From Gammaproteobacteria bacterium (GTDB lineage: Bacteria > Pseudomonadota > Gammaproteobacteria > Steroidobacterales > Steroidobacteraceae), in the NCBI GenBank assembly GCA_004297335.1, contig SCUD01000069.1:39611-103610 (forward strand): a DNA stretch of 64,000 nucleotides, written 5' to 3'. Every line of letters begins with the position of its first letter. Positions within the stretch are counted from its first letter, which is position 1. The position numbers and the translations under genes were made by a program. This document shows positions 1 through 64,000 of this stretch, in pieces. The notes below the pieces were generated by a model. The model was not told the DNA's origin and searched no databases. It saw nothing but the letters and a program-made list of their open reading frames with translations.

Positions 1-1
1 C

Positions 2-535
2 ATGACCGGCGACCTGGTCAAGGAAATGCGCACCTGTCCACAGCCGATCATTGCCGCCATCGACGGCATTTCGGTGGGCGCCGGCGCAATCCTGGCGATG
101 GCCTCGGACCTGCGCTATGGCACCCCGGACACCAAGACCGCCTATCTGTTCGTCCGGGTCGGTCTTGCCGGCTGCGACATGGGCGCCTGCGCGATGCTGC
201 CCCGCATCATCGGTCAGGGCCGGGCTGCCGAACTGCTCTATAGCGGGCGCGTGATGACCGCGCAGGAAGGCCTGGACTGGGGCTATTTCAGCGATGTCGT
301 GCCGCGCGAGAAGCTCATGGCGCGTGCCCAAGACATGGCCCGCACGCTGGCGGATGGCCCCGCCTTCGCCCATGCGATGACCAAGAAGTGCCTGCACCAG
401 GAATGGAGCATGTCCATCGAGCAGGCGATCGAGACCGAGGCCGAGGCCCAGGCGATCTGCATGCAGACCCGGGATTTCGGGCGCGCCTACCACGCCTTCG
501 TCAACAAGGAGCAGCCAAAATTCGAGGGCAATTGA
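2..535 (+). CDS. enoyl-CoA hydratase/isomerase (crotonase) family protein, 5' end cut by the window edge
   Basis: The ORF runs off the left edge. The translation has crotonase-fold segments ([47 protein letters not shown]). The stop TGA at 533-535 overlaps the next candidate start. Confidence 0.85.
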
Positions 536-1704
536 GCGGCGACACCAGCTTCCTCGAGTGGCCGTTCTTCACGGACGGCCATCGCGAGTACGCCATGCGC
601 CTGGCGGATTTCGCGGCCCGCGAACTCGCCGGCTTCGAGCATGCGCCGGAGGAGGATCCGGCCCTCGATGCCAGCTGTCGCGAGATTGCCCGCCGGCTCG
701 GTGCCGCCGGGTTCCTCGAACCGTGCTGCATCATGGATCCGGCTGATCGCTTCGACCTGCGCAAGCTGGCCTTGTCCCGCGATACGCTGGCCCGGCAGGC
801 CGGACTTGCCGATTTCGTCTTCGGGATGCAGGGGCTCGGCACGGGCCCGGTCTCCCTGTTCGGCTCGGCCGCACAGCGGCAGCACGTGCTGCCCGGAGTC
901 GTCAGCGGCGCGCAGATCGGCGCCTTCGCGCTCTCCGAGCCGGAGGCCGGCAGCGACGTCGCCGCGATGACGACGATGGCGCGTCGTGACGGCGACGGCT
1001 GGCGGCTCGACGGCGTCAAGACCTGGATCTCGAACGGCGGCCTCGCCGATCACTATGTGGTGTTTGCGAGGAGCGGCGAAGCCCCGGGTTCCCGCGGCCT
1101 GTCCGCCTTCCTCGTGGACCGTGGCACTCCCGGTCTCGAGATCGAGTCGCGGATCCGCGTGATCGCGCCCCATCCACTGGCGACAATCCGGCTGCGCGAC
1201 TGCCGACTGCCCGCGGCGGCGCTGATCGGAGAGCCGGGCCAGGGCTTCACGATCGCGATGGCAACACTGGATGTCTTCCGCACCACGGTCGGCGCCGCGG
1301 CCCTCGGCTTCGCCCGCCGCGCATTGGACGAAGCGATCCGCCGCGTTCGCGAGCGCTCGGTGTTCGGTCGCCGTCTCGCGGACTTCCAGCTGACCCAGGC
1401 ACGGATTGCCGACATGGCGCTCGAAGTCGACACCGCCGCCCTGCTGGTCTACCGCGCCGCCTGGGCCCGGGACACCGGGGACCGCCGGATCACCCGCGAG
1501 GCAGCGATGGCCAAGCTGCATGCCACCGAGGCTGCGCAGCGCGTGATCGATTCGGCTGTGCAGCTCTTTGGTGGCCTCGGTGTCGTGCATGGCACCACCG
1601 TCGAAGGGCTGTACCGCGAGATTCGCGCGCTGCGTATCTACGAGGGCACCAGCGAGATCCAGAAGCTGGTGATCGCCAGTACGCTGCTCGGCAAGGGCCC
1701 ATGA
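532..1704 (+). CDS. acyl-CoA dehydrogenase
   Basis: ACAD signatures are present ([31 protein letters not shown]). The ATG at 388 lies inside the upstream gene. I chose the TTG at 532, which overlaps the upstream stop (TTGA), so the start is uncertain. Confidence 0.8.
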
Positions 1705-2342
1705 AGTCCCACGCGCTCGTCGAGGCCCGGATCGGGGATCCGGAACTCGTCGGGCAGCGCCGCGCCGAGATCATCCGCGCCGCCATCAAGCTGTTCTCCG
1801 AGCATGGCTACTACGTCACGACGATCCAGCAGGTTGCGCGCGAGGCCGGCATCAGCGTCGGCCTCGTCTACCAGTACTTCCGCGACAAGGACGACATCCT
1901 GTTCCTTGCACTGAAGAGCGTGCTCGATACCTACGAACAGGAGATCCCGCGCGCGCTCGCCGGTATCACTCACCCGCTCGCTCGCCTGCGCGCCGCGTTC
2001 TCCGCCTACTGCGCGGTGATCGACCGGCTGCGCGAGGCCACGGTCCTCACCTACCGCTCGACCAAGTCGCTGCGGCCGGAGCGCCGGCGCTTCATCAAGG
2101 AGGGCGAGCTGCGCACCAACCGGCTGCTCGAGGCCTGCGTCCAGGAATGCGTCCGCGCCGGTTACCTGCGATCGGTCAACGTGCGATTGCTGGTCTACCA
2201 GTACGTGCTGTTCGCCCATGCCTGGGCCCTGAAGGGCTGGGCCTGGCGCGGACGCTACACGCTCAGGCGCTATGTCCGCGAGGGCCTCGCGCTGCTCGTC
2301 GATCCGTTCCTGACACCGAAGGGACGCCGGGTGCGACCATGA
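1701..2342 (+). CDS. TetR/AcrR family transcriptional regulator
   Basis: N-terminal TetR helix-turn-helix ([37 protein letters not shown]). ATGA overlap with the ACAD stop. Confidence 0.85.
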
Positions 2343-3097
2343 TCCGCTGTGAACTCAGCGCGGCACGGGCCGTCATCACGCTCGCCAGGCCACCGCTCAA
2401 CGCCATCAACGAGGAATGGCTCACCGCGCTCGAAGAGGCCCTCGGCACCGCCGAGGCTGATCCGACCATCGCCGTCCTGCACCTGCGCAGCGATCAGCGC
2501 GCCTTCAGCGCCGGTGCCGACCTCGGATTGCTGCGGGAACGCTTCGCCACCGCCGCCGGACGGAGCGCGATGGTGGAGTTCGTGCGCAGGATGCAGCAGG
2601 TATTCGCGCTGCTCGAGCACTCGCGGCTGGTGTCAGTGGCCGAGCTGGGCGGAGCCGCCCTCGGTGGCGGCTTCGAGCTGGCGCTGGCCTGCGACCTGCG
2701 CCTCGCCGCCGACGAGGCAAGACTGGGGCTGCCCGAGGCGGCACTTGGCCTGCTCCCCGCAGCCGGCGGCACGCAGCGCCTGACGCGCCTGTGCGGTCCC
2801 ACGACTGCGCGGCGCCTGATCCTCGGGGCCGAGGTGCTGAGCGGCCGGGAGGCACTCGCGCTCGGTCTCGTGCAGTGGTCGATGCCCGGTGCGGAGCTGC
2901 CGGCCCGCACCGGTGAACTGGTGGCGCGCATCGCCGGGCTGCCGCCGGAGGCACTGGCCGCCAACAAGCGCTGCATCGCAGCCGCCGCCGCGTCCGGCGA
3001 CGCGGGCTTTGCGCTCGAGCTCGAAGAAACTGCACGACTGTACGCCGCGCCCGACACGCAGGCCCGCGTGCGGAAGTTCCTCGACAAGCGCAGCTGA
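2339..3097 (+). CDS. enoyl-CoA hydratase/isomerase family protein
   Basis: Crotonase motifs are present (AFSAGADLG, GGAALGGGFELALACDLRLA). The ATG at 2339 overlaps the TetR stop (ATGA). The longer ORF starting at 2147 is rejected as an out-of-context extension. Confidence 0.85.
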   Translation: MIRCELSAARAVITLARPPLNAINEEWLTALEEALGTAEADPTIAVLHLRSDQRAFSAGADLGLLRERFATAAGRSAMVEFVRRMQQVFALLEHSRLVSVAELGGAALGGGFELALACDLRLAADEARLGLPEAALGLLPAAGGTQRLTRLCGPTTARRLILGAEVLSGREALALGLVQWSMPGAELPARTGELVARIAGLPPEALAANKRCIAAAAASGDAGFALELEETARLYAAPDTQARVRKFLDKRS

Positions 3098-3103
3098 TCC
3101 CGC

Positions 3104-3874
3104 TCAGCTGACCTCGCCGCCGGCGATTGCGATACTCTGCCCGGTGACGCTCTCGGTGCCCGGCTGGCACAGCCACGCCACCGCGTTCGCGACTTCCTCC
3201 GGCCGGATCAGCCGGCGCTGCGGATTGTGCCCCACCAGCGAAGCCAGCGCCTCCGTCTCGCTGCGTCCGGTCTTGTCGCGGATGGTCGCGATCGCTTCCC
3301 GGACCATTTCGGTATCGGTGTAGCCCGGACAGACGGCGTTCACGGTGATGTCGTGCTGCACGAGTTCGAGTGCCAGCGCGCGGGTGAGCCCGATGACGCC
3401 ATGCTTCGCGGCGCAGTAGGCCGTGCAGTAGGCATAACCGACCATCCCGGCCGTACTCGCGACATTGACGATCCGCCCGTGACGTCGCGCGATCATCGCC
3501 GGCAGCACCGACTGCGTCAGGTGCAGGACGCCGCTCAGGTTGACCTCGAGCATGCGGTTCCACAGGGCCGCGTCGGTCTTCAGGAACGGTGCGCTGGCCG
3601 CCTGCCCGGCATTGTTGACCAGGATGTCGATGTCGCCGGCGCGGGCCCGCGCGGCGGCGACCGCCGCGGCGACCGCTGCCGGGTCGGTGACATCCGCGGT
3701 GACGAAGCCGGCCGCGTCGCCGAGCCGCGCGACCGTAGCCTGCAACGGGCCGGCCGAGCGGCCGAGCAGCGTCACGCGGGCACCGTGGGCCGCGAGCGCC
3801 GAGGCAATCGCGGAGCCGATGCCGCGCCCGCCGCCGCTGATCAGCGCATGGCGCTCCTGCAGTGTGTTGCTCAT
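3104..3874 (-). CDS. short-chain dehydrogenase/reductase (SDR)
   Basis: Classical SDR motifs: GGGRGIG cofactor loop, NNAG, and YxxxK (YCAAK). Confidence 0.85.
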   Translation of the reverse strand: MSNTLQERHALISGGGRGIGSAIASALAAHGARVTLLGRSAGPLQATVARLGDAAGFVTADVTDPAAVAAAVAAARARAGDIDILVNNAGQAASAPFLKTDAALWNRMLEVNLSGVLHLTQSVLPAMIARRHGRIVNVASTAGMVGYAYCTAYCAAKHGVIGLTRALALELVQHDITVNAVCPGYTDTEMVREAIATIRDKTGRSETEALASLVGHNPQRRLIRPEEVANAVAWLCQPGTESVTGQSIAIAGGEVS

Positions 3875-3887
3875 CGCTGCGACCTCA

Positions 3888-4865
3888 TCAGGAATACAGT
3901 CCGCGCACCCGGCCCATCAGCCGGGTGAGGCCGAAGATGGCATCGGTCGCCGGCGTGCGGACCCCGATCCGCTCGCCGATCTCGCGCACCGCGCCGACGA
4001 TGGCGTCCAGTTCGAGACGGCGCCCGGCCTCGGCATCCTGCAGCATCGACGTGCGGAAGGCGCCGAGCTGGCGGGTCAGTTCCATGCGCGCCTCGGCCGT
4101 CTCGGCGACCGGACAGCCGATCTGCGCGCCGATCGCCGCGCATTCACCCATCGCCTGCACCATGAACGCGGCGACCAGCGGATCATCGAGGATGCCGAGC
4201 GTATCGGCACCGGTCAACGCGGAAACCGGGTTCATCGTGGTGTTTCCCCACAGCTTGTACCAGACTTCGCGCCGGACATCGCCCGCGCACTCCACGTCGA
4301 AGCCAGCCCGCCCGAGCAGCGCGGCAACCTCGTGGACGCGCTCACTGTCGCCTCCCGCCGGCTCGCCGATGATCAGCCGCTGCCCCTTGGCATGGCGGAT
4401 CTCGCCGGGTCCCGCCTGGCTCGCGGCCAGGTGCACGACGCAGCCGAGCACCTGCCGCAGCGGCACTGCGGCACTGATGCGCCCGCCCGGATCGACCGAC
4501 TCGAGCGGCCGCGGGTCGGCGACCGGCGGCACCTGCAGGAACCACCAGGGCACGCCGTTCATGGCTGGCAGCACCGTCGCCCCGCCGGCCCACAGCGGCG
4601 CCAGCGTCGGAGCGACCTCTGCCCAGGCCTGCCCCTTCAGCGCGATGATCACGAGATCCGCGGGCGCGAGCTCCTGCGGCTGCGCCGCCACGGTGATCCG
4701 GAAGCTCCGGTCGGCGCCGTCGGGAGCTGTCAGCCGCAGGCCGCCGGCGCGCACCCGCGTTAGCGTCTCGCCGCGCGCGATGGCCTGCACCTCGCTGCCA
4801 CTGGCGGCCAGTCGCGCTGCGATCAGCCCGCCTACCGCCCCGAGCCCGACGACCGTCGTCCGCAT
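3888..4865 (-). CDS. 2-dehydropantoate 2-reductase (PanE/ApbA) family oxidoreductase
   Basis: N-terminal Rossmann segment VVGLGAVGGLIAARL, plus the typical ApbA layout and length (325 aa). The actual substrate is unknown. Confidence 0.75.
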   Translation of the reverse strand: MRTTVVGLGAVGGLIAARLAASGSEVQAIARGETLTRVRAGGLRLTAPDGADRSFRITVAAQPQELAPADLVIIALKGQAWAEVAPTLAPLWAGGATVLPAMNGVPWWFLQVPPVADPRPLESVDPGGRISAAVPLRQVLGCVVHLAASQAGPGEIRHAKGQRLIIGEPAGGDSERVHEVAALLGRAGFDVECAGDVRREVWYKLWGNTTMNPVSALTGADTLGILDDPLVAAFMVQAMGECAAIGAQIGCPVAETAEARMELTRQLGAFRTSMLQDAEAGRRLELDAIVGAVREIGERIGVRTPATDAIFGLTRLMGRVRGLYS

Positions 4866-4985
4866 GCTGCTGCCCTGCTCCTGTGACCAGCGTTATCAGA
4901 ACATCTTCCGGCCACAAAACAAAGCCGGCTTGACAACGCCAGCGCAGTCCGCATGCTGTCGCGGACCGCAATCCGGGAGGCGTTC

Positions 4986-6311
4986 ATGACTGACAGCCAG
5001 GATCCGCGCGCGACACTGGCGGCTGCACCGATGAGCCGGTTCCAGATCATCGCCGTGGCCATCACCATCGGCCTCAACGCGCTGGACGGTTTCGACGTGC
5101 TGGCGATCAGCTTCGCCGCTCCCGGCATCGCCGCCGAATGGGGCATCGACCGCGCCGCGCTCGGCGTCGTGCTGGCAATGGAGTTGCTGGGGATGACCGC
5201 CGGGTCGCTGCTGTTTGGCGGACTCGCCGACCGCATCGGGCGGCGCCCGACGATCCTCGGCTGCCTCGTGCTGATGACGACCGGCATGCTGCTATGCGTG
5301 ACCGCAGGCGCCGTGATGGAACTCCTGGCCTGGCGCTTCCTGACCGGGCTCGGCATCGGCGGCATGCTGGCCGCGATCAACGCGATGGCGGCCGAATACT
5401 CGAACGCGCGCAACCGCGACATGGCCGTGAGCCTGATGGCCGCGGGTTACCCGATCGGTGCGGTGGTCGGTGGCTCGCTGGTGGCCATCCTGCTGCGACA
5501 CTACGACTGGCGCTCCATCTTCCTGCTGGGCGGCCTCATCACGGCGCTGTTCATTCCGCTGGTGCTCTGGCGGGTCCCGGAATCGATCGCATTTCTCTGT
5601 GACCGGCGGCCCGCCGGCGTGCTCGAACGCATCAATTCGATCCTGCGGAAGATGGGCCAGCCGACCGTGGCCGCGCTGCCTCCCTTGACTGCGGCGGAAC
5701 AGAACCGCAGCCTGGCCGACATCCTCCGGCCCGGGTTGCTGCCGGTCACGATCCTGGTGACCGCAGCGTATTTCCTGCACATCACGACCTTCTACTTCAT
5801 CCTCAAGTGGGCCCCGAAGATCGTCGTGGACATGGGCTTCGCCGCGGCCTCAGCCGCGACCGTGCTGGTCTGGGCCAACGTGGGCGGCGCCACGGGCAGC
5901 CTGGTATTGAGCGTGATGGCGCGCCGTTTTCCGGTCCTGTGGCTGACGCTGGGCGTGCTCGTCATCTCCACGTTCCTGGTTACGCTGTTCGGCTTCACCG
6001 GCGGCAGCATCGGTCACCTGGCCCTGGTCGCGGCGATCGCCGGCTTCTTCACCAATTCGGGTGTCGTCGGCCTCTACGCGATCATTGCCCGGTCGTTCCC
6101 GACGCATGTACGCGCGACGGCCACCGGCTTCGTGATCGGGGTCGGGCGCGGCGGTGCGGCACTGTCACCGGTGATCGCGGGCCTGTTGTTCCAGGCTGGA
6201 ATCGCCACGGGCTTCGTGGCCCCGTGCATGGCGGCGGGCTCGCTGCTCGCGGCCACTGCCCTGCTGCTGTTGCACCGCAGGGCACAGGCCACGCGCCAGG
6301 CACTATCCTAG
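4986..6311 (+). CDS. MFS transporter, aromatic acid:H+ symporter (AAHS)-like
   Basis: Twelve-TM-type hydrophobic profile. The N-terminus (FQIIAVAITIGLNALDGFDVLAISFAAPGIAAEWGI) and the GGLADRIGRR loop are typical of PcaK/BenK-type carriers. A GGGAGG RBS lies 6 nt before the ATG at 4986. Confidence 0.75.
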   Translation: MTDSQDPRATLAAAPMSRFQIIAVAITIGLNALDGFDVLAISFAAPGIAAEWGIDRAALGVVLAMELLGMTAGSLLFGGLADRIGRRPTILGCLVLMTTGMLLCVTAGAVMELLAWRFLTGLGIGGMLAAINAMAAEYSNARNRDMAVSLMAAGYPIGAVVGGSLVAILLRHYDWRSIFLLGGLITALFIPLVLWRVPESIAFLCDRRPAGVLERINSILRKMGQPTVAALPPLTAAEQNRSLADILRPGLLPVTILVTAAYFLHITTFYFILKWAPKIVVDMGFAAASAATVLVWANVGGATGSLVLSVMARRFPVLWLTLGVLVISTFLVTLFGFTGGSIGHLALVAAIAGFFTNSGVVGLYAIIARSFPTHVRATATGFVIGVGRGGAALSPVIAGLLFQAGIATGFVAPCMAAGSLLAATALLLLHRRAQATRQALS

Positions 6312-7645
6312 GCCCGGCCGTACTCCCGGCCCGTATCGAACATTGCGTGCACGTTGGCCGGCACGGCGTCGTCGATGACGGCGCCCGTCGAGAGGATGTA
6401 GCCGCCATCCCGGCCGACGGTGTCGATCAGCCGCTTCACGTGGTCACTGACCTGCGCTGGTGTTCCGGCCGCCAGCAGTGACAGGGGCAGGTTGCCGCCG
6501 AAACAGGCCCAGCCGTGGAAACGCCGCCGCACCTCGGCGAGGTCGGTCTGGTCGAACATCCACAGGGTCGTTCCCGCCGGAATGTCCGGATCCGCGATGA
6601 CATCCAGGCGCCGGTTGCAGGCCCCCTCGACGAACAGGTAGGGCACAACCCCTTCGGCAACCAGGCCGAGGATGACGGCCTTGAGCGTCGGCCAGTAGAA
6701 GCGGCGGAATGTCTTGTCGGACATGAAACTGTCAGCGCCCTTGTGTAGCGGGATGAACACGACCGGCCGGCCGCTGCGGTTGGCGGCGCGCACGCCCATC
6801 TCGATCGCGAGCGGCACCAGTCGCTCCAGTGCCGCCAGCAGCTCGGTCGGCCGCCGGAACAGGTCGAGCGTGACCGCGTGCGTGCCGCGCAGCGTGTCAC
6901 CGATCGTGTCAAAGGGCGCCTTGGTCATGCCGCCGACCACTGGCGCGATCCCCAGTTCGGCGATCGTCGCCGCATCGATGGCGCGGGCCGCCGTGAACCA
7001 CTCCAGTGCCTGCTGCCCGGCGCGCTGCAGTCGCTGCAGGGATTCCTGCAACTCCGGCAGGCCGAAGGGCACGAAGGCTCCGCCGACCATCGGAATCTCC
7101 AGGATGTCGGTCAGCGCTCCCAGCTTCTGCCAGGGTTCGAGCACGCCGAGCACCCGGGGCAGGTAGCTGCGCAGGAAGAAGTTCGACGGGTCGTCGATCA
7201 GCTTCGGGTACTCGTCGGCGCGCATGTATTCGGACTCGACGCACTGGAACGAGGAGTCCTCGGGAATTCCGTGGCCGGCCCAGCGATAGAGCCGGTAATC
7301 CAGCGTTTCCAGCAGCGGCCCCGAGCCGAAGGCAGCCGCGCCGGTCAGCGAATCCGGCAGGAAATCCCGGTGATACCCCCGCAGGGCCTCACCGAGGGCC
7401 GCATAGTCGTACATGGCCTGCTGCACACTGATGCCGGCCTGGCGGGCCGGGAATGCGCCGACGTGCGGGCACACCGGGATGCGCGCCGGAACCCGCAGCT
7501 GGATCGCGTCACGGATGATCCGGACGCGCTCCTCGTAGGCAGCGGCAGCCGCGGGTGCAGCGAAGGAAATCCCGGGCGCGGACAGCCAGTTCGCCAGGCG
7601 CTGTTCCAGCTTGCCGGCCGCCGTATCGACCGTGCTCACGTTCAT
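6308..7645 (-). CDS. uroporphyrinogen-decarboxylase (URO-D) family methyltransferase, candidate substrate:corrinoid methyltransferase (MT-I)
   Basis: 445 aa. The C-terminal block [30 protein letters not shown] is typical of MtaA/URO-D-like methyltransferases. It sits in a corrinoid/THF gene cluster. Confidence 0.65.
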
Positions 7646-8502
7646 GACACCCTTCCTGCCCGCCGTTCAGCGGCCGCAATGGTATTTTCCAGCAACATCG
7701 TGATCGTCATCGGACCGACCCCACCGGGAACTGGCGTGATCAGCGCCGCGACCGCGCGACAGGACTCGAAGTCCACGTCCCCGCAGAGCTTGCCATCCGG
7801 ACCACGGTTGATACCGACATCGATGACGACGGCCCCGGGCTTGATCATGTCCCCGGTAATCATTCGCGGCCGCCCGGCCGCCACGACGAGAATGTCCGCG
7901 CGGCGCGTATGCAAGGCGAGATCGCGGGTCCGCGAATGACAGACCGTGACGGTCGCATTGCGCTCGATGAGCAGCAGCGCCATCGGCTTGCCGACGATAT
8001 TCGAGCGCCCGACGATCACGGCTTCCTGGCCGGCCGGATTCACGCCGGCCTCCTCCAGCATCCGGATGACCCCCAGCGGCGTGCAGGGAATGAAGCGTGC
8101 CCGGCCCTGCACCAGGGCGCCGACGTTCTCGGGATGGAAGCCATCGACGTCCTTGTCGGGCGCAATGGCGTCGAGGATCGCCGTCTCATCGATGTGCGGC
8201 GGCAGCGGCAGCTGCACGAGGATGCCGTGGATCCGCTCGTCGGCATTCAACGCACGGACTTTCGCCAGCAGCTCCGCGGGCGCCACGTCGGCAGGCAGCG
8301 TGATCCTCTCCGAGAGCATGCCTGCGGCCTCGCAGGCATTGACCTTGTTGCGAACATAGACCTGCGAGGCCGGATCCTCGCCGACCAGCACGACGGCGAG
8401 GCCGGGGCGATGCCCGGCCGCCGCCAGCGCCGCGACGCGGCCGGCAAAGCCCTCGCGCAGCTTCCGGGCGAGCGCGTTACCGTCGATTGCAGTGGCTGTC
8501 AT
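7642..8502 (-). CDS. folD: bifunctional 5,10-methylene-THF dehydrogenase / 5,10-methenyl-THF cyclohydrolase
   Basis: Full-length FolD-like sequence ([54 protein letters not shown]). Confidence 0.9.
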
Positions 8503-8515
8503 CGTTACCTTTCTC

Positions 8516-9691
8516 TCAATCCATGGCCCAGGTGCGCAGGGGCCGTCCCAGGGCGCTCCGGTCGGTGAACGGCGAGGCCGGGAGGGCCAGCGCGTCGAAC
8601 GGCGCCTGGGGCGCCAGCGTGGCCGGCAGGCCGAAGTGCCGGCGCGGTGCCGAGGTTGCCGCCGTCAGCACCCGTCCCAGCGACACTCCCGCCTCCAGCC
8701 ACCGGTCGATCTCCTCGCCGACCGCGGTGCCGTGCGCCACGCCCATGCTGCCGGCATCGGTGCCCAGCAGCAAGGGCACTCCCATTCCATCGGCCAGCCG
8801 CAGATGCTCGGCATGTTCATCGAGGATCCGCCGCAGGTGCCCGATCGTCGCCGCGGACCAGCCCGCGGCCTCGGGCTGCGCCCACTGGAAGTGGACCGGG
8901 CAGAAGGTCGGCGTCCAGGCAATCTGGTGGTCGCGCATCAGACCCAGCGTCTCGCGGTTCATGAAGAAGCCGTGCTCGATCGAGCCGACTCCGGCGGCCG
9001 CGGCGATCGCCAGCCCCGCTGCACCACTGCAATGCGCCAGTGTGCCGCGGCCATGCTCGCGAGCCGTCGCCACGACCAGTTGTGCCGCCGCAAGATCGAA
9101 CTGCGGCTGGTCGGTGACGGCCCCGGAATCGAAGTCGATGATGCCGGTCAGCACCAGTTTGATCTCGTCGCAGTCCGCCGCGAGCGCGGCGACCGTCCCG
9201 CGGATCGATGCATCGTCCTCGACATCGCGGGCGATGAAGGCCCCGTAGCGCTTCGGGCGTTTTACCCCGACCCCGGCCGAGCGCACCCGCGCGAGTTCAC
9301 GCGAGCCACGTGCCTCGGCGCGGATCCGGTGGTTGATGCCGTGGCGGTCTCCAGCGTCGCGGACCAGCGTGACGCCGCAGGCCAGGGACCGCCGGGCGCT
9401 CGCGCGCGCGGTCTGCGTCAGTTCCTCGACCGGCTTCTTCAGGTGCGCCGAGCGCAGCGCGTTGTCAGTGACATGGCCCTCGAGGAACAGGTGTACGTGT
9501 GCGTCCACGAGTCCCGGCATCAGGAACGGCACCCGGGTGACCGGCACGGAACTACCGGCCAGGTCCGCGGCCTGATCGCCGGCAGCCAGGCTCGCCAGGC
9601 GGCCGTGTTCCACGACCAACGTGGTCGGCCCTGCGCCATGCCGGCGCTCGCCGTCAAACCACTCGGCCGCGACGATGACTTCGCGGCTCAT
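8516..9691 (-). CDS. amidohydrolase family metal-dependent hydrolase
   Basis: Metal-binding HxH near the N-terminus ([10 protein letters not shown]), later H/D ligand contexts (LAHCSG, IEHGFF, LGTDAG), 391 aa. Substrate unknown. Confidence 0.7.
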
Positions 9692-10578
9692 GCCCGGTAG
9701 AACTTGCGCACGGCACGCAGCGCGTTGCTGCCGGTCTGCTCGAGGAAGTTGCGATAGGCCTGCAGCACGAAGTTATCGTCCGGCAGCGGCGCATAACCCC
9801 GCCAGGGCGTGCCCAGCACCGTATCGAAGCCGAACGGCACGGTCAGGGTCAGGAAGGCGTTCTCCAGCTGGTGCTTCAGGTCCGAGCCGTCCGCCGCCTT
9901 CGCCGGCAGCTGCTGGCCGATGTTCGACAGGCCGCCCATCATGTGCAGCCCGCGCAACTCGGGGTCGCTGCCGATCAAGCGGACCGCCTCGATGGTCGCG
10001 CGATTGAGGCCCTCCGTATCTGCGATGATCGCCGCCACCGAGAGATCGACGAATACATGGTCGAGCGGCATGCGATAGCCGTCACGCAGCCGCAGAGCGG
10101 CGCGCCGGGCGGTACCGGCAATGTCATCGGCCGTCTTGTTGTTCCTGGCCACACCGTCCACGACGCTTTCGGAGGCCATGACCATCACGCGAAAACGATG
10201 CTCCCCGTAGAGCTTCATCGGGTCCCAGCGGTGCTCGGTGATCGAATTGAGGATCGCCAGTTCGCCACCGGCGCGCTGCTGGTCATAAGTGGCGAGGCAC
10301 AGCGCGGACAACTCCGTGGTCGGCACGTCGAAGGACAGCGGCACCGCGACGACGGCCTGGATCGCGCGGATCACGTCCACCAGGAACGGCTGGTCGACCA
10401 TGGCCCGCGATCCGATGTTGACGTTGAGACAGAAGGCGCCGGCCTCGACCTGCCTGACCGCCAGCGCCTGGATTCCCGGCAAGTCTTTCTGGTCGAACAG
10501 GGCTTGGGTGCTGCGGAAGCCAGGGTTGATCCGCTCGCCGATGATCCGGATATCGAAATTACCTGATGTTTGCGCCAT
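9688..10578 (-). CDS. pterin-binding (DHPS-like) methyltetrahydrofolate:corrinoid methyltransferase (MT-II / MeTr-like)
   Basis: The N-terminus IIGERINPG...ALAVRQVEAGAFCLNVNIG matches the pterin-binding TIM-barrel family (AcsE/MetH Pterin_bind). ATGA-type overlap with the downstream amidohydrolase. Confidence 0.75.
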   Translation of the reverse strand: MAQTSGNFDIRIIGERINPGFRSTQALFDQKDLPGIQALAVRQVEAGAFCLNVNIGSRAMVDQPFLVDVIRAIQAVVAVPLSFDVPTTELSALCLATYDQQRAGGELAILNSITEHRWDPMKLYGEHRFRVMVMASESVVDGVARNNKTADDIAGTARRAALRLRDGYRMPLDHVFVDLSVAAIIADTEGLNRATIEAVRLIGSDPELRGLHMMGGLSNIGQQLPAKAADGSDLKHQLENAFLTLTVPFGFDTVLGTPWRGYAPLPDDNFVLQAYRNFLEQTGSNALRAVRKFYRA

Positions 10579-10596
10579 AAATACCTGACAATTAAT

Positions 10597-12411
10597 CTAA
10601 TTAAACCCGATATTGTGGAGGAAAACCTTCTGGAAATCCGCCCGCGTACTGAGCTCGACCAGGCGGCAGGATCGCGCGAGCTCGCGGGCATGGGCCCGAT
10701 CGCGACGCGAGACCAGCAGCCGCCGCACACCGAGTCCCGCGGCATTGCCCACCTGCACGAAGCGCTCGCGGGGCAGCGCCGGAAACAGTCCGGTCGCGAT
10801 GCCGCTCGCCACGTCGATATAGGCACCGAAGGAGCCGGCGATCACGAAGCGTTCAATCGCATCCACCGCGATCCCGGCTTCATCGAGCAGCAGCGCTGTG
10901 GCCGTACGGATCGCCGCCTTGGCGAGCTGCACGGCCCGCACGTCCAGCTGCGTGAAGTGCACCTCCGGCGCCAGCTGCACGGCCCGCTGCCCTGCCACCG
11001 TGACGATATCGGGATGCTGCTTGGCGATCCGCCCGCGCCCATCGATGAATCCACCTTCGCGCAGCACGGCCAGCGCGTCCAGGACCCCGGAACCGCACAG
11101 GCCCACCGGTTGGTGGTGGCCGATCGTCCGGATCCGGATGCGCCCACCATCGAGGCTCACGCGTTCGATGGCGCCCTCGGCCGCGCGCATCCCGCAGGAG
11201 ATGTGCCCGCCTTCGAGCGCCGGACCAGAGGGTGCGGAGGTCGAGAAGAGCCGGTCCCGGACCACGAGGCTGATCTCGGTGTTCGTGCCGATGTCCATCA
11301 CGATCGCCGCCTGGCGGGGGCGCCACTCCGGCTCGGTCGCGAGCAGTGCTGCGACGTGGTCACCGCCGACGAACCCGCCGATGTTCGGCGCGAGTTCTAC
11401 CCGCGCGCCAGGCGCGGTCGCGAGACCGAGCTCGCGCGCCCGGATGCGGATCCCGTCGCAGGCGGTGGCCACGAATGGCGCGCGCCCGAGCTGGCGGACC
11501 GGCAGCCCCAGCAGCAGGTGATGCATCGCGGTGTTGCCACAGATCGCCAGCTCGACGATGTCCGCCGCCGTCTGGCCGACGCTGGCGCACAGGTCGTGGG
11601 CCAGCGCGTTCAGCACTTCGATCGCCGCTGTCCGCAGTGCGGCAGCGCCCTCCCCGCCGTGCAGCGCGTGGTTGATCCGCGTAATGACATCGGCTCCCCA
11701 GGCCACCTGCGGGTTTTCCACGCCCAGCGTCGCCACGCGCTCGCCCCGGTCGAGGTCCACGAGAAAGGCGGCGACGTTGGTCGTGCCGAAATCCACGGCG
11801 AGCCCGAGCGTGCGCCGGCCACAAGGGCCGCAGGCAATGAGTTCTCCATCCTGGGTCCAGGCGCGCAGGCGCCACTCCCGGTCGTTGCCGGACTCGCGCA
11901 GCTGCGCCGGCAGGCGCCTGGCGGCATCGAGGTCCACGGCGAGATCCGGCGTCCCGAGGGCGCGCAGCACGCGATCCACATCCGACCGGCTGTCCTGCAG
12001 GCTGGCGGCGGGAACTGTCACGTCCTGCGCTACGACCGCCGCATCGAGGGCGAGCACCTCGCCTGCCACGGCCGCGGCCTCGGCCCGCACCACCGGAGCG
12101 AGCGACCGCGGCGCCACTGCGATCGTGCAATCACCGCGGGCACTGAGCTGGCAGGAATGCAACCAGCGGCGCTTGCCGGTGTTGCGGCCCCGGCGTGCCA
12201 GCGGAGCCCCGGTCTCAACCACCGTGCCGTCGGTCACCTGCACCAGGCAGCTGCCGCAGGTTCCGCGGCCACCGCAGGCACCGACGATACGCACGCCGTG
12301 GCGGCGGGCGCTCTCGAACAGCGTCTCGTCCTCGCGGGCCGTGATCTCGCGCTCCAGCTGCGGGAAACGCAGGGTGTGCGTCTTGCCTGGGGCGGCCGCG
12401 CGATCCTCCAT
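10597..12411 (-). CDS. RACo-type corrinoid activating enzyme (plant-type 2Fe-2S ferredoxin domain fused to ASKHA ATPase)
   Basis: N-terminal 2Fe-2S motif (GACGGRGTCGSCLV) followed by a long ASKHA-fold region (LAVDFGTTNVAAF, VMDIGTNTEISL). The ATG at 12411 lies 5 nt after the upstream stop. The ATG at 12522 would overlap the upstream gene by more than 100 nt. Confidence 0.8.
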   Translation of the reverse strand: MEDRAAAPGKTHTLRFPQLEREITAREDETLFESARRHGVRIVGACGGRGTCGSCLVQVTDGTVVETGAPLARRGRNTGKRRWLHSCQLSARGDCTIAVAPRSLAPVVRAEAAAVAGEVLALDAAVVAQDVTVPAASLQDSRSDVDRVLRALGTPDLAVDLDAARRLPAQLRESGNDREWRLRAWTQDGELIACGPCGRRTLGLAVDFGTTNVAAFLVDLDRGERVATLGVENPQVAWGADVITRINHALHGGEGAAALRTAAIEVLNALAHDLCASVGQTAADIVELAICGNTAMHHLLLGLPVRQLGRAPFVATACDGIRIRARELGLATAPGARVELAPNIGGFVGGDHVAALLATEPEWRPRQAAIVMDIGTNTEISLVVRDRLFSTSAPSGPALEGGHISCGMRAAEGAIERVSLDGGRIRIRTIGHHQPVGLCGSGVLDALAVLREGGFIDGRGRIAKQHPDIVTVAGQRAVQLAPEVHFTQLDVRAVQLAKAAIRTATALLLDEAGIAVDAIERFVIAGSFGAYIDVASGIATGLFPALPRERFVQVGNAAGLGVRRLLVSRRDRAHARELARSCRLVELSTRADFQKVFLHNIGFN

Positions 12412-12415
12412 CGCC

Positions 12416-13099
12416 TCAGGCCCGCAGGTCGGAGCCGGCGCCCGCGGCCCGCGTGCGCATCCGGCAACGCGGCGCCGATGGGCATTCGTCGCAGCGCGAC
12501 CAGTCGGCCGGCGGCAGGTCATGGCCGACTCCGCAAACCACCGTTCCGGACTTGATCGGCGTCAGCAGATGGCCGCCGTGCAGGCCAACGCCGATCCGCT
12601 CCGCCTGGGCGAGCCGCAGCACTGCCGGCTGCGCTGAAATGTCGAGACCTGGATCCCCGGCCCGCAGCTCACCCGCCATCGACAGGCCGCGCCGTTGGAC
12701 CTCCATGAGCATCCGGTCCTGGAGGCGCCTCCCCAAAGCGATCACCATGTCATTGGCTACTTCGTCGAGCGCTACGGCAAGCGCGGCCCGCTTGTCCGCA
12801 AACAGCTCACGGATCCGGTCCTCGAACTCCGGACCGAGCGTGAAAGTGCCACAGGCGAGACCGGTCAGTTCGCCAGATCCGGGCAGCAGGCGATCCGCCA
12901 GCAGCGTCTCGCCACCGGCCCGCAACGGGGTTCCCGCGGGCTCATCCAGCGGCACGATCCGGTAGCAATAGGCCGGCCGGGCGAGATCCTCTGCGGCGGC
13001 CAGCGCCTCGGCGCGCAGCCGCACTCGGGCTGGCGAGAGGCCGGCCAGCGACCGCTGCGCCGCCTCGCGGTGCAGCTGTTTGCCATTGATCCACGGCAT
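12416..13099 (-). CDS. methionine-synthase activation-domain-like protein (Met_synt_B12 family)
   Basis: The central and C-terminal pattern DEVANDMV...RAGDPGLDISAQPAVLRLAQAERIGVGLHGGHLLTPIKSGTVVCGVG resembles the MetH reactivation domain. A Cys-rich tail follows (CDECPSAPRC). Confidence 0.55.
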   Translation of the reverse strand: MPWINGKQLHREAAQRSLAGLSPARVRLRAEALAAAEDLARPAYCYRIVPLDEPAGTPLRAGGETLLADRLLPGSGELTGLACGTFTLGPEFEDRIRELFADKRAALAVALDEVANDMVIALGRRLQDRMLMEVQRRGLSMAGELRAGDPGLDISAQPAVLRLAQAERIGVGLHGGHLLTPIKSGTVVCGVGHDLPPADWSRCDECPSAPRCRMRTRAAGAGSDLRA

Positions 13100-13129
13100 C
13101 AGGTCACCGTCGGCGCCAGCGCGCTGGGT

Positions 13130-13792
13130 TCAGGCCGCAGCCTGGGTCCACTTCTTGCAGATGTTGACGGCCTCGACCGCGTTGATGCCGAAGGCATCCG
13201 CACCGGTGTAGTTGCGGACCGTTTCGTCGATCTGGCCACCGCCGATCATCACCTTGACCTGTTGGCGCACGCCGGCCTGCTCGAGGGCCGCAATGGTCTC
13301 CTTCATCGAATCAAAGGCCAGCGTCAGGAACCCCGACAGACCGACCACGTCCGGCTTGAAGGCATGGACCTCGTCGATGAAGGTCTGCGCCGGCACATCG
13401 ATGCCGACGTCCTTGACCTCGAAGCCGTTGATGTCGAGCATGAAGCTGACGATGTTCTTGCCGATGTCGTGCAGGTCACCATGGACGGTGCCGATCAGCA
13501 CGCGCCCCAGCTTGTTCGATGGGCCAGCCTCGTGATCCTTGATCAGTGGCTTGGCGATCCGCCCGATTGCGTCCAGCATCTCGCCGGCCAGCACGAGCTC
13601 CGGCAGGAAATACTCGCCCTCCTCGAACTTCTTGCCGACGATGTCCATCGACATGCGGCACAGTTCCAGCACCCGGATCGGATCCTTTCCATCCTCGAGC
13701 AACATCCGCCTGGCCAGGTCCATGGCCTGGTCCTCATTCATGTCGGCCAGCCAGTCCACCAGCTGCTGCTCCTCGGCGTTCAGCTCGCTCAT
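13130..13792 (-). CDS. cobalamin-binding corrinoid protein
   Basis: B12-binding DxHxxG motif (GDLHDIGKNIV), followed by SxL and a GG-containing Rossmann region (VGLSGFLT, VMIGGG). The ATG at 13792 has a GAGGAG RBS 8 nt upstream. The ATG at 13819 has none. Confidence 0.85.
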   Translation of the reverse strand: MSELNAEEQQLVDWLADMNEDQAMDLARRMLLEDGKDPIRVLELCRMSMDIVGKKFEEGEYFLPELVLAGEMLDAIGRIAKPLIKDHEAGPSNKLGRVLIGTVHGDLHDIGKNIVSFMLDINGFEVKDVGIDVPAQTFIDEVHAFKPDVVGLSGFLTLAFDSMKETIAALEQAGVRQQVKVMIGGGQIDETVRNYTGADAFGINAVEAVNICKKWTQAAA

Positions 13793-13825
13793 CAGCGCGT
13801 CTCCTCGTTGCGATTGCATTCTGAT

Positions 13826-15256
13826 TCAGGACGGTCGGACCCGCATCGCGAGACCGGACTCCACAATGACTTCCGCCAGCACGTCCTCGTTGCGGTGTCC
13901 CATCAGGTGAACACCGGCCACGCCCTCGATCCCCGCCAGGGCTTGCACCGTCTCGATGCAGGCCCGCATGGCCTCGGCCTTCTGGTCCGCCGCGGCCTCA
14001 ATCCGGCGCAGCAGTTCCGCGGGAACGTATACGCCCGGGACGTTCTGGGCCATCCAGCGCAGCGCCCGTGCCGAGGCGAGTGTACCAGTCCCAGCCAGGA
14101 TGAAGGCCCGCTGGTGCAGCCCCCGGCGCCGCACTTCGGCCATGAAGCGCTCGAACATCGGCACGTCGAAGCAGAACTGGGTCTGGATGAAGCGCGCACC
14201 GGCGGCGATCTTCTGCTCGAGATTGGCGATGCGGTCGTCGCGCGGCGGCACGAAGGGATTGACGGTCGCCCCGAGAAAGAACTCCGGTGCGGCCAGCAAC
14301 CGCCGCCCCGAGGCAAATTCACCGCGCTCGCACATGCCACGCGCGATCCCGAGCAGCGTGACCGCGTCGAGATCGAACACCGGCCGGGCCTCCGGGTGAT
14401 CGCCGCGGGTCACGTCATCACCGGTCAGGCACAGGACATTGCGTACGCCGAGGGCCGCGGCGCCGAGCAGGTCACCCTGGATCGCAATGCGGTTGCGGTC
14501 CCGGCAGACCGTCTGGTAGACCGGCACGTAGCCGTTCGCCGCCAACAGTGCTGCCGCGGCGACGCTGGACATATGGCAGTTGCCGCCCGCACCGTCGGTG
14601 ATGTTGATCGCGTCGACCAGGCCCTTGAACCTTGCAGCCCGCGCCAGCAGATCCGCCGGATCGGCGGAATCCGGCGGCGCGACTTCCACGGTCACGACGC
14701 TGCGACCGGAACGGCACGCCGCCTCGAAGGATTCCACGGCCCGCTCCGGGCGACTCGTGCCGACCGGCACCGCGGTAACGACCGGCTCAGGTTCACCGTG
14801 GATGACCGTGATCCAGGTGGAACGGCCGCGCCGGCGAGCATCGACCGCCGGCAGTACCGGCGCCGCTCCTGCCTCGCCGCCAGCATGGATGCGCCGCCGC
14901 CCTTCGAGCGCCTCGACCCAGACACAGCGCATCCCCGGATCGACTTCGCAGTTCCCGTCGGGACGCACGCCACCGCAAGGGCCGTTGCGCATTTGCTTCG
15001 GGCAGTTCATCGGGCAGGCCATGCCGGTCTGTGACAGGACGCACTGCCCGCATTCCTGGCAGTCGAATAAGAAGCGCTTGAGTGTGCGCTCGATCGGGTA
15101 CAGCAGCGCTTCCCCGCGCCGGGGGCCGAGCCGGCGCAAGAGCGGCGCCAGCCGCGGCGCATGGGCTGCGAACCAGCGATAAGCCCTCTGCAATCCACGG
15201 GCGTGACGTACTGACCAGAGGCGGACCGGATACATTGCGGGCTCAGTCCACTCCAT
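13826..15256 (-). CDS. metF: methylenetetrahydrofolate reductase, fused MetV-like Cys-rich domain plus MetF domain
   Basis: The N-terminal Cys-rich domain (CQECGQCVLSQTGMACPMNCPKQMRNGPCGG) is fused to an MTHFR barrel (INITDGAGGNCHMSS, VLCLTGDD). Confidence 0.8.
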   Translation of the reverse strand: MEWTEPAMYPVRLWSVRHARGLQRAYRWFAAHAPRLAPLLRRLGPRRGEALLYPIERTLKRFLFDCQECGQCVLSQTGMACPMNCPKQMRNGPCGGVRPDGNCEVDPGMRCVWVEALEGRRRIHAGGEAGAAPVLPAVDARRRGRSTWITVIHGEPEPVVTAVPVGTSRPERAVESFEAACRSGRSVVTVEVAPPDSADPADLLARAARFKGLVDAINITDGAGGNCHMSSVAAAALLAANGYVPVYQTVCRDRNRIAIQGDLLGAAALGVRNVLCLTGDDVTRGDHPEARPVFDLDAVTLLGIARGMCERGEFASGRRLLAAPEFFLGATVNPFVPPRDDRIANLEQKIAAGARFIQTQFCFDVPMFERFMAEVRRRGLHQRAFILAGTGTLASARALRWMAQNVPGVYVPAELLRRIEAAADQKAEAMRACIETVQALAGIEGVAGVHLMGHRNEDVLAEVIVESGLAMRVRPS

Positions 15257-15273
15257 GCACTCGGACAGACGCA

Positions 15274-15345
15274 GATAGATAAGTTATAAAAAACAAAGCC
15301 GTATACACTATATATCAGTAATCACATCAAGCAACATCCCATTCT
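15274..15345. promoter_or_regulatory. AT-rich island in the divergent intergenic region between metF and the cytochrome b561 gene; candidate promoter/UP/architectural-protein region
   Basis: The stretch agatagataagttataaaaaacaaagccgtatacactatatatcagtaatcacatcaagcaac stands out against the GC-rich background. It lies 18-90 nt upstream of the metF start. No convincing -35/-10 pair could be assigned. Confidence 0.35.
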
Positions 15346-15516
15346 GCTCCCGCTGTATCATCGGGCGATAGCATTGTACCGCACATGTTCTGGCCAGGTT
15401 CAGTACGATCATGGACGCTACCGTACACGACTCGTTTCACAGGAGTGACCGGATTCGGTAACGTGACACATTGACCCGCCCGTAGACCCGTGTGGCCCTG
15501 GTAGAGGAACCCGATC

Positions 15517-16065
15517 ATGCAACCGACCGCCTACACCCGGACGGCGATAGCCCTGCACTGGCTTATTGCCGCCCTGATCTTCACGACCTTCCCGCTCGGC
15601 GTGTACATGCACGAGCTGCCGTTGTCACCGACCCGCGTCGAGTTGTATTCGTATCACAAGTGGATCGGGGTCACGATCCTCCTGCTGGCCGTGATCCGCG
15701 TCGCCTGGCGCGCGAGCCATCCGGCACCGCCGCCGGTTGCGGGCACACCGGCCTGGCAGAGGATCACCGCGGCCGCTACCCACCACCTGCTGTACCTGCT
15801 GGTGATCATCATTCCGGTCTCCGGGTGGCTGATGAGCTCGGCCAAGGGCGTGCCGACGGTCTGGCTCGGTCTCGTGCCATTGCCGGACCTCGTCGGGAAG
15901 AACGAGGACCTTGGCGAGCTGCTGGAGGAAGTCCATGAGACCCTCAACTTCCTGCTGCTGCTCCTCGTGGTCGTGCACCTCGTGGGGGCGCTGAAGCACC
16001 GGTTCATCGATCGCGACGAAGTAATGGCCCGGATGCTGCCGTTCCTGGGCTCGCGCAAGCTGTAG
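15517..16065 (+). CDS. cytochrome b561 family protein
   Basis: Four-TM profile with conserved His positions ([34 protein letters not shown]). GAGGAA RBS upstream. Confidence 0.85.
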
Positions 16066-16625
16066 TGAACATGCGCGCCTGGCTGACGAGTGCTGTCCTG
16101 GCGTTACCGGTCCTGGCCCAGGTCGCCTCGGCGCCGCTCGCGCTGGACGCTGCAGGCAGCCGGATTTCGGTCAGGGCCAGCCAGATGGGCGTGCCGATCG
16201 AGGGCGAGTTTCGCCGCATCGAGGCCGAGCTCGACTTCGACCCGGCCAGGCCCGCGGCCGGAAGCGCCCGGGTCCGGATCGAGGTCGGCAGCTTCGACCT
16301 GGGCGACGAGGAATTCAACCGCGAACTGCGGCGTCCGGAGTGGTTCGACGCCGGGCAGCACCCGGTCGCGACCTTCGCGTCGACCGGGATCACTCCTGCC
16401 GGTCCCGGACGCCTGGAAGTGACGGGCCAGCTGACGATCAAGGGCCGCACGGTGGCCGTGACCGTGCCGGTACAGCAGGCCAGCGACGGCAATCAGCAGG
16501 TTCTCGATGGCTCGCTGCCAATCCGCCGCCTGCAGTTCGGCATCGGCAGCGGCGCCTGGGCCGATACCTCGGTCGTTGCCGACGAAGTGGAGATCCGCTT
16601 TCGCCTCGTGGCAGCGGGTTTCTGA
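16065..16625 (+). CDS. YceI family periplasmic protein
   Basis: Signal peptide, then YceI-like beta-barrel sequence ([33 protein letters not shown]). The start overlaps the upstream stop. Confidence 0.8.
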
Positions 16626-16651
16626 TTCTCGCCCCACATCAGCCCCGGAGA

Positions 16652-17224
16652 ATGATCAAGATGAACACGAGAGGATTCGCCGCCACCCTGCTGCTCACCC
16701 CGGCGCTCGCGCTCGCGCAGACCTACCAGATCGATCCGGCTCACACTTACCCGAGTTTCGAGGCCAGTCACATGGGCATCTCGGTCTGGCGCGGCAAGTT
16801 CACTCGCAGCTCCGGAACCGTGACGCTCGATCGCACGGCGAAGTCCGGCACCGTGGATATCCAGATCGATGCATCCTCGATCAATTTCGGCCACGCGCAG
16901 CTGGAGGAGCACGCCCGCGGGCCGGACTTCTTCAACGTCGAGCGGTTCCCGACTGTCACCTACAAAGGCACGATCGCGAGCTGGAACGGCGACGCTCCAG
17001 CGACCGTCGAAGGTGAGCTGACACTGCTGGGGCAATCCCGCGCGATGACCCTGAGCATCCACTCATTCAAGTGCATCGAGCACCCGATGTTCAAACGGGA
17101 GGTCTGCGGCGCCGACGCATCGACCAGCTTCCGGCGCTCGGATTTCGGCATGAGCTACGGCTTGCCGCGCCATGGCGACGATGTCCGGCTGGCAATCCAG
17201 GTCGAGGCGCTGCTGGCGGAATAA
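16652..17224 (+). CDS. YceI family periplasmic protein
   Basis: Signal peptide [23 protein letters not shown], then [26 protein letters not shown], typical of YceI. A GGAG RBS lies before the ATG at 16652. The longer ORF from 16340 overlaps the previous gene. Confidence 0.85.
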
Positions 17225-17243
17225 GCCGCAGCGACCTCGGGGT

Positions 17244-18617
17244 TCAGCGTTGCGTGCCGGCCTGGTCGGCGCGGTCCGCGGCCAGACTCGCCATTGCCGG
17301 ATGCTGGCCGCCGGCCAGGCCCTCGATGAAGCGCAGGTTGCGATTGACCGTGCCCTGGATGTGCCGGACATCCTCGTCCGCCAGGTGCCTGAACTTGCCG
17401 AGCACCCGCAGGTACTCCGTGATCGCGACCGGGCGCCCGGGGTCCCGACTCAGGCGCAGGCCCTCGCCGGGCGCGAACTCCCACAACAGCACGAAGTTCG
17501 ACTCCACGGCCTTGCGTGCGACTTCCATGTTGTCCTGCGACGGAAACCGCCAGCCGGTCGTGCAGGGCGAGTAGATGTGCAGGTAGGCAAAGCCACGTTT
17601 CGAGGCGTCGATCGCCCGGTCCAGCTTGGCGTAGAGATCTTCCATGAATCCGGTCGAGGCCGTCGCGACGTACTCGCAGTTGTGCATCATCATCAGGACC
17701 GGCAGGTTCTTGGCGTCCTGGGTCTTGCCACGGCCGCGTTCGCCGACCGGGGTCGTCGAGGTCCAGGCGCCGAACGGCGTGCAGCTCGAGCGCTGCATAC
17801 CGGTATTCATGTAGCCCTCGTTGTCGACGCAGATGAAGAGGATCTGCTCACCGCGCTCGGCGGCGCCGGACAGCGACTGGAAACCGACGTCCGCCGCACC
17901 ACCGTCGCCGGCGAGCGCGACCGCGTTCACCTCGCGCCCCAGGCGCCGGTACTGGCGCTTGATGCCGGTCAGCATCGAGGCGGTGTTGGTCAGCAGCGGG
18001 TGAAAGACCGGCACCTTGGTACCGGTCAGGCCGTTGTATCCAACTGCACCCATGCCCGGGATGCAGCCCGGCGGCGTGGCCAGCACGGTGTCCGGACCGA
18101 TGCGGCGCAGCGTGTGTCGCATGACGAGCTCGGTGTTGCAGCCCTGGCATCCCGAGAGCCCCGGGGCAAACAGGTCCTCGAGATCACCAACCTCATTGTA
18201 GATGCGCGCCGTCGTGATATATCGCAACGCACCGGTATCGCAGACCTTTACGCAAGCCGGATCGCCGTCGCAGGTGTCGCACTTGACCACGTGCCTTTCC
18301 GCCGCGTTATAGACGATGCCGCCGTAGGCGCAGCCCACGGTGCACAGCAGGCAGTTGACGCACTTGCTGCCATCCCAGGCGATGACCCCATCGTCGCCGT
18401 GCTTGTCCAGCGCGGCCGCCGGGCAGCTGGCCACGCACTTCGGATCGGCGCACTGGCGGCACAGCGCCAGCGCATACGAGCCGTCGTCCGCGGCGATCTG
18501 GATCCGGGAATTGGCCGGATCCGCGCTGCCGGTCTTGACGCTGGCGCAGCTGCGCATGCAATCGCCGCAGCCATTGCAGAGTTCTGGGCGGAAGGCGATG
18601 GTGTTGTAGGCCGGCAT
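17244..18617 (-). CDS. 2-oxoacid:ferredoxin oxidoreductase beta (TPP-binding) subunit with an N-terminal poly-ferredoxin domain
   Basis: The first ~130 aa carry four CxxCxxC-type clusters (CNGCGDCMRSC, CRQCADPKCVASCP, CVNCLLCTVGC, CDTCDGDPACVKVC). The TPP-binding beta-subunit motifs follow (GCQGC, ALAGDGGAADVGFQ, CVDNEGYMNTG). Confidence 0.8.
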   Translation of the reverse strand: MPAYNTIAFRPELCNGCGDCMRSCASVKTGSADPANSRIQIAADDGSYALALCRQCADPKCVASCPAAALDKHGDDGVIAWDGSKCVNCLLCTVGCAYGGIVYNAAERHVVKCDTCDGDPACVKVCDTGALRYITTARIYNEVGDLEDLFAPGLSGCQGCNTELVMRHTLRRIGPDTVLATPPGCIPGMGAVGYNGLTGTKVPVFHPLLTNTASMLTGIKRQYRRLGREVNAVALAGDGGAADVGFQSLSGAAERGEQILFICVDNEGYMNTGMQRSSCTPFGAWTSTTPVGERGRGKTQDAKNLPVLMMMHNCEYVATASTGFMEDLYAKLDRAIDASKRGFAYLHIYSPCTTGWRFPSQDNMEVARKAVESNFVLLWEFAPGEGLRLSRDPGRPVAITEYLRVLGKFRHLADEDVRHIQGTVNRNLRFIEGLAGGQHPAMASLAADRADQAGTQR

Positions 18618-18633
18618 GCAGTGCGCCCCCGTT

Positions 18634-19887
18634 TCAGCGCCAGCTGCGCGACATGATGCGGCGCGCGACCGTCTGCGGGTCGGCCAGGAAGGCTGCGCGC
18701 AGCGGTCCCAGGTCGATGCGCCGCAGGATGAGTTCCCACATGATGCCCGGATCGAAGGGCGCGTTGATGCCGAAGATGCCGGTCAACTGGTCCTGTTGCA
18801 TCACGATCTTCAGGTAGCGCGCGCGATCGGCTTCGCGCAGCACCGTCTCGCCGATATCCTGGCGACCGACCGACACCGCCTGCTGGCCGAAGAACGTGTA
18901 GGTGTTGAGCGGTACTCCGCCGGGGTAGGGTCGCAGCGCAGGGTCGCCAGCCATTGCCTGCCCGGCGATGCGGCCCTGTTCGACGGCGTCAGGCAGGATG
19001 CCGTTGATGATCCGCGCCCCGGCATCCGTGCCGTAGAAATCCCGGGCCTGCGCGACGTCGCCGGCCGCCCAGACATTGCCGACACTGGTCTGCATGCGCT
19101 CGTCGACGAGGATCCCGCGATCCGTCGCGATGCCGGAATCGGCGATGCATTCCATCGCGGGCGCGACGCCGGTCGCGACCAGCAGCAGCCCGGCCGTGAG
19201 TTCCGAGCCATCGTCGAGCTGCAGCCGGATGCCGGCGCCATCGGCAGCGACTCCGGCCGCGCGGCGGCCCAGCAGCAGGCGCACGCCGCGGTCCGAGAAC
19301 GCGGACTCGATGATCGCGGCAGCATCCGCATCGAAGTAGCCGGCCAGCACCCGGGGCTGCAATTCCACGAGCGTGACCTGTACGCCCGCCTTCGCGAGGT
19401 TCTCGGCGGCATGCATGCCGATCAGCCCGGCGCCGAGCACCACGGCCTGTTTGACGGATGGCAGCGCGGCGTGCAGGCCGATCGCGTCATCGAGCCGCCG
19501 CAACACGTGGAACTTCACCCCCCGCAGGCCGGGAATCGGCGGCAGCTGTGGCGCCGCGCCGGTCGCCAGCAGCAGCCGCTCGTAGCCGATCAGGGAACCG
19601 TCGTCCAGCCGGAGCTGATTCGCCGTCGCCTCCACGGCGGTGACGGTGCGACCACGGAGCAGTTGGGCCTTCTGCTCCGCAAACCAGGCCTCGTCCTTCA
19701 GCGCTACACGCTCCGGCGCTGAGCGCCCGGACACGACATAGGGAAGTACCGTCGGCGAGTACGGGAGTGCATCGTCGCGCGTGATCATTGCGAGGCTGCC
19801 CTCGGCATCCTGCATGCGAATGGCCCGCAGCGCCTCGAGCCCGGCGTGGCTTGCCCCGACGATCACATAGCGGTTCGGCACCGGCAT
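18634..19887 (-). CDS. FAD-dependent pyridine-nucleotide-disulfide oxidoreductase family protein (ferredoxin/NAD(P) reductase-like)
   Basis: Two dinucleotide-binding motifs (VIVGASHAG and VVLGAGLIGMHAAE) and the distal FAD motif (WAAGDVA). It is inserted between the OFOR alpha and beta genes. Confidence 0.8.
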   Translation of the reverse strand: MPVPNRYVIVGASHAGLEALRAIRMQDAEGSLAMITRDDALPYSPTVLPYVVSGRSAPERVALKDEAWFAEQKAQLLRGRTVTAVEATANQLRLDDGSLIGYERLLLATGAAPQLPPIPGLRGVKFHVLRRLDDAIGLHAALPSVKQAVVLGAGLIGMHAAENLAKAGVQVTLVELQPRVLAGYFDADAAAIIESAFSDRGVRLLLGRRAAGVAADGAGIRLQLDDGSELTAGLLLVATGVAPAMECIADSGIATDRGILVDERMQTSVGNVWAAGDVAQARDFYGTDAGARIINGILPDAVEQGRIAGQAMAGDPALRPYPGGVPLNTYTFFGQQAVSVGRQDIGETVLREADRARYLKIVMQQDQLTGIFGINAPFDPGIMWELILRRIDLGPLRAAFLADPQTVARRIMSRSWR

Positions 19888-19888
19888 T

Positions 19889-21115
19889 TCAGCGGTCCTG
19901 CTCGTTGAGCCAGATCACGGCACCCAGGCCAGAATCGTCGGGCAGCGCACCAACGAGTTCAATCACACGGCCGAAGTGATCCGTCGTGAGATCGGCTCCG
20001 GCGAGCCCGCCGATGAAGCTCTGCGTCGCCGGCCGGCGGCGCGCGCTGTGCAGCGCCGCGATCACGTCCTGGTACAGGGGCCCGCAGTTCCAGCCAAAGC
20101 TCACCGACCGGTCGACGACGCCGATCCGGCTCGCATCGCCGAGAGCCTCGATCAGCGCCGCGACCGGGAACGGGCGGTAGGTCTTGACCCGCACCAGCCC
20201 CACCCGCTCACCACGCGCGCGGGCCTGGTCCACCGCATCCTTCGCGGCACCACTCATCGAGCCGATCGTGACCAGCGCACTCTCGGCGTCCTCCATCCGG
20301 TACGCCTCGACCAGCGCCGCATGCCGGCGTCCGATGAGCCGGGCCCAGTCCTCATGCACTTCAGCGATGATGCCGAGGGCATGCTGCATGGCTGCGCAGT
20401 GGCCCTTGCGATAGCGCACGAACATCGCCGGGCCGGGTCCGCCAGCGCCGCCGGTCAGCGGATCGACGCCCATTGGCCGCTCGGGATCGAGCGCGGCGTG
20501 CCAGTGCACCGCCGGCGGCGGCAGGAAGGCGTCGACGTCCGCCGGCTCGGGCAACTCGACCCGCGTCGCACCATAGGACAGGTAGTTGCCGTCATGACAG
20601 ACGTTGACCGGCAACATCACGCCGCGGTGCTCGGCGATCCGGTAGGCCATGATCGTCGTGTCGAGCACTTCCTGCACGGACTCGCAGTACAGCTGGATCC
20701 AGCCGGTCTCGCGCACGCTCATCGCGTCCTGGTGCCCGCCCCAGACGCTCTGCGGCGTCAGCGTGTCGCGCGTGACAATCGACATCACGATCGGGAGTCG
20801 CAGGCCCGGCGTGCGCAGGTACGGCTCGAACATGAAGGCCAGCCCGGGCCCGCAGGTGCCGGTGTAGGTACGCGCGCCCGCCAGCGCGCCGCCGTGCAGC
20901 ACCGACAGCACCGAATGCTCGCCCTCGACATCGACGATCTCGGCATTCAGCCGCCCGTCGGCCACGAACTTCGCCAGATACTCGACCAGCGAGGACTGCG
21001 GCGTGATCGGGTAGACGGCGACCATGTCCACGTGCGCCAGCGTCACCGCCCAGGCAGCAGCCTCGTTGCCATCGCAGACGATGGCCCGGGGACGCGGCTT
21101 CACCACGGCATTCAC
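19889..21115 (-). CDS. 2-oxoacid:ferredoxin oxidoreductase alpha subunit
   Basis: GNEAAAWAVTLAHVDMVAVYPITPQS is the canonical alpha-subunit N-terminus. The GTG at 21115 overlaps the delta stop (GTGA). The ATG at 21454 would overlap the whole delta gene. Confidence 0.8.
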   Translation of the reverse strand: MNAVVKPRPRAIVCDGNEAAAWAVTLAHVDMVAVYPITPQSSLVEYLAKFVADGRLNAEIVDVEGEHSVLSVLHGGALAGARTYTGTCGPGLAFMFEPYLRTPGLRLPIVMSIVTRDTLTPQSVWGGHQDAMSVRETGWIQLYCESVQEVLDTTIMAYRIAEHRGVMLPVNVCHDGNYLSYGATRVELPEPADVDAFLPPPAVHWHAALDPERPMGVDPLTGGAGGPGPAMFVRYRKGHCAAMQHALGIIAEVHEDWARLIGRRHAALVEAYRMEDAESALVTIGSMSGAAKDAVDQARARGERVGLVRVKTYRPFPVAALIEALGDASRIGVVDRSVSFGWNCGPLYQDVIAALHSARRRPATQSFIGGLAGADLTTDHFGRVIELVGALPDDSGLGAVIWLNEQDR

Positions 21116-21405
21116 GCGCCCTCCTCGATCATCCGGATCGCATGCTGCGGGCATTCGCGGGCGCAGATGCCACAGCCCTTGCAGGTGGCGAGGTTGAAAT
21201 CGAACCAGGCGGGCTTCTCGACCACGCACTGCACCGGGCAGTACAGCCAGCAGACCGCGCACTTGACGCAGCGCTCGCGGTCGATCACCGGCCTCATGCT
21301 CCGCCAGTCCCCTGGCAGCATGGGCGTCAGGCGCGTCGCGATCGGACAGAGATCGTCCGGGATCGTGGAGGCGTCGAACAGCGGCCGGGACTGACGCGTG
21401 GTCAT
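21112..21405 (-). CDS. 2-oxoacid:ferredoxin oxidoreductase delta subunit (2x[4Fe-4S] ferredoxin)
   Basis: 97 aa with CVKCAVCWLYCP and CKGCGICARECP. The ATG at 21405 overlaps the gamma stop (ATGA). Confidence 0.75.
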   Translation of the reverse strand: MTTRQSRPLFDASTIPDDLCPIATRLTPMLPGDWRSMRPVIDRERCVKCAVCWLYCPVQCVVEKPAWFDFNLATCKGCGICARECPQHAIRMIEEGA

Positions 21406-21974
21406 GCCGCGGCGCGCCGGTCGATATGGTGAACGATCGTGGCCGCATGACCACGCTCCAGGGCCCGCAGGTTCTGCTCGAGCCCCGCGTCGCGGAACTC
21501 GGAATCCCGCAGCGCCTCGCGCAGCGAATCCAGCGACACGAGCCCGGTGGTCCTGGCGAAGGCGCCCAGCATCAACGTGTTCGTGATCGACCGGCCGAAG
21601 ATCTCGCGGGCAATCGTCACCGCATCGCACAGCCCGACGGTCGCCACCTGCCCCGGAAACTGCAGCTCCGCGAGCGGCCTGGCGGTCGCCTGGACCCAGG
21701 TGCTGTTGTCGCGGATGCCGTCGAAGATATTGACGGCCCGGCCGACCGTCGGATCGATGCACAACACGCAGTCCGGACGATAGATGTTGGTCATCTGCCG
21801 GATCTCCCGCGAATCCATGCGCAGGAAACTGGTCACCGGGGCGCCGCGGCGCTCGAAGCCGAAGGATGGCACTGCGACGACGTAGTGGCCCTCGTGCACC
21901 ATCGCCGTGGCCAGAATGCTGCCCGCCAGCACGGCACCCTGCCCGCCTCGTCCGTGAATCCGGACCTCATACAT
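21402..21974 (-). CDS. 2-oxoacid:ferredoxin oxidoreductase gamma subunit
   Basis: The N-terminus MYEVRIHGRGGQGAVLAGSILA is the canonical gamma-subunit motif. 190 aa. Confidence 0.8.
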   Translation of the reverse strand: MYEVRIHGRGGQGAVLAGSILATAMVHEGHYVVAVPSFGFERRGAPVTSFLRMDSREIRQMTNIYRPDCVLCIDPTVGRAVNIFDGIRDNSTWVQATARPLAELQFPGQVATVGLCDAVTIAREIFGRSITNTLMLGAFARTTGLVSLDSLREALRDSEFRDAGLEQNLRALERGHAATIVHHIDRRAAA

Positions 21975-21986
21975 GCCGCTACCCTT

Positions 21987-22424
21987 TCATTCCGGGTTGC
22001 CCTCCTGGCACACCCGCAGGTAGGCCTCCATGCGCTCGCGCAGGTCTGGCGCAAATGGCTGCGGCCGGCCCTGCTGCATGTCGATGCTGACGATCACGAG
22101 GGTCGCCCGCAGCCGCAGCTCCCCGTCCACGCGGCCGTCGAAGCGCAGCCGGTACGAGGTGCGGCCAACCGCTTCCAGGACCAGCTCGAAACCGATGACG
22201 TCACCGAGGCGGCACGGGCGCAGGAAGTCGCACTCGATGTGGGCGGTCGGGAACCCGGTGCGAGTGGTCAGGATGCGCTGGGCGTACGGGATTCCGAGGC
22301 AGTTGCTGAACCAGTCCTCGACCGCTGCCTGGAACATCTCGAAGAAGCGCGGGAAGAACACGTACCCGGCCGGATCCGTGTGCGTGAACCGCACCAGCTC
22401 CTGATGTACGTAGCGGCCTTGCAT
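21987..22424 (-). CDS. hotdog-fold acyl-CoA thioesterase (4HBT/YbgC-like)
   Basis: 145 aa. VRFTHTDPAGYVFFPRFFEMFQAA matches the 4HBT-type catalytic N-terminal region. Confidence 0.7.
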   Translation of the reverse strand: MQGRYVHQELVRFTHTDPAGYVFFPRFFEMFQAAVEDWFSNCLGIPYAQRILTTRTGFPTAHIECDFLRPCRLGDVIGFELVLEAVGRTSYRLRFDGRVDGELRLRATLVIVSIDMQQGRPQPFAPDLRERMEAYLRVCQEGNPE

Positions 22425-22444
22425 GGCAGCCCGGCGCCCCCGGC

Positions 22445-22732
22445 TCAGGCCCGGAAGTGCGACGGTACGTCGCCCGAGAAGTCCTCGTCCGGGCTCAGCT
22501 GCCGCGCGCGCGCGAGCAGTTCAGCCTCACCCTCGACCCGGTCGGGATCCTGGATGCAGCACTCCTGCGGGCACACAGCGGCGCATTGCGGCTCGTCGAA
22601 GAAGCCGACGCACTCCGTGCACTTGGCCGGGTCAATGCGATGGATGGTCGGACCGGCGGTGATCGCCTCGTTGGGGCACTCCGCAGTACAGGCGTCACAC
22701 TGGTCGCAGCTGCTGGTGATGATGTATGCCAT
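22445..22732 (-). CDS. fdx: 2[4Fe-4S] ferredoxin, Alvin-type (Cx2Cx8Cx3CP second cluster, C-terminal extension)
   Basis: CDQCDACTAECP plus CTECVGFFDEPQCAAVCP, with a ~35 aa C-terminal tail. The ferredoxin that donates electrons to Thauera benzoyl-CoA reductase has the same architecture. Confidence 0.85.
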   Translation of the reverse strand: MAYIITSSCDQCDACTAECPNEAITAGPTIHRIDPAKCTECVGFFDEPQCAAVCPQECCIQDPDRVEGEAELLARARQLSPDEDFSGDVPSHFRA

Positions 22733-23612
22733 TTTCCTCGTCCTCCTTCAGGCCATGAATTGCCGCGCCGATCGCGCCGCAGTACTGCGCGTTCGGAGCC
22801 AGAATCGTCTTAATGTCCCCGAACCGCTCGGCGAACAGCGGCACGAGGATCGGGTGGTAGTTCATCACGCCCCCGGAGAATACCAGCGTATCGGTCGAAA
22901 TCGCGGTCATCTCCAGCACGCGCTTGACCACCGAACGGTACAGGGCGTAGATCAGGTTCTCGACCCGCTCCCCATGCATCAGGAGCTTGATGACCTCCTG
23001 CCCGGAAAATACCGTGCAATAACTGTTGAGCGTCAGCTCCCGGTCATGCCCGGCGGCCAGCCCCGGCAGCGACTGCATCGGCACCTCGAGCCGATGGGCC
23101 AGCTCCTCGATGTAGGCGCCGGTGCCAGCGGCACACTTGCGGTTGATCGCGAACTGGTCGACACGCCCCGGCGTTGCGCGGATCACCTTGGCATCCTGGC
23201 CGCCGATGTCAATGATCGTGTAGTCGCGATCGAGCTGCAACTGGTGCTGCACGCCCAGGAAGTGCGCCTTGATCTCGGTCAACTGGCCGTGGATGCCCTC
23301 GATGTGGCTGCGCCCGTAGCCAGTCGCATGAATCTGCTGCCCGGGCAGGAGCCTCGGCACGCCTCCGACCGGCGCGCCCGGCACGCGCTCATCGTCGACC
23401 AGCGGCGACAGCTCCCCGGTGCCGCCAGCCAGCGCGCGGTGCACATGCCCGGCGAGCGGGAACAGCGTGCGCTGCTTGCGCAGCAGCAGCACCCGGCCGC
23501 CGCGGTCCACGGCCGCCACCTTGATTTCCGAGCTGCCACAATCGACGCCCCAGAAGGTGGTGACGGCCGGCCCGGCCGCGGCAACCGGCGGATCGAGGGC
23601 GGCGGCGATCAC
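22695..23612 (-). CDS. BcrAD/BadFG/HgdC family ATPase (radical-enzyme activator)
   Basis: ASKHA motifs are present (GVDCGSSEIKVA, DIGGQDAKVI, NRKCAAGTGAYIEE, with the cluster-bridging Cys context). The GTG at 23612 overlaps the upstream stop (GTGA). The 3' end overlaps the ferredoxin start by 38 nt. Confidence 0.8.
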   Translation of the reverse strand: MIAAALDPPVAAAGPAVTTFWGVDCGSSEIKVAAVDRGGRVLLLRKQRTLFPLAGHVHRALAGGTGELSPLVDDERVPGAPVGGVPRLLPGQQIHATGYGRSHIEGIHGQLTEIKAHFLGVQHQLQLDRDYTIIDIGGQDAKVIRATPGRVDQFAINRKCAAGTGAYIEELAHRLEVPMQSLPGLAAGHDRELTLNSYCTVFSGQEVIKLLMHGERVENLIYALYRSVVKRVLEMTAISTDTLVFSGGVMNYHPILVPLFAERFGDIKTILAPNAQYCGAIGAAIHGLKEDEENGIHHHQQLRPV

Positions 23613-24793
23613 AGCGTCTCCACGAAGGCTTCGATCACGGTCGTGGACTGCTCGTCGGAGAAGCAACGCAGGTCGTTGAGGTCGCCGTCAATAACGACGC
23701 CCGGCAGCCCCTGCGCGCGCAGGCGTTCCGGCATCCCGTAGTGGCTGTTGGTATTGTTGGGGCAGGTTCGTGCCGCGTGGTAGACGATGCCGTCGATGCC
23801 GAACTGCCCGGCGAGGCGCAGCAGGTATGCCTCCTTGCACGCGTCGTCGCGGTTGATGAAGATCCGAGTATAGGCACGCGCCATGCTCGGGAGCGGCTGC
23901 CGGGGATCGAAGTCGGAAAAGATCCAGCTGTTGCAGTAGGTCGAGGCCACGACGGCCGCGCGATTGCGCTGGAACACCTCCGACAGGTGCCGCAGGCGCC
24001 CCCAGACCGGCATGCCCTCCCAGTAGATCCGCTTGCGCTCGCCAGGCACGGCAGCGGTCGCGGCGGCCACCCGGTCCTGCATCTCCGCCAGCAGCGCCCG
24101 GTAGTAATCGACCGCGATCTCCGTGCCGCGCAGCACGACGATCGGCCCCATGTAGATCGCCCCATCGAAGAAGCTGAGCGGGCTCGGCCGGGCAGTCCCG
24201 GTATTCAGCACCTCTTCCCACAGGTCAGTCGCCTCGCGCGAGCGCGCCACGGCCCGCTCGAGCTCCGCCGGATCGAGTTTCCGCCCGCTGATCGCCTCGA
24301 GCTGGACAATCAGGTGACGATACTGGGCGACGACATCGGCGACGTGCTCGGGGCGGACCTCGGCTACGTGCGTCGGCGGATGAATGCCCAGCAGCGGCAC
24401 CGACCAGCGACGGGCATACCAGCCGAACCAGTGCATCACATCCTTGCACTGGTTCGTGCAGTAGACCAGCACATCCGGCCGTGGCGCCTCCTCGAGGCCG
24501 TAGGCCTTGGTCAGCGGCGTCACGCCCTTGAGACAGGCACCGACATCGGAGGTCAGGTAGCTGCAGATCTCGGGCGAATAGCCATGGGCGTTGGCGACCG
24601 GAATCGTCTCGCTGCTCATTCGCGTCGCGCCGAGCAGCGCGCCGTGGTTCTCGGGGAAATAGACCGCGAAGCCCAGTGCGCGCAGGATCTCGGCCGGGCC
24701 GACCGAGGTGCACCAGGCGACCTTGCGGGCAGGATCGCGCGACGCCGCGCCGAGGTCGGCGAAGTAGTCGCGCATCACCTGCTTCAGGTCCAC
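23609..24793 (-). CDS. solitary 2-hydroxyacyl-CoA dehydratase / BcrB-BcrC family protein
   Basis: 394 aa. Family hallmarks: VAWCTSVGPAEILRALGFAVYFPENH, SPEICSYLTSDVGAC, VLVYCTNQCKDVMHW. No second dehydratase-type subunit lies next to it. Confidence 0.75.
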   Translation of the reverse strand: MDLKQVMRDYFADLGAASRDPARKVAWCTSVGPAEILRALGFAVYFPENHGALLGATRMSSETIPVANAHGYSPEICSYLTSDVGACLKGVTPLTKAYGLEEAPRPDVLVYCTNQCKDVMHWFGWYARRWSVPLLGIHPPTHVAEVRPEHVADVVAQYRHLIVQLEAISGRKLDPAELERAVARSREATDLWEEVLNTGTARPSPLSFFDGAIYMGPIVVLRGTEIAVDYYRALLAEMQDRVAAATAAVPGERKRIYWEGMPVWGRLRHLSEVFQRNRAAVVASTYCNSWIFSDFDPRQPLPSMARAYTRIFINRDDACKEAYLLRLAGQFGIDGIVYHAARTCPNNTNSHYGMPERLRAQGLPGVVIDGDLNDLRCFSDEQSTTVIEAFVETL

Positions 24794-24795
24794 TG

Positions 24796-25797
24796 CTACA
24801 CCCCGAGGCGCCGCAGCGACCGGTGGATGAACACGCCGATCATCTTCTTGCGATAGTCTCGCGGGAAGAAGTCCTGCTGGTAGGTGGTCGCGAATTTCCC
24901 GGCCCTGGCGCAGGCCTTGGCGACTACCTTTGACAGGCTCGCCCCGTCGGCGATCGCGTGCCGCCAGCAGCCGGGGTGGGTGCCGAGCCCGGTCAGTGCG
25001 ACCGACAACTCGAGCGGCTGGCCCGCAGCATCGCGGCGCACGCCGACCGCCACGCCGAGCGACGGGAAATCCAGCGCATTGCGCACCGCGAGCTTGTCGT
25101 AGTCGACCTGGAGGCCGGTCGCCGGCGGTATCTCGATCCAGCCGATGACCTCGCCCGGCCGCAGCACGTTACGCTCCATGCCGTCGTTCCGGTAGAAGCG
25201 GCGCAGCGGCACCCGTCGCTCGCCGCGGCCGCGCAACAGCACGAGCCTCGCCTCCAGCAACAACAGCACCGGTGCCGTGTCGGACACGAAGCGCGCCTGG
25301 CACTGCGGCAGCTGTCCACGCACCGCACTCTTGACGATATGGCACACGTCCCCGTCGACCTTGAAGCAGGGCGCGTGGACCGTCCGGTTCAAGGGACTCT
25401 GGTTGACGTAGATGCAGCGGTTATTGACCAGCAGGTTGCCACCGAGCGTCGCGCGGTTGCGGATCTGCGGGCTGGCGACCCGCCCGGCGGCGGCTGCGAG
25501 CGCCGGCTGATGCTGGCGCACCAGCGTACTGTCCACCAGGTCCGCGAGCCGCGTCAGGGCGCCGATCCGCAGCGTACCGTCGTCCTGGACCGCAATGCCA
25601 GCGAGCTCGCCCACGCCATTGAGCGATACCAGCACCTCCGGTGCCACCAGCCGCTGCTTCAGCTGCGGCATCAGGTCGGTGCCGCCCGCGGCGACGGCAA
25701 AGCGCCGTTGTTCGCGGCCCAGGCGCGTGAGCAGTGCCCGCAGCGCCGGCAGCCCGGCCGGCCGTTCGAACTCGAATCCGCTGAGTTGCGTGTTCAT
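24796..25797 (-). CDS. hcrB: molybdenum-hydroxylase FAD-binding subunit, 4-hydroxybenzoyl-CoA reductase beta-like (with 4-Cys insertion)
   Basis: CoxM/XDH FAD-binding domain (AAGGTDLMPQLK, RNRATLGGNL). A ~45 aa insertion carries four Cys (NNRCIY, HAPCFK, GDVCHIV, LPQCQA). Confidence 0.75.
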   Translation of the reverse strand: MNTQLSGFEFERPAGLPALRALLTRLGREQRRFAVAAGGTDLMPQLKQRLVAPEVLVSLNGVGELAGIAVQDDGTLRIGALTRLADLVDSTLVRQHQPALAAAAGRVASPQIRNRATLGGNLLVNNRCIYVNQSPLNRTVHAPCFKVDGDVCHIVKSAVRGQLPQCQARFVSDTAPVLLLLEARLVLLRGRGERRVPLRRFYRNDGMERNVLRPGEVIGWIEIPPATGLQVDYDKLAVRNALDFPSLGVAVGVRRDAAGQPLELSVALTGLGTHPGCWRHAIADGASLSKVVAKACARAGKFATTYQQDFFPRDYRKKMIGVFIHRSLRRLGV

Positions 25798-28178
25798 GCC
25801 GCACCTGCCTTGCGGATGGCGGCCAGGACCCGGTCGGGTCGCATCGGTACCTCCGTCAATCGTATGCCCACCGCGTCATGGATCGCATTGGCGATGGCCG
25901 GGATGATCGGCGCCAGCGGACCCTCGCCCGCCTCCTTGGCGCCGAAGGGACCCTCGGTCTCGTCACTCGGCGTCGGCACCAGGTCGACCTCCGGCTGCTC
26001 GAAGGCCGACGGGATCTTGTACTCGAGGAAACCGGCATTTTGCACGGCCCCGTCGTAGTGCACGATCTCCTCCATCAGCGCCTGGCCGAGGCCCATGTGG
26101 ATGCAGCCCTCGATCTGGCCCCGCACCGCGAGCGGATTCAGCATCGTGCCGCAGTCGTGGGCGCAGGTGGCCTTGTCGACCTTCACGAACCCGGTCTCCG
26201 GATCCACGGTGACTTCGACGATGAAGGCCGTGAAGCTGTAGGTCGGACTCAGTCCCGCCGCCGCGCCCTTGTAGTTGCCGCCGAGCTTTGGCGAGCGATA
26301 GGTCCCATGGGTCTGCAGGATGCCGGGCCCATCGAGCGCGCGGCGAACGGCATCGAGATACGGGACGCTGCGTCCGCTCCCCAGGTGCGTGACCTGGCCA
26401 TTGGCCAGGCGGAAACCGTCGTTGTAGTCCGGATTCGGGCCGAGATAGTCGGACGAGTAGTCCGGGCTGCGGCGCCCCTGGCGGAAGTAGTCCGCCGGCG
26501 GCTCCGGCTTTTCCCACGCCGGTGGCGGGAGCTCCAGCAACTGGCACGCGGCCGCAACCAGCAACCGCCGCATGCGGATGGCCGCATTGCGCGAGGCATT
26601 GCCGGCCATGAAGGTCACGCGCGAGCTGTAGCTACCGAGATCCACCGGGGTCAGCTGGGTGTCGGCGACGACGACCTTGACCTGGTCCAGGCCGACGCCG
26701 AGGACCTCGGCCGCCATCATCGCCAGGATCGTGTCGATGCCCTGGCCGATATCGGCGGCGCCCGAATACACGGTCACCATGCCGTCGAACTCGATCGTCA
26801 GGCGCACCGTACTGGATGGCCGGTCGTTGCGGTGGATGTGCGCAGCGCTGCCGCTGATATAGAAGCCGCAGGCGACGCCAATACCCTTGCCGTAGGGCAG
26901 CTTGCCGTACTTCTCGTTCCAGCCCGAACGCCGCATCGCCTCCTCGAGGCCGGCCTTCAGGCCGACCGAGGTGATCCGGAACTCGCTGGCGGTCAGCGTG
27001 TTGGGCCGGTGGATCATGTCAATCCGGCCCTGGCAGGGATCGACTCCCGCCTGGACCAGGGCCATGTCGAGCAGCACCTCGGCGGCGAAGCGCGGATTGA
27101 CGCCACCGTGACCGCGCATCGCGCCGCACATCGGCTTGTTCGTATACACGCGCCGCGAGCGGAAGCGCAGGTTCTCGATCCGGTAAGGGCCCTGCAGCAG
27201 CACGCCGTTGTAGTAGGTGGTCACGACGCCGAAGCTGCCGTAGGCGCCGCCGTCGATCAGGATATCGGCATCGATCCCGGTGATACCCTGCTGCGGATCA
27301 TAGCCAAGCTTCATCGTCAGCGTGGTCGGGTGACGACCGTGATGACTGATGAACACTTCCTCGCGGCTGAAGCGCAGGCGGATGTTGCGATTGGTCTGCA
27401 GCGCCAGCCGGGCGGCGATCATCTCGTGCGGGAACGGATCGCTCTTGCCGCCGAAGCCGCCACCCAGGTGCGGCTTGATCACGCGGATCCGGTGCTCGGG
27501 GATCTCCAGCACCTCGGCCATCGCCATGTGCAGGTAATGCGGCACCTGAGTCGCGCTGTATACGGTCAGATTGCCGCGCCCGTCGATCGCGACCTGGGTC
27601 GCGTGCGGCTCGGTGAACGCATGCGTCACCGAGGCGAAGGAAAAGCGCTTCTCGACCACGACCGGCGAGGCCGCGAATCCCGCATCGGGATCGCCGTAGC
27701 ATTGCTCGACCCGCTTGTGCAGGTTGTTGTCACGCCCGAGGCCCGGATGCAGCGGCTCGGCCACCGGCTTCAGTGCCACGCGCGGATCCAGGCAGGCCTC
27801 GGTCGGCTCGTAGCTGACCTCGATCAGGGCGAGCGCGGCCGCGGCGATTTCGGCGGTCTCCGCCGCCACGGCGGCCACCGGCTCGCCGATGTAGCGGACG
27901 CGGTTGCCGGCCATGGCCGGCTCGTCCTTGCTGATGACCAGCACACCGAAGGTCCGGCGGAAGTCGGCTCCAGTGACGATACCACGCACCCCGGGCAGGG
28001 CTGCGGCCCGGCTCGTATCCACCTTCAGGATCCGGGCGCTCGCGAACGGGGAGCGCAGGATCGCTGCGTGCAGCGGATTGTGCAGCGGTATGTCATCCGT
28101 GAAGCGCGCCCGGCCCATGACCTTGTCGCGGGAGTCGATCTGCGGCGTCGGCTTGCCGACGATGTTGTAGCCGCTCAT
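25794..28178 (-). CDS. hcrA: molybdopterin-binding large subunit of an XDH-family enzyme, 4-hydroxybenzoyl-CoA reductase alpha-like
   Basis: 794 aa. The N-terminus (VGKPTPQIDSRDKVMGRARFTDD) and internal blocks (GGGFGGK, CGAMRGHG, GAKEAGEGP) are typical aldehyde-oxidase/XDH Mo-subunit motifs. Confidence 0.8.
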   Translation of the reverse strand: MSGYNIVGKPTPQIDSRDKVMGRARFTDDIPLHNPLHAAILRSPFASARILKVDTSRAAALPGVRGIVTGADFRRTFGVLVISKDEPAMAGNRVRYIGEPVAAVAAETAEIAAAALALIEVSYEPTEACLDPRVALKPVAEPLHPGLGRDNNLHKRVEQCYGDPDAGFAASPVVVEKRFSFASVTHAFTEPHATQVAIDGRGNLTVYSATQVPHYLHMAMAEVLEIPEHRIRVIKPHLGGGFGGKSDPFPHEMIAARLALQTNRNIRLRFSREEVFISHHGRHPTTLTMKLGYDPQQGITGIDADILIDGGAYGSFGVVTTYYNGVLLQGPYRIENLRFRSRRVYTNKPMCGAMRGHGGVNPRFAAEVLLDMALVQAGVDPCQGRIDMIHRPNTLTASEFRITSVGLKAGLEEAMRRSGWNEKYGKLPYGKGIGVACGFYISGSAAHIHRNDRPSSTVRLTIEFDGMVTVYSGAADIGQGIDTILAMMAAEVLGVGLDQVKVVVADTQLTPVDLGSYSSRVTFMAGNASRNAAIRMRRLLVAAACQLLELPPPAWEKPEPPADYFRQGRRSPDYSSDYLGPNPDYNDGFRLANGQVTHLGSGRSVPYLDAVRRALDGPGILQTHGTYRSPKLGGNYKGAAAGLSPTYSFTAFIVEVTVDPETGFVKVDKATCAHDCGTMLNPLAVRGQIEGCIHMGLGQALMEEIVHYDGAVQNAGFLEYKIPSAFEQPEVDLVPTPSDETEGPFGAKEAGEGPLAPIIPAIANAIHDAVGIRLTEVPMRPDRVLAAIRKAGAA

Positions 28179-28714
28179 TGCGCGCCCGCCTTGCCGCCAC
28201 CGGCAGCCAGCGTGGCAGCCGTAGTCACGAACGCCTGCTCAATGCGGTTGTAGCCGGTGCAGCGGCACACGGTTGCGGAGATACAGGTCCGGATCTCGTC
28301 CCGGGTCGGCGTCGGCGTGCGCTCGAACAGGTGCACGCCGTTGATCACCATGCCCGGCGTGCAGAACCCGCACTGGATCGCGCCTTCGTCGACCATGGCC
28401 TGCTGCAGCGGATGCAGCACTTCTCCATCGGCAATACCCTCGATGGTCCGGATCTCGCTGCCCTCGACGTCGGCCGCGAGCAGCAGGCAGGCCAGCATCG
28501 GGCGACCGTCCACCAGGACACTGCAGCAACCGCACTCGCCAAGATCGCAGCCACGCTTGCTGCCGGTCAGGCCCAGCTCCTCGCGCAGGAACTCGAGCAG
28601 TGTGGTGCCAGGCTTCGCGATGGCCTGCTGCAGGACCCCATTGACGCGCAGGGCCAGCACCCGGGCGTCATTCACCCCGTGCTCGCGCGGCTGCGCCGGA
28701 TTCGATGTATTCAT
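28175..28714 (-). CDS. hcrC: 2x[2Fe-2S] small subunit of an XDH-family enzyme, 4-hydroxybenzoyl-CoA reductase gamma-like
   Basis: GCDLGECGCCSV and CGFCTPGM...CRCTGY motifs. An AGGAAGG RBS lies before the ATG at 28714. The longer ORF from 28912 is rejected. Confidence 0.85.
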   Translation of the reverse strand: MNTSNPAQPREHGVNDARVLALRVNGVLQQAIAKPGTTLLEFLREELGLTGSKRGCDLGECGCCSVLVDGRPMLACLLLAADVEGSEIRTIEGIADGEVLHPLQQAMVDEGAIQCGFCTPGMVINGVHLFERTPTPTRDEIRTCISATVCRCTGYNRIEQAFVTTAATLAAGGGKAGAQ

Positions 28715-28778
28715 CCTCTGCCCCTTCCTTCCATTGCCATTCGTTTCCTGTCTACCGAGGCTACACCTGCGCCTGAGC

Positions 28779-30788
28779 CTACCGGCCGGTAAACTGCGGC
28801 CGGGTCCCATCGAGCACGCTCGACAGTCCGGCCAGAGCGTCCGCGGTCGAGAACAGCGCTGTCGCGCCATCGAGTTCCAGGCGCAAGGCAGCAGCGAGAT
28901 CCATTGTGGCACCCTGATCCATCAGGCGCATTGCCGCGCGCAGCGCGAGCGGCGCCTTGCGCGCCAGGTCGCGCGCCCAGGGCTTGAGTGCCGGCGCAGC
29001 GAGCGCCTGCTCGTCATTGGCGCCATCGTAACCGGCGAAGGCCTGCTCGATCTCCGGCTGCGGCTTCCGCCCCGCCTGGCTGGCACCCAGTTCGATGCCG
29101 GCCAGTTCCTCGAGATGCCGGACCGGCTCCACGATCCGGTCGACCACACCGAATGCCAGCGCCTGCGCCGCATCGAGCCGGCGGCCCGTGGCCACCAGGT
29201 ACTTGGCAACCCCGAGGCCCAGGAGGCGCGTCGTCCGCTGGGTCCCACCGAGACCCGGGAAGATGCCGATGCCGGTCTCCGGCAGCGCGAGCATCGTGTT
29301 GCGCGTGCCCAGGCGGTAGCGGCAGGCGAGTGCGAGTTCCAGGCCACCGCCGAGCGCCATGCCGTCGAGCCAGGCACAGGTGGGCTTGCTGCAGGCCTCG
29401 ATGCGCGCCAGCAGTTCATGGCCGCGGGCCGTGAAACGGTACACGCGGTCCAGGTCGCCCGAGTGAATCGAATCGACAAAGAAGCGGATGTCGGCTCCGG
29501 CCACGAAGGCCTTGCCGCGACCCGCAAAGAAGATCCGCCGGACCCGCGGATCTGACTCGACACGATTCCACGCCGCCTCGAGCTGGCCCATGACGATCTC
29601 GCCGAGCGGATTCATCCGGTCGGGCAGGTTGAAGATCACGAAGCCGGCATCCCCGTGCACGGCGCTCTGTACCCACTCGAGTTGCGGTTCTCCCGGCTGC
29701 GCGAACGGCACGGCCGGCAGCGGCAGCTTCCAGGGTGCATACAGCTCCCGGATCATGGCTGCGACATTGTCCTTGCCGAGCGCAGCCATCAGCTCGAAGG
29801 GACCGCGCGGCCAGCGCAGCCCGGCCCGCGCGCCCAGATCCGTGGACGTTGCGTCCGCGACACCCTCGCTGACCAGCTGCGCGGCACAGCCGAGCGATGC
29901 CGCCAGCAGGCGCCGGCGCACGACCTCCGGCTGGAACTGGCCGCCACCTGGAATCTGGCGATCCTCGACGTCCCACTCCTTGCCACTCGCCACCTGCCGG
30001 CACAGCGTCGCAGCGGGCGCGTAGAACGGACCCAGCTTGCTGGCCAGGCCCTCGGCGCCGTGCTGCGCAATCGGTACGCCCGTTGCGTTCATCAGCGCGA
30101 ACGGCCCCATGCCGACGCCAAAAACCTCCCGGCCAACTGCATCGATCTCGTGGATGCTGCCGAACCCCTCCTCGAGGAGCCGCACGGCCTCGTTGATCCA
30201 GGGGATGAAGAAGCGGTTCACGGCAAACCCGGCGGAGTCTGCGGTGCGGATCGGGGTCTTGCCCAGTTCCGAGTAGAAACCCTCCAGCTCGCGCAGCAGT
30301 TCCCGGTCCGTCCGCGGCGCGGCAACCACTTCGATCAGCTTGTTCTTTGCAGCATGGTAGAAGTAATGCGTACCGACGACCCGCTCCGGATGGGCGAGGC
30401 CTTCGGCCACGTCGCCGACCCGGAAGGAAGAGGTATTCGTGGCCAGCACACAGTCCGGGCCCACGATCGGCTCGAGGCGCCGGAACAGGTCGCGCTTGAC
30501 GGCCAGGTCCTCGAACACGGCCTCGACCACCAGGTCCGTGCCGGCGAGTTCCGCCAGGTCCGAGACCGGACGCAGGCGCGCGAGGATCGCGGCCCGCCCG
30601 GCCGCATCCATCAGCCCGCGCTCGACTGCTTCGTCCAGCGACGCGGCGATCAACCGCTGCCCGCGCTCGAGACCCGCGGCGTTGGCGTCCAGCAGCGCCA
30701 CCTTCAGGCCCTTCATCAGGAAGTGCTGGGAGATGGCTGCACCCATCGTGCCGGCACCAACCACCGCAATATTCCGGAACTCACGCAT
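28779..30788 (-). CDS. bifunctional 3-hydroxyacyl-CoA dehydrogenase (N-terminal) / crotonase (C-terminal) fusion
   Basis: N-terminal VAVVGAGTMGAAISQHF (HAD Rossmann fold). C-terminal KAFVAGADI and GMALGGGLELALACRYR (crotonase). The ATG at 30788 shares its A with the upstream TGA (TGATG). Confidence 0.8.
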   Translation of the reverse strand: MREFRNIAVVGAGTMGAAISQHFLMKGLKVALLDANAAGLERGQRLIAASLDEAVERGLMDAAGRAAILARLRPVSDLAELAGTDLVVEAVFEDLAVKRDLFRRLEPIVGPDCVLATNTSSFRVGDVAEGLAHPERVVGTHYFYHAAKNKLIEVVAAPRTDRELLRELEGFYSELGKTPIRTADSAGFAVNRFFIPWINEAVRLLEEGFGSIHEIDAVGREVFGVGMGPFALMNATGVPIAQHGAEGLASKLGPFYAPAATLCRQVASGKEWDVEDRQIPGGGQFQPEVVRRRLLAASLGCAAQLVSEGVADATSTDLGARAGLRWPRGPFELMAALGKDNVAAMIRELYAPWKLPLPAVPFAQPGEPQLEWVQSAVHGDAGFVIFNLPDRMNPLGEIVMGQLEAAWNRVESDPRVRRIFFAGRGKAFVAGADIRFFVDSIHSGDLDRVYRFTARGHELLARIEACSKPTCAWLDGMALGGGLELALACRYRLGTRNTMLALPETGIGIFPGLGGTQRTTRLLGLGVAKYLVATGRRLDAAQALAFGVVDRIVEPVRHLEELAGIELGASQAGRKPQPEIEQAFAGYDGANDEQALAAPALKPWARDLARKAPLALRAAMRLMDQGATMDLAAALRLELDGATALFSTADALAGLSSVLDGTRPQFTGR

Positions 30789-31711
30789 CAGAAACTCTCC
30801 GTACAACGCAATATCTTGTCGACAAAACTGATCGTCGGTGCCGGAACCCCGTGGCGGCGCGCGAGGCGTGCCAGCTCGCCACAGAGAAATTCGTTCTCGG
30901 TGACCTTGCCCTTCTCGACATCGACAAGGATCGACGGGCGGTGCTCGCCACCCCGGTCCAGGTAGGCCATGGCCTGCTGCGAATAATCCCCCGGCAGTTC
31001 GATACGTTCGGCGCGGCAGATCGCCATGCCCTCGGCGAGCATGTCCTGGACCATCGCCCGGGCCTCGGCCTGACCCATCACACAGCCCATGCAGTGACGG
31101 GTGATGGCGCAGAGGCTGCCCAGCGATGCGTTCAGCAGGGCCTTGCGGAAAACCTCATTGCGCCAGTCGGCACGGGCCTCGATCGGGAAGCCAGCCTCGC
31201 GCAGGTCGGTGGCGATCCGGTCAACCAGCGCCGGATCCACCTCCGGCGGTCGCGACAGCACATGGGTCTCGGAAAAGGTCACGACGACCTCGTTGCCGCA
31301 GGAGACATCACAGCCCATGTTGAGGACCATGCGCAGCGCACGCTCGGCACCGAATACCCGGGCGACGATGTTCTCGGTACCGATGCCGTTCTGGCACGAG
31401 ACGAACAGCATTTCCGGCTTCGGCCCATGCACGCGCAGCGTGCGCAGCAGGTGCTCGGTGTCCATGCTCTTGATGCAGACCAGCAGCACATCTGGCTGGG
31501 TCGCGACGAAATCGGCAACCTCGAGCAATACCTCATCGAGCTGGGCATAGGCCTGCAGGCAACCCTTCACGACCACCGGCCGTCGCTGCAGGATCAGCTG
31601 CGTCGGCGTGTGATGGCAGAGCACCGTCACGCGATGCCCGGCCTGGCGCAACAGCCCCGCGAAGACCCGGCCGACCGGCCCGGTTCCGACCACGCCGTAG
31701 TGCAGGCTCAC
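30788..31711 (-). CDS. ketopantoate-reductase (PanE/ApbA)-family oxidoreductase
   Basis: VVGTGPVGRVFAGLL Rossmann N-terminus with ApbA-like length and C-domain. Second paralog in the window. ATGA overlap with the ligase stop. Confidence 0.65.
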   Translation of the reverse strand: MSLHYGVVGTGPVGRVFAGLLRQAGHRVTVLCHHTPTQLILQRRPVVVKGCLQAYAQLDEVLLEVADFVATQPDVLLVCIKSMDTEHLLRTLRVHGPKPEMLFVSCQNGIGTENIVARVFGAERALRMVLNMGCDVSCGNEVVVTFSETHVLSRPPEVDPALVDRIATDLREAGFPIEARADWRNEVFRKALLNASLGSLCAITRHCMGCVMGQAEARAMVQDMLAEGMAICRAERIELPGDYSQQAMAYLDRGGEHRPSILVDVEKGKVTENEFLCGELARLARRHGVPAPTISFVDKILRCTESF

Positions 31712-33477
31712 CGGGGCTCCACCAGCGTCAGCGGCAACACATCGGCCGGCAGGTCCTCGTAGCGTTCCTCCTGCATGGCCCGGATGCAGTCGGCGTAGCG
31801 TTCCTCGATGCGACGTGGAATCAGCTTGAACGACGGCGTCAGCTCGTTGTTCTCGATGCTGAGCTCACGCCCGACGACGAGCGCCCGACGCACGGCCTCG
31901 AACCGGGCCGGCTGCCCCGCATTGATCGCCTGGACGCACTCCGACAGGCAGCGCGCAAGTCCCGCCGTGTCGGCCGGACGGCCGCAGTCCGGGCCACCCG
32001 CGCCGCCCGCGGCACCCTCGAACAGCTGCTGATTCGGGAACACCAGCATGCAGGGCGCGCGCAGCCCGGAACCGAATACATAGGCGTACTTGACGAACTG
32101 GCAGCGGCTGTGGACTCGCTGTTCGATCTGGGCGGGGAAGACTTTCTCGCCGTTGCTGAGCTTGAACATGCGTTCCTTGCGCGACAGGATCCGCACGCCC
32201 TCCGGGCCGAACTCGCCGAGGTCGCCGGTGCGGAACCAGCCGTCTGCGGTGAATACCGCGGCAGTCGCCTCGTCGTTGCGGAAATAGCCCGACATCACAT
32301 TGGGTCCGCGCACCAGGATCTCGCCGTCCTCGGCCAGTGCCACTTCGATGCCGGCCATCGGCCAGCCGACGACCCCCGGCGTCCGCGTGAGCTCGAGCTC
32401 CGTCAGGGTAACGCCCGGCGAGGTCTCGGTCAGGCCCCAGCCCTCGACCACCGGCACGCCGTGATCGCGGAATACGACCGAGGTGCTGAGCGGCAGCGGC
32501 GCCGCCGCGGTAAACACGAAGCGCAGCTCCGGATGGAAGAAAGCCTGCTCCACCGCAGGGCTGCCCTGCACCCGCGCGACGATCTCCTGGTAGATCTTCG
32601 GCACGCTGAAGAACACGTGCGGACGGATCTCCGCGAAATTGACCAGCAGCCGGTCCACATCCCGGCCGCAGCTGTCATCGAGGGCGAGGCAGCCGCCGAA
32701 ATGCGCAGCGAAGAAGCGCTCGAACAGACCACCGAAGCTGTGGTGCCAGGGCAGGTAGCTGAGCAGCCGCAGGCCGGGCTCGGGCTTCCAGCAGGCAGCG
32801 AGCGCCTGCTGCTGGCTCATCAGGTTGCGATGGCTGAGCTGCACGCCTTTCGGGAAGCCACTGGTCCCGGAGGTGTACATGATCAGCGTGAGGCGCTCCG
32901 GCTCGACGGCGCGCAGCGTTGCCTCGACACGCGCCCGCTCTTCCGCCGGCAGTTCCGTCTGCAGCACCGGATCGAGCCGATAGAGACTTCCGCCCCACGC
33001 AGTGAAAGCAGCAAGCGCGGCCGGGTCCGGCTCCGTCAGCACCAGCACCCGCCGCGGCCGGACGCCCGGATCCAGCGCGAACACGCGCTCCGGCTGATCG
33101 GTCACGACGAGATCGACGTCGGAGAACTGGATCAGGCGCCCGGTCAGCTCGGCCGGATAGCCCGGGAAGATCGGTACGGTGACGAGCCCGGTGGCCATCG
33201 TCGCCAGCTCGGTGACGTAGCGCGCATAACTGTTGCCGGCGACAAAGGCAATCCGGCCGCCGCCGGCAGTGCCCGCGGTGTGCTGGTCGCGCAGCAGCCA
33301 AGCCGCAACCCGGCGCAGGTCCTCAGCGAAGTCCTGCCAGCTCCAGAAACGGTACGGCCCATGCACGCGCTCGGCGAACGCCGGCGCGGCCGCGAAGCGC
33401 GCGGCATTGTCGAGCAGCATCGTGCCGATGTTGGGCACGATGCTGCCAGGCTGGTAAGGACTGCGTAGGACCTGCAT
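31708..33477 (-). CDS. AMP-dependent acyl/aryl-CoA synthetase (long, FAA1/COG1022-like type)
   Basis: Adenylate-forming motifs are present (IMYTSGTSGFPKGVQLSHRN, GWGLTETS, FRTGDLG, KLSNGEKV). At 589 aa it is longer than typical benzoate-CoA ligases. Confidence 0.85.
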   Translation of the reverse strand: MQVLRSPYQPGSIVPNIGTMLLDNAARFAAAPAFAERVHGPYRFWSWQDFAEDLRRVAAWLLRDQHTAGTAGGGRIAFVAGNSYARYVTELATMATGLVTVPIFPGYPAELTGRLIQFSDVDLVVTDQPERVFALDPGVRPRRVLVLTEPDPAALAAFTAWGGSLYRLDPVLQTELPAEERARVEATLRAVEPERLTLIMYTSGTSGFPKGVQLSHRNLMSQQQALAACWKPEPGLRLLSYLPWHHSFGGLFERFFAAHFGGCLALDDSCGRDVDRLLVNFAEIRPHVFFSVPKIYQEIVARVQGSPAVEQAFFHPELRFVFTAAAPLPLSTSVVFRDHGVPVVEGWGLTETSPGVTLTELELTRTPGVVGWPMAGIEVALAEDGEILVRGPNVMSGYFRNDEATAAVFTADGWFRTGDLGEFGPEGVRILSRKERMFKLSNGEKVFPAQIEQRVHSRCQFVKYAYVFGSGLRAPCMLVFPNQQLFEGAAGGAGGPDCGRPADTAGLARCLSECVQAINAGQPARFEAVRRALVVGRELSIENNELTPSFKLIPRRIEERYADCIRAMQEERYEDLPADVLPLTLVEPR

Positions 33478-33501
33478 CGCGCCGGACTGCCACTCCGATC
33501 C

Positions 33502-34344
33502 TCAGGCCGCCTGGGGTTCCGCGGCCTTCTCTTCCAGCCGGCGATGCCGGAAACCGGCCCAGAGCGCCGCACCAATCGCACCCGCGTAGATCGAGTCCGG
33601 GTGCACGAGGATGCGGGCCTTGAGCCGCTTGTCCTTGTCGGCCAGCTCCTGCATCGCCGCGACGAAGCCGGCGTTGCGGGCCAGGCCCCCGGTGACCAGC
33701 ACGTCGCCGCTGGTCTTGATCATGCGCAGCAGCCCGATCAGGCGCTTGGCCATCGACAGGTGGATGCCGCGCAGGATGTTGGACGTAGAGATACCGCGGC
33801 TGACCATGTTGATCACGTCGGTCTCCGCGAGCACCGCACAGATGCCCGATACCTGCTCCGGCGAATCGCCCTTCAGGGACAGCCCGCCGACGTCATCGAT
33901 CGCGACACCCAGGTAGCGGGCGATGTTCTCGAGGAACTGTCCGGAACCGGAGGCGCACTGCGAGGTCATCCGGTAGGCGAGCACCTTGGATCGCTCGTCG
34001 ATCAGCATTGCCTTCGCATGCAGCGCGCCACAGTCCACGACGGCCCGCACGTCCGGGTTCAGGAACACCGCCCCACGCGCGTGCGCCGTCATCGAGAAGA
34101 AGTGTCCGCGCCGGAAGTCGACCAGCTCGCCTTCGCCGGTCGTGGCAATATAGGCCACGTCGGACTCAGCGAGCCCGTGCCGCACCAGCACCCGGTCGTA
34201 GGCGGCGCGCAGCACCTCCTTGACGTTGCGCTTGCGGATCTTGTCCAGGTCCTTGAACAGCATCTCCTCGCGCTCGCCATCGAACTTCATCAGCACCGTC
34301 TTGATGGAGTCGCAGCCGACGTCTATTCCTACCGTGTAGAACAT
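33502..34344 (-). CDS. bcrD: class I benzoyl-CoA reductase-type ATPase subunit D
   Basis: 280 aa. ASKHA/BcrAD motifs: GIDVGCDSIKTV, VVDCGALHAK, SQCASGSGQFLE, VTGGLARN. Confidence 0.85.
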   Translation of the reverse strand: MFYTVGIDVGCDSIKTVLMKFDGEREEMLFKDLDKIRKRNVKEVLRAAYDRVLVRHGLAESDVAYIATTGEGELVDFRRGHFFSMTAHARGAVFLNPDVRAVVDCGALHAKAMLIDERSKVLAYRMTSQCASGSGQFLENIARYLGVAIDDVGGLSLKGDSPEQVSGICAVLAETDVINMVSRGISTSNILRGIHLSMAKRLIGLLRMIKTSGDVLVTGGLARNAGFVAAMQELADKDKRLKARILVHPDSIYAGAIGAALWAGFRHRRLEEKAAEPQAA

Positions 34345-34355
34345 GTCAATTCTCC

Positions 34356-35744
34356 TCAGGCCGCACAGGACGCTGACTGTCCCGCGCCGCCGCAGGTATC
34401 GAGTTTCTTGATTTCGAGATCCGCCATCACGCCCTTCGGGTCGCGCTTCGCGAACAGCGCGCCCCCGACCGCACCGGTGAAGATGCTATCGGCGCTGATG
34501 TTGATCTTCATCCGGCCGTAGTTCTCGAACACCAGGTCCTCGAGGGCCTTGGTGACCGCCTGGTTGCGGGCCACGCCCCCCGTAAAGGTGAACTCGGGCT
34601 TCACACCACCCGAGCGCGCCAGCAGGGACATCGCGCGCAGGATGATCGCGCGGTGCAACCCCGCGAGAATGTCCTCGCGCTTCTGGCCGAGCGACATCAG
34701 CTCGCGCAGCTCGGCGCCGGCGAACACGGTGCAGGTCGAGTTGATCTTGATCGGCTTCGTGGACTTCAGTGCCAGCGGCCCGAGTTCGTGCACGCCGATG
34801 TTCATTTCGTCAGCGATGTAGCCGAGATAGCGCCCGCAACCGGCCGCACAACGATCGTTCATCTGGAAGCCGGTCACGATGCCGTTACCGTCGACCTGGA
34901 TCGCCTTGGTGTCCTGGCCGCCGATGTCCAGCACCGTGCGGGTGCCCGGGAACATGTAGTGCGCGCCGAGCCCGTGGCACAGGATCTCGGAACGGATCTG
35001 CTCGCGTGCGAACGGCAGCGTCAGGCGGCCATAACCGGTGCCGACCGTGTTCAGCACGTTGAAGCGCCGCTCGGCCGTATCGGTGACGACCGCGGCGATC
35101 TCGGCGGCGAACGGCGCAAACCGCTCCTCGGCCGCGACCTTACCGGTCGCGAATTCCAGGTAGTCGCGGTACAGCCCGGCGAAGCTGTGGTTCTCGACCC
35201 GGATGATCGCGGCATCGAACAGCCCCACCAGCCGGTCGAAGGACACCGGAATCTCACGGGTGACCGCCTCCGCCTGCTTCAGGTAGTGACTGGTGGCCAG
35301 GTCGCGGAAGAAGTCGCTGGCGGCCGCGCTGCCCGGATAGAAGTCCGCCTGCGCCTGCAGGTCGAGGGCATCGAAGATCCGGCCCAGCGCCTGGTTGACC
35401 AGCTTGGTCTCCTCGGCCCCGAAGCCGTGTGCCGCGGCGAGCCCGATGCATTCGGCCCGCAGCGCCTTGAGCTGCTCGAGGTGCTGCGCCAGCGCATAGT
35501 TGCAGGCGAGCACCGCCATCAGCGGCTCGGCCAGCGTGCCGATCCGCGGACTGGCCTCGAGCTTCTTGCGCAGCAGTCCGAAGCGGGCGTTGATCTCCGC
35601 CTCCTCGCGCGCCACCTGGCAGGCCAGCTCGTAATTGCTGCGCGAATTGGTGATGCCACGCCCGAGCACCCGCTCCTGCTCGTCCAGGAACACGGCCTTG
35701 GTCGTGGTCGAACCGAGATCGATACCGATGTAGCAGTAGTCCAT
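34356..35744 (-). CDS. bcrA: class I benzoyl-CoA reductase-type ATPase subunit A
   Basis: 462 aa. GIDLGSTTTKAV, DIGGQDTKAI, NDRCAAGCGRYLG, FTGGVARN. The long insertion after the first ASKHA motif is as in BcrA/BadF. Confidence 0.85.
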   Translation of the reverse strand: MDYCYIGIDLGSTTTKAVFLDEQERVLGRGITNSRSNYELACQVAREEAEINARFGLLRKKLEASPRIGTLAEPLMAVLACNYALAQHLEQLKALRAECIGLAAAHGFGAEETKLVNQALGRIFDALDLQAQADFYPGSAAASDFFRDLATSHYLKQAEAVTREIPVSFDRLVGLFDAAIIRVENHSFAGLYRDYLEFATGKVAAEERFAPFAAEIAAVVTDTAERRFNVLNTVGTGYGRLTLPFAREQIRSEILCHGLGAHYMFPGTRTVLDIGGQDTKAIQVDGNGIVTGFQMNDRCAAGCGRYLGYIADEMNIGVHELGPLALKSTKPIKINSTCTVFAGAELRELMSLGQKREDILAGLHRAIILRAMSLLARSGGVKPEFTFTGGVARNQAVTKALEDLVFENYGRMKINISADSIFTGAVGGALFAKRDPKGVMADLEIKKLDTCGGAGQSASCAA

Positions 35745-35755
35745 GGTGCTCTCCG

Positions 35756-37030
35756 TCAGGCCGCCAGCCGCTTGGCTTCCAGCATCTGGAAGTACGACTC
35801 GAGGCGATTCTTGATGTTGGCGGCGCTGAAGTAGCGCGGATCCACGAGGTCACTCTCGATGAACGCACCGGCCTTGCCAGTGCGCTTCTCCAGCTCGCGC
35901 AGCATCATCAGCTGACCGGCCGAGAACGAATTGCAGCTCTTGATCGAGTTGAACAGGAAGCCATCGGCCTCGTAGTCATTGATGTACTGCTCGATCAGGT
36001 CGATGCGCGACGGCAGGTTGCGGTTGGTATAGCAGCCAAGGCAGTACTCGGCCAGCGTATCGAAAGGATGCCGCGGGTCATGGCGGAAGCCCTTGTCGTA
36101 CAGGCCGCCCACCTTGGTGTAGGTCGAGGCCACCATGACCACGCCCTCGTCGTAGAAGATCTTCCAGAACTCGCGGAAGCTGGTCCAGTTCGGCGGCCCC
36201 TCGGCCACGATCCGGTACTTCTGCTGTCGCAGCTCGCCCTCCGGCGTGGTCGGGCCCATGCCGTGCGCGACCCGGTACTCGACCTCCTCGCGCAGCGCCC
36301 GGTAGTACCCCTCGCAGTCGGGAATGCCGCGGAACGCGGTGAAGATCGGGCCGATGTAGTAGACGCCACCGAAGTAGCCGTCGATCGGCGATGGCCGGTG
36401 CTTGGCCGACTCCCAGACCTTGACCAGGTCGTCCTCGGCCCGGGCCGAACTCGCCAGCAGCTCGGACAGCCGGTCCTCGTCGAGCTTCTTGCCCGACACC
36501 TGCTCCAGCGCCGGCACGACGATCTCGCGCAGCTGGCGCGCGACGTAGTCGCGCATCGACGGCGTGATCCGCCCGTCGCCCTGGTAGGGCACCTGCAGCA
36601 TCACCATCGGGCAGTTATATTCCTGCTTCAGCAGCTCGAACCACTTCATGAAGGTGAAGCAGCCCGTATACGAGAGCAGCAGCAGGTCCGGTTCCGGCAG
36701 CGGCTCGCCGGTCGGCCCGAGGTTGCCCTTCTTGAGCATGCCAATGTCGCACTTGACGTAGGTGCAGACGTCCTCGGAGTGGCCGAGCTTCTCGGCCTCC
36801 TGGATGTAGTCCCCGCTCAGCTTGCGCATGCCCGACTGCAGCGCGTTCACCTCTGGATGCACGGGCAGCATGTCGAAGGCCAGGATCAGTTCGTTGAGGT
36901 TGCCGGGCACGAAGGTGTAGACGACCTTGCGGCCCTCCGCCTTCGCCCGCGACAGCTTCTCGTAGTGGTCGCCGAGCATCTTCTTCTGCAGAATCATGCT
37001 CTCTTCTTTCTGGACGGTGGCGTCGCTCAT
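35756..37030 (-). CDS. bcrB: class I benzoyl-CoA reductase-type subunit B
   Basis: BcrB/BadE-like sequence (KVVYTFVPGNLNELILAFDMLPVHPE, SEDVCTYVKCD, LLLSYTGCFTFMKW). The start at 37030 (TGATG coupling to bcrC) is preferred over 37045. Confidence 0.85.
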   Translation of the reverse strand: MSDATVQKEESMILQKKMLGDHYEKLSRAKAEGRKVVYTFVPGNLNELILAFDMLPVHPEVNALQSGMRKLSGDYIQEAEKLGHSEDVCTYVKCDIGMLKKGNLGPTGEPLPEPDLLLLSYTGCFTFMKWFELLKQEYNCPMVMLQVPYQGDGRITPSMRDYVARQLREIVVPALEQVSGKKLDEDRLSELLASSARAEDDLVKVWESAKHRPSPIDGYFGGVYYIGPIFTAFRGIPDCEGYYRALREEVEYRVAHGMGPTTPEGELRQQKYRIVAEGPPNWTSFREFWKIFYDEGVVMVASTYTKVGGLYDKGFRHDPRHPFDTLAEYCLGCYTNRNLPSRIDLIEQYINDYEADGFLFNSIKSCNSFSAGQLMMLRELEKRTGKAGAFIESDLVDPRYFSAANIKNRLESYFQMLEAKRLAA

Positions 37031-38187
37031 CAGACGGTCCCCCATAGCTTGATGGAATCGGCGAAAGTACCGGCCTGCTCCTTGATCACCTGGATCTGGC
37101 CGGTATTCTCGGAATAAGTGAAGGCGGTAAATGGAATGCCCGCCTCGGTCAACGCGCGCTGCCCCATCGGTCGGTCGAGCAGCGCCGGATCGCAGAAACT
37201 GGCGGCGGCGAAGATCACGCCCTCGGCATTACGGCGCCGCGCCTGCTCGACCAGGAAATCGCCGTTGTGACCATCGTCGACGTAGCGCGTCGAGGTCTGC
37301 ACCGTGTCCTTCATGTAGGCCTCGACCAGCGCGCCCAGTGGGTCATCCGACTGCGGCGTCTCGCCGAGCTGGTAGCGCGCGCCGAGCACCCAGTCGTCGT
37401 CGACGATGTAGCAGCCGCTGCCCTCCATCGCGCGCACCATGCTGAGCGGCGGCTGTTCGCAGAACAGGCCCGACACGACCACTCGCACGTTGTCGCGCAG
37501 CGGCCGGTCTGCCTGGCGGGCCGCGTCGAGATAGGCACGCAGCATCGCGGTGTGCTCGGTCACCTCGAGGACATTGCCCGCGCGCAGCAGCAGGTAGAGC
37601 TCCGACGTCGGCACCCGGTGCGGCTCCTCGGCGCGCAGGTCGTACAGCTCGGCCAGTGCCCGGCGATTCTCGTTGTACAGGACAATGGAACGGTTCAGCC
37701 GCTCCGGTGTCACCTCGACGCCCGACAGCTGCTGCAGGTCGTGCTGCAGCTCCTGCAGTTCGGCACGGTAGAAATCCCGTCCCGGACCGACCCAGCTCTG
37801 CGGAAAGTCCATGTAGCGGACATAGCGGTCCGGGAACATGATCTGCCACATGCCGCTCAGGTTGCGGATCACATCGCAGATCGCCGGGAACAGCATGCCG
37901 TCCAGGCAGGCGAGCTTGCCGGCCAGGCCGAGCTCGACGGTCGAGCGCGGCAGGTGGCAGATATAGGACTGGAAGTAGGCGTCGCCACGGATGATCTCCA
38001 TCGCGTCACCGCCGCCCATGATGCCGACCGGCAGCATGCCCGCGGCATGGATCACTTCGCGCGGCACGTAGACCGGCATGAAGCCCATCGCTTTGGCCCC
38101 GTGCCGCTGCTTCCAGTCGCGGACATAGCCGAAGTCGAGGTCGTTATAGATGTCCTCGCACTGCTCGACGATCGCTCGAATGCTCAT
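37030..38187 (-). CDS. bcrC: class I benzoyl-CoA reductase-type subunit C
   Basis: BcrC/BadD-like sequence (AMGFMPVYVPREVIHAAGMLPVGIMGG, FQSYICHLPRS). The ATG at 38187 lies 5 nt after the TetR stop. Confidence 0.85.
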   Translation of the reverse strand: MSIRAIVEQCEDIYNDLDFGYVRDWKQRHGAKAMGFMPVYVPREVIHAAGMLPVGIMGGGDAMEIIRGDAYFQSYICHLPRSTVELGLAGKLACLDGMLFPAICDVIRNLSGMWQIMFPDRYVRYMDFPQSWVGPGRDFYRAELQELQHDLQQLSGVEVTPERLNRSIVLYNENRRALAELYDLRAEEPHRVPTSELYLLLRAGNVLEVTEHTAMLRAYLDAARQADRPLRDNVRVVVSGLFCEQPPLSMVRAMEGSGCYIVDDDWVLGARYQLGETPQSDDPLGALVEAYMKDTVQTSTRYVDDGHNGDFLVEQARRRNAEGVIFAAASFCDPALLDRPMGQRALTEAGIPFTAFTYSENTGQIQVIKEQAGTFADSIKLWGTV

Positions 38188-38191
38188 GTCG

Positions 38192-38845
38192 CTACTCGCT
38201 GGTTGTGACCACCGGGCTTGAGGCCAGGCAGCCCTGGGTGAAGATTCCAAAGATGTCCGTGGTCAGGTCCCGGGGCGAGCCCAGCTCGTCGACCGCATAC
38301 CAGCCAAAGACCCAGTTCATCATGCCGAACAGCAGCCAGGCCTTGCGCTCGACCTCGGAGCGCGCAGTTCCGGGAGCGTATACCGCCATGTACTCGCTGA
38401 CCGCATAGCTCAGCACGTCCGAATAGCGCTGCTTCAGGCGGCGCACCGCTTCGCCGTGCGCCGGGCTCATCGGCTGCGTGCCGAGCATCAGGACCCGCAT
38501 CTCACTGCGATGCCGGCTGAAGTAATCGACGTGCGCCGTGATCAGGTCCCGCAGCAGCCCGGCCACTTCGCTCGTGCCCGCCGGCCGCCGCCGGACCTCG
38601 GCCCGGTAGGCGTCGCGCAGCCGCTCCGCATTGCTGAGCAGCGACGAGAAACCGCGCTCGTTGATCAGGTACAGCAGGTCTTCCTTGCTCGCGAAATGGT
38701 GGTAGAGGCCGGACAGGCTCCGCCCGGTCGTCCGCGCGAGATCGCGCATGCTGGTGCCGTGATAGCCCTGCCGCGCCATCAGCGCGGCGCACTGCGACAA
38801 AATGTCATCCGGGCAGTGCGCGACCTGACGCGCCGGCGCGCTCAT
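38192..38845 (-). CDS. TetR/AcrR family transcriptional regulator
   Basis: HTH segment ILSQCAALMARQGYHGTSMRDLARTTGRSLSGLYHHF. The ATG at 38845 lies 2 nt after the upstream stop. Confidence 0.8.
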   Translation of the reverse strand: MSAPARQVAHCPDDILSQCAALMARQGYHGTSMRDLARTTGRSLSGLYHHFASKEDLLYLINERGFSSLLSNAERLRDAYRAEVRRRPAGTSEVAGLLRDLITAHVDYFSRHRSEMRVLMLGTQPMSPAHGEAVRRLKQRYSDVLSYAVSEYMAVYAPGTARSEVERKAWLLFGMMNWVFGWYAVDELGSPRDLTTDIFGIFTQGCLASSPVVTTSE

Positions 38846-38846
38846 T

Positions 38847-39623
38847 TCAGGCGTCCTGCCAGCGCGGCGCGCGTTTCTCGATGAAGGCAGTGATGCCCTC
38901 ATTGGCGTCGGCGGTTGCCACCAGCTCGTCCAGATACAGCGCCTCGGCTGCACCGATCTGGGTCCGGTAGTGCGCGGCCACCGTCGCCCGCGTCACGCGG
39001 TGAGCGCAGCGCAGGCTCGACGCGCTGCGCGGCAGCAGGTTCTTTTCCAGGTAGGCGTCCACCGCCGCTGCCAGTCCGCCCACCTCGGCCTGCACGGCGA
39101 GCAGGCCGTACTGCCCGAGAACCGCGGTATCCAGGGTCTCCGAGGCCAGCACCATGCGCGGCGCGAGTGCGGCACCGGCCATCTGCGGCAGCAGCACCGC
39201 CGCCACCGGCGGGAACACGCCGAGCTGGATCTCCGGCACTGCGAAACGCGCGCTGCCATCGGCACACAGGAAGGTGCAGGCCAGGGCCAGTTCGAAACCA
39301 CCTCCCAGGCAGCGCCCGCTGACCTGCGCGATCGTCGATACCGGATGCTCCAGCAGCTCGCCGATCAGCGCGTGGAACACCGGCAGCATCTGCCCGACCT
39401 CGTCCGCGGTATGTTCGGCGACGCTCGCGCCATAGCAGAAGTGCGCGCCAGCGCCGCGCAGGACCATGGCCTTGCGCCGCGACGGCGCGCGCTCCGCGGC
39501 CAGCAGACCGCGCAGCTCCGTCATCATCGCCGAGCTCAGGATGTTGGCTGGCGGCGCATTCAGGGCCACTTCCAGCACCTGGCCATCGAAGCGTTCCCTG
39601 AGTGCCAGCGTTGCGTAGCTCAT
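38847..39623 (-). CDS. crotonase, cyclohexa-1,5-diene-1-carbonyl-CoA hydratase (Dch)-like
   Basis: 258 aa. The blocks GAHFCYGASVAEH, VPEIQLGVFPPVAA, SASSLRCA and EALYLDELVATADANEGITAFIEKR match my recollection of Dch-type hydratases better than generic crotonases. First gene of the long minus-strand cluster. Confidence 0.65.
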   Translation of the reverse strand: MSYATLALRERFDGQVLEVALNAPPANILSSAMMTELRGLLAAERAPSRRKAMVLRGAGAHFCYGASVAEHTADEVGQMLPVFHALIGELLEHPVSTIAQVSGRCLGGGFELALACTFLCADGSARFAVPEIQLGVFPPVAAVLLPQMAGAALAPRMVLASETLDTAVLGQYGLLAVQAEVGGLAAAVDAYLEKNLLPRSASSLRCAHRVTRATVAAHYRTQIGAAEALYLDELVATADANEGITAFIEKRAPRWQDA

Positions 39624-39659
39624 CGAGGCTCCCGGCTGCCTGTCCTGGTACCCGACCGA

Positions 39660-39675
39660 CCGAACGATCGTTCGG
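39660..39675. promoter_or_regulatory. perfect 16-bp palindrome CCGAACGATCGTTCGG, candidate TetR operator
   Basis: Read directly from the sequence. It lies 37-52 nt upstream of the Dch-like start (39623), in the divergent intergenic region of the operon that contains a TetR gene. Confidence 0.45.
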
Positions 39676-39789
39676 GTGGCGCAGACTGTACACGCTCGCA
39701 CCGGCCTGTGCAACCGGAAATTTCCCGCTCGAGCCAGCCGGCGGCGGTTGACGCCCCCCACCCGACCGCAGTACTGTTCTGAAAACTAT

Positions 39790-39810
39790 ATGTACCATCA
39801 TCTGGTACAT
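39790..39810. promoter_or_regulatory. inverted repeat ATGTACCA-TCATC-TGGTACAT, candidate operator upstream of the SDR/BKACE operon
   Basis: Perfect 8-bp arms with a 5-nt spacer, in a locally AT-richer stretch. It ends 29 nt before the ATG at 39839. Confidence 0.4.
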
Positions 39811-39838
39811 CAGTACTCGTTGCACAGGAACCCTGCTC

Positions 39839-40639
39839 ATGCTGAGTTGCGCGGAGAATCCCGTCGAACTGTTCTCGGTACGCGGTCGCAGCGCCCTCGT
39901 CGCGGGCGCCACCGGCGCCTTCGGCGAGATTGCGGCCGAGGCCCTCGCCCGCGCTGGCGCCCGCGTCTTGCTGGCCGGCGCGGCAAGGGACCGCCTCGAG
40001 GCACTGGCCGGGCGCCTGCGCACCGGTGGCGCGACCGTGGCCACCGAGGCGCAGCGGCCCGACAGCGAGGCCAGCTGCGAGGCGCTGGTCGCCGCTACGG
40101 TCCGAGAGTTCGGCGGACTCGACATCCTGGTGGTCGCCTCGGGCATCAACGACGTGGCGCCGATCGGCGAGCTGACACCGGACCGCTGGCAGGCGGTGAT
40201 GGACGCCAATGTGCGGGGACCCTGGTTGCTTTGCCGCGCCGCCGGGCGGCAATTCGTTGGGCAGGCTCGCGGTGGCAAGGTCGTGCTGGTTTCCTCGGCG
40301 CGGGGCCTGCTCGGCCATCCGGCCGGCTACACCGCCTACTGTCCGTCGAAATCGGCAGTGGACGGGCTGGTGCGCGCGCTCGGCTGCGAATGGGGGCGGC
40401 ACCGGATCAACGTCAACGCGATCGCTCCGACTGTCTTCCGCTCGCCGCTGACCGCCTGGATGTTCGGCGACGACGAACGCGCCCGGACCACGAGGACGGC
40501 CTTCCTGCAGCGCATCCCGCTCGGCCGCCTCGGCGAGCCCGCCGACCTGGCCGGGGCACTGTTGTATCTTTGCTCCGCGGCCTCGGATTTCATGACCGGC
40601 CAGGTGCTCCGGCCGGATGGCGGCTATACGGCAGGTTGA
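39839..40639 (+). CDS. short-chain dehydrogenase/reductase (SDR)
   Basis: GATGAFG cofactor loop, an ASGIN variant of NNAG, YxxxK (YCPSK) and C-terminal PADLAGALLYLCSAASDFMTGQ. Confidence 0.85.
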   Translation: MLSCAENPVELFSVRGRSALVAGATGAFGEIAAEALARAGARVLLAGAARDRLEALAGRLRTGGATVATEAQRPDSEASCEALVAATVREFGGLDILVVASGINDVAPIGELTPDRWQAVMDANVRGPWLLCRAAGRQFVGQARGGKVVLVSSARGLLGHPAGYTAYCPSKSAVDGLVRALGCEWGRHRINVNAIAPTVFRSPLTAWMFGDDERARTTRTAFLQRIPLGRLGEPADLAGALLYLCSAASDFMTGQVLRPDGGYTAG

Positions 40640-40643
40640 GACG

Positions 40644-41549
40644 ATGGACGATCGGATCGCGGTGATCGGCGCGGGACTGATGGGGGCCGGCATCGCCCAG
40701 GTCTTCGCCGCGCGCGGCTACCCGGTGACGGTCTTCGACCCGCTGGAGGAAGCCCGCGCCGCCCTGCCCGGACGGATTGCAGCGAACCTGCGCCTGCTCA
40801 GTGCGCCAGCACTGCCGGAGGATCTCGTCCGCACCGAGGCAACACTCCCCGCTGCTGTGGCCGGGGCCACCGTGGTATTCGAGGCCGCGCCGGAGAAGCT
40901 CGCGCTGAAGCAGTCGATTTTTGCCGAGCTCGCCACGGCGACGGGTCCCGACTGCATCCTGGCCAGCAACACTTCGGTGATCCCGATCACGCGGATCGCC
41001 GAGCCGCTCCCCGACGCCGGGCGCGTAATTGGTACGCACTGGTGGAATCCGCCCTTCCTGGTGCCGCTGGTCGAGGTCGTCGCTGCCGAACGGTCCGGGC
41101 AGCACTACGTGGACCGGATGATGGAACTGCTGGCCCGCGTCGGCAAGAAGCCGGTGCGGGTCCGGCGCGATGTCCCTGGCTTCGTCGGCAACCGGCTGCA
41201 GCACGCGCTCTGGCGTGAGGCACAGGCGCTCATCGCCGATGGTGTCTGCGACGCCGAGACCGTCGACGACGTCGTCAAGAACAGCTTCGGCCTGCGCCTC
41301 GCGGTACTGGGACCGATCGAGAACGCCGACCTCGTCGGGCTTGACCTGACGCTCGACATCCATCGCACGATCATTCCGGAACTCAGCTCGCTGTCGGGCC
41401 CGAATCCCCTGCTCGAGCAGCTGGTCGATCAGGGGCGGCTCGGCTTCAAGACCGGCGGTGGCTTCCGGGACTGGACTCCGGAACAGGTGAGCGAGGTCCG
41501 TGAGCGCCTGCTGCGGCACCTGCAGCAGGCCGTGCGCGGAACGGATTGA
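40644..41549 (+). CDS. 3-hydroxyacyl-CoA dehydrogenase family protein (also the family of L-carnitine dehydrogenase)
   Basis: IAVIGAGLMGAGIAQVF Rossmann fold, SNTS and HWWNPP motifs. 301 aa from the ATG at 40644. Confidence 0.85.
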   Translation: MDDRIAVIGAGLMGAGIAQVFAARGYPVTVFDPLEEARAALPGRIAANLRLLSAPALPEDLVRTEATLPAAVAGATVVFEAAPEKLALKQSIFAELATATGPDCILASNTSVIPITRIAEPLPDAGRVIGTHWWNPPFLVPLVEVVAAERSGQHYVDRMMELLARVGKKPVRVRRDVPGFVGNRLQHALWREAQALIADGVCDAETVDDVVKNSFGLRLAVLGPIENADLVGLDLTLDIHRTIIPELSSLSGPNPLLEQLVDQGRLGFKTGGGFRDWTPEQVSEVRERLLRHLQQAVRGTD

Positions 41550-41571
41550 CGGAACGGGACGGAGGCTGCCG

Positions 41572-43050
41572 ATGAACTATCCGCTGCTGATCGCCGTGCT
41601 GGCCTACGAGGTCGTCGTGATCGTCGGGCTCGGCCTGTGGATCCAGCGCCAGCAGGCGGAGCGCCAGGCGCGGGACCAGTTCGCACTGGCCGGGCGCAGC
41701 CTGCCGATGCCGGTGGTCGCGATCACGCTGGCCCTGACCGTGCTTGGCACCGCACACATCCTCGGCGTATTCGAGATGGCCTGGATTCTCGGCGCCGCGG
41801 CCGTGTGGTTCAGCCTGGCGCATGTCGTGCTGCTCGTACTCGTCTGTCTGGGCACCGGCTTGTGGGTCCGGCGGCTCGGACTCACGACGGTTCCGGAACT
41901 CCTCGATCGGGCCTACGGAACCGAGACGCGGCTGCTGGTCTCCTGCGTGATGGCCGGCGTGCTGTTCGGCATCCTGACCGTCGAGGCCCAGGGCATCGGC
42001 ATCATCTTCGAGTCGCTGACCCGCTGGGGCATCCGCACCGGCGCCGTCGTCGGCGGAGTCATCGGCATCCTGTACGTGATCCTCGCCGGCATGAAGGAGA
42101 TCGGCTGGGTCAACCTCGTCAACGCCGTCATCATGTATGCGGGACTGGTGCTGGCGACGATTTTCATCGCGCTGCGCCTGCCCGGCGACGGCTTCGACAC
42201 GGTCGGGGAGTTCTACCTGCAGGCCGGCGAACCGCACATGCTGTCGATCTTCGGCAATACGCAGATCTTCATGACCTTCGTGCTTGGCACGCTGGTCGCG
42301 GTCGTGTTCAGCCAGGGCATCAACCAGATGCTGCTGCAGCCGGCGATGGCCGCCGAATCCGAGGCGACGATCCGGCGCTCGCTGTGGATCGCCGCGCCGG
42401 TCAACGGCATGTTCGGTGTGTTTGCGGTGGCGCTCGGGCTCGCCGCGAAGTCCATCCCCGAGTTCAATGCGCTCGGCCCCAAGGTCGCGACCACCGCGAT
42501 GCTGGTGCAGTTGCTGCCGGGCTGGCTCGCGGCGCTGCTGCTCGCTTCCTTCCTCGCGGCGATCCTCTCGACCTTCGCCATGGTCGCGCTCGCCATTGCG
42601 ACCCTGTTCACCAACGACATCGTGCGGCCGCTGTACCTGCCGCAGGCTTCGGAGGCCCGCATCACCTTGATCATCCGCATGGTCATCATCGCGGTCGGCG
42701 TGGTCGCGATCAGTGTCGCCGCGCTGCTGCCGCCGATCCTGGCAGCCATGAACTGGCTGTTCTCGTGGCTGGTCCCGGTATTCTGGGTCGTGATCGCCGG
42801 GCTGTTCTGGCGCCACAGCCAGCCGCTCGCCATCACCACGCTGCTGGCCGCCTGGGCGGCGAACTCCGCCTGGTCCTTTACCGGGTTGCCGGCGCAGCTC
42901 GGTGTGGCGGACCTGCCCAATGCCTATGTCACTTTGGCAGTGACCTTGGTGGTCCTGGCCGTGGGTAGCCTGCTGGGCCCTGGCCGGCCCGGCTACCTGC
43001 GGCAGCAGCAGGCCGCCGTACAGTCACCAGCCGCCGGCGCAGCGGCCTGA
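41572..43050 (+). CDS. sodium:solute symporter (SSS) family transporter
   Basis: Polytopic hydrophobic protein. The N-terminus (LLIAVLAYEVVVIVGLGLWIQR...FALAGRSLP) is typical of SSS carriers. A GGAGG RBS lies before the ATG at 41572. Confidence 0.85.
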   Translation: MNYPLLIAVLAYEVVVIVGLGLWIQRQQAERQARDQFALAGRSLPMPVVAITLALTVLGTAHILGVFEMAWILGAAAVWFSLAHVVLLVLVCLGTGLWVRRLGLTTVPELLDRAYGTETRLLVSCVMAGVLFGILTVEAQGIGIIFESLTRWGIRTGAVVGGVIGILYVILAGMKEIGWVNLVNAVIMYAGLVLATIFIALRLPGDGFDTVGEFYLQAGEPHMLSIFGNTQIFMTFVLGTLVAVVFSQGINQMLLQPAMAAESEATIRRSLWIAAPVNGMFGVFAVALGLAAKSIPEFNALGPKVATTAMLVQLLPGWLAALLLASFLAAILSTFAMVALAIATLFTNDIVRPLYLPQASEARITLIIRMVIIAVGVVAISVAALLPPILAAMNWLFSWLVPVFWVVIAGLFWRHSQPLAITTLLAAWAANSAWSFTGLPAQLGVADLPNAYVTLAVTLVVLAVGSLLGPGRPGYLRQQQAAVQSPAAGAAA

Positions 43051-43063
43051 GGGAGATACGGTG

Positions 43064-43162
43064 ATGTTCTGGTCCATCTTCTTCGAGAGTCTCGCCCTGA
43101 TCCTGGTGGTGGTCGCTGCTGGCCAGCTGCTGGCGATGCTGCTGCGACGGAGGAAACCCTGA
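43064..43162 (+). CDS. candidate 32-aa single-TM micro-protein (MFWSIFFESLALILVVVAAGQLLAMLLRRRKP)
   Basis: It is below the ORF-track threshold, so I translated it by hand. A GGAG RBS lies 8 nt upstream, starting 13 nt after the SSS stop. Hydrophobic helix plus basic tail. Confidence 0.4.
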   Translation: MFWSIFFESLALILVVVAAGQLLAMLLRRRKP

Positions 43163-43299
43163 TGGAAGAACTGCGCGTCACGCAATACTGGATGCTCGGA
43201 GTGGTCGCGACCATGGCGGTGTTCGCGATCGTGGCACTGATCGGATATCTGCGCCGCGGCCGCGGCAGGGTGAATCACCATGACAACCAGGTCCCGTAA
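43162..43299 (+). CDS. candidate 45-aa single-TM micro-protein (MEELRVTQYWMLGVVATMAVFAIVALIGYLRRGRGRVNHHDNQVP)
   Basis: The ATG overlaps the previous stop (TGATG). A GGAGGA RBS lies 7 nt upstream. One predicted TM helix and a basic tail. The 3' end overlaps the BKACE start by 20 nt. Confidence 0.4.
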   Translation: MEELRVTQYWMLGVVATMAVFAIVALIGYLRRGRGRVNHHDNQVP

Positions 43300-44221
43300 G
43301 GTCATCATCACCTGCGCCATCACCGGCGCAATCCATACGCCGACGATGTCGGACGCCCTGCCCTACCGCTCCGAAGACATCGCCGGACAGGCGATCGACG
43401 CGGCCCGGGCCGGCGCCGCGGTGCTGCACCTGCATGCGCGCAATCCCGAGAACGGCGCGGTGTCGCTGGACCCGGCGCATTTCATGCGCTTCCTGCCGCA
43501 GATCAGCGCCAGCACCGACGCGGTGATCAACATCTCGACTGGCGGCAGCCTGCACACCACCATCGACGACCGCATCAAGCCGGCGAAGCAGGCCTCGCCA
43601 GAGATGTGCTCGCTGAACATGGGCAGCATGAACTTCTCATTCCACCCGCTCGCGCGCCGCTACCAGGACTGGAAGTTCGACTGGGAGCGCGACTACGTCG
43701 CCAACTCCGACACCTACATCTTCCGCAACACCTTCCGGGACATCGCCACGGTCGCCCGGGAACTCGGCAGCGACGAGCACCGCGTCAAGTTCGAGCACGA
43801 GTGCTACGACGTCGGCCACCTCTACAACCTGCGCTTCTGCATGGACGAGGGTCTGTTCCAGCCGCCGGTCTTCATCCAGTTCATCTGCGGCATCCTCGGC
43901 GGCATCGGCCCCGACCTCGACAATCTGCTGTTCATGAAGCGGACCGCCGACCGGCTTTTCGGGAACGACTACCGCTGGTCCGTGCTGGGTGCCGGCGGGG
44001 CGCAGATTCCGCTGGCGACGCAGGCCGTCATGATGGGTGGCAACGTGCGCGTCGGGCTCGAGGACTCGCTGTTCATCGGCCGCGGGCAGCTGGCCTCGTC
44101 GAATGCCGAGCAGGTCAGCAAGGTTCGCCGCCTGATCGAGGAACTGGGCTACGAGGTCGCGACCCCGGACGACGCCCGCAGGATCCTCGCGCTGAAGGGG
44201 CGCGACCAGATCCGCTTCTAA
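43280..44221 (+). CDS. beta-keto acid cleavage enzyme (BKACE, 3-keto-5-aminohexanoate cleavage / DUF849 family)
   Basis: VIITCAITGAIHTP, LHLHARNPENG and SLNMGSMNF are hallmark BKACE blocks. Confidence 0.85.
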   Translation: MTTRSRKVIITCAITGAIHTPTMSDALPYRSEDIAGQAIDAARAGAAVLHLHARNPENGAVSLDPAHFMRFLPQISASTDAVINISTGGSLHTTIDDRIKPAKQASPEMCSLNMGSMNFSFHPLARRYQDWKFDWERDYVANSDTYIFRNTFRDIATVARELGSDEHRVKFEHECYDVGHLYNLRFCMDEGLFQPPVFIQFICGILGGIGPDLDNLLFMKRTADRLFGNDYRWSVLGAGGAQIPLATQAVMMGGNVRVGLEDSLFIGRGQLASSNAEQVSKVRRLIEELGYEVATPDDARRILALKGRDQIRF

Positions 44222-44239
44222 GCCCGCGAAAACGCCGCC

Positions 44240-45043
44240 TCAGCGGGTAGCCGCCGGGACCGCGGGTCCCAGGGCATCGAGGATCTGCCCCCGGGCGCGC
44301 AGTAGGGCCGCTCCGAGTTCCTGTCGGTGCCGTTTGAAGCGCGTCACCGGGACGGGGATCGACAGCGCCATCGGCCGACCGACCGGGTCCGAGAAGGCGG
44401 CGCCCACGGCACAGATGCCTTCCGTGTGTTCCTCGAGATCAAAGGCGAGGCCCGTTCGCCGGCAGCTCTCGATCTCGCTCCAGACCCCGGCACGCCCCCC
44501 GGCGGCTGGCGGCCGCACGCCGCTCTGGCGCAGCAGCCGTTCGATCCGCTCGTCGTCGAGCAGGCTGAGCAGGGCCTTGCCATTCGCCGTGCAATTCAGT
44601 GGGAAGGCTTCGCCGATCGCCGAGACGGCCCGCAGGCGATGAGCCCCCTGGACCTGGTCCACGAACACCGCGGCACTGCCCTTGAGCACCGAAAGATCGA
44701 CGGTCTCTCCGGTATCCCGGGCGAGCCCCGCCATGATCGGCCGTGTGATCTGCTCGATGTCCAGGCTGGCCGAGGTCGCGAGCCGCACCAGCGCCGGACC
44801 GAGGCGGACACCGGCCGAAGGCGTCGCTGCGATCAGCAGCTGCTCCGCGCTCAGTGAATCGACGATCCGCTGGACCGTCGAGCGCGCCAGCCCGACGCGC
44901 TGGGCAATCTGGCCCAGGCTGAGCCCGGTGCGCTCGCCTTCCAGCGCGCGCAGGATGCTCGCGGCCCGCGCGATGACCTGGATGCTCTGTCTCTGCGGAT
45001 GACCCCGCGGCGTCGGGGGCTCGCGCCCCGGTGGTTTCTTCAC
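44240..45043 (-). CDS. IclR family transcriptional regulator
   Basis: N-terminal winged helix (IARAASILRALEGERTGLSLGQIAQRVGLARSTVQRIVDSL) plus a C-terminal IclR effector domain. The GTG at 45043 lies just downstream of the cyclase stop, so the start is uncertain. Confidence 0.75.
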   Translation of the reverse strand: MKKPPGREPPTPRGHPQRQSIQVIARAASILRALEGERTGLSLGQIAQRVGLARSTVQRIVDSLSAEQLLIAATPSAGVRLGPALVRLATSASLDIEQITRPIMAGLARDTGETVDLSVLKGSAAVFVDQVQGAHRLRAVSAIGEAFPLNCTANGKALLSLLDDERIERLLRQSGVRPPAAGGRAGVWSEIESCRRTGLAFDLEEHTEGICAVGAAFSDPVGRPMALSIPVPVTRFKRHRQELGAALLRARGQILDALGPAVPAATR

Positions 45044-45060
45044 GCTGCTACCGCGGTCCT

Positions 45061-45900
45061 TCAGCCCTTGCCAGTTTCGATCCGATAGCGACCCGTGGGA
45101 TCCACGATCGCAACCAGACGGATGATACACCCGTCGCCGCGGGTCCAGCGCCACGGGAACGCGGCGAAGGTCACTCGCTTGCCGGTGACCTGGTCGAGTT
45201 CACCGCCAATGTTCTCGATTCCGCAGATGCCGGCCGACAGGATCGCGCGGTGGCAGGGTTCCCACTCCGGAAAGTCCTGCAGGACGTCGCGCCCGGTCTC
45301 GCGCTTGTACTCGAGGCAGACCTGCGGCAGCAGGCCATTCGGCCAACCGGGACCATGCGGACCGATCGCGGTGCCGAGCGGGTGATCGAGCGCCTGGGTG
45401 TCGGTACCGACCATCTTGACTTTCTTCGCGGCGAACCATTCCCCCGCTTCCTTGTAGAAACCGGGTGAGTAACCGTAGTAGAGCTGGTTGTCGCCGTAGT
45501 GGTGGTGCCAGCCGGTATTGACGATCACGATGTCGCCAGGCTGGATCTTCGGCGTGGCCTTCTCGAGGTCATCCGCCGTGATGACACCCCAGCGCTGCTT
45601 GGGAATCGAGACCACGACACCGGTACCGAAGAAGTGCGGCAGCGGCACCTCGTCCATGAATGGAGTACCCTCGACGACGTGCCCCGGCGCGTCGATATGG
45701 GTGCCGGAGTGCATCACGGTGGTGATGCGCTGGGTCAGCACGCCGGACCTGGCCATCGTGTGCAGGCGCTCGATCTTGACGTCTTCGAAATAAGGCCAGC
45801 ACGGCTGGCCGAGCCCCCAGGGGTGGCTCAGGTCGTAGAACTCCAGGCCCATGGAGTTCTTCAGGTTGTCCTCGAACGGGATGCCGCGAATGATGGGCAT
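45061..45900 (-). CDS. cyclase family protein (kynurenine-formamidase-like fold)
   Basis: HSGTHIDAPGH metal motif and later GTDTQALDHP. The ATG at 45900 has a GAGGA RBS. The ATG at 45972 has none. Confidence 0.75.
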   Translation of the reverse strand: MPIIRGIPFEDNLKNSMGLEFYDLSHPWGLGQPCWPYFEDVKIERLHTMARSGVLTQRITTVMHSGTHIDAPGHVVEGTPFMDEVPLPHFFGTGVVVSIPKQRWGVITADDLEKATPKIQPGDIVIVNTGWHHHYGDNQLYYGYSPGFYKEAGEWFAAKKVKMVGTDTQALDHPLGTAIGPHGPGWPNGLLPQVCLEYKRETGRDVLQDFPEWEPCHRAILSAGICGIENIGGELDQVTGKRVTFAAFPWRWTRGDGCIIRLVAIVDPTGRYRIETGKG

Positions 45901-45926
45901 GACTGCTGTCCTCGGGATGGCGGTTG

Positions 45927-45946
45927 GTATAATGGGACCATAATAC
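45927..45946. promoter_or_regulatory. imperfect inverted repeat GTATAATGG-GA-CCATAATAC (contains TATAAT), candidate operator / -10 element
   Basis: 9-bp arms with one mismatch. It lies in the divergent region between the cyclase-IclR unit and the SDR-MFS unit. Confidence 0.25.
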
Positions 45947-46012
45947 GGTACAACTGAACTGTAAAGCGCCATATGATCAGGCCGGCCTGGTCACGCGGCC
46001 GGAGAACGCAGA

Positions 46013-46804
46013 ATGAGCGAAGCGCCGCTCGGCAGGCTTTCGGATCGCCTGGCCGGCAAGGTTGCGATCGTCACCGGCAGCGGCCATGGAATCGGCCAGG
46101 GCTGCGCGCTGATGTTCGCGCGCCATGGCGCCCGCGTGATGGGCTGCGACCTCGACGGCCCGGCCGCGGCGCTGACCGCCGAACGGGCACTGGCCGCCGG
46201 CCTCGAGTGCGCGAGTGTCGCGCCCTGCGACCTGACCCGGCCGGACGAGGTCGCGCGGCTGGTCGCGGCGACGGTGGCCCGCTTCGGGTGCATCGACATT
46301 CTGGTGAACGCTGCGGCCTGGGCCGCCTTCGCACCGATCGAGTCGATGGACTACGAACGCGAATGGCAGCCCACCCTGCGTGCCGAGCTCGATACCGTGT
46401 TCCTGCTGTGCCAGGCGGCCTGGCCACAGCTGAAGGCCAGCGGCCGCGCCTCGATCGTCAACTTTGCCTCGGCCAATGCCCATGGCGTGATGCAGGGTTC
46501 CGCCGCGATCGCGCACTGCGCCGGCAAGGGCGGCATCCTGGCGATGACCCGCCAGCTGGCGATGGAAGGCGCCCCGTTCGGCATCCGTGCGAACACGATC
46601 TCCCCCGGCCTGGTCGTGACCGCGGCAACCCGGCCGGTACTCGCCGATCCGGTATTCCACGCGCGGGCGCTGGCCAAGCACATGGTCAACCGGCTCGGCA
46701 CTCCCGAGGACATCGCCTGGTGCGCGACCTATCTCGCAGCGGACGAGTCCGCCTGGGTCACCGCCGCGGATTTTCCGATCGACGGCGGCACGACGAAGTG
46801 GTGA
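46013..46804 (+). CDS. short-chain dehydrogenase/reductase (SDR)
   Basis: TGSGHGIG cofactor loop, an NAAA variant and YxxxK-like HCAGK context. GGAGA RBS. Confidence 0.8.
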   Translation: MSEAPLGRLSDRLAGKVAIVTGSGHGIGQGCALMFARHGARVMGCDLDGPAAALTAERALAAGLECASVAPCDLTRPDEVARLVAATVARFGCIDILVNAAAWAAFAPIESMDYEREWQPTLRAELDTVFLLCQAAWPQLKASGRASIVNFASANAHGVMQGSAAIAHCAGKGGILAMTRQLAMEGAPFGIRANTISPGLVVTAATRPVLADPVFHARALAKHMVNRLGTPEDIAWCATYLAADESAWVTAADFPIDGGTTKW

Positions 46805-46805
46805 A

Positions 46806-48014
46806 GTGAACACGCGTACCCGGATACTGCCGCGCCTGCCCGGCTGGCTGTGGCTGGTCGCCGCGATGACTGCCATCGGTCCGGTATCCATCGACATGTA
46901 CCTGCCCGGCTTCCCGCTGATCGAGCAGGAGTTCGGCACCGGCGGCGTCGAGCGGACGATGGCGGTCTACCTGTTCGGAATCGCGATCAGTCCGCTGATC
47001 TACGGCCCGCTGAGCGACCGTTTCGGGCGCAAGCCCCCGCTGTATTTCAGCTTCACCCTGTACACGGCCGGTTCAGTCGGCTGCATGCTCGCCGGCAGCA
47101 TGGAGCAGCTGCTGCTGATGCGCATCGTGCAGGCACTGGGCGCCGGTGCGGGCTTTGCGATCGGTCGCGCCATCGTGCGCGACCGCTGCGAGCCGCACGA
47201 GACGGCGCGCGTGTTCTCACTGCTGATGCTGATCTTCAGCCTCGGCCCGATCCTGGCGCCGGGTGTCGGCGGCCTCATCATCGGCTGGTGGGGCTGGCGC
47301 TCGGCGTTCGTGTTCCAGGTGGTGATGGGACTGTCCGTGCTGCTGCTGATGCATCGGGCGCTCGACGAGTCGCGCAACCCGGCGCACGTCGTGCAGCTCA
47401 GCATCCGGGGCGTGGCTGGCAGCTACTGGCGGCTGCTCGGCGACCGCAGCTTCGTCGGCTACGCGCTGATCGGCGGCTTCGGCATGGGCACGACCTTTTC
47501 CTATGTCACCGGAGCCTCCAACGTCATCAGCTCGAGCTACGGACTTTCGCCGCAGAGCCTCGGCCTGCTGCTGGGCCTGAACGGTTTCGCGTTCATGCTC
47601 GCGAGCCGCCTGAACACGCTGGCCCTGCGGCGGATGGGCCCCGCTGAAATCCTGGATCGGGCCTCGATCGGGCCGGTGCTCTGCGCCGCCCTGCTGGTCG
47701 CCGCGACGGCGTTCGTGCAGCCGCCGCTCTGGGCCTTCGTCGCACTGCAGCTGGCGCTGTTCGTTGCGGTCGGGCGGGTCAATCCGAATTCCGGTGCCCT
47801 CGCGCTCGCGCATCACGGCCGCGAGGCCGGCACGGCCTCCGCCCTGCTCGGCTCCATCCAGTCGATGATGGGTACCCTCGCCGGTCTCAATGTCGCGACT
47901 TTCACGAATGGCACGGTCGGCCGGCTCGCCGTGCTGATGGCGATCCCGGCCTCGCTCAGCTGGCTGAGCTACCGGTGGGTCCGGAGTCGAGTCAGTCGAG
48001 ACGGCGGCGAATGA
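46806..48014 (+). CDS. MFS transporter, Bcr/CflA (DHA1) drug-resistance-type
   Basis: IGPVSIDMYLPGFPLIEQEF and GPLSDRFGRKPPL are typical of the Bcr/CflA subfamily. GTG start 2 nt after the SDR stop. Confidence 0.8.
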   Translation: MNTRTRILPRLPGWLWLVAAMTAIGPVSIDMYLPGFPLIEQEFGTGGVERTMAVYLFGIAISPLIYGPLSDRFGRKPPLYFSFTLYTAGSVGCMLAGSMEQLLLMRIVQALGAGAGFAIGRAIVRDRCEPHETARVFSLLMLIFSLGPILAPGVGGLIIGWWGWRSAFVFQVVMGLSVLLLMHRALDESRNPAHVVQLSIRGVAGSYWRLLGDRSFVGYALIGGFGMGTTFSYVTGASNVISSSYGLSPQSLGLLLGLNGFAFMLASRLNTLALRRMGPAEILDRASIGPVLCAALLVAATAFVQPPLWAFVALQLALFVAVGRVNPNSGALALAHHGREAGTASALLGSIQSMMGTLAGLNVATFTNGTVGRLAVLMAIPASLSWLSYRWVRSRVSRDGGE

Positions 48015-48900
48015 CGGTCCAGCGCGGATCCGTGCACAGGGTGCAGGCAGGGCCGGCGAAGTAACTTGCGGCGGCGGGACTCCCGCCCAGCTGCCAGTCG
48101 AGCCAGTGCACGGCGACCGCAGCCCATTCGCCACCGTGGGCCTCCGACCAGAAAGTACCGCTGTGGCCCACGGGCAGCGCACCGAGGAATGCGGGCACGC
48201 GGTCGATGCGCTGCAGGTCGTCGAGCGCATTCGGGTGGGCCATATCGTCGGGACCGCCGGTGAAGTAAGCGATCGGCCCGTGCAGCCTCGCCAGTATTTC
48301 CTTGTCGATCCGGACCCCGCTGCGACCACGGCCACGCACATAGACACCGCTGTTGAACAGGACCGTCGTCGTAATGCGCGGATCCGGTGAAACCGCGAGC
48401 GCCTGCAGCCCGCCGCAGCTGTGTCCCATGACAGCCACGCGAGCGAGGTCCAGTCGACGGTACAGCGACCCACCCGCAGCTGCATTCTCCCGCACGGCCC
48501 AGTCGAGACCCTCGATCACCTGTTCGGGACTGGTCTCATCGGGCTCCAGCCGCTCTGTTGGCGCAGCCACGCCCCGACGTTCACTTCGCGGCCGGCCCAG
48601 CGCGATGACGAAGTATCCATGCGAGGCGATCTCGCGCAGGAATGCGGAATAGCCGAGACCATTGTCCCGACAAGCGCCGTTGCCCCAGAGAACGACCGGC
48701 AGCACCCGATCCGGCAGCTGCAACGGACGGTAGATCGTGTGCCCGGGCAGTTCCTTCCGGTACTCGGCGATCGCCGGCCAGGATCCCGTCCCGGCGGGTT
48801 CACCGACGACGCCCCACGGCGGTACCGGAAGATCGGCCGACGCCACGGCGACCACGAACATTCCGACAGCCAGGCCGCAGCCCCGCAGCCAGCGCTTCAC
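47992..48900 (-). CDS. secreted alpha/beta hydrolase (dienelactone-hydrolase / chlorophyllase-like)
   Basis: Signal-like N-terminus from the GTG at 48900 (VKRWLRGCGLAVGMFVVAVASA) and nucleophile elbow GHSCGG. GTGA overlap with the upstream stop. Confidence 0.65.
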   Translation of the reverse strand: MKRWLRGCGLAVGMFVVAVASADLPVPPWGVVGEPAGTGSWPAIAEYRKELPGHTIYRPLQLPDRVLPVVLWGNGACRDNGLGYSAFLREIASHGYFVIALGRPRSERRGVAAPTERLEPDETSPEQVIEGLDWAVRENAAAGGSLYRRLDLARVAVMGHSCGGLQALAVSPDPRITTTVLFNSGVYVRGRGRSGVRIDKEILARLHGPIAYFTGGPDDMAHPNALDDLQRIDRVPAFLGALPVGHSGTFWSEAHGGEWAAVAVHWLDWQLGGSPAAASYFAGPACTLCTDPRWTVIRRRLD

Positions 48901-50108
48901 GGCTCGCGGCTCGCGGCGGCAAGGACAGCCACGGCTTCCTCCGACGTGTATCCCAGCCATTGCATGATCTCCACGGAGTGCTCGCCGAGCCGTGGCGGCG
49001 CCTCGGCAACCCCCGGCGCCTCGCTCTCCATCTGGAATCCCGCATTGACGATCTCGACCGATTCCCGCTGCGGCAGCCCCGGAATCCTGAGCGGCAGCCG
49101 CAGGCCGCGTTCGCCGAGATGTGGCAGGGAAGCGGCCTCGCCTACCTCGCGGACCATGCCGCAGGGAATGCCGGCAAGACTCATCTCCACCTCCCACTGC
49201 GCGGCGTCCCGCCGGTGCATCTCCCGCTGGACTTCGTCGCGCATCGCCGCCGCATGCAGGCAGCGGGACTCCGGATCCGCGAACCGCGGGTCAGCGAGCC
49301 AGTCCTCACGACCCACAAACCGCGCCAGATCCTCGAACTGATGCTGTTGTACGACACCAAGCGAAACCACCCGCCCGTCCCGCGCCTCGAACAGCGCCGA
49401 AGTCGGCTGGCCGCTGTAGCCCGTGTTGCCCATGCGTGCCAGCGCCTTGCCGGTGACGAGCCACGGCACTACCGCAGAGGTCATGAACGACAGGGTTGCA
49501 TCGAACATCGCAACGTCGATGGTATCCCCGGCACCGGTGCGGCCGCGCCGGACCAGGGCGGTGGCAATCGCGAATGCCGCGGTCTGTCCGGTCAGGGTGT
49601 CCACCACCGGAAACCCGACCCGCATCGGCGGATCGCCGGGATCGCCGCCCAGCGACATCATGCCGCTGGTCGCCTGGACGATATTGTCGATCGCCGGCCA
49701 GTCGCGCAGCGGCCCGGTCTGGCCGTAGCCTGACACCGAGCAATAGATCAGGTCCGGCTTCCAGCGGTGGACCGCCTCCGCACCCAGCCCGAGCCTGGCC
49801 ATCACCCCGGGACGGAAGTTCTCCAGCAGTACATCCGAGCGCTCGATGATCCGCCGGGCGACCTCGTGCTGGCGCGGATCCTTCAGGTCCAGTGCGATCG
49901 ATTTCTTGCCGGCATTGACCGCGATGAACGCCGGCGCCATGCCGTCGTAGCGGCGGTCATTGCCGTAGTAGCGCATCGCGTCGCCGCGGCCCGGCGCCTC
50001 GATCTTGATCACCTCGGCACCCATCAGGCGCAGCAGATGCGACGCAAACGGGCCGGCCATGACATGGCTGAAATCAGCGACCCGGATCCCTTCCAGTGGC
50101 CTCGTCAT
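48897..50108 (-). CDS. family III CoA-transferase (CaiB/BaiF)
   Basis: LEGIRVADFSHVMAGPFASHLLRLMGAEVIKIE is the canonical N-terminus. ATGA overlap with the dctP stop. Confidence 0.85.
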   Translation of the reverse strand: MTRPLEGIRVADFSHVMAGPFASHLLRLMGAEVIKIEAPGRGDAMRYYGNDRRYDGMAPAFIAVNAGKKSIALDLKDPRQHEVARRIIERSDVLLENFRPGVMARLGLGAEAVHRWKPDLIYCSVSGYGQTGPLRDWPAIDNIVQATSGMMSLGGDPGDPPMRVGFPVVDTLTGQTAAFAIATALVRRGRTGAGDTIDVAMFDATLSFMTSAVVPWLVTGKALARMGNTGYSGQPTSALFEARDGRVVSLGVVQQHQFEDLARFVGREDWLADPRFADPESRCLHAAAMRDEVQREMHRRDAAQWEVEMSLAGIPCGMVREVGEAASLPHLGERGLRLPLRIPGLPQRESVEIVNAGFQMESEAPGVAEAPPRLGEHSVEIMQWLGYTSEEAVAVLAAASREP

Positions 50109-51139
50109 CCCTGCTCCTCCCGGCACTCGATGCTGCCATCCCCGCGCACGCTCGCGCGCGCCAGACGGAACACCCGCATGCCATCGATACCGTAGCGTTC
50201 GAGCGCCGCGGCATTGCGTTCCGCGTCGCGCAGGTAAAGCTCATCGAACCGTTCCTGCTCACTGGCCGCGATCGGGATCCGCCGGACTCCCGCCGCGCGC
50301 GCCGCCGCGAAGCCGGTGATGACCGCGGCCCGTGTTTCCTCCGCCAGCGCGCGCTCCCATACCGGAACGGCCGCTGTCAGCAGTTCCCGGTGCTCCGGCC
50401 GCAGGCGTTGCCAGCTCGCCTCCCCCATGGCCCGCGCCGGATAGGCGCCCCGCGGGACGACGAGCTCCGTGTACCAGCGCGTCACCTCGGCGAAATGAAG
50501 CGCACGAAAGGTATCGGCGGGCGCAATCACCCCGTCCAGCACACCCTTGGCCAGCGCTGAATAGACTTCCCCCATCGGCAGGTTCACCGGATCGGCACCG
50601 AGTTCGCGCAGTAAACGCAGCAGTTCCGTCGGGGCCCGGATCCGCAGCCCGCGCAGATCGGACAGGCGCTCGACCGGCCGCTCGCGGGTGATCAGGCCGG
50701 GCAGGCTGCCCCCCTGCACCGCCAGGATCCGCAGCCCGGCAAGTTCCGCGGTGATCTGCGGGCTCGACCGTTCGAGGCAGCGATACATCGCGACCTGGTC
50801 CCCAACGCTCTGCACACCGGTGTAGAACCCGGACTGCGTCCGGATCAAGTGGGCGCCACCTTTTGAGTAGATCGGTGTGATCAGCCCGATATCGGCTACG
50901 CCGTGGCGCAGCTCGATCATCGACTGGTCAGCGGCCAGCAACGCTCCCGACCAGATCGTGCGGATCCGCAGGCTGCCGCCGGATTGCCGCTCCACATGCT
51001 CGATCCAGGTCTGGTCCGCGCGGCTGAAGGGATGCGAGGGAGAATATGGCGTGGCATAGACCAGCTCCGTCACTCCATCCGGCACCGGAGCGGTACAGCC
51101 GGCCAGTGCGCACAGCAGCAGGGGTGCCAGCCGCCTCAT
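50105..51139 (-). CDS. dctP: TRAP transporter substrate-binding protein (DctP family), lipoprotein
   Basis: The start MRRLAPLLLCALAGC carries a lipobox (LAGC). The DctP-like body includes GLRIRAP and GVLDG contexts. Only the last 344 codons of the 786-aa ORF are used. ATGA overlap with the upstream stop. Confidence 0.75.
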   Translation of the reverse strand: MRRLAPLLLCALAGCTAPVPDGVTELVYATPYSPSHPFSRADQTWIEHVERQSGGSLRIRTIWSGALLAADQSMIELRHGVADIGLITPIYSKGGAHLIRTQSGFYTGVQSVGDQVAMYRCLERSSPQITAELAGLRILAVQGGSLPGLITRERPVERLSDLRGLRIRAPTELLRLLRELGADPVNLPMGEVYSALAKGVLDGVIAPADTFRALHFAEVTRWYTELVVPRGAYPARAMGEASWQRLRPEHRELLTAAVPVWERALAEETRAAVITGFAAARAAGVRRIPIAASEQERFDELYLRDAERNAAALERYGIDGMRVFRLARASVRGDGSIECREEQG

Positions 51140-52422
51140 GCCAGTCCCGCACCGCGCAGGAAGTCCGCTACGCTGGCCACCATCGCGTCGTGATTCCAGT
51201 TCTGCGCATCGACCATGTCGGCGTCGAGCGCCAGCACCGGCACGCCGGCGGTCTCGAGCGCCAGCCGGGTCAGTTTCGTGCCCGACTGCGACAGCCGGTT
51301 GTCGGGTGGCACCAGGATCACGGCCGCGTCGATGCCACAGCGCCGCGCCTCGCTGACCATCCATCCGTTCATCCATGGCGGCAGGTGCAGCACCTCGTTC
51401 ATGGAACAGATACGGCTCGCCAGCGCGTCCATCGGCCGGCCACGAATCGCACGGATGTACTGCGGGCCGGCGAATGGCAGGTACATCGACCAGACGAACA
51501 CCGCGCCGAGCCGTTCCTCGAGTGCCTGGTAGAACCCCGGATCGTGCCAGACGCCTGCGCCGATCCACATCAGGCGCAGCCGCTCGTTCGCGGCAGCACC
51601 GACGCCGGCTGCCACGCGGGCGGCGACCTCGTCCCGGAACCGCCGCGCATGGGCTACGGCCCATTCCGAACCGCGATGCCATTGCGGGATCATCGTATTC
51701 GGCATCTGATCGGCGATCGAGACCGGGCATGGCCGGGCTTCGCCGATCATCCGGGAGATCTCGGCGATGTAGCCTTCCTGTTCGTTGATGCGCTCCATCA
51801 GCAGCTGCAACCGCGCCGGGTCGAAGCGCCGGCCGGTCCGCCGCTCCAGCAGCGTGATCAGCTCGCGCATCTCCGCCACCAGCAGCGCGATGCGTTCCGG
51901 CTCGTAAACCTCCTCCCAGTGCTCGTTCGAACGCAGGAACCACTCGGGATCGCGCCGGGTCCAGGCCGGTGCCTCGAGCGGAAAGAACTCCGTGCCAAGC
52001 GCGCTCGCCCACTGGCCAAAGACATGCTGGATGCAGTCGCAGGTCAGCCGCGCGACCAGCAGCGTCGGTGTCGGCAGCCCACCCCATGGTGCAGTCCGCG
52101 GATCGTTCGCGAGCGTACAGGCGAGCCCAAGCGAACAGTACTTGCAGCCGTTCTCCGGGTAGCCGGCATCGGTCATCGCGTCGACGTAGGGTCCTGACAG
52201 CTGCTTGGCGGAGATGTACGCCGACCACCACTGGTTGGTGACCAGCGGAATGTCCATCGCATGGAAGATCTCGTGTGGCGTGTCGGCCTGGGCCACGACG
52301 AACGGTTCGCCCTGCACCACGACGCGCCGCTGCAGATCGGCGGCGAAGGCTTTCTGCCAGGCCGTGGCAGCCGCCGTACAGGCCAGGTCCTTGCGGCTGC
52401 GCTGTCCCTGTGGCTGGTTCAT
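51136..52422 (-). CDS. 2-hydroxyacyl-CoA dehydratase / BcrB-BcrC family subunit
   Basis: 428 aa with family blocks (PHEIFHAMDIPLV, YPENGCKYCSLGLAC, LLVARLTCDCIQHVFGQW). Confidence 0.7.
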   Translation of the reverse strand: MNQPQGQRSRKDLACTAAATAWQKAFAADLQRRVVVQGEPFVVAQADTPHEIFHAMDIPLVTNQWWSAYISAKQLSGPYVDAMTDAGYPENGCKYCSLGLACTLANDPRTAPWGGLPTPTLLVARLTCDCIQHVFGQWASALGTEFFPLEAPAWTRRDPEWFLRSNEHWEEVYEPERIALLVAEMRELITLLERRTGRRFDPARLQLLMERINEQEGYIAEISRMIGEARPCPVSIADQMPNTMIPQWHRGSEWAVAHARRFRDEVAARVAAGVGAAANERLRLMWIGAGVWHDPGFYQALEERLGAVFVWSMYLPFAGPQYIRAIRGRPMDALASRICSMNEVLHLPPWMNGWMVSEARRCGIDAAVILVPPDNRLSQSGTKLTRLALETAGVPVLALDADMVDAQNWNHDAMVASVADFLRGAGLA

Positions 52423-54563
52423 GCGAGCACCCCCGCACTGCCAAGCGCGGCGACCTGCTCCACACTCAGTCCGGCGACATCGCGCAGTATTTCGAGCGTG
52501 TGTTCGCCGAGCCCTGGCGCCCGGTACGGCGCGGGTCGGTCCAGGGACAGGCTGAGCGGCGTACGCACATGGCCGAACTCGCCCAGTTGCGCGTGCGGCA
52601 GACGCACCAGCGCGCCGCGCGCCGCCAGCCCGGGATCGCGCTCGAGCAAGTCCTCGATGTCCTGCACCACCGCAGCGGCGATGCCAGCTTCCTGCAGGAT
52701 ATTCATCAGCCGGGCATCCTCATGTCCTTGCGTCCAGGCACTGATGTCCGTGCCACCGGCGAGTTCGCAGAGTCGTCGCCATTGGTCCTCCGTCCGCGCG
52801 CTGATCGCGATCCAGCGGTCGGCGCCGGCAGCTGGCAATACCTCCTGGAACCGGAACTGCGGATCGGCATTACCCATGCGCTGCAGCCGCTGGCCAGCCT
52901 GTGCGGCCAGGATCGCCGGCAGCATCTGCTGCACGCAGACTTCGTACATGGCCACGTCGATGTACGCGCCGCGACCGGTCTGCCGTCGCTGTTCGAGCGC
53001 AGCGGCCACGCAGGCAGCCATCACGAAGGGCACGATCACATCGCCGTACGGGACTGCGCCGGGGATCACCGGATCGCGATCCGGCCAGCCGGTCATCCAG
53101 GTCCGCCCCGACAATGCGCCGCCCGTGCCATCGACGCCCCACTCCGCGGCGAGCGGCCCGTCCTGGCCATACACGCTGCCCGAGACCATCACGACACCCG
53201 GGTTGCGCGCGGCGATCTGCTCGTAGTCGAGACCCAGTTTCGCCATCGTTCCCGGGGAGAAGTTCTCGACGACGACATCCGCCTGGTCGAGCAGCGGCAG
53301 GATCGCTGCGCGGGCCTCAGGTCGCTTCAGGTCCAGGGCCAGGCTGCGCTTCGAGGTGTTCAGATGCGCGAACCAGGGCTTGTCGTCGAAGGATCCGGCC
53401 TGGGATGCACTGACCTGGACATCGATGCGCGACAGGCAGGGACGCGAACGGCTCTCGACCTTGATGACGTCTGCACCCAGGTCGCCGAGGGTCTTGGTCG
53501 TGATCGAACCGACCAGCGCCCAGGAGAAATCGAGCACCCGGATGCCGGCGAGTGGTCCAGGCCGGGTCGCATCACGCGCAGCCGGCGCGACCTTCGAGGC
53601 TCCCGTACGGAGGCGTGCGAAGCGCGCCGGGTGCCGTGACCCACGCTCCTCCTGCCAGAATCCGCGCGCCTCGAGATGCCGGTCGGCGAGCACGTCTGCC
53701 GGTTCCGCGACGACGCAGGCGTTGATCCCGCGCCGGCGGCCCTCGCCGGCGATATCGGCCCGGCTGCGCGTCATGAAGAAGGCCGCCAGCGCCGCTTCCC
53801 ATGCGGCCCTCGTTGCCGCCGGCAGCGTGGAGCGGTTGTAGCGCAGCCAGTCGATACCGGCGAGCGGATTCGGCAGCCCCGCCTCGTCGATCCAGTCCGC
53901 CAGCGCCTGGTTCGCCGGCGCGCCGAAGCGCCCGCTCATCAGCGAATGGAAGCACCAGCCATCCGCCAGCCGCCAGATGCAACGGACGATCGCCTGGCCG
54001 TAGTTCAGGGCGGACCCGACCCGGTGCAGCTTGCGCCGATCGAACTGCCAGACCAGGATGCCGTTGACGTTGCGGTTGAACGCCACCTCCTGGATCGACA
54101 CGTCGACGTGCTGGCCGGAGCCGTGGCGCCCGCGCGCATGGTGCGCGGCCATCGCCCCGGCGGCCGCCACCATCTCGGCATGAAAGCCACAGGCATCGAG
54201 TGCTTCGCGGACCGGCGCGCGATCGGGCTCGCCGGTCAGTCGCAGGGTTCCGCCCATCGCCGAGGCGACCAGTTCGCTGCCCTGCCAGCCGGCGCGCGGG
54301 CCGCCGCTGCCGAACGGCGTGACCGACGCATGGATGATCCGCGGATTCACGGCCTCGAGGTGCGGCCGGGACCATCCGCGCGCTGCCAGTGCATCGAGGC
54401 CGAGGTCTTCGATCAGGAACGAAGCGCCGGCAAGAGCGGGAGACAGGCCGGCCTCACAGGCATGCGCAGTCACCTCGGCCCCGAGCGACTCGAGGAACCG
54501 CGCCAGCGGCCGCTCCGCCATCGTGCCCAGGGCGATCACGCCATGTCCGGCCAGCGGTTTCAT
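52419..54563 (-). CDS. tandem (two-domain) family III CoA-transferase fusion
   Basis: 714 aa. The second half starts with the canonical LAGIRVLDFSWALVGSITTKTLGDLGADVIKVE. The first half is a more divergent CaiB-like repeat (GVIALGTMAERPLARFLESLGAEV...VTPFGSGGP). Confidence 0.75.
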   Translation of the reverse strand: MKPLAGHGVIALGTMAERPLARFLESLGAEVTAHACEAGLSPALAGASFLIEDLGLDALAARGWSRPHLEAVNPRIIHASVTPFGSGGPRAGWQGSELVASAMGGTLRLTGEPDRAPVREALDACGFHAEMVAAAGAMAAHHARGRHGSGQHVDVSIQEVAFNRNVNGILVWQFDRRKLHRVGSALNYGQAIVRCIWRLADGWCFHSLMSGRFGAPANQALADWIDEAGLPNPLAGIDWLRYNRSTLPAATRAAWEAALAAFFMTRSRADIAGEGRRRGINACVVAEPADVLADRHLEARGFWQEERGSRHPARFARLRTGASKVAPAARDATRPGPLAGIRVLDFSWALVGSITTKTLGDLGADVIKVESRSRPCLSRIDVQVSASQAGSFDDKPWFAHLNTSKRSLALDLKRPEARAAILPLLDQADVVVENFSPGTMAKLGLDYEQIAARNPGVVMVSGSVYGQDGPLAAEWGVDGTGGALSGRTWMTGWPDRDPVIPGAVPYGDVIVPFVMAACVAAALEQRRQTGRGAYIDVAMYEVCVQQMLPAILAAQAGQRLQRMGNADPQFRFQEVLPAAGADRWIAISARTEDQWRRLCELAGGTDISAWTQGHEDARLMNILQEAGIAAAVVQDIEDLLERDPGLAARGALVRLPHAQLGEFGHVRTPLSLSLDRPAPYRAPGLGEHTLEILRDVAGLSVEQVAALGSAGVLA

Positions 54564-55609
54564 CGCTCCAGGCTCCCCAACCAGGCGCCGATCTCATCGG
54601 CAGCACCATCCGCCGCATCCCAGCGACGACGGGTCATCACCAGGCAGCTGAGTCCGGCGGCCCCGAGCGCTGCACGCTGTGCCGGGACATGCCAGGCGGG
54701 CGCCTCGTCCTCCTCGATGAGCCACAGGATCACGGCATCCGCCCGGATCCGCCGGGCCTCGGCCGTGAGTGCCGTGGCACGATCCACGAAGGCCCGGGAA
54801 CCGACCGTGCTGCTCCAGGCATGCCGGCCGATCGCTGCGGCGGGATCGTCAACGGCATCCGCGATCTCAGGACCCAGGCGTAGCAGCGAAAGGTCCCCGG
54901 CCTCGCCCATCACTGACCAGCCGGCTGCCTCGACGGCACGATGCAGGCGATCGTCCGGTGGCATTGAACCGGCCAGCAACACCCGCCCGCGCGCCGGCGT
55001 AGCCTGCGTCGGTGGCGCGACAGCAGCCTCCGGCAGCGGCGCAAACAGGCTCGCCCGTGCGACGCGCTCGTAGTGGCTGCCCGGTGCCTGGCGTGATGCA
55101 TCCAGCGTCGCAAACCAGCGGCGCCGCTGGTTGGCCAGCCCGATGCCCCGCCGCAAGGCAGCGTCGTCGATGCCGAGACGGGCGGCCAACCTGCGCACGG
55201 CGGCGATGGTGTGCGCGAGGCTGGTCGCGCGCGGGATCCTGGCGAGATCGAAGACCAGCGGCTCCGGCCCGCCAATCTGTCCTTGCCGCTGCAGCTCGCA
55301 GACGTAGTAGTACAGGCGCTGGGCACTGTCGTCGCCGCGCGAGAAGATCACGCACTCCAGGAAATCGAAGCGTCCGTTCGCCCAGTCCTCCAGCACGCAC
55401 CGGGTCCACGGCGCGAAGCTCGATTCGAGCCAGCGATCGGCCGTGGGGGTTGGACGATCCGCATCCCACGGCAGGTGGCAGACCAGGCGACCGGAGGCCA
55501 TCAGCAGGTCCTCCGGAATATCGAGGCCGGCATAGCCGATGGCCGGGCCAGCGGCCCGGGCCCGGGCCAGCGGATCAGCGAGAATCGAGGCAACAGGGTC
55601 GTCAGTCAC
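54560..55609 (-). CDS. divergent 2-hydroxyacyl-CoA dehydratase-family subunit (partner candidate)
   Basis: The layout resembles HgdA/B-BcrB/C proteins (IGYAGLDIPEDLLMASG, FLECVIFSRGDD, C-terminal AVILWL...). It is weaker than the other members. The GTG at 55609 has a GGGAG RBS and lies 2 nt after the dctM stop. The ATG at 55639 is an alternative. Confidence 0.5.
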   Translation of the reverse strand: MTDDPVASILADPLARARAAGPAIGYAGLDIPEDLLMASGRLVCHLPWDADRPTPTADRWLESSFAPWTRCVLEDWANGRFDFLECVIFSRGDDSAQRLYYYVCELQRQGQIGGPEPLVFDLARIPRATSLAHTIAAVRRLAARLGIDDAALRRGIGLANQRRRWFATLDASRQAPGSHYERVARASLFAPLPEAAVAPPTQATPARGRVLLAGSMPPDDRLHRAVEAAGWSVMGEAGDLSLLRLGPEIADAVDDPAAAIGRHAWSSTVGSRAFVDRATALTAEARRIRADAVILWLIEEDEAPAWHVPAQRAALGAAGLSCLVMTRRRWDAADGAADEIGAWLGSLER

Positions 55610-55611
55610 GT

Positions 55612-56919
55612 TCAGCTCCCCAGCCAGGCCGGCAGCCACAGCGCCAGCGCCGGAAACAGGATCAACAGCAGCAGATGGATGAGATCGGCACCCAGGAAAG
55701 GCAGCACACCACGAAAAATCTGCGCCAGTGGTACGTCACGGGCGATCCCCTGGATGACGTAGAGATTCATGCCCACCGGCGGATGGATGAAGCCGATTTC
55801 CATCGCCCGCACGAGGAAGATGCCAAACCAGATCGGTGACAGGCCAAGTCCCTGGATGATCGGCAGCAGGATCGGCGTGGTCAGCAGCATCAGGGCCAGG
55901 CCGTCGAGAACCGATCCCAGCAGCAGCAGCAACAAGGCGATCAGCAGGACTGTGACCAGCGGCGAGGCACCCAGTCCTCCGATCAGTGCGCCGGCGGCCG
56001 CGGGTAGTCCGGTCACGGCGATGAACACCGAGAACAGCAGTGCGCCGATGACCACCACATAGATCAGTCCACTGGTGCGCAGGGTGTCCTCGAAGGCCGC
56101 CTGCAGTGTCGCCAGGCTCAAGCGGCCGCGCCAGGCTGCAATCAGGAGCGCGCCGCCCGCGCCCACGGCGGCCGCCTCGGTTGGCGTGAACCAGCCGAGC
56201 GCAATGCCGCTGATGACGCCCAGCATCAGCAGGAGCACATCACCGACGCGGCCGAGCGCAGCCCAGCGCTCGGCCCAGCTGGCGCGTTCCGTCTGCGGTG
56301 CGATCTGCGGGCGCAACCGCACGAGGATCCAGATCGTGATGAAATAGCCGAGCATCTGCGTCAGCCCGGGCACGATGGCCGCGGTGAACAGCCGGCCGAT
56401 GGACTGCTCGGCGACGATGCCGAAGACGATCAGCGCGCCAGAGGGCGGAATCATCTGACCGAGCGTGCCCCCGGCTGCCACGGCCCCGGTCGCCAGCGCA
56501 TCCGAGTAGCCGCGCCGCCGCATTTCCGGCAGCGCCACCATGCCGATGGTCGCCGCGGTCGCCAGGCTCGAACCGTTGATCGCACCAAAGGCCGCGCAGC
56601 CACCGATCGACGAGAGCGCCAGCCCGCCGCGCCGGTGGCCGAGCCAGCGCGCCGCGGCATCGAACAGGTCGCGGCTGGCATTGGCGGAGAAACACAGGTG
56701 CGCCATCAGCAGGAACAGTGGCAGGGTGCCGAGTTCATACCGGATCAGGGTATCGAACAGCACAACACCCGACTTGATCAGCGCCGGCTCGAGGCCGATG
56801 ACGAGTGCGAGACCGCCGCAGCCGACCAGACCCAGGGCCACGCCCACCGGCATGCCGAGCAGCAGCAGCACCAGCAGCAGCAGCACACCGAGCAGACCGG
56901 TCGCCGGCGACGCTATCAC
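55612..56919 (-). CDS. dctM: TRAP transporter large permease (DctM)
   Basis: Polytopic protein with DctM-like motifs (LLLLGMPVGVALG, LPLFLLMAH, INGSSLATAATIG). The GTG at 56919 overlaps the dctQ stop (GTGA). Confidence 0.85.
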   Translation of the reverse strand: MIASPATGLLGVLLLLVLLLLGMPVGVALGLVGCGGLALVIGLEPALIKSGVVLFDTLIRYELGTLPLFLLMAHLCFSANASRDLFDAAARWLGHRRGGLALSSIGGCAAFGAINGSSLATAATIGMVALPEMRRRGYSDALATGAVAAGGTLGQMIPPSGALIVFGIVAEQSIGRLFTAAIVPGLTQMLGYFITIWILVRLRPQIAPQTERASWAERWAALGRVGDVLLLMLGVISGIALGWFTPTEAAAVGAGGALLIAAWRGRLSLATLQAAFEDTLRTSGLIYVVVIGALLFSVFIAVTGLPAAAGALIGGLGASPLVTVLLIALLLLLLGSVLDGLALMLLTTPILLPIIQGLGLSPIWFGIFLVRAMEIGFIHPPVGMNLYVIQGIARDVPLAQIFRGVLPFLGADLIHLLLLILFPALALWLPAWLGS

Positions 56920-57359
56920 CGGTGCCGCTCCCGGAATGCCAGCCGCAGAAACAGCAGCGCCGTACCGAGCACCGCACCGATCGCGAGGATCCGCAGCGGT
57001 CGGTAACCGATGCGCAGCAGTTCGGTTTCCTCGTGGCCGGACCACAGCTCACTGGCGATCCAGATGCTGCCTGCGGCCAGGGCGCAGAAGAACAGCACGG
57101 CACCGCCGTAATTCACGCGCTGCAGCCAGGCCCGGGCCCGCGGTCCCACCCGGTCGAGCAGCAGGTGCACCATCGCGTGCCGCCCCGCGATCGTCGCCAG
57201 CACAATCGAGGTCGATGCCGACACCAGCACCGCGGCCTGGACCAGCTCGATCGAACCGAGAAGCGGAACTCCGATGTAACGGCCCAGGACGGCGGCGAGC
57301 TCGGTGCCCGTCGCGACCAGCAGTGCCCCGCCGCCCAGCATCGTCAGCAGGCGCTGCAT
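56916..57359 (-). CDS. dctQ: TRAP transporter small permease (DctQ)
   Basis: 147 aa, four hydrophobic segments, positioned directly before dctM. Confidence 0.7.
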   Translation of the reverse strand: MQRLLTMLGGGALLVATGTELAAVLGRYIGVPLLGSIELVQAAVLVSASTSIVLATIAGRHAMVHLLLDRVGPRARAWLQRVNYGGAVLFFCALAAGSIWIASELWSGHEETELLRIGYRPLRILAIGAVLGTALLFLRLAFRERHR

Positions 57360-58507
57360 GAAACCCCCACCATATCCGCACGCGGCTCGAACTGGAGAGC
57401 CGGCAGGCCCGCCGCGAGCGTGATCCGGGCCACATAGTCGCAGACCTGGGCGGCGCGCCCTGCACCGGCCAGCACCGGCTGCCCGGGCGGCTCCACGAAC
57501 ACCGGCACGAAACCGGACTCGATGCGACCATCCGGGTGCCAGAGCAGGCGACCGAGCATCGAGTGCACCGCCTCGGGATGAAACGGCGCGAGTTCATAGG
57601 CCGGATCGGGTTCGAATCCGAACAGTTCGCGGCGCCGCCGCGACCACTCCGCGCGGGCCGGATGGTCCTGGTTGCTGCTGAAGGCGCGGGTCACGACACA
57701 GCCGTTGCCGAGCCCATGGTAAATCGGGCGCCCGCGGTGGAACTCGATGCCGCGGAGGATATGCGCGTGATGGCTGATCACCACATCCGCCCCGGCATCG
57801 ATCGCGGCCTGCGCCAGCGGTCGCTCGTAAGTGGCCAGTCGCGCCGGCGTGTGCACGATGCCCTTGTGCAACGCGACGATCACCAGCTCGGCCTTGGCCC
57901 GGACCGCGGCTATGTCGGAGTGCAGCATTCCGACCGCCGCGGCGGCGGGCACGGTCAGTGGCGCCAGTGGCCGCACCGGGCTGCCATCCCCGGTGAGAAT
58001 CGGCAGATATGCGCAGCCCGGTTGCCCAGCCGTCGCCCACGCGGCCTCGGGACCTACGCAGTTGTAGCTCAGCACGGCAACTCGACGGTCACCACAGTGT
58101 GTCATCGCAGCGGCACGAGCTGCAGTCAGGTTGGCCCCGGCACCGGCATGCCCGATACCCAGCCGATCGAGACGATCGATCGTCTGCCGGATCCCCTCGG
58201 CGCCGCAGTCCGCAATGTGGTTTCCCGCCAGCGTCAGCACCCGGAACCCGGCGCGCGCCGCCGCATCGAGATTCTCCGGATCGGCCCCCGGAGCCGGGAC
58301 GTCGCCGACCAGCTCGTCCCCTCCATGGCAATGCGGGACTTCCAGGTGACCGATCGCGAGGTCGGCACCATGGATCGCCGGGGCGATGCCACTCAGCCAG
58401 TAGTCGGCATCCGCCACGTCGAGCACGAGGTCGCCACTGAACAGAATGCTGGCGGCACCCGCTCCGGCGTTATCCCGACCCGGATTGTTGACAGAATGGT
58501 TGATCAT
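57344..58507 (-). CDS. CapA/PgsA-like metallophosphatase-fold protein
   Basis: ILFSGDLVLD, GHLE, LAGNHIADCG, ISHHAH and the YHGLGN context match the PGA_cap family. The ATG at 58507 is the first in-frame start after the divergent regulator region. Confidence 0.7.
   Translation of the reverse strand: MINHSVNNPGRDNAGAGAASILFSGDLVLDVADADYWLSGIAPAIHGADLAIGHLEVPHCHGGDELVGDVPAPGADPENLDAAARAGFRVLTLAGNHIADCGAEGIRQTIDRLDRLGIGHAGAGANLTAARAAAMTHCGDRRVAVLSYNCVGPEAAWATAGQPGCAYLPILTGDGSPVRPLAPLTVPAAAAVGMLHSDIAAVRAKAELVIVALHKGIVHTPARLATYERPLAQAAIDAGADVVISHHAHILRGIEFHRGRPIYHGLGNGCVVTRAFSSNQDHPARAEWSRRRRELFGFEPDPAYELAPFHPEAVHSMLGRLLWHPDGRIESGFVPVFVEPPGQPVLAGAGRAAQVCDYVARITLAAGLPALQFEPRADMVGVSCSAC
58484..58496. 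promoter_or_regulatory. ATTGTTGACAGAA motif copy 1 (candidate GntR operator and/or -35 element)
   Basis: It lies in the divergent capA / gntR start region, 28 nt upstream of the GTG at 58524. It shares ATTGTTGACA with the copies at 62035 and 63867. Confidence 0.4.
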
Positions 58508-58523
58508 ACGCGACAGTGGCTCA

Positions 58524-59246
58524 GTGAAAGTCCAGGCCAACACCAAGAAGAAATCCGCGACTCCGCGACCTGGCAGCCCCGGACACCGGATCCGTCGCGG
58601 GCCAGCGGTACGGACCCCGGCCGTCATTGACTGGATCCGGGAGAAAATCCGCGTCGGCCGGCTGGTACCCGGCCAACGCCTCGTCGAAGCCGATATTACT
58701 GCTGCAACCGGCGCCAGCCGCAGCCGGGTTCGCGAGGCCCTGCAGCGACTCGAGACCGAGGGGCTGGTCGAGATCGAGGAGTTTCGCGGTGCCTCCGTCA
58801 AGCGCTACAGCTGGGACGAGGTTCGCCAGATCTACCTGGCACGCATGGCGCTCGAGGGCCTGGCTGCCGGCGAATTCGCTGCCGCAGGAGCCGCGGCAGC
58901 CAAGCACCGGCTGGTGGAAATCCAGGAAGAACTGAACCAGTGGGAGCATACCGGTAATCACGAACGCTTCGCGCGCCTCAATGCTGCCTGGCACGATCTC
59001 ATCATCGACAGCGCGGGCAACGAATACGTCCGCCAGTTCCTTACCCGCCTCACCGTGCCGATCTATCGTTTCCTGTTTGCCACGATGTACAGCACGCAGC
59101 GCATCGACTCCGCGAACGCCGATCATCGGCGCATCACCTCGGCCATCGTCGCCGGTGATGCCGCGTCCGCCGAACAGGAAATGCGCGCACACATCCGGCA
59201 TGGGCTCGAAGCCCTCGGCGAGGTCGACGCCGGATTCCACAGCTGA
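58524..59246 (+). CDS. GntR family (FadR/FCD subfamily) transcriptional regulator
   Basis: Winged helix (RLVPGQRLVEADITAATGASRSRVREALQRLETEGLVE) plus an FCD-like helical C-domain. The start is uncertain. I chose the GTG at 58524 because the ATG at 58446 would overlap the divergent capA start. Confidence 0.75.
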   Translation: MKVQANTKKKSATPRPGSPGHRIRRGPAVRTPAVIDWIREKIRVGRLVPGQRLVEADITAATGASRSRVREALQRLETEGLVEIEEFRGASVKRYSWDEVRQIYLARMALEGLAAGEFAAAGAAAAKHRLVEIQEELNQWEHTGNHERFARLNAAWHDLIIDSAGNEYVRQFLTRLTVPIYRFLFATMYSTQRIDSANADHRRITSAIVAGDAASAEQEMRAHIRHGLEALGEVDAGFHS

Positions 59247-59248
59247 CA

Positions 59249-59277
59249 GCCGGACGAGGCGCACTGCCTCGTCCGGC
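59249..59277. terminator. GC-rich hairpin between the convergent gntR and TonB-receptor genes (12-bp stem GCCGGACGAGGC, 5-nt loop)
   Basis: Perfect stem read directly from the sequence. There is no U-tract on either side, so intrinsic-terminator function is uncertain. Confidence 0.45.
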
Positions 59278-59295
59278 CATCGGTTCCCGGACACC

Positions 59296-61995
59296 TCAGA
59301 ATGACTTGCGCACGCTGATCATGAATGAGCGCCCGATCGGACTCGCGGCGGCGGCATCGTAACCGCCGCTGCCGTTGCCGCTCGGCGCGATGTTGACATA
59401 CGGCGGGCCCTCGTCGAACAGGTCGCGGATCTCGGCATCCAGCGCCAAGCCGGACAACAGCGGCGAACCGGCACCAACCGGCTGCCAGGTGACACCGAGA
59501 TCGAGCGGCATATAGCTCGAGACCTGCTGGTTCGGCGTAATCGCGTTGTTGGTGTAGCCGCCGACATAGTTGGCGCGCAGCCGCACCCGCCACGGCTCGC
59601 GGCTCCAGGTCACGCCGGCGCGGGCCTTGAACTCATTTGGCTGGAAGATGGTATCGAGACGGTCGACCAGTGTGCCGGTCGGCGTTACCGAGACTTCGTA
59701 CTTGTTCAGCCAGGTACCACTCAGGCTGAAAGCGAACGTCCCTGCCCCGGCGGTGTGCAACCTCCAGAGGGCCTGGAAATCGACGCCCTGCATCAGCGAA
59801 CGGCCCAGATTGTTGTTGCGACCATCGACCGCCAGCGTGACGTTGTTCGGATCATTGCCCGGAAACGTTCCGCGCGCCAGCTGCACACCCTGTGACAGCA
59901 GGTACAGGACCCAGTCGCGGGCCTCGGTGCCACGCTTGATGATGCCGGTACCCTCGAATTCGCCCTCGCGCAGCAGGATCGCCAGGTCGGACAGGTAGGC
60001 CTCCACCTGGTCCTTGTACTCGATGTCGAACCAGGTCAGGCTGAGGTCGAGGTCCGGCAGCGGCGACCAGTCGACACCCAGCGTCCAGGTCGTGGCCTCC
60101 TCCGGCCCGAGGTTGAGGTTGACACCCGAATTGGCGACGCCCACCAGCGGTGCGCCGCCAGCCGGGTCTTGGTAGTTCTGCACGAACAGCGAGTTGCTGT
60201 TGCCGTAGATCTGCGAAATCAGCGGCGCGCGGAACGACGTGCCGTAGCTGCCGCGGAAGCTCAAGCCATCGGTTGGCGACCAGGTGATGCCGAACTTCGG
60301 GTTGCTCGTGTCGCCGACATCGCTGTAGTCGTCGTAGCGGACAGCTGCGGTCAGGTCGAGGCGCTGCAGTCCGGGCCGGGCATTGCCGGCGCCGAACAAC
60401 GGCACCAGGAGCTCAATGTAGGCGGAATCGACCTGCCGGGCAAAATCCCGGTACCGAATCGCGCTGCCCGGATTGCCGCGGCCGAGACCGAGCCCGACCG
60501 TCTGTTCCTGGCCCTCGTAGCCGGCCGCCAGCCGCACGGCACCACCGGGTAACTCGAGCACCGCACCATTGACCCGCAGCTCATAGCCGGTGAATCGGTT
60601 CAGGGTTGGCGCGAGGTAGATCTGGTCGCTGATCGCCGCGAGCGTCGCCGCCGAGGTGCGGCCGAGGCCGTACGGGTCGAAGGCCGTCGCCGGATCACCG
60701 CTGGCCAGCGCCGCCGCCAGCGCCGGGTTGTCGATTCCACGCCAGCTCGCCGAGTCGTCGTGGTTACGGCCATAGCCAAACAGCGCCTCGAGCTGCCAGT
60801 CGCGCGGCAACCGGACGCGGACGCCCGGCGTCAGCTGCCAGCTCCGGGCAAAGCCGGACTGCGTGTCAAGCGGCAGGTCGTCGGCGAAGCTGTAGTCGAT
60901 CTGGTACGAGCTCCCGACGAAGCCCGGCGGCGCGACGAAGAAGGCGTTGCTCGCCGGCACCGCCAGGGTCACGGCCACCGCCGCGGGATTGCGCACGAAT
61001 TCGCGCCGGCTGAAGAAACCGTCGGCGAACAGCTCGACGCTGTCGCTGATCGACTGCGTCAGCGTCAGGCTGACCGAGTCGTACTCCTGCTCCGGGAACA
61101 GGTCCTGGCCGGGTGCGACCTCGCACAGGTTGCTGGTCCCGGGCTGCAGGCTGGCGGCATTGGCCGCGGTCAGGCCACCGGCCGGGATCGCATAGCTGGT
61201 CGTACCGACGCGCAGCGTGCCCGGGTTGCAGCGGGTCATGCGGTAGTCGTTACCGCCAAAGGCCCGCTGGTCCGCGGTGAAGAAACTCCGGTCATCGCCG
61301 CTCAGGTTGGAGCGGTAGGCATGCTCGTAGGCGAGCATGAACTGCCCGCGCTCCCAGATCTTGCCGAAGGCCGCGCCGGCCTGGTATTCATCGAAGCCGC
61401 TGGCATCCGAGGCGCCGTAGCGGGCGAACACCTCAAGGCCATCGAGGCTGCGCCGCGGAATCAGGTTGACCACCCCGGCCACCGCATCCGAACCGTAGAT
61501 CGCCGAAGCGCCGTCGGCGACTACCTCGACCCGTTCCAGGCCCAGCGTCGGCAGCACCGACGGGTCGATCGAACGGCTGTTGCTGATGACGCGGTGGCCA
61601 TCGATCAGGACCAGCGTCGCATACGGACCGATGCCGCGCAGGTTGACACTATTGCCATAGACGATGTTGCCGGCGCCGCCTGGCTGCCCGCGCGAATTCT
61701 CGCTGACGCCGAGGTCGAAGACCTGCGGGATCTCCTTGATCAGGCGGTCGGTCGAGGCCGCGGTCGACAGGTCGATGTCCTGACGGCCTAGCGCGATCAT
61801 CGCCGAGCCGACCGGCGCCGAGCCGCGCACCCGCGTGCCTGTCACGATGATCTCGCTCAAGGCCGACCCGGCCCCTGGCGCATCAGTAGCCTGATCCTGG
61901 GCGAAGGCCGGACCAGCCGTCGCGACGACCAGCAGGCCGGTGCAGCCCAGCAGTTGCGGGCGCCGGCCCGTTCCCTTGATTTGGCGCAGTTTCAT
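59296..61995 (-). CDS. TonB-dependent outer-membrane receptor
   Basis: Signal peptide, plug-domain start (SEIIVTGTR), NLRGIGPYATLVLIDGHR, a long beta-barrel with alternating pattern and a C-terminal aromatic residue (RKSF). Confidence 0.9.
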   Translation of the reverse strand: MKLRQIKGTGRRPQLLGCTGLLVVATAGPAFAQDQATDAPGAGSALSEIIVTGTRVRGSAPVGSAMIALGRQDIDLSTAASTDRLIKEIPQVFDLGVSENSRGQPGGAGNIVYGNSVNLRGIGPYATLVLIDGHRVISNSRSIDPSVLPTLGLERVEVVADGASAIYGSDAVAGVVNLIPRRSLDGLEVFARYGASDASGFDEYQAGAAFGKIWERGQFMLAYEHAYRSNLSGDDRSFFTADQRAFGGNDYRMTRCNPGTLRVGTTSYAIPAGGLTAANAASLQPGTSNLCEVAPGQDLFPEQEYDSVSLTLTQSISDSVELFADGFFSRREFVRNPAAVAVTLAVPASNAFFVAPPGFVGSSYQIDYSFADDLPLDTQSGFARSWQLTPGVRVRLPRDWQLEALFGYGRNHDDSASWRGIDNPALAAALASGDPATAFDPYGLGRTSAATLAAISDQIYLAPTLNRFTGYELRVNGAVLELPGGAVRLAAGYEGQEQTVGLGLGRGNPGSAIRYRDFARQVDSAYIELLVPLFGAGNARPGLQRLDLTAAVRYDDYSDVGDTSNPKFGITWSPTDGLSFRGSYGTSFRAPLISQIYGNSNSLFVQNYQDPAGGAPLVGVANSGVNLNLGPEEATTWTLGVDWSPLPDLDLSLTWFDIEYKDQVEAYLSDLAILLREGEFEGTGIIKRGTEARDWVLYLLSQGVQLARGTFPGNDPNNVTLAVDGRNNNLGRSLMQGVDFQALWRLHTAGAGTFAFSLSGTWLNKYEVSVTPTGTLVDRLDTIFQPNEFKARAGVTWSREPWRVRLRANYVGGYTNNAITPNQQVSSYMPLDLGVTWQPVGAGSPLLSGLALDAEIRDLFDEGPPYVNIAPSGNGSGGYDAAAASPIGRSFMISVRKSF

Positions 61996-62027
61996 GATGA
62001 CCCCCGATGAACAGCCAGAGACTTCAG

Positions 62028-62075
62028 CAACAATATTGTTGACAAAGCATAAACCCGGAGGCTTTCAGTTGACAA
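62028..62075. promoter_or_regulatory. operator-like cluster upstream of the TonB receptor gene: 14-bp perfect palindrome CAACAATATTGTTG overlapping ATTGTTGACAAA, plus a second GTTGACAA 30 nt away
   Basis: Read directly. Palindrome at 62028-62041, motif at 62035-62046, second core at 62068-62075. All lie in the 90-nt gap between the receptor start and the CocE-gene stop. Confidence 0.4.
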
Positions 62076-62085
62076 GCTCAACAGT

Positions 62086-63831
62086 TCAGTTCCGCTCCGT
62101 ACGGCCCGGCAGCCACGGAATCTCGATCCGGGACGGCATCGCCGCACCGCTGCTGACGCTGAGACGCGGCGGCGGATCCTCGCGGAGCTCCTGCAGGTTA
62201 CGCTGGCGCGGATCGGCTCCGGTGATCGTGACCCGCAGCCGGTGTCCCGCGCGGAAGACCCGGGTGTTCGGCAGCATCGGGATCACGAGTTCGGCCGGCT
62301 CGCCGGGTTCCAGGGCGAGGACATCCGCTGCCAGTCCCGAGTGCCAGGGCAGGCCGAGCGTGTCGTACGGTGCGGCCGACAACCGCCGGTGCGAAGCCCG
62401 CAGGCGCCCATGAGAGATCACGGTCGCCGTTCCGTCGGGCGCCACGTCCTCCAGATAGGCGAAGACGTTTGCATCCCTGCGATCGGCCGCGAGCCACAGG
62501 TGCAGGATCGGGAAACCGAGCATCACTGCATCCGACCGGAGCTTGGGCCCCTCGTAGCGCAATCCTTTTCCGGCCAGAGGCTTCGGCCAGAAGGCGAAGT
62601 ACTCGGTCGCACCGACCTCGTAATCGACGGTGAAGTAGTCAACCCGTGGCTCCGGGATGTCCTCGCGCAGTGAGCCTGCCCCGGCCAGGTACAGCGGCGA
62701 ACGTGGCACACCGGCACCGGGCAGTCGATCCGAGCGCACCCAGCGATGACTGCCCCCGGGCGTGTCTTCCATCCAGTACGTGTACGGCGGCTCGTGATCG
62801 AAACCGTTGTCCACGCCTTTCAGATGGTGGTCGAAGAAGCGGCGTATCTCACCCGCCAAATCGAAGTCCGGCGGCGGCACGCAGTGACTACCGGGCCCGA
62901 TCAGCAGGCGCCCGCCGAGGTTGGCCGTAGCCAGGATCATCTGCTCGGTCGGCTCGTCCTCCCAGTTACCCCAGAAATAGGTCGCGATGCCGGAGCGGCG
63001 CAGTTCGTCGAGGTAGGTATAGGGTCCGACTTCCTCCCAGAAGCGACTGCCGGTCAGCGGCGAAACGCTGTCCCGGTAGGGCATGCCGTACCAGAGTGCG
63101 GCCATCGGGGTGTTGGCGGCATGCTCGGCCACCGCCGCACGCAGCAGGCTACCATCGGTGTCCGCATCCACCGGCAGGCTTTGCAGGTCATCGGACAGGG
63201 GCTCGTCGGGTCGCGTATTGAACTGGGCCGTGATGCCGCCACGTCGGACAAACTGGTACTTGTCGAGATCACTCGCGCCGGTGAAGATCGCCTTCAGTGC
63301 GGGTGGCGCCGTCGTCGCGACCTGCAGCGTCGCGCCACCGAGATAGGAGCAGCCGACCATGCCGACGTGCCCGCTCGACCATGTTTGCCCGGCGAGCCAT
63401 TGCACGAGGTCGTGGCCATCCCAAGCCTCGGTCCGGTCCTGGAAACCACGGCGCGCGCCGAATGAAGCTCCCTTGCCGCGGATATCGGCAACGGCGACCA
63501 CATAACCATGGTTGGTCAGTCCCTGCAGCCCGAGCCGGGGAGACAAGCCGGTTTCAACAATGACACCCTCCGCACTGCGGTAGCGTGCCCGGTAAGGCGT
63601 GAAGACGAACACAACCGGATGCGGATCGGCAACGGCCTGCCCGGCGACCGCTGGCCGGTAGAGATTGACCGCGAGCCGCGTCCCGTCCCGTACCGGGACA
63701 TAGAGTGACTGCCGCACGAGTTCGGAATACCGCGGCGCGCCGGGATTCTGGCTTCCTGCATCCATCTCCTGCGCTGCAAACGCCGGTACCTGCTGCCACA
63801 GGAGCACCAGGGCCGTGACCCACTTCAGCAT
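62086..63831 (-). CDS. CocE/NonD family hydrolase (S15 X-Pro dipeptidyl-peptidase-like esterase/amidase), secreted
   Basis: Signal peptide MLKWVTALVLLWQQVPAFAAQ. VPVRDGTRLAVNLYRP, DIRGKGASFG and GCSYLGG (nucleophile) are typical of the family. Confidence 0.85.
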   Translation of the reverse strand: MLKWVTALVLLWQQVPAFAAQEMDAGSQNPGAPRYSELVRQSLYVPVRDGTRLAVNLYRPAVAGQAVADPHPVVFVFTPYRARYRSAEGVIVETGLSPRLGLQGLTNHGYVVAVADIRGKGASFGARRGFQDRTEAWDGHDLVQWLAGQTWSSGHVGMVGCSYLGGATLQVATTAPPALKAIFTGASDLDKYQFVRRGGITAQFNTRPDEPLSDDLQSLPVDADTDGSLLRAAVAEHAANTPMAALWYGMPYRDSVSPLTGSRFWEEVGPYTYLDELRRSGIATYFWGNWEDEPTEQMILATANLGGRLLIGPGSHCVPPPDFDLAGEIRRFFDHHLKGVDNGFDHEPPYTYWMEDTPGGSHRWVRSDRLPGAGVPRSPLYLAGAGSLREDIPEPRVDYFTVDYEVGATEYFAFWPKPLAGKGLRYEGPKLRSDAVMLGFPILHLWLAADRRDANVFAYLEDVAPDGTATVISHGRLRASHRRLSAAPYDTLGLPWHSGLAADVLALEPGEPAELVIPMLPNTRVFRAGHRLRVTITGADPRQRNLQELREDPPPRLSVSSGAAMPSRIEIPWLPGRTERN

Positions 63832-63866
63832 CGTCGCGCTCCCACCGCCGGACCTGATCCAAGTTA

Positions 63867-63889
63867 ATTGTTGACAAAATCTCTGTCAA
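63867..63889. promoter_or_regulatory. ATTGTTGACAAA motif copy 3, forming inverted repeat TTGACA-N7-TGTCAA
   Basis: It lies 36-58 nt upstream of the CocE/NonD start (63831). Perfect 6-bp arms at 63871-63876 and 63884-63889. Confidence 0.4.
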
Positions 63890-64000
63890 TCCACGTGCCG
63901 CGGGCGCGCGGACCGGCCAGGAGACAGGAGCGGTGGTTTCCAGATATCCTTCAACTGTTTAGTGTTTCAACCATTGGCCACTGCCCCGCATGAAGCGCCG

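Follow-up and report, generated by a model that had tools for sequence, protein, structure and literature searches.

Which compound donates the methyl group to a corrinoid-dependent methyl-transfer system that lies among genes for the anaerobic degradation of aromatic compounds? The system occupies positions 6308–15256 of a 64,000-nucleotide stretch of DNA (further referred to as the window). The stretch comes from a metagenome-assembled genome. We regard the host as an uncultured, respiring proteobacterium that degrades aromatics without oxygen. The best explanation of the locus as a whole, to which we assign a probability of roughly 0.6, is that the eight genes form a single operon for methyl transfer by a corrinoid and subsequent methyl oxidation, a pathway of the anaerobic O-demethylase type, and that it demethylates methoxylated aromatic acids and oxidizes the methyl group via folate.

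Eight co-directional genes had been described here in an earlier note on this DNA. All of them are present, closely spaced and on the minus strand, so that transcription runs from 15256 to 6308. Their description as mostly overlapping had to be corrected: true overlaps (4 nt each) occur at two junctions only, one of them between the start of the amidohydrolase gene and the stop of the MT-II gene, and the remaining spacers are 4–30 nt long. Nor did the list in that note follow the running order. The genes in the direction of transcription, and after them the flanking features, are:

13826..15256, minus strand: fused MetV-MetF, operon gene 1 (PF12225, 83.7 bits; PF02219, MTHFR, 113.4 bits)
13130..13819, minus strand: corrinoid (B12) carrier protein (B12-binding_2 and B12-binding domains; DxHxxG)
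12416..13099, minus strand: TM0269-like protein, similar to the MetH reactivation domain (homologue profile against PDB 1J6R)
10597..12411, minus strand: RACo-type ATP-dependent reductive activase, 2Fe-2S and ASKHA (Fer2, RACo_linker, Raco_middle, RACo_C_ter)
9688..10578, minus strand: MT-II, divergent pterin-binding TIM barrel (NCBIfam PRK07535, 84.7 bits; weak Pterin_bind match, 23.6 bits, under the Pfam cut-off)
8516..9691, minus strand: metal-dependent amidohydrolase (Amidohydro_1, 65 bits)
7642..8502, minus strand: FolD, methylene-THF dehydrogenase / methenyl-THF cyclohydrolase (PF02882, 241.7 bits; PF00763, 143.6 bits)
6308..7645, minus strand: MT-I of the UroD superfamily, last operon gene (URO-D domain, 62.8 bits)
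4953..6311, plus strand: MFS transporter of the aromatic-acid/H+ symporter family (TIGR00895, 336 bits, cut-off 418.55)
15257..15516, no strand: intergenic gap separating the operon from the divergently oriented cytochrome b561/YceI genes (position only)

GC3 of the eight genes equals 0.81–0.87, as for real genes in a window with 68% GC. Dozens of independent contigs carry the same gene set, so that the grouping is far beyond chance. The longest reading frame of the RACo gene reaches 12522; the orthologue in a 94%-identical relative (L001) has 604 aa, hence the start was placed at 12411 (604 aa) as most likely. The region 15257..15516 is presumed to contain the promoter and regulatory sites; a scan of it with the sigma-70 consensus gave no match, and an Rfam search found no riboswitch.

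Domains and motifs agree with the earlier assignment of a quartet (MT-I, corrinoid protein, MT-II, activating enzyme) with its own methyl-THF oxidation genes. The DxHxxG motif of the corrinoid protein is DLHDIG at residues 115–120. The activase matches the AcsV model with 356 bits and has Cys83/89/92/124. MT-II matches MeTr (2YCI, E 9.5e-9) and the O-demethylase MT-II of Desulfitobacterium hafniense (4O0Q, 5.8e-6). The pterin-binding Asp/Asn/Asp/Asn of MeTr are kept in it, the segments IGERIN, SFD, ILNS, FVD and GLSN being aligned with the MeTr pterin-binding residues, and the predicted activity is that of a methyl-corrinoid:tetrahydrofolate methyltransferase. The TM0269-like protein has no Pfam or NCBIfam match. 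It was related to the Thermotoga maritima MetH reactivation protein TM0269 (PDB 1J6R) with E 0.012 as a single sequence and 1e-14 as a nine-homologue profile, carries a C-terminal CxxCx5C motif, and its gene is kept at the same position in all proteobacterial operons examined. It probably assists corrinoid reactivation or loading. The N-terminus of MetV-MetF is rich in cysteine (eight within residues 66–111), and FolD scores 466.7 bits with NF010786, over its cut-off. In the amidohydrolase the metal ligands H65xH67, K178, H220, H240 and D312 are invariant; in the PDB it comes closest to amidohydrolases of the ochratoxin type and to Xaa-Pro/Arg carboxypeptidase-like enzymes. Its gene, which the earlier note listed without comment, follows that of MT-II in nearly every related locus reaching far enough upstream, being the most faithful companion of MT-II.

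From these components the following pathway may be proposed. The most likely substrate is a methoxylated acid of the aromatic kind, such as vanillate, anisate or a related compound, which the adjacent aromatic-acid/H+ symporter would import. MT-I, an enzyme of the MtvB type, would cleave the methyl ether and load its methyl group onto the corrinoid protein in the Co(I) state; from there the pterin-binding MT-II would hand it to tetrahydrofolate. Corrinoid oxidized to Co(II) would be re-reduced at the expense of ATP by the RACo-type activase, probably together with the TM0269-like protein. MetV-MetF would oxidize methyl-THF to methylene-THF, and FolD would complete the conversion to 10-formyl-THF. 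Neither PurU nor Fhs is encoded among the eight annotated genes, so that the final C1 step rests on a hypothesis, namely that the amidohydrolase is a candidate for hydrolysis of 10-formyl-THF in place of PurU and may free formate and THF. The demethylated hydroxy-aromatic acid would feed the neighboring genes of CoA-dependent dehydroxylation and ring reduction. The sequences themselves show the gene content, domain identities, cofactor motifs, phylogenetic placement, synteny and modularity. We infer the substrate class from the genomic context, and likewise the direction of flux, what the amidohydrolase does and the connection with ring reduction.

MT-I was compared with characterized methyltransferases by blastp and on a neighbor-joining tree. 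As the earlier note had expected, it groups with ether-cleaving enzymes. The blastp scores were 216 bits for MtvB, 129 for MtoB (MtoB1), 110 for CdmB, 42 for CmuA and 35 for VdmB, while UroD and OdmB had no significant match. The best of these, MtvB, is the MT-I that acts on vanillate in Moorella thermoacetica; the window protein shares 32% identity with it over 408 aa (E 2e-69). At such identity the substrate class is insecure, since CdmB, with 31% identity to MtoB, is haloalkane-specific (PMC13222342). This chloromethane-specific member of the clade is inactive on methoxylated aromatics (PMC13222342). The MtvB/MtoB/CdmB clade is supported at 100%; within it the family of the window MT-I is sister to MtvB with a bootstrap of 72%, a placement with only moderate support, and the topology shifts once Thauera-type MT-I sequences are included. 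The window protein is thus placed, on sequence grounds, as a putative substrate:corrinoid methyltransferase of this clade. Clustering with true uroporphyrinogen decarboxylases or MtaA types, set beforehand as evidence to the contrary, was not seen: the UroD match was non-significant and the MtaA/CmuA model TIGR01463 gave 19.7 bits against a cut-off of 235.4, and both identities were rejected.

The FTKAPFDTLGDTLRG signature is near-identical in the window MT-I and MtvB. The histidine of the P-L-H motif is kept in the window MT-I, MtvB, the MtoB proteins, the Thauera-type MT-Is and three of the four Acetobacterium dehalogenans paralogues of the clade. In CdmB this position is occupied by Trp, as it is in the 16 CdmB homologues of Supplementary Data 2 as read off here (PMC13222342). 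The thiol-type zinc motif HxC is absent from the window MT-I, which has H301-K-G instead. The AF2 model is a UroD-like barrel (pLDDT 92). The closest solved structure by sequence is CdmB 9RUI (E 4e-26 for the single sequence, 1.4e-44 for the family profile), with an identity of 23%, below that to MtvB or MtoB. In 71 of 81 genome loci from several phyla, the gene of the MT-I homologue has one for a corrinoid protein in its vicinity.

The synteny outside Firmicutes, which the earlier note had suggested checking, turned out not to be rare. Beta- and Gammaproteobacteria widely share the backbone MetVF-CP-MT-I-ORF-RACo-MT-II-amidohydrolase(-FolD); its carriers include Thauera aromatica (two strains), Sulfuritalea, Ca. 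Thiodiazotropha and dozens of metagenome contigs. That note was aware of no characterization of such a trait in denitrifying or phototrophic aromatic degraders, and no published characterization of the operon was found in the literature. The arrangement is nevertheless no exception among proteobacteria: the model denitrifier T. aromatica K172 (CP028339.1) carries the same uncharacterized backbone twice, near 2.13 Mb and 0.20 Mb. Identities between the window and the K172 copies are 66–72% for MetVF, 74–75% for the corrinoid protein, 79% for MT-II, 70% for the amidohydrolase, 60% for FolD and RACo, 53% for the TM0269-like protein, and 33–35% for MT-I. Between the two K172 copies, ORF224, RACo, MT-II and the amidohydrolase are 98–100% identical and MT-I 61.5%. 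We therefore regard MT-I as the variable, substrate-determining module. The window type of MT-I occurs in this backbone only in the window and L001 (0 of 80 metagenome loci and 0 of 6 proteobacterial genome loci examined); its family is common in Anaerolineae and Acidobacteriota. The window variant differs from the others by an MT-I swap, combining the conserved proteobacterial backbone with a cassette typical of these groups, and it is this module that is unusual, not the system.

The earlier note placed the operon between an MFS transporter gene and reductase genes. The neighbors are as described and the aromatic context is real; the MFS gene, however, is read toward the operon, meets the MT-I gene tail to tail, and forms a separate transcription unit. 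PcaK and MhpT models match it too, L001 has the same arrangement, and adjacency is the sole link that makes it a candidate importer of the methylated substrate. Further neighbors are genes resembling those of KGOR and of 4-hydroxybenzoyl-CoA reductase, the alpha subunit of the latter scoring 791 bits where the cut-off is 994.55, and BcrCBAD of the Thauera type. A CoA ligase encoded nearby resembles FadD and not benzoate-CoA ligase. A route from the demethylated acid via aryl-CoA and dehydroxylation to ring reduction would be plausible. In other genomes the backbone operon often adjoins genes of aromatic-acid transporters or VanAB-type aerobic demethylases. An AAHS MFS (416 bits) flanks the T. 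aromatica operon, and AAHS genes lie beside the window and L001 operons. In L090, L096, L106, L112 and L129, the sister operon is directly bordered by genes for a VanA-type Rieske demethylase, a VanB-like reductase and a GntR/FCD regulator. VanAB adjacency is a feature of the loci with Thauera-type MT-I, not the window type.

Three other readings were weighed. The substrate may be a methylated compound other than a methoxy-aromatic (an O-methylated sugar acid, a small methylated anion, an S- or N-methyl compound), the backbone being a general methyl-to-THF oxidation module that stands in an aromatic island by chance or for another reason. The window-type MT-I is strikingly conserved over Chloroflexota, Acidobacteriota, Bacillota and a few Proteobacteria (50–64% identity between phyla, 74–77% mean column identity), which suggests one common substrate. 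Its Chloroflexi neighbors are GntR/UTRA regulators, ACS-type (galactonate-like) MFS transporters and DUF1638, its Acidobacteriota neighbors homocysteine S-methyltransferase or SAM-cycle genes, and a sister operon belongs to the marine sulfur-oxidizing symbiont Ca. Thiodiazotropha. The conservation and the Chloroflexi neighbors would also fit one common non-aromatic methylated acid, and the separate MFS unit, the FadD-like ligase and the restriction of VanAB to Thauera-type loci likewise speak against a methoxy-aromatic. Nevertheless, the nearest characterized enzyme is a vanillate demethylase, the MT-I types for methanol, methylamines and quaternary amines have other folds and are absent from the operon, the missing HxC and low TIGR01463 score argue against a thiol, and aromatic-acid symporter and VanAB genes repeatedly adjoin the operon. 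We consider a non-aromatic donor possible, though rather unlikely.

Dehalogenation of chloromethane, with the methyl group passed to the corrinoid and oxidized by MetF and FolD as in the Methylobacterium cmu pathway, is highly improbable. The cmu cluster of Methylobacterium extorquens CM4 combines a corrinoid methyltransferase with its own metF and folD, which is the design seen here, and CdmB shares the clade and supplies the closest structure. Its low identity and the Trp in place of the P-L-H histidine weigh against this, as do the importer, superfluous for a gas, the aromatic context, and an MT-I distant from CmuA and not fused to a corrinoid domain. It is very unlikely that the operon works in the synthetic direction or as a split methionine-synthase-like housekeeping system, in which MetF would make methyl-THF, the corrinoid would carry its methyl group toward an acceptor, and the URO-D-like protein would be the methyl-accepting transferase. 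The TM0269-like, corrinoid and pterin-binding proteins are parts of a split MetH, related Acidobacteriota loci have a homocysteine S-methyltransferase, and corrinoid O-demethylases are reversible in vitro. However, no homocysteine-binding domain was found in the window operon or any proteobacterial copy examined, the operon lies in a catabolic island, MT-I belongs to a clade of methyl-donor-activating enzymes, and the K172 duplication with divergent MT-Is fits substrate diversification.

Among known O-demethylases, the system resembles Moorella MtvABC and the archaeal MtoABCD (Methermicoccus shengliensis, Archaeoglobus fulgidus) in the MT-I clade, the separate DxHxxG corrinoid protein, the methyl-corrinoid:pterin MT-II and the RACo/MtoD-type activase; an MFS gene also lies near the mto cluster (PMC8630106). 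It differs in identity (only 23–32%), in a respiring proteobacterial host instead of an acetogen or archaeon, in predicted oxidation of the methyl group by MetVF and FolD instead of the Wood–Ljungdahl pathway or H4MPT, in an MT-II from a divergent pterin-binding family, and in the added TM0269-like protein and amidohydrolase. Odm/Vdm of A. dehalogenans and the systems of D. hafniense DCB-2 have the same four roles, with substrate-specific MT-I modules and common components, but lack C1-oxidation genes, and OdmB and VdmB belong to a distant branch of the superfamily (at most 35 bits). The Methylobacterium/Hyphomicrobium cmu cluster (cmuA, cmuB, metF2, folD, purU) is likewise a proteobacterial corrinoid system with methyl-THF oxidation genes; there MT-I and the corrinoid protein are fused, and the window has an unrelated amidohydrolase where purU stands, plus a RACo activase. 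The Cdm system of A. dehalogenans is comparable in that its CdmB belongs to the MT-I clade of the window protein. In Sphingobium sp. SYK-6, ligM-metF-ligH serves aerobic THF-dependent demethylation of vanillate and 3-O-methylgallate, an aromatic O-demethylase being clustered with a dedicated oxidative-direction MTHFR and formyl-THF processing (PMC11868366). Unlike the window system, LigM is corrinoid-independent and GcvT-like, with THF as the direct methyl acceptor. The MTHFR there belongs to another type, and LigH is homologous to formyl-THF synthetase. The operons of K172, Sulfuritalea and Ca. Thiodiazotropha have an orthologous backbone and an aromatic-acid symporter gene alongside; the K172-type MT-I gene follows the corrinoid protein gene and that of the window follows FolD. 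In anoxic groundwater, Sulfuritalea acquired label from 13C-veratrate (PMC10602745), a further point in favor of a methoxy-aromatic substrate.

The G+C content of the window is 65–71% throughout, and the gene map was cleaned by filtering ORFs on third-position GC. Exact sequence matches assign it to a MAG deposited as "Gammaproteobacteria bacterium" (TAK54430.1/TAK54431.1, 106.7-kb contig). Eight genes are located between 6308 and 15256, all on the minus strand and transcribed from 15256 towards 6308. The ORF map together with the domain matches confirms the eight-gene block that the earlier note had proposed as an O-demethylase-type system. In the order of transcription the genes are as follows.

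13826–15256, minus strand: fused MetV-MetF (MetVF; PF12225 + PF02219, eight Cys in the MetV part)
13130–13819, minus strand: corrinoid protein (CP; B12-binding_2, PF02607, and B12-binding, PF02310; DLHDIG at residues 115–120 corresponds to DxHxxG)
12416–13099, minus strand: TM0269-like protein, 227 aa (profile match to PDB 1J6R)
10597–12522 (start probably 12411), minus strand: RACo/AcsV-type reductive activase (Fer2 and three RACo domains)
9688–10578, minus strand: MT-II, pterin-binding methyltransferase (PRK07535 and a weak Pfam match)
8516–9691, minus strand: Amidohydro_1 protein (HxH/Lys/His/His/Asp metal site intact)
7642–8502, minus strand: FolD (NCBIfam score above the cut-off)
6308–7645, minus strand: MT-I, substrate methyltransferase with a URO-D domain, 445 aa

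Counted from the MT-I end, the junctions are −4, 13, −4 (the MT-II/amidohydrolase overlap) and 18 nt, then 30 nt (CP/TM0269-like) and 6 nt. The activase ORF as called overlaps the upstream gene by 107 nt. The overlap vanishes if translation starts at Met38 (12411), and the resulting 604-aa protein has the same length as in L001, a 94%-identical relative. A scan of the whole window with Rfam yielded no cobalamin riboswitch and no other family, and the promoter and terminator scan yielded nothing exceeding the shuffled background.

The CP has the form found in four-component O-demethylases, being a separate protein with a B12-binding Rossmann domain, a helical cap and the DxHxxG motif. The activase is of the RACo type (2Fe-2S and ASKHA), with four RACo/Fer2 Pfam domains, a score of 356 bits with the AcsV model and four ferredoxin-type Cys present. 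For MT-II the Pfam score is 23.6 bits, under the cut-off of 25.5, and PRK07535 gives 84.7 bits; its PDB matches include MeTr and the D. hafniense MT-II 4O0Q. It has the features of a pterin-binding TIM barrel with the folate-binding Asp/Asn residues of MeTr/MetH, the MeTr-type D, N, D, N positions being kept (IGERIN, SFD, ILNS, FVD, GLSN). The TM0269-like protein has no match in Pfam or NCBIfam. A nine-sequence profile of it matches T. maritima TM0269 (PDB 1J6R), a stand-alone MetH reactivation protein, with E 1e-14, so that the description as a MetH-activation-domain protein, made from the sequence alone, was correct. A CxxCx5C motif, invariant in the family, is also present at the C-terminus, outside the region aligned to TM0269, and suggests a metal or Fe-S site.

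The closest solved structure to MT-I by sequence is CdmB, the chloromethane methyltransferase I of Acetobacterium dehalogenans (PMC13222342), with E 4e-26 for the single sequence and E 1.4e-44 over the whole length for the family profile; UroD 3CYV is matched with E 1.8e-4 in the C-terminal half only. Reference MT-I sequences for blastp were taken from Supplementary Data 3 of PMC13222342. The best match was MtvB, the vanillate enzyme of M. thermoacetica (216 bits, 32% identity over 408 aa, full length, E 2e-69), followed by MtoB1 of A. fulgidus (129 bits, 27%), CdmB (110 bits, 23%), CmuA (42 bits) and VdmB (35 bits); OdmB and UroD of B. subtilis gave no significant match. On the neighbor-joining (NJ) tree, with UroD as an outgroup, the window family falls within a clade with 100% bootstrap formed by MtvB, the MtoB proteins, CdmB and several A. 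dehalogenans paralogues, separate from CmuA, MecE/MecC, VdmB/OdmB and UroD. It was sister to MtvB with 72% bootstrap, and this sistership was lost once the MT-I sequences of Thauera-type operons were added; because the NJ topology inside the MT-I clade is unstable, we do not rely on this placement.

Sequence motifs agree with a link between the window MT-I and MtvB. Both have a near-identical (F/M)TKAPFDT(L/I)GDTLRG stretch and a two-residue insertion following the conserved P-L-H. The His of P-L-H is kept in MtvB, in all MtoB proteins, in the Thauera-type proteins and in three of the four A. dehalogenans paralogues of the clade, and might donate a proton to the ether oxygen. At the position of the window His301, CdmB has a Trp, as do its 16 listed homologues, read from their sequences. 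The AlphaFold model of MT-I had pLDDT 47 with a 12-sequence alignment and pLDDT 92 with pTM 0.92 with a 91-sequence alignment. It is a UroD-like barrel with about 90 extra residues compared to UroD, to which it is 13–16% identical, and the best Foldseek matches in the PDB are UroD structures and MtaA (TM about 0.55, 13–17% identity). The library used extends to April 2026 and CdmB is absent among the matches, so that they support the fold and not the subfamily. The same relationship, a UroD-like barrel with extensions, was reported for the CdmB crystal structure (PMC13222342).

These data place MT-I in the UroD superfamily, grouped with ether-cleaving methyltransferases. The earlier note had staked its proposal against clustering with true UroD or MtaA/MtbA; this was checked and did not occur. 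A true UroD (HemE) was rejected, as the blastp match is not significant, UroD is the outgroup of the tree and only the fold is common. Membership in the MtaA/MtbA/CmuA family was rejected as well: TIGR01463 scores 19.7 bits against a cut-off of 235.4, MtaA 4AY7 gives no match at E<=1 with either the single sequence or the family profile, and the Zn-binding H-x-C motif is missing, the His being followed by K-G. A Cdm haloalkane methyltransferase shares the clade, yet the identity is 23% and His301 stands in place of the Trp, although such features alone cannot decide function. A cmu-type chloromethane cluster likewise has both metF and folD, but here MT-I and CP are encoded by separate genes, CmuA is distant (42 bits) and the operon is without purU. 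The mlp gene clusters were set aside by their description: the abstract (PMC10418091) links CoM-methyltransferase homologues with methyl-sulfur/selenide metabolism and leaves THF unmentioned. By the features tested, the operon belongs to none of the UroD, MtaA/CmuA, Cdm and cmu groups. With MT-I, CP, MT-II and activase all having the expected structural features (four of four), it would functionally be an O-demethylase-type corrinoid system.

The window MT-I belongs to a family with thousands of relatives of about 446 aa and 50–64% identity; the scan of the genome collection returned nothing above 64%. Among species-representative genomes, the homologues come mostly from Anaerolineae, other Chloroflexota and Acidobacteriota, with some in Syntrophomonadaceae and Halanaerobiales and just a handful in Proteobacteria. 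A CP gene lies near the MT-I homologue, usually directly upstream, in 71 of 81 loci, and RACo and an MT-II in about one third of them. Other recurrent neighbors are a GntR/UTRA regulator, DUF1638 and an ACS-type MFS transporter. In Acidobacteriota the genes that recur beside it are a CP/TM0269-like/RACo/divergent-MT-II block like that of the window (45–63% identity) and a homocysteine S-methyltransferase. In the loci examined, MetVF, FolD and the amidohydrolase accompany an MT-I of this type only in the window and in L001.

Several arrangements in this family deserve a mention. In seven acidobacterial loci (L012, L013, L016, L018, L021, L026, L045) MT-I lies opposite the CP/TM0269-like/RACo/divergent-MT-II block, and a homocysteine S-methyltransferase is nearby in 10 acidobacterial loci; the arrangement resembles a split methionine synthase with an additional methyl donor feeding it. 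In Ca. Acidiferrales (L082–L084) MT-I adjoins genes for a plant-type O-methyltransferase, AdoHcy hydrolase, SAM synthetase and a PQQ dehydrogenase. Clustering of L002–L081 gave 98 family members in 73 loci, therefore some loci hold two neighboring copies, like the paired MtoB1/MtoB2 of archaea.

The rest of the operon has a different distribution. A search with the amidohydrolase at E<=1e-20 returned 897 clusters. Identity is 65–94% for the best 120 of the 897, and their named sources are mostly Rhodocyclales and Burkholderiales, with several Ca. Thiodiazotropha and a few labelled no further than Gammaproteobacteria or Proteobacteria. The same operon was found in every context examined: in T. 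aromatica GCA_023093595.1, on a JGI contig (L090), in Ca. Thiodiazotropha, in a Sulfuritalea MAG and in T. aromatica K172 (CP028339.1), which has it twice, near 2.13 Mb and near 0.20 Mb. The amidohydrolase is also present in T. chlorobenzoica. A metagenome scan added 80 loci, and the order MetVF-CP-MT-I-TM0269-like-RACo-MT-II-amidohydrolase is kept wherever the upstream sequence suffices. The gene set is common and is present in the best-studied of the denitrifying degraders.

Seven backbone genes of the window are 53–79% identical to those of Thauera. The MT-I of these sister operons (Thauera-type) is 64–75% identical among Thauera, Sulfuritalea, Thiodiazotropha and L090, and only 31–35% identical to the window MT-I. 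Comparison of the two K172 copies gave 100% identity for the TM0269-like protein, MT-II and the amidohydrolase, 98% for RACo, 92% for CP, 75% for MetVF and 61.5% for MT-I. Therefore MT-I is a variable cassette on a common backbone, the same logic as in the O-demethylases of acetogens, and is presumably the substrate-determining part of the operon. The backbone genes of the window are orthologous to these, and its amidohydrolase gene comes immediately behind that of MT-II. It lacks the third-position MT-I, its own MT-I being the last gene, after FolD; as the CP and TM0269-like genes are only 30 nt apart, no remnant of a third-position MT-I is left. This suggests an MT-I exchange, in which a Chloroflexota/Acidobacteriota-type MT-I was placed on a proteobacterial backbone. 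The closest relative after L001, L088/L095 (JGI Ga0194120_10001061, about 6278–12065), reads MetVF-CP-TM0269-like-MT-II-amidohydrolase-FolD and has neither MT-I nor RACo; its amidohydrolase is 79% identical and the KGOR, cytochrome b561 and YceI flanks are the same.

The amidohydrolase has an intact catalytic site, with the HxH/Lys/His/His/Asp metal ligands kept. Among solved structures, those closest to it are of enzymes acting on N-acyl amino acid bonds, which they cleave: amidohydrolases of the ochratoxin type and Xaa-Pro/Arg carboxypeptidase-like enzymes. Wherever checked, the gene follows that of MT-II with overlapping or abutting codons. The pairing persists where the operon lacks FolD, as in Sulfuritalea and at K172 locus a, and also for homologues only 46–56% identical; a distant locus (L173) has just the MetVF-MT-II-amidohydrolase trio in an unrelated context. 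In the cmu cluster of chloromethane users metF and folD are paired with purU. The window operon has the genes for 10-formyl-THF formation and neither purU nor fhs, and for this reason our working hypothesis is that the amidohydrolase would hydrolyze 10-formyl-THF. Alternatively, it might trim an amide-conjugated substrate.

The operon is surrounded by genes of aromatic catabolism. Downstream, a convergent gene overlapping it by 4 nt encodes an MFS transporter of the aromatic-acid/H+ symporter family (TIGR00895, 336 bits; the PcaK and MhpT models also match). Upstream are cytochrome b561 and YceI genes, a 2-oxoglutarate:ferredoxin-oxidoreductase-like set, a thioesterase and a BcrAD/HGD-D pair, then three 4-hydroxybenzoyl-CoA-reductase-like (4-HBCR-like) subunits. 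The alpha subunit of the latter scores 791 bits, below the equivalog cut-off of 994.55, and so is a paralogue. Beyond these the window encodes beta-oxidation-type proteins, a CoA ligase resembling FadD and a complete BcrCBAD of the Thauera type, and the rest of the window contains CoA-dependent catabolic genes and transporters. At 22695–28912 a second, partial BCR-like pair (a BcrA/D-type ATPase and an HGD-D/BcrB-like subunit) adjoins the three 4-HBCR-like genes and may form a dehydroxylating system for another hydroxy-aryl-CoA, e.g. protocatechuyl-CoA. At 28779–33477 the FadD-like ligase (589 aa; best NCBIfam matches, fatty-acid/acyl-CoA ligase models) is followed by a fused 3-hydroxyacyl-CoA dehydrogenase/enoyl-CoA hydratase, which would suit side-chain beta-oxidation of phenylpropanoids (ferulate, coumarate). 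At 51136–54563 a third HGD-D family gene adjoins that of a 714-aa protein in which a CoA-transferase III model matches three stretches.

The candidate substrate of MT-I that we infer is a methoxylated aromatic acid. MtvB, the nearest characterized enzyme, demethylates vanillate; the operons of Thauera and L001, like that of the window, are flanked by aromatic-acid/H+ symporter genes; regulators of the MarR and LysR types, CoA ligases and periplasmic binding proteins of the aromatic type are encountered repeatedly in the vicinity of the operon; and reductive dehydroxylation and ring reduction are encoded in the window itself. In five loci (L090, 11111–14378; L096; L106, 288–3147; L112; L129) the sister operon abuts genes for a VanA_C-type Rieske oxygenase and a VanB-like ferredoxin-reductase. 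These are 74–86% identical to those of L090 on several independent contigs, and in L106 a GntR/FCD regulator sits between them and the operon. The arrangement suggests paired aerobic and anaerobic demethylases, but it belongs to the Thauera-type MT-I and not to that of the window. Moreover, the MT-I clade includes non-ether enzymes at about 30% identity, as CdmB demonstrates (PMC13222342). Another small methylated acid would also suit the window-type MT-I, given the high conservation of its family and the sugar-acid-like transporters found with it in Chloroflexi. In favor of the methoxylated aromatic acids, label from 13C-veratrate was taken up in anoxic groundwater by taxa that included Sulfuritalea (PMC10602745).

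In the most far-reaching reading, the operon would be a self-contained methoxy-respiration module retuned in facultative anaerobes by cross-phylum swaps of the MT-I cassette, the amidohydrolase would be a previously unrecognized 10-formyl-THF hydrolase replacing PurU, and the window would have captured one such swap, of an Acidobacteriota/Chloroflexota-type MT-I onto the proteobacterial backbone. We give this combined reading roughly one chance in four. If it is true, denitrifying degraders of aromatics, T. aromatica K172 among them, would be able to split aryl methyl ethers in the absence of oxygen and to oxidize the methyl group to formate or CO2. A corrinoid system wired to methyl-THF oxidation among benzoyl-CoA genes would explain how a single organism can mineralize the ring as well as the methoxy group using nitrate. 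The exchange of MT-I, which is the window-specific twist on a common gene set, suggests a route by which the substrate range evolves, and the conserved amidohydrolase may be an unrecognized enzyme of the folate cycle.

To our knowledge, the genes behind anaerobic O-demethylation of lignin-derived aromatics are understood only for acetogens, Desulfitobacterium and a few archaea, organisms that use the methyl group and leave the ring. Anaerobic demethylation of vanillate by denitrifying bacteria was reported decades ago (Taylor 1983, as cited in PMC10602745), and no assignment of its genes was found in the literature. Full-text searches, which leave subscription journals largely uncovered, returned no report of a corrinoid O-demethylase in Thauera, Aromatoleum, Azoarcus or Sulfuritalea; by this negative result, the earlier remark that the trait is not a characterized one in denitrifying degraders seems correct. 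The combination of a nitrate-respiring proteobacterial host with an operon carrying MetVF and FolD, the TM0269-like protein and a dedicated amidohydrolase is, as far as we found, undescribed. Specialists would be surprised mainly that the T. aromatica operon was overlooked, and an old physiological observation becomes testable. As the backbone is present twice in the culturable T. aromatica K172, the hypothesis can be tested there directly.

The second K172 copy (L094, CP028339.1, 199,061–220,275) has further genes beside it. Behind the operon, at about 13558–21215 of the locus, come genes for a LysR regulator and a luciferase-like oxidoreductase and what seems to be a biosynthesis set for coenzyme F420, made up of PF01996 F420_ligase, CofD, CofC, an FrhB-like gene and a radical-SAM protein that carries a CofH_C domain. 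An F420 set beside a folate C1 module is unexpected in a betaproteobacterium.

Follow-up and report, generated by a model that had tools for sequence, protein, structure and literature searches.

Phenylglyoxylate:NAD+ oxidoreductase, PadEFGHI, converts (4-hydroxy)phenylglyoxylate to (4-hydroxy)benzoyl-CoA, while HadBC and FldBC carry out the ATP-primed radical removal of the α-hydroxyl group from 2-hydroxyacyl-CoA. All characterized 2-hydroxyacyl-CoA dehydratases known to us are α/β heterodimers. Here we describe a gene array, from an uncultured gammaproteobacterium probably belonging to the Lysobacterales, that includes relatives of both systems, located in a 64-kb stretch of DNA (hereafter the window). 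The array contains 21 genes, all encoded on the minus strand, and runs from the ATG of a Dch-like crotonase (39623) to the stop codon of PadI (17244). Gene identities were assigned using Pfam, NCBIfam and PDB searches, with NCBIfam scores read against the cut-off of each family:

39660..39675, no strand: palindrome CCGAACGATCGTTCGG, core GAACGATCGTTC at 39662-39673, centre 44 nt upstream of the dch ATG
38847..39623, minus: Dch-like crotonase, 258 aa, first array gene; Pfam ECH_1; best NCBIfam TIGR03189 (cyclohexa-1,5-dienecarbonyl-CoA hydratase), 181 bits, under cut-off 292
38192..38845, minus: TetR-family regulator, 217 aa; Pfam TetR_N and TetR_C_24
37030..38187, minus: BcrC, benzoyl-CoA reductase subunit C, 385 aa; TIGR02263, 514 bits (cut-off 421); bzd-type subunit N just 125
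35756..37045, minus: BcrB, catalytic subunit of a Thauera/Bad-type class I benzoyl-CoA reductase, 429 aa; TIGR02260, 726 bits (cut-off 487); bzd-type subunit O just 73
34356..35744, minus: BcrA, ATPase subunit, 462 aa; TIGR02259, 554 bits, slightly below cut-off 578; Pfam BcrAD_BadFG
33502..34344, minus: BcrD, ATPase subunit, 280 aa; TIGR02261, 362 bits (cut-off 313)
31708..33477, minus: long AMP-forming acyl-CoA ligase, 589 aa; AMP-binding and AMP-binding_C_3; best NCBIfam FadD11 and PRK12582, ~180 bits, far under cut-off
30788..31711, minus: ketopantoate-reductase-family oxidoreductase (KPR), 307 aa; ApbA and ApbA_C; TIGR00745, 148 bits
28779..30788, minus: 3-hydroxyacyl-CoA dehydrogenase/enoyl-CoA hydratase fusion (HAD/ECH), HAD domain N-terminal, 669 aa; 3HCDH_N, 3HCDH, ECH_1, ECH_2; no equivalog reached
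28175..28714, minus: HcrC-like [2Fe-2S] subunit, 179 aa; Fer2 and Fer2_2; TIGR03193, 158 bits, under cut-off 258
25794..28178, minus: HcrA-like molybdopterin subunit, 794 aa; TIGR03194, 791 bits, under cut-off 995; next family XdhA, 471
24796..25797, minus: HcrB-like FAD subunit with extra [4Fe-4S] loop, 333 aa; TIGR03195, 212 bits, under cut-off 405
23609..24793, minus: solitary α-type HGD-D protein (HGDα), 394 aa; HadB-α model 206 bits, BcrB 122, double-cubane 57
22695..23612, minus: HgdC/HadI-type ATP-dependent activase, 305 aa from the GTG at 23612; BcrAD_BadFG; TIGR00241, 148 bits (cut-off 125)
22445..22732, minus: 2x[4Fe-4S] ferredoxin, YfhL/Alvin type, 95 aa; NF033683, 99 bits (cut-off 86)
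21987..22424, minus: 4HBT/YbgC-type acyl-CoA thioesterase, 145 aa; Pfam 4HBT_2 and 4HBT
21402..21974, minus: PadE, phenylglyoxylate dehydrogenase γ subunit; NF045762, 324 bits (cut-off 300)
21112..21405, minus: PadF, δ subunit, 97 aa, two CxxCxxCxxxCP motifs; NF045763, 160 bits (cut-off 150)
19889..21115, minus: PadG, α subunit, 408 aa; NF045764, 703 bits (cut-off 700)
18634..19887, minus: PadH, ε subunit (NAD-reducing flavoprotein); NF045765, 606 bits (cut-off 475)
17244..18617, minus: PadI, β subunit (TPP and Fe-S), last array gene; NF045766, 817 bits (cut-off 700)

The array spans 22,380 nt (~22 kb), of which ~166 nt are non-coding (~99% coding). From dch to padI, the 20 junctions measure +1, +4, -16, +11, +11, +24, -4, -1, +64, -4, -4, +2, -4, -38, +20, +12, -4, -4, +1 and +16 nt (gaps positive, overlaps negative); the widest gap, 64 nt, separates HAD/ECH from HcrC, and the overlaps include 16 nt between bcrC and bcrB, 38 nt between the activase and ferredoxin genes, and an ATGA shared by the ligase and KPR genes. 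These recomputed values agree with the original prediction of a 22-kb, 21-gene, one-strand array with gaps of at most 64 nt. Its domain list was matched by the searches and its gene count stands, with the correction that one of the genes encodes a TetR regulator. JGI gene calls for the same contig are consistent with the array over the portion that they cover. The full layout is repeated in a relative (L043/L126, 88-97% protein identity) and most of it recurs across phyla, so the arrangement is not due to chance. We read it as either a single predicted mosaic operon for catabolism or a small number of closely coupled units, and give the whole explanation developed below, taken jointly, slightly better than even chances of being correct.

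The tetR gene occupies an identical position in 16 of 22 related loci, and the palindrome before dch is probably the operator to which its product would bind. In L126, L127, L017, L020, L028, L029, L031, L032, L034, L041 and L111 the palindrome GAACGNNCGTTC precedes the first cluster gene (had or dch) by 35-95 nt, and L038 has it with a single mismatch; 15 exact copies were observed versus 1.8 expected in 1.59 Mb. This operator candidate, which is kept across phyla, probably marks the start of the transcription unit, and the repressor and operator together probably control the array.

Judged by its family scores, BcrCBAD is a Thauera/Bad-type ATP-dependent benzoyl-CoA reductase. An alignment with HadB and MbdO matches Cys94, Cys129 and Cys371 of BcrB to their three cluster cysteines. 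The best 120 BcrB relatives (72-100% identity) all originate from MAGs or metagenomes, and no characterized Thauera or Rhodopseudomonas protein is among them. The predicted Thauera-type layout of reductase and ferredoxin stands for BcrCBAD but fails for the ferredoxin gene, which adjoins bcrD in Thauera, whereas here it is located 11 kb downstream. The HcrA-like protein matches the 4-hydroxybenzoyl-CoA reductase α subunit (1rm6_A) with E = 1.6e-171, and when the HcrB-like protein is aligned to 1rm6_B all four cysteines of the inserted [4Fe-4S] loop are present. By these comparisons HcrCAB is a 4-hydroxybenzoyl-CoA-reductase-like molybdenum enzyme that retains the reductive [4Fe-4S] loop. Together with the provenance of the BcrB relatives, the complete loop upholds the view that this is a dedicated para-hydroxy-aryl cluster and not a characterized housekeeping locus. 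As for the substituted substrate that had been envisaged, the para-hydroxylated option is supported, whereas the methoxylated one rests solely on an adjoining corrinoid O-demethylase-like gene set, which neighbors the array but lies outside its limits. Hcr, Dch and BcrA fall short of the equivalog thresholds, so they may not act on exactly the substrates of the named families.

When Had, Oah and thiolase protein sequences from relatives were used as tblastn queries against the whole 64-kb window, no Zn-ADH-type Had, Oah or thiolase was found, which bears out the predicted absence of had and oah. The KPR, the HAD/crotonase fusion and the HGD protein with its activase had been proposed to stand in for Had and Oah, but we reject this substitution, as relatives carry both sets: their canonical had is directly upstream of dch together with oah (TIGR03201, 429-447 bits versus cut-off 339; TIGR03200, 517 bits versus cut-off 464), and the Dch orthologues that follow had-oah are 46-72% identical. 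The same KPR, HAD/crotonase and HGD-activase genes also occur in loci without any BcrCBAD, which further argues against it. SDR and 3HCDH genes adjoining dch were likewise discarded as ring-cleavage candidates, as they are part of a phloroglucinol operon. The five-subunit OFOR could in principle be a generic ferredoxin-regenerating enzyme, but this too was rejected: all five subunits exceed their NCBIfam equivalog cut-offs and fit the benzoyl-CoA-forming PadEFGHI, and PadI shares 70-80% identity with proteins annotated as phenylglyoxylate dehydrogenase β in Betaproteobacteria. By this evidence the enzyme is a true PadEFGHI phenylglyoxylate:NAD+ oxidoreductase. It may also, or instead, reduce ferredoxin, as a KorAB-type OFOR sits in relatives where Pad sits here. 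A 521-aa frame among the mechanically listed ORFs is artefactual and stems from a GTG further upstream; padF and padG are separate genes, each with a 4-nt ATGA/GTGA overlap, and the chosen PadG start agrees with a 408-aa gene in L043. Resolving these frames supports the five subunits originally counted. The window yielded no gene that would supply phenylglyoxylate (padBCD, padJ or a mandelate racemase), which weighs against the explanation given here.

The solitary HGD-D protein had been described as HgdB-like, but model scores, PDB matches and predicted fold instead place it with the α-type (HadB/HgdA/BcrB-like) subunits. HGDα is ~29% identical to HadB (4.8e-48 against PDB HadB), and its AF2 model (pLDDT 82) yields TM scores of 0.89-0.90 with HadB, 0.86 with MbdO/BzdO, 0.75 with DCCP and 0.71-0.74 with β subunits. 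Sequence and predicted fold both put it nearer to HadB than to the catalytic subunits of BCR, and on this basis it looks like a dehydratase. Cys77, Cys116, Cys344 and Glu48 are invariant, such that the three [4Fe-4S] cluster cysteines and the PEN glutamate are retained (reference residues from PMC11971306), and three additional cysteines, Cys28, Cys287 and Cys377, are also invariant. In the partnering activase (1.6e-32 against PDB 1hux) the GxDxGSS loop is present, as are the cluster motifs KCAAGTG and CTVF. We propose that HGDα is a single-subunit 2-hydroxyacyl-CoA (aryl-lactyl-CoA) dehydratase. Its lack of a β partner, in contrast to the characterized α/β enzymes, counts against this assignment, as do its modest identity to HadB and the three additional invariant cysteines; in loci without Bcr, no second HGD-D ORF was found within 10 kb of HGDα.

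Of 44 non-redundant loci, those with sufficient flanking sequence were used to count co-occurrence. HGDα is accompanied by the activase in 26/26, where the two genes adjoin, by KPR and HAD/ECH in 28/29 each, and by the ligase in 26/29. The ligase, KPR, HGDα and activase genes are directly contiguous in L049, L051, L052 and L125, and L031 holds HGDα and activase without Hcr. In L127 (91% BcrB identity) both flanking blocks are gone together, while Dch-TetR-Bcr-Hcr-Fdx-TE-Pad is kept. This gene context suggests that ligase, KPR, HAD/ECH, HGDα and activase make up a single functional module whose genes come and go as a set. As predicted, the ligase is long and not of the benzoate-CoA-ligase type, and we propose that it activates an aryl 2-hydroxy acid or aryl-C3 acid. 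The KPR subfamily is seen solely within this cluster (35 loci); its PDB relatives are weak, and among them is 3wfi (52 bits), whose deposited name is 2-dehydropantoate 2-reductase and which we take to be a D-mandelate dehydrogenase. We propose that it reduces a 2-oxo acid to the (R)-2-hydroxy acid. Evidence for an aryl substrate class comes from the neighbors of distant HGDα relatives (57-62% identity). Some of these occur in operons with an ADP-forming acyl-CoA synthetase, thiolase, ECH, HAD and KPR gene, an IorA-like arylpyruvate oxidoreductase and an acetyl-CoA hydrolase/transferase-family protein (possibly a CoA-transferase), and others adjoin an FAD/CCG 2-hydroxyacid dehydrogenase. In Bacteriovoracaceae, a class I/II aminotransferase gene comes next after the activase.

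The cluster is conserved in 35 genome loci and >500 metagenome loci, all MAG or metagenome contigs, from at least six phyla, and the HGDα family is present in >503 metagenome loci; the genome loci include Gammaproteobacteria, Alphaproteobacteria (Emcibacter), Blastocatellia/Chloracidobacterium, Bdellovibrionota and Myxococcales, among others. Many related loci have canonical had-oah directly upstream of dch, most have a thiolase gene within the cluster, and the thioesterase keeps its place after the ferredoxin/OFOR genes. Conservation of Had and Dch extends to loci without Bcr and Oah, which counts against our reading unless Bcr, a class II reductase or Box is assumed to be encoded at another site. 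In close relatives boxCBA adjoins the cluster, which identifies benzoyl-CoA as the hub. A widespread ancestral cluster would have read had-oah-dch-tetR-bcrCBAD-ligase-KPR-HAD/ECH-thiolase-SDR-hcrCAB-HGDα-activase-fdx-korAB-TE, from which the present lineage would have lost had, oah, thiolase, SDR and korAB while gaining padEFGHI of betaproteobacterial type.

Our best reading is that two peripheral funnels, aryl-lactyl-CoA dehydration with β-oxidation and Pad, feed 4-hydroxybenzoyl-CoA reductase, Thauera-type Bcr and Dch. KPR would reduce an aryl-pyruvate (e.g. 4-hydroxyphenylpyruvate from tyrosine) to the (R)-aryl-lactate, the ligase would form its CoA ester, and HGDα, by analogy an ATP-primed radical enzyme, would strip the α-hydroxyl to produce 4-coumaroyl- or cinnamoyl-CoA. 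Hydration and oxidation by the ECH and HAD domains, followed by a thiolase supplied in trans in the present lineage, would then yield 4-hydroxybenzoyl- or benzoyl-CoA, to which Pad would convert (4-hydroxy)phenylglyoxylate. Hcr would remove the para-hydroxyl, Bcr would reduce the ring and Dch would hydrate the dienoyl-CoA, with ferredoxin as the low-potential electron donor of Bcr, Hcr and the activase. That the thiolase required by the aryl-lactyl-CoA route is missing from the window, as are had and oah, weighs against this reading. We nevertheless lean, if only a little beyond an even chance, towards a mosaic operon, derived from the ancestral cluster by gains and losses, that routes phenyl and 4-hydroxyphenyl C2/C3 acids to benzoyl-CoA and begins its oxygen-free dearomatization. 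Enzymes for converting such acids to benzoyl-CoA and dearomatizing it anaerobically are known; here they are joined to the widespread HGDα module, probably the entry to a new oxygen-free route for acids of the tyrosine or phenylalanine type.

The window corresponds to positions 22-64021 of a 69.7-kb JGI metagenome contig (3300048074, Ga0496017_0000364) and has a G+C content of 65-71%. Third-codon-position G+C analysis combined with ORF lists shows genes following one another without a break on the minus strand between 39623 and 17244. With gene starts refined against JGI calls and orthologues, this array contains 21 genes, which overlap at 10 of the 20 junctions; no gap exceeds the 64 nt that separate the gene for a 3-hydroxyacyl-CoA dehydrogenase/enoyl-CoA hydratase fusion (HAD/ECH) from hcrC. 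The original prediction therefore described the co-directional array and its maximal gap accurately, and its gene list also holds, save for one gene that encodes a TetR regulator. It had assigned five subunits to the array's 2-oxoacid oxidoreductase (OFOR), which is correct because PadF is encoded by a separate gene in its own frame, as a 97-residue protein with two CxxCxxCxxxCP motifs. The CoA ligase, which had been called long and atypical, is an AMP-binding plus AMP-binding_C_3 enzyme that reaches no equivalog, and the reported absence of a Zn-ADH-type Had and of Oah was borne out when the Had, Oah and two thiolases of related loci were used as tblastn queries and none was found in the 64-kb window. 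Scans for sigma-70 promoters and intrinsic terminators gave counts at or below shuffle expectation and are thus uninformative on transcription units. Two parts of the array are located as follows:

33502-38187, minus strand: bcrC-bcrB-bcrA-bcrD, encoding benzoyl-CoA reductase (Bcr)
23609-24793, minus strand: gene for HGDα, a solitary alpha-type HGD-D protein

The bcr genes are contiguous in the order C-B-A-D and encode two HGD-D-type subunits (B and C) and two BcrAD/BadFG ATPases (A and D). BcrB, BcrC and BcrD score above the Bcr-type equivalog cut-offs (726 bits versus 487, 514 versus 421 and 362 versus 313, respectively), BcrA narrowly misses its own (554 versus 578), and the Bzd-type models reach only 73-148 bits on these subunits. 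When compared with reference ligands of the active-site [4Fe-4S] cluster (PMC11971306), C94, C129 and C371 of BcrB align with C73, C106 and C360 of MbdO and with C82, C115 and C344 of HadB. BcrCBAD is accordingly predicted to be an ATP-dependent reductase of the Thauera type, which would convert benzoyl-CoA to cyclohexa-1,5-diene-1-carbonyl-CoA; the HMM scores distinguish only between the Bcr and Bzd types. The 120 best BcrB relatives include no characterised protein, and one NCBI MAG contig labelled Gammaproteobacteria encodes an identical BcrB. The plasmid collection, searched at the protein level with BcrB, yielded no annotated Bcr references and nothing beyond homologues of 23-27% identity. 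The had-oah-dch-bcrCBAD-fdx cluster of Thauera aromatica, in which KorAB is the ferredoxin reductant, has in common with the array the C-B-A-D order, the Bcr-type scores of subunits B, C and D, a Dch-like gene upstream and an Alvin/YfhL-type ferredoxin, and the relatives of the array also carry the canonical had, oah and a KorAB-type OFOR. In contrast, the array itself lacks had, oah and korAB, has a TetR gene between dch and bcrC, has fifteen further genes joined into it, and belongs to an uncultured gammaproteobacterium. Its ferredoxin gene is located 11 kb from bcrD and not next to it, so the Thauera-type ferredoxin layout that had been claimed does not apply.

The hcr genes, in the order C-A-B, encode the three subunits ([2Fe-2S], Mo-pterin and FAD, respectively) of a 4-hydroxybenzoyl-CoA-reductase-like enzyme (Hcr). 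The Thauera 4-hydroxybenzoyl-CoA reductase (1rm6_A) matches HcrA at 1.6e-171, 1RM6 is the best PDB match of both the A and B subunits, and all four cysteines of the [4Fe-4S] loop in the beta/FAD subunit align with 1rm6_B. The array thus shares with HcrCAB of Thauera aromatica its gene order and the four-cysteine loop that defines the reductive enzyme. It differs in that all three subunits fall below the curated equivalog cut-offs (TIGR03193, 158 versus 258; TIGR03194, 791 versus 995; TIGR03195, 212 versus 405), which places Hcr in a sister subfamily of 4-hydroxybenzoyl-CoA reductase. As a distinct subfamily, the enzyme could act on a different substrate, perhaps a related 4-hydroxyaryl-CoA. 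An accessory role in Hcr function for HGDα and its adjoining activase was rejected, as one related locus (L031) keeps the pair without Hcr and another (L127) keeps Hcr without the pair.

All five OFOR subunits exceed their Pad equivalog cut-offs (bits versus cut-off: PadE, 324/300; PadF, 160/150; PadG, 703/700; PadH, 606/475; PadI, 817/700), and betaproteobacterial homologues named phenylglyoxylate dehydrogenase share 70-80% identity with PadI. By these measures the OFOR is a predicted NADH-dependent phenylglyoxylate dehydrogenase, PadEFGHI, and we infer from the identity to proteins so named that it forms benzoyl-CoA from phenylglyoxylate, which would make it a peripheral-pathway enzyme and not simply a 2-oxoglutarate-type ferredoxin reductant. 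Its five subunits and E-F-G-H-I order are those of PadEFGHI in the anaerobic phenylalanine/phenylacetate pathway of Azoarcus/Aromatoleum. Unlike in that system, the window lacks padBCD (phenylacetyl-CoA oxidoreductase) and padJ, and the pad genes are joined to the Hcr/Bcr array, where they take the position of the korAB genes of relatives.

When species-representative genomes were scanned with the array's ketopantoate-reductase-family oxidoreductase (KPR), 35 loci matched. Every relative found in all searches is a MAG or a metagenome contig, and of those with a name, Lysobacterales and Thermomonas MAGs stand nearest to the cluster. With the window's proteins mapped onto the 35 loci, a conserved cluster emerges, had-oah-dch-tetR-bcrCBAD-ligase-KPR-HAD/ECH-thiolase-SDR-(thiolase)-hcrCAB-HGDα-activase, which is followed in some loci by fdx-korAB-thioesterase-mobA and is found in Gammaproteobacteria, Emcibacter and other Alphaproteobacteria, Blastocatellia/Chloracidobacterium, Bdellovibrionota and Myxococcales. 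In the relatives, dch is preceded by genes for canonical Had (429-447 bits on TIGR03201; cut-off 339) and Oah (517 bits on TIGR03200; cut-off 464), and BcrCBAD is present in 12 of the 22 loci that have enough upstream sequence. The window and its 88-97% relative (L043/L126) represent a derived variant, in which padEFGHI is appended and had, oah, thiolase, SDR and korAB are missing. A natural 'deletion' control is provided by L127 (JGI 3300020198, Ga0194120_10001061; BcrB 91%), whose shorter array, dch-tetR-bcrCBAD-hcrCAB-fdx-TE-padEFGH(I), where TE is a 4HBT/YbgC-type thioesterase, is devoid of both the ligase-KPR-HAD/ECH block and the HGDα-activase block. In the full array these two blocks flank hcrCAB, and the comparison shows that they are gained or lost together. 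In both L126 and L127 dch is the first gene, and it is preceded by a divergent MFS gene, a sulfatase gene and boxC-boxB-boxA, the last about 3.5 kb from dch (1-3741 in L126 and 1-3653 in L127) and not in the window; BoxB of these relatives scores 791 bits to PDB 3per_A. The boxCBA genes encode the aerobic benzoyl-CoA epoxidase pathway, and their position beside the cluster shows that the same organisms carry oxic and anoxic benzoyl-CoA routes, with benzoyl-CoA as the hub for both kinds of ring attack.

A perfect palindrome, CCGAACGATCGTTCGG, is located 44 nt upstream of the dch start codon. Its core, GAACGNNCGTTC, is also present in front of the first cluster gene, at distances of 35-95 nt, in other loci that begin with had or dch, among them gammaproteobacterial, alphaproteobacterial and Bdellovibrionota ones, and there are 15 exact copies of it in 1.59 Mb as compared to 1.8 expected. 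The palindrome is most simply read as a putative operator of the cluster's TetR, and it appears to mark dch as the first gene of the unit in the window's lineage.

HGDα had been described as HgdB-like, but it matches the alpha model and not the beta model. Its bit scores are 206 for the HadB alpha model and 122 for BcrB, its best PDB sequence match is HadB, and its AlphaFold model (pLDDT 82) superimposes on HadB with a TM-score of 0.89-0.90, as compared to 0.86 for MbdO/BzdO, 0.75 for the double-cubane protein DCCP and 0.71-0.74 for beta subunits. Residues C77, C116, C344 and E48 are invariant in 16 members of the HGDα family, and the three cysteines align with C95, C128 and C380 of BzdO, the ligands of its active-site [4Fe-4S] cluster (PMC11971306). 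Three more cysteines, C28, C287 and C377, are invariant in the same 16 members (62-100% identity); HadB has none of them, and BcrC has its extra cysteines at other alignment positions. Instead of the alpha/beta HGD-D heterodimer of 2-hydroxyacyl-CoA dehydratases there is a single ORF of the alpha type, and a search for a second HGD-D ORF within 10 kb of HGDα in loci without BcrBC found exactly one HGD-D ORF in each. The activase gene overlaps that of HGDα by 4 nt and is adjacent to it in 26 of 26 loci. Its product, an HgdC/HadI-type ATPase (TIGR00241, 148 bits; cut-off 125), carries the ATPase loop along with KCAAGTG and CTVF, which are presumably the cluster-binding motifs of HgdC-type activators. 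At its other end (22695-22732) the activase frame runs 38 nt into the ferredoxin gene, whereas 1 nt separates the two in L043, so that the window has either a short C-terminal activase extension (…HHHQQLRPV) or a small indel.

A double-cubane arrangement of the six invariant cysteines of HGDα finds no support in the BcrC alignment or in the double-cubane model NF040772, on which the protein reaches 57 bits (cut-off 350); its DCCP alignment is ambiguous. BzdO His131 was also tried as a discriminator between reductases and dehydratases and dropped, as the aligned residue is Phe in both the array's BcrB and MbdO, and Val in both HGDα and HadB. DCCP and its ATPase DCCP-R (PDB 6ENO, 7YYL) do resemble the pair in that a solitary HGD-D protein is encoded beside its own HgdC-like ATPase, yet the NF040772 score and the lower TM-score separate HGDα from them. 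The closer parallel is with the clostridial systems HadBC + HadI + LdhA + HadA and FldBC + FldI + FldH + FldA (phenyllactate dehydratase), which follow a common logic of 2-oxo-acid reduction, CoA activation and radical dehydration, and which employ an ATP-primed [4Fe-4S] dehydratase with a separate activase, as is proposed here for HGDα; HadB is its best match in both sequence and fold, and its three cluster cysteines are kept. In contrast to these systems, HGDα would work as a single alpha-type subunit without beta and has three additional invariant cysteines, the reductase is of the KPR family rather than a D-2-hydroxyacid dehydrogenase, an AMP-forming ligase takes the place of the CoA-transferase, and the module (ligase, KPR, HAD/ECH, HGDα and activase) would be tied to oxidative beta-oxidation to benzoyl-CoA in respiring bacteria and not to reductive fermentation.

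Insight into the function of the module comes from its gene neighbours. The KPR protein is a divergent member of the ketopantoate-reductase family, and the 669-residue fusion has its HAD domain at the N-terminus and its crotonase domain at the C-terminus. The HGDα family occurs at more than 503 metagenome loci. The genes for ligase, KPR, HGDα and activase are contiguous in three related loci (L049, L051 and L125), and in L052 the same four adjoin an O-demethylase-like set. Relatives of HGDα at 57-62% identity belong to operons with the order activase-HGD-(ADP-forming acyl-CoA synthetase)-thiolase-ECH-HAD-(acetyl-CoA hydrolase/transferase-family protein)-ligase-(IorA-like arylpyruvate oxidoreductase)-...-KPR or to IorA-had-dch-activase-HGD-ACS units, or lie next to an FAD/CCG 2-hydroxyacid dehydrogenase, and in Bacteriovoracaceae an aminotransferase gene comes after the activase. 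The gene logic of the module would convert a 2-oxo acid to a 2-hydroxy acid, its CoA ester and then an enoyl-CoA that enters one round of beta-oxidation, and the aromatic gene context suggests aryl-lactates as likely substrates. We tentatively propose, at even odds at best, that the module is an aryl-lactyl-CoA dehydration/beta-oxidation route. For a respiring anaerobe, the series phenylpyruvate, phenyllactyl-CoA, cinnamoyl-CoA and benzoyl-CoA is to date no more than a postulate (PMC13416013). A broader proposal, somewhat less likely than not, is that HGDα and its activase may be the first single-subunit (presumably homodimeric) radical enzyme of the 2-hydroxyacyl-CoA dehydratase class and that, with KPR and the ligase, they may form an undescribed O2-independent route from tyrosine/phenylalanine (or aryl-lactate) via a cinnamoyl-type CoA to (4-hydroxy)benzoyl-CoA, which would feed Bcr under anoxic or Box under oxic conditions in bacteria that respire, many of them proteolytic or predatory, from at least six phyla (Lysobacterales, Emcibacter, Blastocatellia, Bdellovibrionota, Myxococcota and others). 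Literature searches found no report of this cluster or of a single-subunit dehydratase.

Other functions for these genes were weighed against the aryl-lactyl-CoA route. The original prediction held that KPR, the HAD/crotonase fusion and the HGD protein with its activase replace Had and Oah in the processing of a substituted benzoyl-CoA analogue, with the OFOR and ferredoxin serving only as electron donors. Had and Oah are indeed missing from the window, oxidation of a 6-hydroxy-enoyl-CoA is conceivable for the HAD domain and hydrolysis of a ring for an ECH_2-type domain, and a KorAB-type OFOR gene follows the ferredoxin gene in relatives. However, the supposed substitutes share the cluster with canonical had and oah in those relatives and also occur in loci without BcrCBAD, and are therefore not Had/Oah substitutes; they are also missing from the close relative L127, which itself has no had/oah beside dch, and a donor-only OFOR is at odds with its five Pad-type scores and the betaproteobacterial affinity of PadI. 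We consider this model very improbable, and what stands of the dedicated pathway it envisaged is a para-hydroxy-aryl funnel joined to Bcr, with the OFOR read as Pad.

A lower-pathway and electron-supply function is also unlikely, if less so. Under this scheme the ligase, HAD/ECH, thiolases and SDR would carry out Pim-like beta-oxidation of the ring-opened C7 dicarboxyl-CoA, HGDα and activase would run in reverse from glutaconyl-CoA to 2-hydroxyglutaryl-CoA, the thioesterase and KPR would yield 2-oxoglutarate, and the OFOR (KorAB in relatives, Pad-like here) would reduce ferredoxin for Bcr and Hcr. It accommodates the HGDα-activase-fdx-korAB-thioesterase order of relatives, the generic beta-oxidation character of the HAD/ECH fusion and thiolases, the joint loss of had, oah, thiolase and SDR from the window's lineage, and the use of 2-oxoglutarate as electron donor for ferredoxin reduction in Thauera. 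It does not account for the lack of a glutaryl-CoA dehydrogenase in the cluster, for ligase-KPR-HGDα-activase units that have no Bcr, Kor or ferredoxin gene, for distant family members that sit with an IorA-like arylpyruvate oxidoreductase, CoA-transferase or aminotransferase, or for an OFOR that is here Pad-type and not Kor-type. Quite unlikely, too, is that HGDα and activase form an ATP-driven reductase, a minimal enzyme with no partner, related to class I benzoyl-CoA reductase or to double-cubane proteins, that dearomatises or dehydroxylates an aryl-CoA. Had and Dch are conserved beside HGDα in loci without BcrCBAD (Emcibacter, and the IorA-Had-Dch-activase-HGD-ACS units), HGDα has the three cluster cysteines and the glutamate of BzdO, it is solitary with its own ATPase as DCCP is, and its three extra invariant cysteines could bind more iron. 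Nevertheless, HMM score and fold alike place HGDα nearer HadB than MbdO, BzdO or BcrB, and it falls far short of the double-cubane cut-off, has extra cysteines out of register with those of BcrC and no [8Fe-9S]-type partner subunit, is tightly coupled to 2-oxo-acid reductase and CoA-activating enzymes, and coexists with the full BcrCBAD in those 12 of 22 loci.

The array is embedded among further gene sets on both sides:

2-4865, left end: acyl-CoA gene set, beginning with a partial crotonase gene
388-1704: acyl-CoA dehydrogenase
1701-2342: TetR
about 2350-3097: crotonase
3104-3874, other strand: SDR
3888-4865, other strand: second KPR-family paralogue (NF005089, 369 bits; cut-off 223)
6308-15256, minus strand: corrinoid-dependent methyltransferase (O-demethylase-like) set, with URO-D-family methyltransferase, FolD, amidohydrolase, pterin-binding methyltransferase, RACo reductive activator, a 227-aa protein, B12-binding corrinoid protein and MTHFR with DUF5981
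15505-17224, plus strand: cytochrome b561 and two YceI-like genes, converging on the padI end
39790-39810: perfect inverted repeat ATGTACCAGATGATGGTACAT
39839-48014, both strands: complete anaerobic phloroglucinol-degradation gene set, divergent from dch
39839-40639: SDR of this set
40644-41549: 3HCDH-type dehydrogenase of this set
43280-44221: BKACE of this set (NF053538, 515 bits; cut-off 430), preceded by an SSF transporter and followed by IclR
45061-45900: 'cyclase'-family protein of this set, which also includes a second SDR and an MFS transporter
48897-57597, minus strand: second HGD-D pair with TRAP transporter genes
48897-50126: family III CoA-transferase domain
51136-52422: HGD-D protein
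52419-54563: double family III CoA-transferase domain
54560-55639: HGD-D protein

The left-end set could be a source of the acyl-CoA dehydrogenase step for aryl-propionates. The corrinoid set lies just downstream of the array on the same strand; a similar set comes after ligase-HGD-activase in L052, and MTHFR and the corrinoid protein are also present in the L043 relative, in which, at 88%, the cytochrome b561 and YceI-like genes likewise come after padI. The families of the phloroglucinol set match PGR, TfD, TAL and DPGC described for Clostridium scatologenes (PMC10470551). Its SDR and 3HCDH genes, situated beside dch, were considered as Had substitutes and discarded as belonging to this set. 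The inverted repeat ATGTACCAGATGATGGTACAT, 29 nt upstream of the start of the PGR-like SDR, occurs once in the window as compared to 0.04 expected and may be a candidate operator of the phloroglucinol operon, perhaps for the IclR regulator. The second HGD-D pair, interleaved with three family III CoA-transferase domains, is cysteine-poor (HGD2a keeps two of the three cluster cysteines and HGD2b one), and no activase was found near it (48897-57597). We assume that the family III CoA-transferases are of the FldA type, in which case the arrangement recalls FldABC.

Knowledge of anaerobic aromatic catabolism comes from a small number of cultured Betaproteobacteria, Alphaproteobacteria and Deltaproteobacteria. 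The cluster puts a Thauera-type Bcr, an Hcr-like enzyme and a regulator in uncultured Lysobacterales-like bacteria, and it is also present in Acidobacteria, Bdellovibrionota and Myxococcota, groups that are seldom counted as anaerobic aromatic degraders. With O-demethylase-like, phloroglucinol, Pad, Hcr and Bcr modules within 45 kb, the window is a compact polyphenol and aromatic-amino-acid island of relevance to carbon turnover in anoxic soils and sediments. If HGDα works without a beta subunit, the accepted architecture of this class of radical enzymes would change, and a simpler scaffold for biocatalysis would become available. The cluster is a testable candidate for the step from phenyllactyl-CoA to cinnamoyl-CoA, an alpha-dehydration en route to benzoyl-CoA that respiring anaerobes are only postulated to carry out (PMC13416013).

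What the first reader, a model, noticed from the sequence alone, without database searches (positions are those of the whole stretch)
17244..21974. Five-subunit 2-oxoacid oxidoreductase with an FAD/NAD(P) subunit inserted between alpha and beta, and a poly-ferredoxin-extended beta
The gene order is gamma-delta-alpha-[FAD pyridine-nucleotide-disulfide oxidoreductase]-beta. The predicted products are about 190, 97, 408, 417 and 457 aa.

From memory, the phenylglyoxylate:NAD+ oxidoreductase of Azoarcus evansii (PadEFGHI) is such a five-subunit, FAD-containing OFOR that produces benzoyl-CoA. The NADP-linked 2-oxoglutarate oxidoreductase of Azoarcus also recruits a flavoprotein.

The enzyme here could therefore play one of two roles. 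It could be the low-potential electron generator for the Bcr/Hcr enzymes. Or it could be an aryl-glyoxylate-type decarboxylating enzyme that feeds aryl-CoA into the pathway. The extra ~130-aa four-cluster domain on beta is notable.
Basis: partly seen in the sequence, partly recalled or inferred. Interest (0 to 1): 0.6.

Follow-up and report, generated by a model that had tools for sequence, protein, structure and literature searches.

The report
Ordinary phenylglyoxylate dehydrogenase operon padEFGHI
The five genes are a normal copy of the known enzyme PadEFGHI, which turns phenylglyoxylate into benzoyl-CoA and NADH during oxygen-free breakdown of phenylalanine and phenylacetate; the flavin subunit and the extended beta subunit are standard for this family, and only the gene neighbourhood is unusual.

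Summary
Five intact, tightly packed minus-strand genes at 17244-21974 encode products of 190, 97, 408, 417 and 457 aa, in the order gamma-delta-alpha-flavoprotein-beta.

This is the canonical padEFGHI layout, not a new architecture:
- All five products pass NCBIfam's curated equivalog cut-offs for PadE, F, G, H and I.
- They are 55-73% identical to the genes of Aromatoleum (Azoarcus) evansii KB740, in the same order.
- In a PadG+PadI tree they nest inside a clade of enzymes that mostly lie beside padBCD/padJ.
- The roughly 145-aa four-cluster extension of beta belongs to the PadI family model. Its 16 cysteines are invariant in 68 relatives.

The genome has one padEFGHI. It also has padBCD (76% identical to KB740 PadB) and a PaaK-like ligase on other contigs, so the phenylacetate-to-benzoyl-CoA route is complete.

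Two small additions:
- The beta extension and PadH are homologous to AorA/WorS and AorC of tungsten aldehyde oxidoreductase, so the two "odd" features form one NAD+-coupling module.
- Here, and in one relative, the operon sits behind bcr, Hcr-like, ferredoxin and thioesterase genes instead of beside padBCD.

The scan has reported Pad-like operons on other DNA before. Novelty is low.

The parts
21402..21974 (-). padE, gamma subunit (190 aa, 20.8 kDa)
   Evidence: Pfam POR, 118.8 bits. NCBIfam PadE equivalog NF045762, 324 bits against a cut-off of 300. 68-69% identity to KB740.
21112..21405 (-). padF, delta subunit (97 aa, 11.0 kDa), a 2x[4Fe-4S] ferredoxin-like protein
   Evidence: Two CxxCxxCxxxCP motifs in the translation. 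NCBIfam PadF equivalog NF045763, 160.4 bits against 150. 73% identity to KB740. Its start overlaps the padE stop by 4 nt.
19889..21115 (-). padG, alpha subunit (408 aa, 43.9 kDa, GTG start overlapping the padF stop)
   Evidence: POR_N + PFOR_II. NCBIfam PadG NF045764, 704.6 bits against 700, while PorA scores 374 against 550. 66% identity to KB740. Nearest solved chains are 9bt4_B and 5c4i_A.
18634..19887 (-). padH, epsilon subunit (417 aa, 44.3 kDa), the FAD/NAD-binding flavoprotein
   Evidence: Pyr_redox_2. NCBIfam PadH NF045765, 605.6 bits against 475. 55% identity to KB740. The best solved relative is AorC, 8c0z_E, E 1.7e-44, aligned end to end. Invariant in 33 relatives: G11, S13, H14, A15 (FAD site); G152, G154, G157 (NAD site); and E175.
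17244..18617 (-). padI, beta subunit (457 aa, 48.9 kDa), an N-terminal polyferredoxin domain fused to the TPP-binding core
   Evidence: NCBIfam PadI NF045766, 817.2 bits against 700, matching profile positions 2-438 of 443; PorB scores 279 against 405. 71% identity to KB740. Invariant in 68 sequences: C157, C160, C185 and C352 (proximal cluster), and GDGG 237-240 ... DNEGYMN 265-271 (TPP motif).
18183..18617 (-). Sub-part of padI: N-terminal four-[4Fe-4S] polyferredoxin domain (residues 1 to ~145)
   Evidence: 16 Cys in four groups (C14/17/20/24, C53/56/61/65, C86/89/92/96, C113/116/122/126), invariant in 33 and in 68 relatives. The nearest solved chains are WorS 9mqx_E (E 1e-23) and AorA 8c0z_C (E 1.1e-21). 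A model docks PadH onto this domain.
21987..22424 (-). Hotdog-fold thioesterase (145 aa) 12 nt upstream of padE; possible phenylglyoxylyl-CoA hydrolase (inferred)
   Evidence: Pfam 4HBT_2, E 9e-13. Conserved in the same position only in the closest relative L018 (80% identity). The published pathway needs hydrolysis of phenylglyoxylyl-CoA (PMC9765128).
22445..22732 (-). YfhL-type 2x[4Fe-4S] ferredoxin (95 aa); context, probably the benzoyl-CoA reductase electron donor
   Evidence: NCBIfam NF033683, 99.1 bits against 86. 91% identical and syntenic in L018.

Best explanation
The five genes encode phenylglyoxylate:NAD+ oxidoreductase (CoA-benzoylating), PadEFGHI. This is the last enzyme of the anaerobic alpha-oxidation route from phenylacetate or phenylalanine to benzoyl-CoA.

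Proposed mechanism:
- Shown at the level of sequence homology: PadG/PadI/PadE form a pyruvate-oxidoreductase-type thiamine-diphosphate core. It decarboxylates phenylglyoxylate and transfers the benzoyl group to CoA.
- Inferred by homology: the two electrons leave through the proximal [4Fe-4S] cluster of PadI, then the two clusters of PadF, then the four clusters of PadI's N-terminal polyferredoxin domain, and reach the FAD of PadH, which reduces NAD+.

The flavoprotein and the beta extension are thus one acceptor module, homologous to AorC and AorA of the NAD+-reducing tungsten aldehyde oxidoreductase.

In this genome the substrate would come from padBCD and a PaaK-like ligase on other contigs, perhaps after hydrolysis of phenylglyoxylyl-CoA by the thioesterase just upstream. 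The benzoyl-CoA product would go to the BcrCBAD reductase encoded in the same gene string.
For: - Family scores: all five products exceed the curated NCBIfam equivalog cut-offs for PadE/F/G/H/I (324/300, 160.4/150, 704.6/700, 605.6/475, 817.2/700). The next-best families (PorA/B/C/D, VorB, oxalate oxidoreductase, KorAB types) are all below their cut-offs.
- Comparison with the source strain: gene order matches the pad locus of Aromatoleum evansii KB740 (L087), with 68, 73, 66, 55 and 71% identity. That this is the strain the enzyme was purified from is my recollection.
- Tree: in a PadG+PadI tree of 68 rows, window+L018 (support 100) lies inside a starred 18-row clade in which 13 rows sit beside padB-like genes.
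- Cofactor sites: these are invariant, namely 16 Cys in the N-domain, 4 Cys of the proximal cluster, the TPP motif, and the FAD/NAD glycine motifs with E175.
- Copy number and partners: there is one PadI-class gene in the 97.6%-complete genome. The genome also holds padB (76% identical), padC and padD (56%) on contig C9, and a PaaK-family ligase (50% identical to PadJ) on C85.
- Literature: PadJ, PadBCD and PadEFGHI are the described pathway (PMC5109826; PMC9765128).
- Module homology: PadH's best solved relative is AorC (8c0z_E, E 1.7e-44, full length). The PadI N-domain's best relatives are WorS (9mqx_E, 1e-23) and AorA (8c0z_C, 1.1e-21). AorC is the NAD-reducing cap of the AorA cluster wire (PMC10413684; PMC12318220).
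- Complex model of PadI 1-150 with PadH: score 0.92, best of 3 controls 0.00. The mark was reached by 58 of 80 solved complexes and 2 of 110 mismatched pairs. Runs agree in at least 62% of contacts and the partner's pLDDT is at least 91. Because AorA-AorC is solved, this pass may reflect likeness to that structure rather than independent evidence.
Against: - No biochemical or expression data exist for this organism, so substrate specificity is inferred from orthology alone.
- PadG (704.6 against 700), PadE and PadF pass their cut-offs only narrowly.
- The operon is not beside padBCD/padJ, unlike most relatives. It sits behind bcr, Hcr-like, ferredoxin and thioesterase genes.
- The PaaK-like ligase scores below the PaaK cut-off (539 against 646).
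- The window+L018 branch is fairly long (0.19) and carries a few changes at otherwise conserved positions, for example PadG N204H.
- The order of clusters in the electron path is modelled, not shown.
Confidence: 0.85

Rival explanations
1. The enzyme is a PadEFGHI-type enzyme whose preferred substrate is a substituted aryl-glyoxylate, for example 4-hydroxy- or methoxy-phenylglyoxylate. It would yield a substituted benzoyl-CoA that the neighbouring Hcr-like molybdenum enzyme, or the corrinoid demethylase system, then processes.
For: - The operon is detached from padBCD/padJ. In two genomes it lies directly behind an Hcr-like three-subunit molybdenum enzyme and next to a corrinoid O-demethylase-type operon.
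- The window+L018 pair has a longish stem and four shared departures at positions at least 95% conserved in PadG.
- From memory: anaerobic 4-hydroxyphenylacetate degradation via 4-hydroxyphenylglyoxylate to 4-hydroxybenzoyl-CoA has been described in denitrifiers.
Against: - There is only one padEFGHI in the genome, and a canonical padBCD (76% identical to KB740 PadB) needs a partner.
- All five subunits pass the equivalog cut-offs.
- Departures from conserved positions are few and comparable to other rows: 5 and 2, against up to 12 elsewhere.
- The Hcr-like enzyme itself is below the 4-hydroxybenzoyl-CoA reductase cut-offs (791 against 995).
Confidence: 0.09
2. The enzyme mainly regenerates reduced ferredoxin for the ATP-dependent benzoyl-CoA reductase, taking the role of KorAB in Thauera aromatica. 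Electrons would leave from the iron-sulfur clusters to the ferredoxin encoded two genes upstream rather than to NAD+.
For: - A YfhL-type 2x[4Fe-4S] ferredoxin lies two genes upstream in the same gene string as bcrCBAD, and this arrangement is conserved in L018.
- 2-oxoacid oxidation is low-potential enough to reduce ferredoxin (general knowledge).
- A seven-cluster chain could offer an exit site.
Against: - KorAB-type models score 27-55 bits for the beta subunit and at most 104 bits for alpha, against cut-offs of 364-402 and 399-579.
- The genome has two separate KorAB-type enzymes above the TIGR03710 cut-off, on C92 and C146.
- The NAD-type flavoprotein PadH is retained with invariant cofactor motifs, and a model docks it on the cluster chain.
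- Electrons are available only when phenylglyoxylate is the growth substrate, so the enzyme cannot serve as a general ferredoxin reductase.
Confidence: 0.05
3. The enzyme is a generic pyruvate or branched-chain 2-oxoacid oxidoreductase (Por/Vor type) that happens to carry an NAD module, with no link to aromatic catabolism.
For: The core subunits belong to the PorABCD/VorABCD superfamily. The nearest solved cores are a four-subunit PFOR (9bt4) and oxalate oxidoreductase (5c4i).
Against: - Por, Vor and oxalate oxidoreductase models are all well below their cut-offs, while the Pad models are above theirs.
- Most relatives lie beside padBCD/padJ.
- The window is an anaerobic aromatic catabolic island.
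Confidence: 0.01

Closest known systems
PadEFGHI, phenylglyoxylate:NAD+ oxidoreductase (CoA-benzoylating) of Aromatoleum (Azoarcus) evansii KB740 and A. aromaticum EbN1 (Hirsch, Schagger and Fuchs 1998, as cited in PMC5109826)
   Same: - Five genes in the same order: gamma, delta, alpha, epsilon (FAD), beta.
- 55-73% identity per subunit.
- The beta subunit has the same N-terminal four-cluster domain.
- The cofactor motifs are the same.
- Predicted masses of 48.9, 44.3, 43.9, 20.8 and 11.0 kDa resemble the five subunits I recall for the purified enzyme.
- padBCD and a phenylacetate-CoA-ligase-like gene are present in the genome.
   Different: - The operon is not adjacent to padBCD/padJ. It lies at the end of a long minus-strand string: bcrCBAD, CoA ligase, Hcr-like enzyme, HadB-like enzyme, ferredoxin, thioesterase.
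- It belongs to the Rhodocyclales/Sterolibacteriaceae-type clade rather than the Aromatoleum clade.
- The activity is untested.
AorA-AorC electron module of the NAD+-reducing tungsten aldehyde oxidoreductase AorABC of Aromatoleum aromaticum (PDB 8C0Z; PMC10413684)
   Same: - PadH aligns end to end with AorC (E 1.7e-44).
- The PadI N-domain aligns with the four-cluster polyferredoxin AorA (E 1.1e-21) and with WorS (E 1e-23).
- Both would link a low-potential catalytic site to NAD+ through a chain of [4Fe-4S] clusters and an FAD.
- A model docks PadH on the polyferredoxin domain.
   Different: - The catalytic partner is a TPP enzyme, not a tungsten-cofactor subunit.
- The polyferredoxin is fused to the N-terminus of beta instead of being a free subunit that forms filaments.
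- This is homology of a module, not membership of the AOR family.
Four-subunit pyruvate:ferredoxin oxidoreductase PorABCD (PDB 9BT4) and oxalate oxidoreductase (PDB 5C4I)
   Same: They share the alpha, beta, gamma and delta core, the TPP site, the proximal cluster in beta and the two clusters in delta (E 7e-78 for alpha, 3e-57 for beta).
   Different: - They have no flavoprotein and no N-terminal extension of beta, and their acceptor is ferredoxin.
- The window's subunits score below the Por, Vor and oxalate oxidoreductase cut-offs.
KorAB 2-oxoglutarate:ferredoxin oxidoreductase linked to benzoyl-CoA reductase in Thauera aromatica (from memory)
   Same: It is a 2-oxoacid oxidoreductase encoded near bcr and ferredoxin genes.
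   Different: - It has a two-subunit architecture and belongs to a different subfamily.
- The window's subunits score far below the KorAB-type cut-offs.
- The genome has its own KorAB-type genes elsewhere.

Membership tests
PadEFGHI (NADH-dependent phenylglyoxylate dehydrogenase, EC 1.2.1.58) | Five adjacent genes in the order gamma, delta, alpha, FAD subunit, beta | tested here: met
   ORFs at 21974-17244 have overlaps or gaps of at most 16 nt. The order is the same in the A. evansii KB740 locus L087.
PadEFGHI (NADH-dependent phenylglyoxylate dehydrogenase, EC 1.2.1.58) | Each subunit reaches the curated equivalog score of its NCBIfam model | tested here: met
   Scores against cut-offs: 324/300, 160.4/150, 704.6/700, 605.6/475, 817.2/700. 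Three of the five pass narrowly.
PadEFGHI (NADH-dependent phenylglyoxylate dehydrogenase, EC 1.2.1.58) | Orthology to the enzyme of the strain in which it was characterised | tested here: met
   Identity to KB740 is 55-73% over full length. There is a single copy in the genome. The window nests among pad-cluster enzymes in the tree. No outgroup was used; the root is at the midpoint.
PadEFGHI (NADH-dependent phenylglyoxylate dehydrogenase, EC 1.2.1.58) | Beta subunit with an N-terminal four-[4Fe-4S] domain plus the TPP motif and the proximal cluster cysteines | tested here: met
   16 + 4 Cys and GDGG...DNEGYMN are invariant in 68 sequences. The PadI profile is matched at positions 2-438 of 443.
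PadEFGHI (NADH-dependent phenylglyoxylate dehydrogenase, EC 1.2.1.58) | FAD- and NAD-binding epsilon subunit | tested here: met
   Pyr_redox_2/Pyr_redox domains. The two dinucleotide-binding glycine motifs and E175 are invariant. Cofactor content itself is not testable here.
PadEFGHI (NADH-dependent phenylglyoxylate dehydrogenase, EC 1.2.1.58) | Pathway partners that make the substrate: PadBCD and a phenylacetate-CoA ligase | tested here: met
   padBCD lies on contig C9 (PadB 76%, PadD 56% identical to KB740). A PaaK-family ligase lies on C85 (50% identical to PadJ, but 539 bits is below the 646 cut-off). Neither is adjacent to padEFGHI.
PadEFGHI (NADH-dependent phenylglyoxylate dehydrogenase, EC 1.2.1.58) | CoA- and NAD+-dependent oxidative decarboxylation of phenylglyoxylate to benzoyl-CoA | not testable with these tools
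   This needs an enzyme assay.
KorAB-type 2-oxoglutarate:ferredoxin oxidoreductase | Alpha and beta subunits reach the KorAB/OAFO family scores | tested here: not met
   - Alpha: TIGR03710 99 bits against 483; NF007206 75.5 against 579.
- Beta: NF008820 55 against 402; NF007207 27 against 364.
- True members are on C92 and C146.
PorABCD / VorABCD pyruvate or 2-oxoisovalerate:ferredoxin oxidoreductase | Subunits reach the Por/Vor equivalog scores; there is no flavoprotein subunit | tested here: not met
   PorA scores 374 against 550, PorB 279 against 405, VorB-type 274 against 405, PorC 163 against 225. A flavoprotein subunit is present.
AorABC tungsten aldehyde oxidoreductase | Tungsten-cofactor catalytic subunit AorB together with AorA and AorC | tested here: not met
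   Only the AorA-like domain and the AorC-like subunit are present. The catalytic part is a TPP enzyme. This is a shared module, not membership.

The most novel reading that the evidence does not exclude
In this lineage, and in the MAG behind L018, padEFGHI has been detached from padBCD/padJ and joined to the ferredoxin and benzoyl-CoA reductase genes. The seven-cluster chain might then hand part of the low-potential electrons from arylglyoxylate decarboxylation to the neighbouring ferredoxin, in addition to NAD+. That would fuel ring reduction of the very benzoyl-CoA the enzyme makes. Alternatively, the enzyme may have shifted to hydroxy- or methoxy-substituted arylglyoxylates that come from the adjacent demethylase and Hcr-like systems.
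Probability: 0.1. Interest if true: 0.55.

Novelty: already known. Interest (0 to 1): 0.15.

Why it matters
This has little weight as a discovery. Standard pipelines would already name these genes, and the enzyme was purified in 1998.

The result is useful in three ways:
- It shows that the 'inserted' flavoprotein and the 'extended' beta subunit are family traits, so later readers need not flag them.
- It completes an anaerobic phenylacetate/phenylalanine-to-benzoyl-CoA route in an uncultured betaproteobacterium whose sampled congeners lack the enzyme.
- It points out that the NAD+-coupling part of PadEFGHI is homologous to the solved AorA-AorC module. No PadEFGHI structure exists, so this gives a concrete structural model for electron flow in an enzyme that wastes low-potential electrons on NAD+.

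Tried and rejected
- I guessed neighbouring NCBIfam accession numbers in the hope of finding PadB/C/D or PadJ models (NF045761, NF045767). They were unrelated families, MurU and rubrerythrin. I used the KB740 locus as the query instead.
- I tried to read Hirsch et al. 1998 by PubMed id, but it is not held. Subunit masses, iron content and substrate range of the purified enzyme are therefore from memory only.
- I searched two AOR papers for any mention of Pad or phenylglyoxylate and found none.
- A promoter and terminator scan of 16500-22900 found no sigma-70-like promoter and no minus-strand terminator after padI, which is uninformative.
- I looked for lineage-specific changes at conserved positions as a sign of a new substrate. 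There were only 5 in PadG and 2 in PadI, within the range of other rows, so I did not pursue this.
- I checked whether contig C101 could be a binning error, because no sampled relative has PadI. Its GC and tetranucleotide profile are typical of the genome, so I rejected contamination as an explanation on present evidence.
- I considered a KorAB-like role and Por/Vor identity. Both were rejected on family scores and on the presence of separate KorAB-type genes.

Full report
**Observation**

- gamma, 21974-21402, 190 aa
- delta, 21405-21112, 97 aa
- alpha, 21115-19889, GTG start, 408 aa
- a flavoprotein, 19887-18634, 417 aa
- beta, 18617-17244, 457 aa

The gamma/delta and delta/alpha junctions overlap by 4 nt. 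The other two gaps are 1 and 16 nt. Third-position GC of 0.81-0.87 matches real genes of this 68% GC genome.

Pfam finds POR, two Fer4 motifs, POR_N + PFOR_II, Pyr_redox_2, and Fer4_11/Fer4_6 followed by TPP_enzyme_C.

**Identity**

NCBIfam has equivalog models for the five subunits of NADH-dependent phenylglyoxylate dehydrogenase. All five products exceed the curated cut-offs:

| Subunit | Score (bits) | Cut-off (bits) |
|---|---|---|
| PadE | 324 | 300 |
| PadF | 160.4 | 150 |
| PadG | 704.6 | 700 |
| PadH | 605.6 | 475 |
| PadI | 817.2 | 700 |

The next families are all below their cut-offs: PorA 374 against 550, PorB 279 against 405, Vor-type 274 against 405. Oxalate oxidoreductase and the KorAB types are also below.

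The PadI profile is matched from position 2 to 438 of 443, so the N-terminal iron-sulfur domain is part of the family model.

A word-based search found thousands of relatives of the beta subunit. The best 120 are 70-95% identical, 424-475 aa long, and have the same domain set. Many are named phenylglyoxylate dehydrogenase beta subunit by their sources.

**Comparison with the characterised enzyme**

A scan of species-representative genomes returned 80 loci. One is from Aromatoleum evansii KB740 (L087), which I recall as the source strain of the purified enzyme.

In L087 the order is padB, padC, padD, padE, padF, padG, padH, padI, padJ. The window's products are 68, 73, 66, 55 and 71% identical to KB740 PadE, F, G, H and I.

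The pathway is described for Thauera aromatica, Azoarcus evansii and A. aromaticum EbN1: PadJ activates phenylacetate, PadBCD oxidises it to phenylglyoxylate, and PadEFGHI gives benzoyl-CoA (PMC5109826). Hydrolysis of phenylglyoxylyl-CoA is an intermediate step (PMC9765128).

**Phylogeny and context**

I built a maximum-likelihood tree from concatenated PadG+PadI: 68 rows, 852 columns, quick search, LG+G4, midpoint root, no outgroup.
- The window pairs with L018 (support 100).
- That pair lies within an 18-row clade (support 97) of Rhodocyclales and Sterolibacteriaceae-like genomes.
- 13 rows of this clade lie beside padB-like genes.
- The Aromatoleum enzymes form the other large clade.

Many of the 80 loci carry padB/padD and often padJ next to padEFGHI. 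Only L018 shares the window's neighbourhood.

In L018 the order is bcrA, bcrD, Hcr-like C/A/B, ferredoxin, thioesterase, padEFGHI. Convergent YceI and cytochrome b561 genes follow, then the MTHFR-like and corrinoid genes.

The window has the same string with two extra blocks:
- CoA ligase / PanE-like / FadB-like
- HadB-like enzyme plus activase

**Is the pathway complete in this genome?**

The assembly is 3.96 Mb in 187 contigs and 97.6% complete.
- It has exactly one PadI-class gene.
- Contig C9 carries padB (76% identical to KB740), padC and padD (56%). An 800-aa ADP-forming acyl-CoA-synthetase-like gene follows, which also follows the pad genes in KB740.
- Contig C85 carries a PaaK-family ligase, 50% identical to PadJ and below the PaaK cut-off.
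- Two KorAB-type oxidoreductases lie on C92 and C146.

The single padEFGHI therefore has its usual upstream partners, and ferredoxin reduction has other candidates. This argues for the canonical role.

**Cofactor sites**

In 68 aligned PadI sequences the following are invariant:
- the 16 Cys of the N-domain
- the four Cys of the proximal cluster (C157, C160, C185, C352)
- the TPP motif (GDGG 237-240 ... DNEGYMN 265-271)

PadF has two CxxCxxCxxxCP motifs.

In PadH, G11, S13, H14 and A15 are invariant, as are G152, G154, G157 and E175. I read these as the FAD and NAD sites. The acidic residue is typical of NAD rather than NADP preference; that is an inference.

Seven [4Fe-4S] clusters per protomer are predicted. 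The predicted masses are 48.9, 44.3, 43.9, 20.8 and 11.0 kDa.

**Mechanistic addition**

No Pad structure is solved.
- The core is nearest to a four-subunit PFOR (9bt4) and to oxalate oxidoreductase (5c4i).
- The N-domain of PadI is nearest to WorS (9mqx_E, E 1e-23) and to AorA (8c0z_C, E 1.1e-21).
- PadH is nearest, end to end, to AorC (8c0z_E, E 1.7e-44).

In the tungsten aldehyde oxidoreductase of A. aromaticum, AorA is a four-cluster polyferredoxin wire. AorC is the FAD subunit that reduces NAD+ (PMC10413684; PMC12318220).

A complex model of PadI 1-150 with PadH supports this:
- The score was 0.92 and the best of 3 controls was 0.00.
- The mark was reached by 58 of 80 solved complexes and 2 of 110 mismatched pairs.
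- The runs agree in at least 62% of contacts, and the partner's pLDDT is at least 91.
- Contacts centre on the second and third cluster motifs of PadI and on invariant stretches of PadH.

Because AorA-AorC is solved, the pass may reflect that likeness rather than independent evidence. The two AOR papers I searched do not mention Pad.

**Rivals**

- *A shift to substituted arylglyoxylates.* The Hcr-like and demethylase neighbours suggest it, but there is only one copy of the operon. Lineage-specific departures at conserved positions are few: PadG N204H, G242A, P267A and K309R; PadI Q416D/E.
- *A ferredoxin-reducing role.* The nearby ferredoxin suggests it. The retained NAD module and the separate KorAB-type genes argue against it.
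- *A generic Por/Vor identity.* The family scores exclude it.

**Verdict**

This is a known enzyme in a known gene order. The unusual points are its genomic placement, its absence from sampled relatives, and the AorA/AorC homology of its acceptor module.
- No PadI was found in 18 same-genus and 12 same-order genomes.
- The contig's composition is typical of the genome.

The scan has already reported Pad-like operons on other DNA. Interest is low.

Noticed in passing
window 21987-22424 (-): A 145-aa hotdog-fold (4HBT_2) thioesterase lies 12 nt upstream of padE. It is conserved there only in L018 (80% identity) and is absent from the other pad loci examined. It could be the hydrolase for phenylglyoxylyl-CoA.
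   Followed up: partly
G000 contig C9 (L098 965-7719): padBCD lies on another contig. It is 76% identical to KB740 PadB, whereas the PadB-like genes beside the window's closest PadI relatives are only about 60% identical to KB740. The two halves of the pathway seem to have different histories.
   Followed up: partly
L098 5317-7719; L087 12741-14825; many pad loci: An ADP-forming acyl-CoA-synthetase-like gene of 700-800 aa accompanies pad genes in many genomes (68-80% identity to KB740's copy). It is often present where padJ was not found in the locus. It may be an alternative ligase, or may conserve energy from a CoA thioester.
   Followed up: no
whole genome G000 against relatives: None of 18 same-genus and 12 same-order genomes searched has a PadI-class gene. 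G000 (3.96 Mb) is larger than its congeners (1.5-3.1 Mb, many incomplete). The aromatic island looks like an accessory acquisition. Contig composition gives no sign of mis-binning.
   Followed up: partly
window 22695-33477 compared with L018 1-5700: Relative to L018, the window has two extra gene blocks inside the bcr-to-pad string: CoA ligase / PanE-like / FadB-like (33477-28779), and HadB-like enzyme plus activase (24793-22695).
   Followed up: partly
window 43280-44221 (+): One product passes the equivalog cut-off for 3,5-dioxohexanoate:acetyl-CoA acetone transferase (514.7 bits against 430), an enzyme of phloroglucinol breakdown. It lies next to SDR, 3-hydroxyacyl-CoA dehydrogenase-like and sodium/solute symporter genes.
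   Followed up: no
window 19889-21115, PadG residue 204: Asn is invariant in 66 other PadG sequences but is His in the window and in L018. It sits next to the invariant W205 and H206. The meaning is unknown.
   Followed up: no
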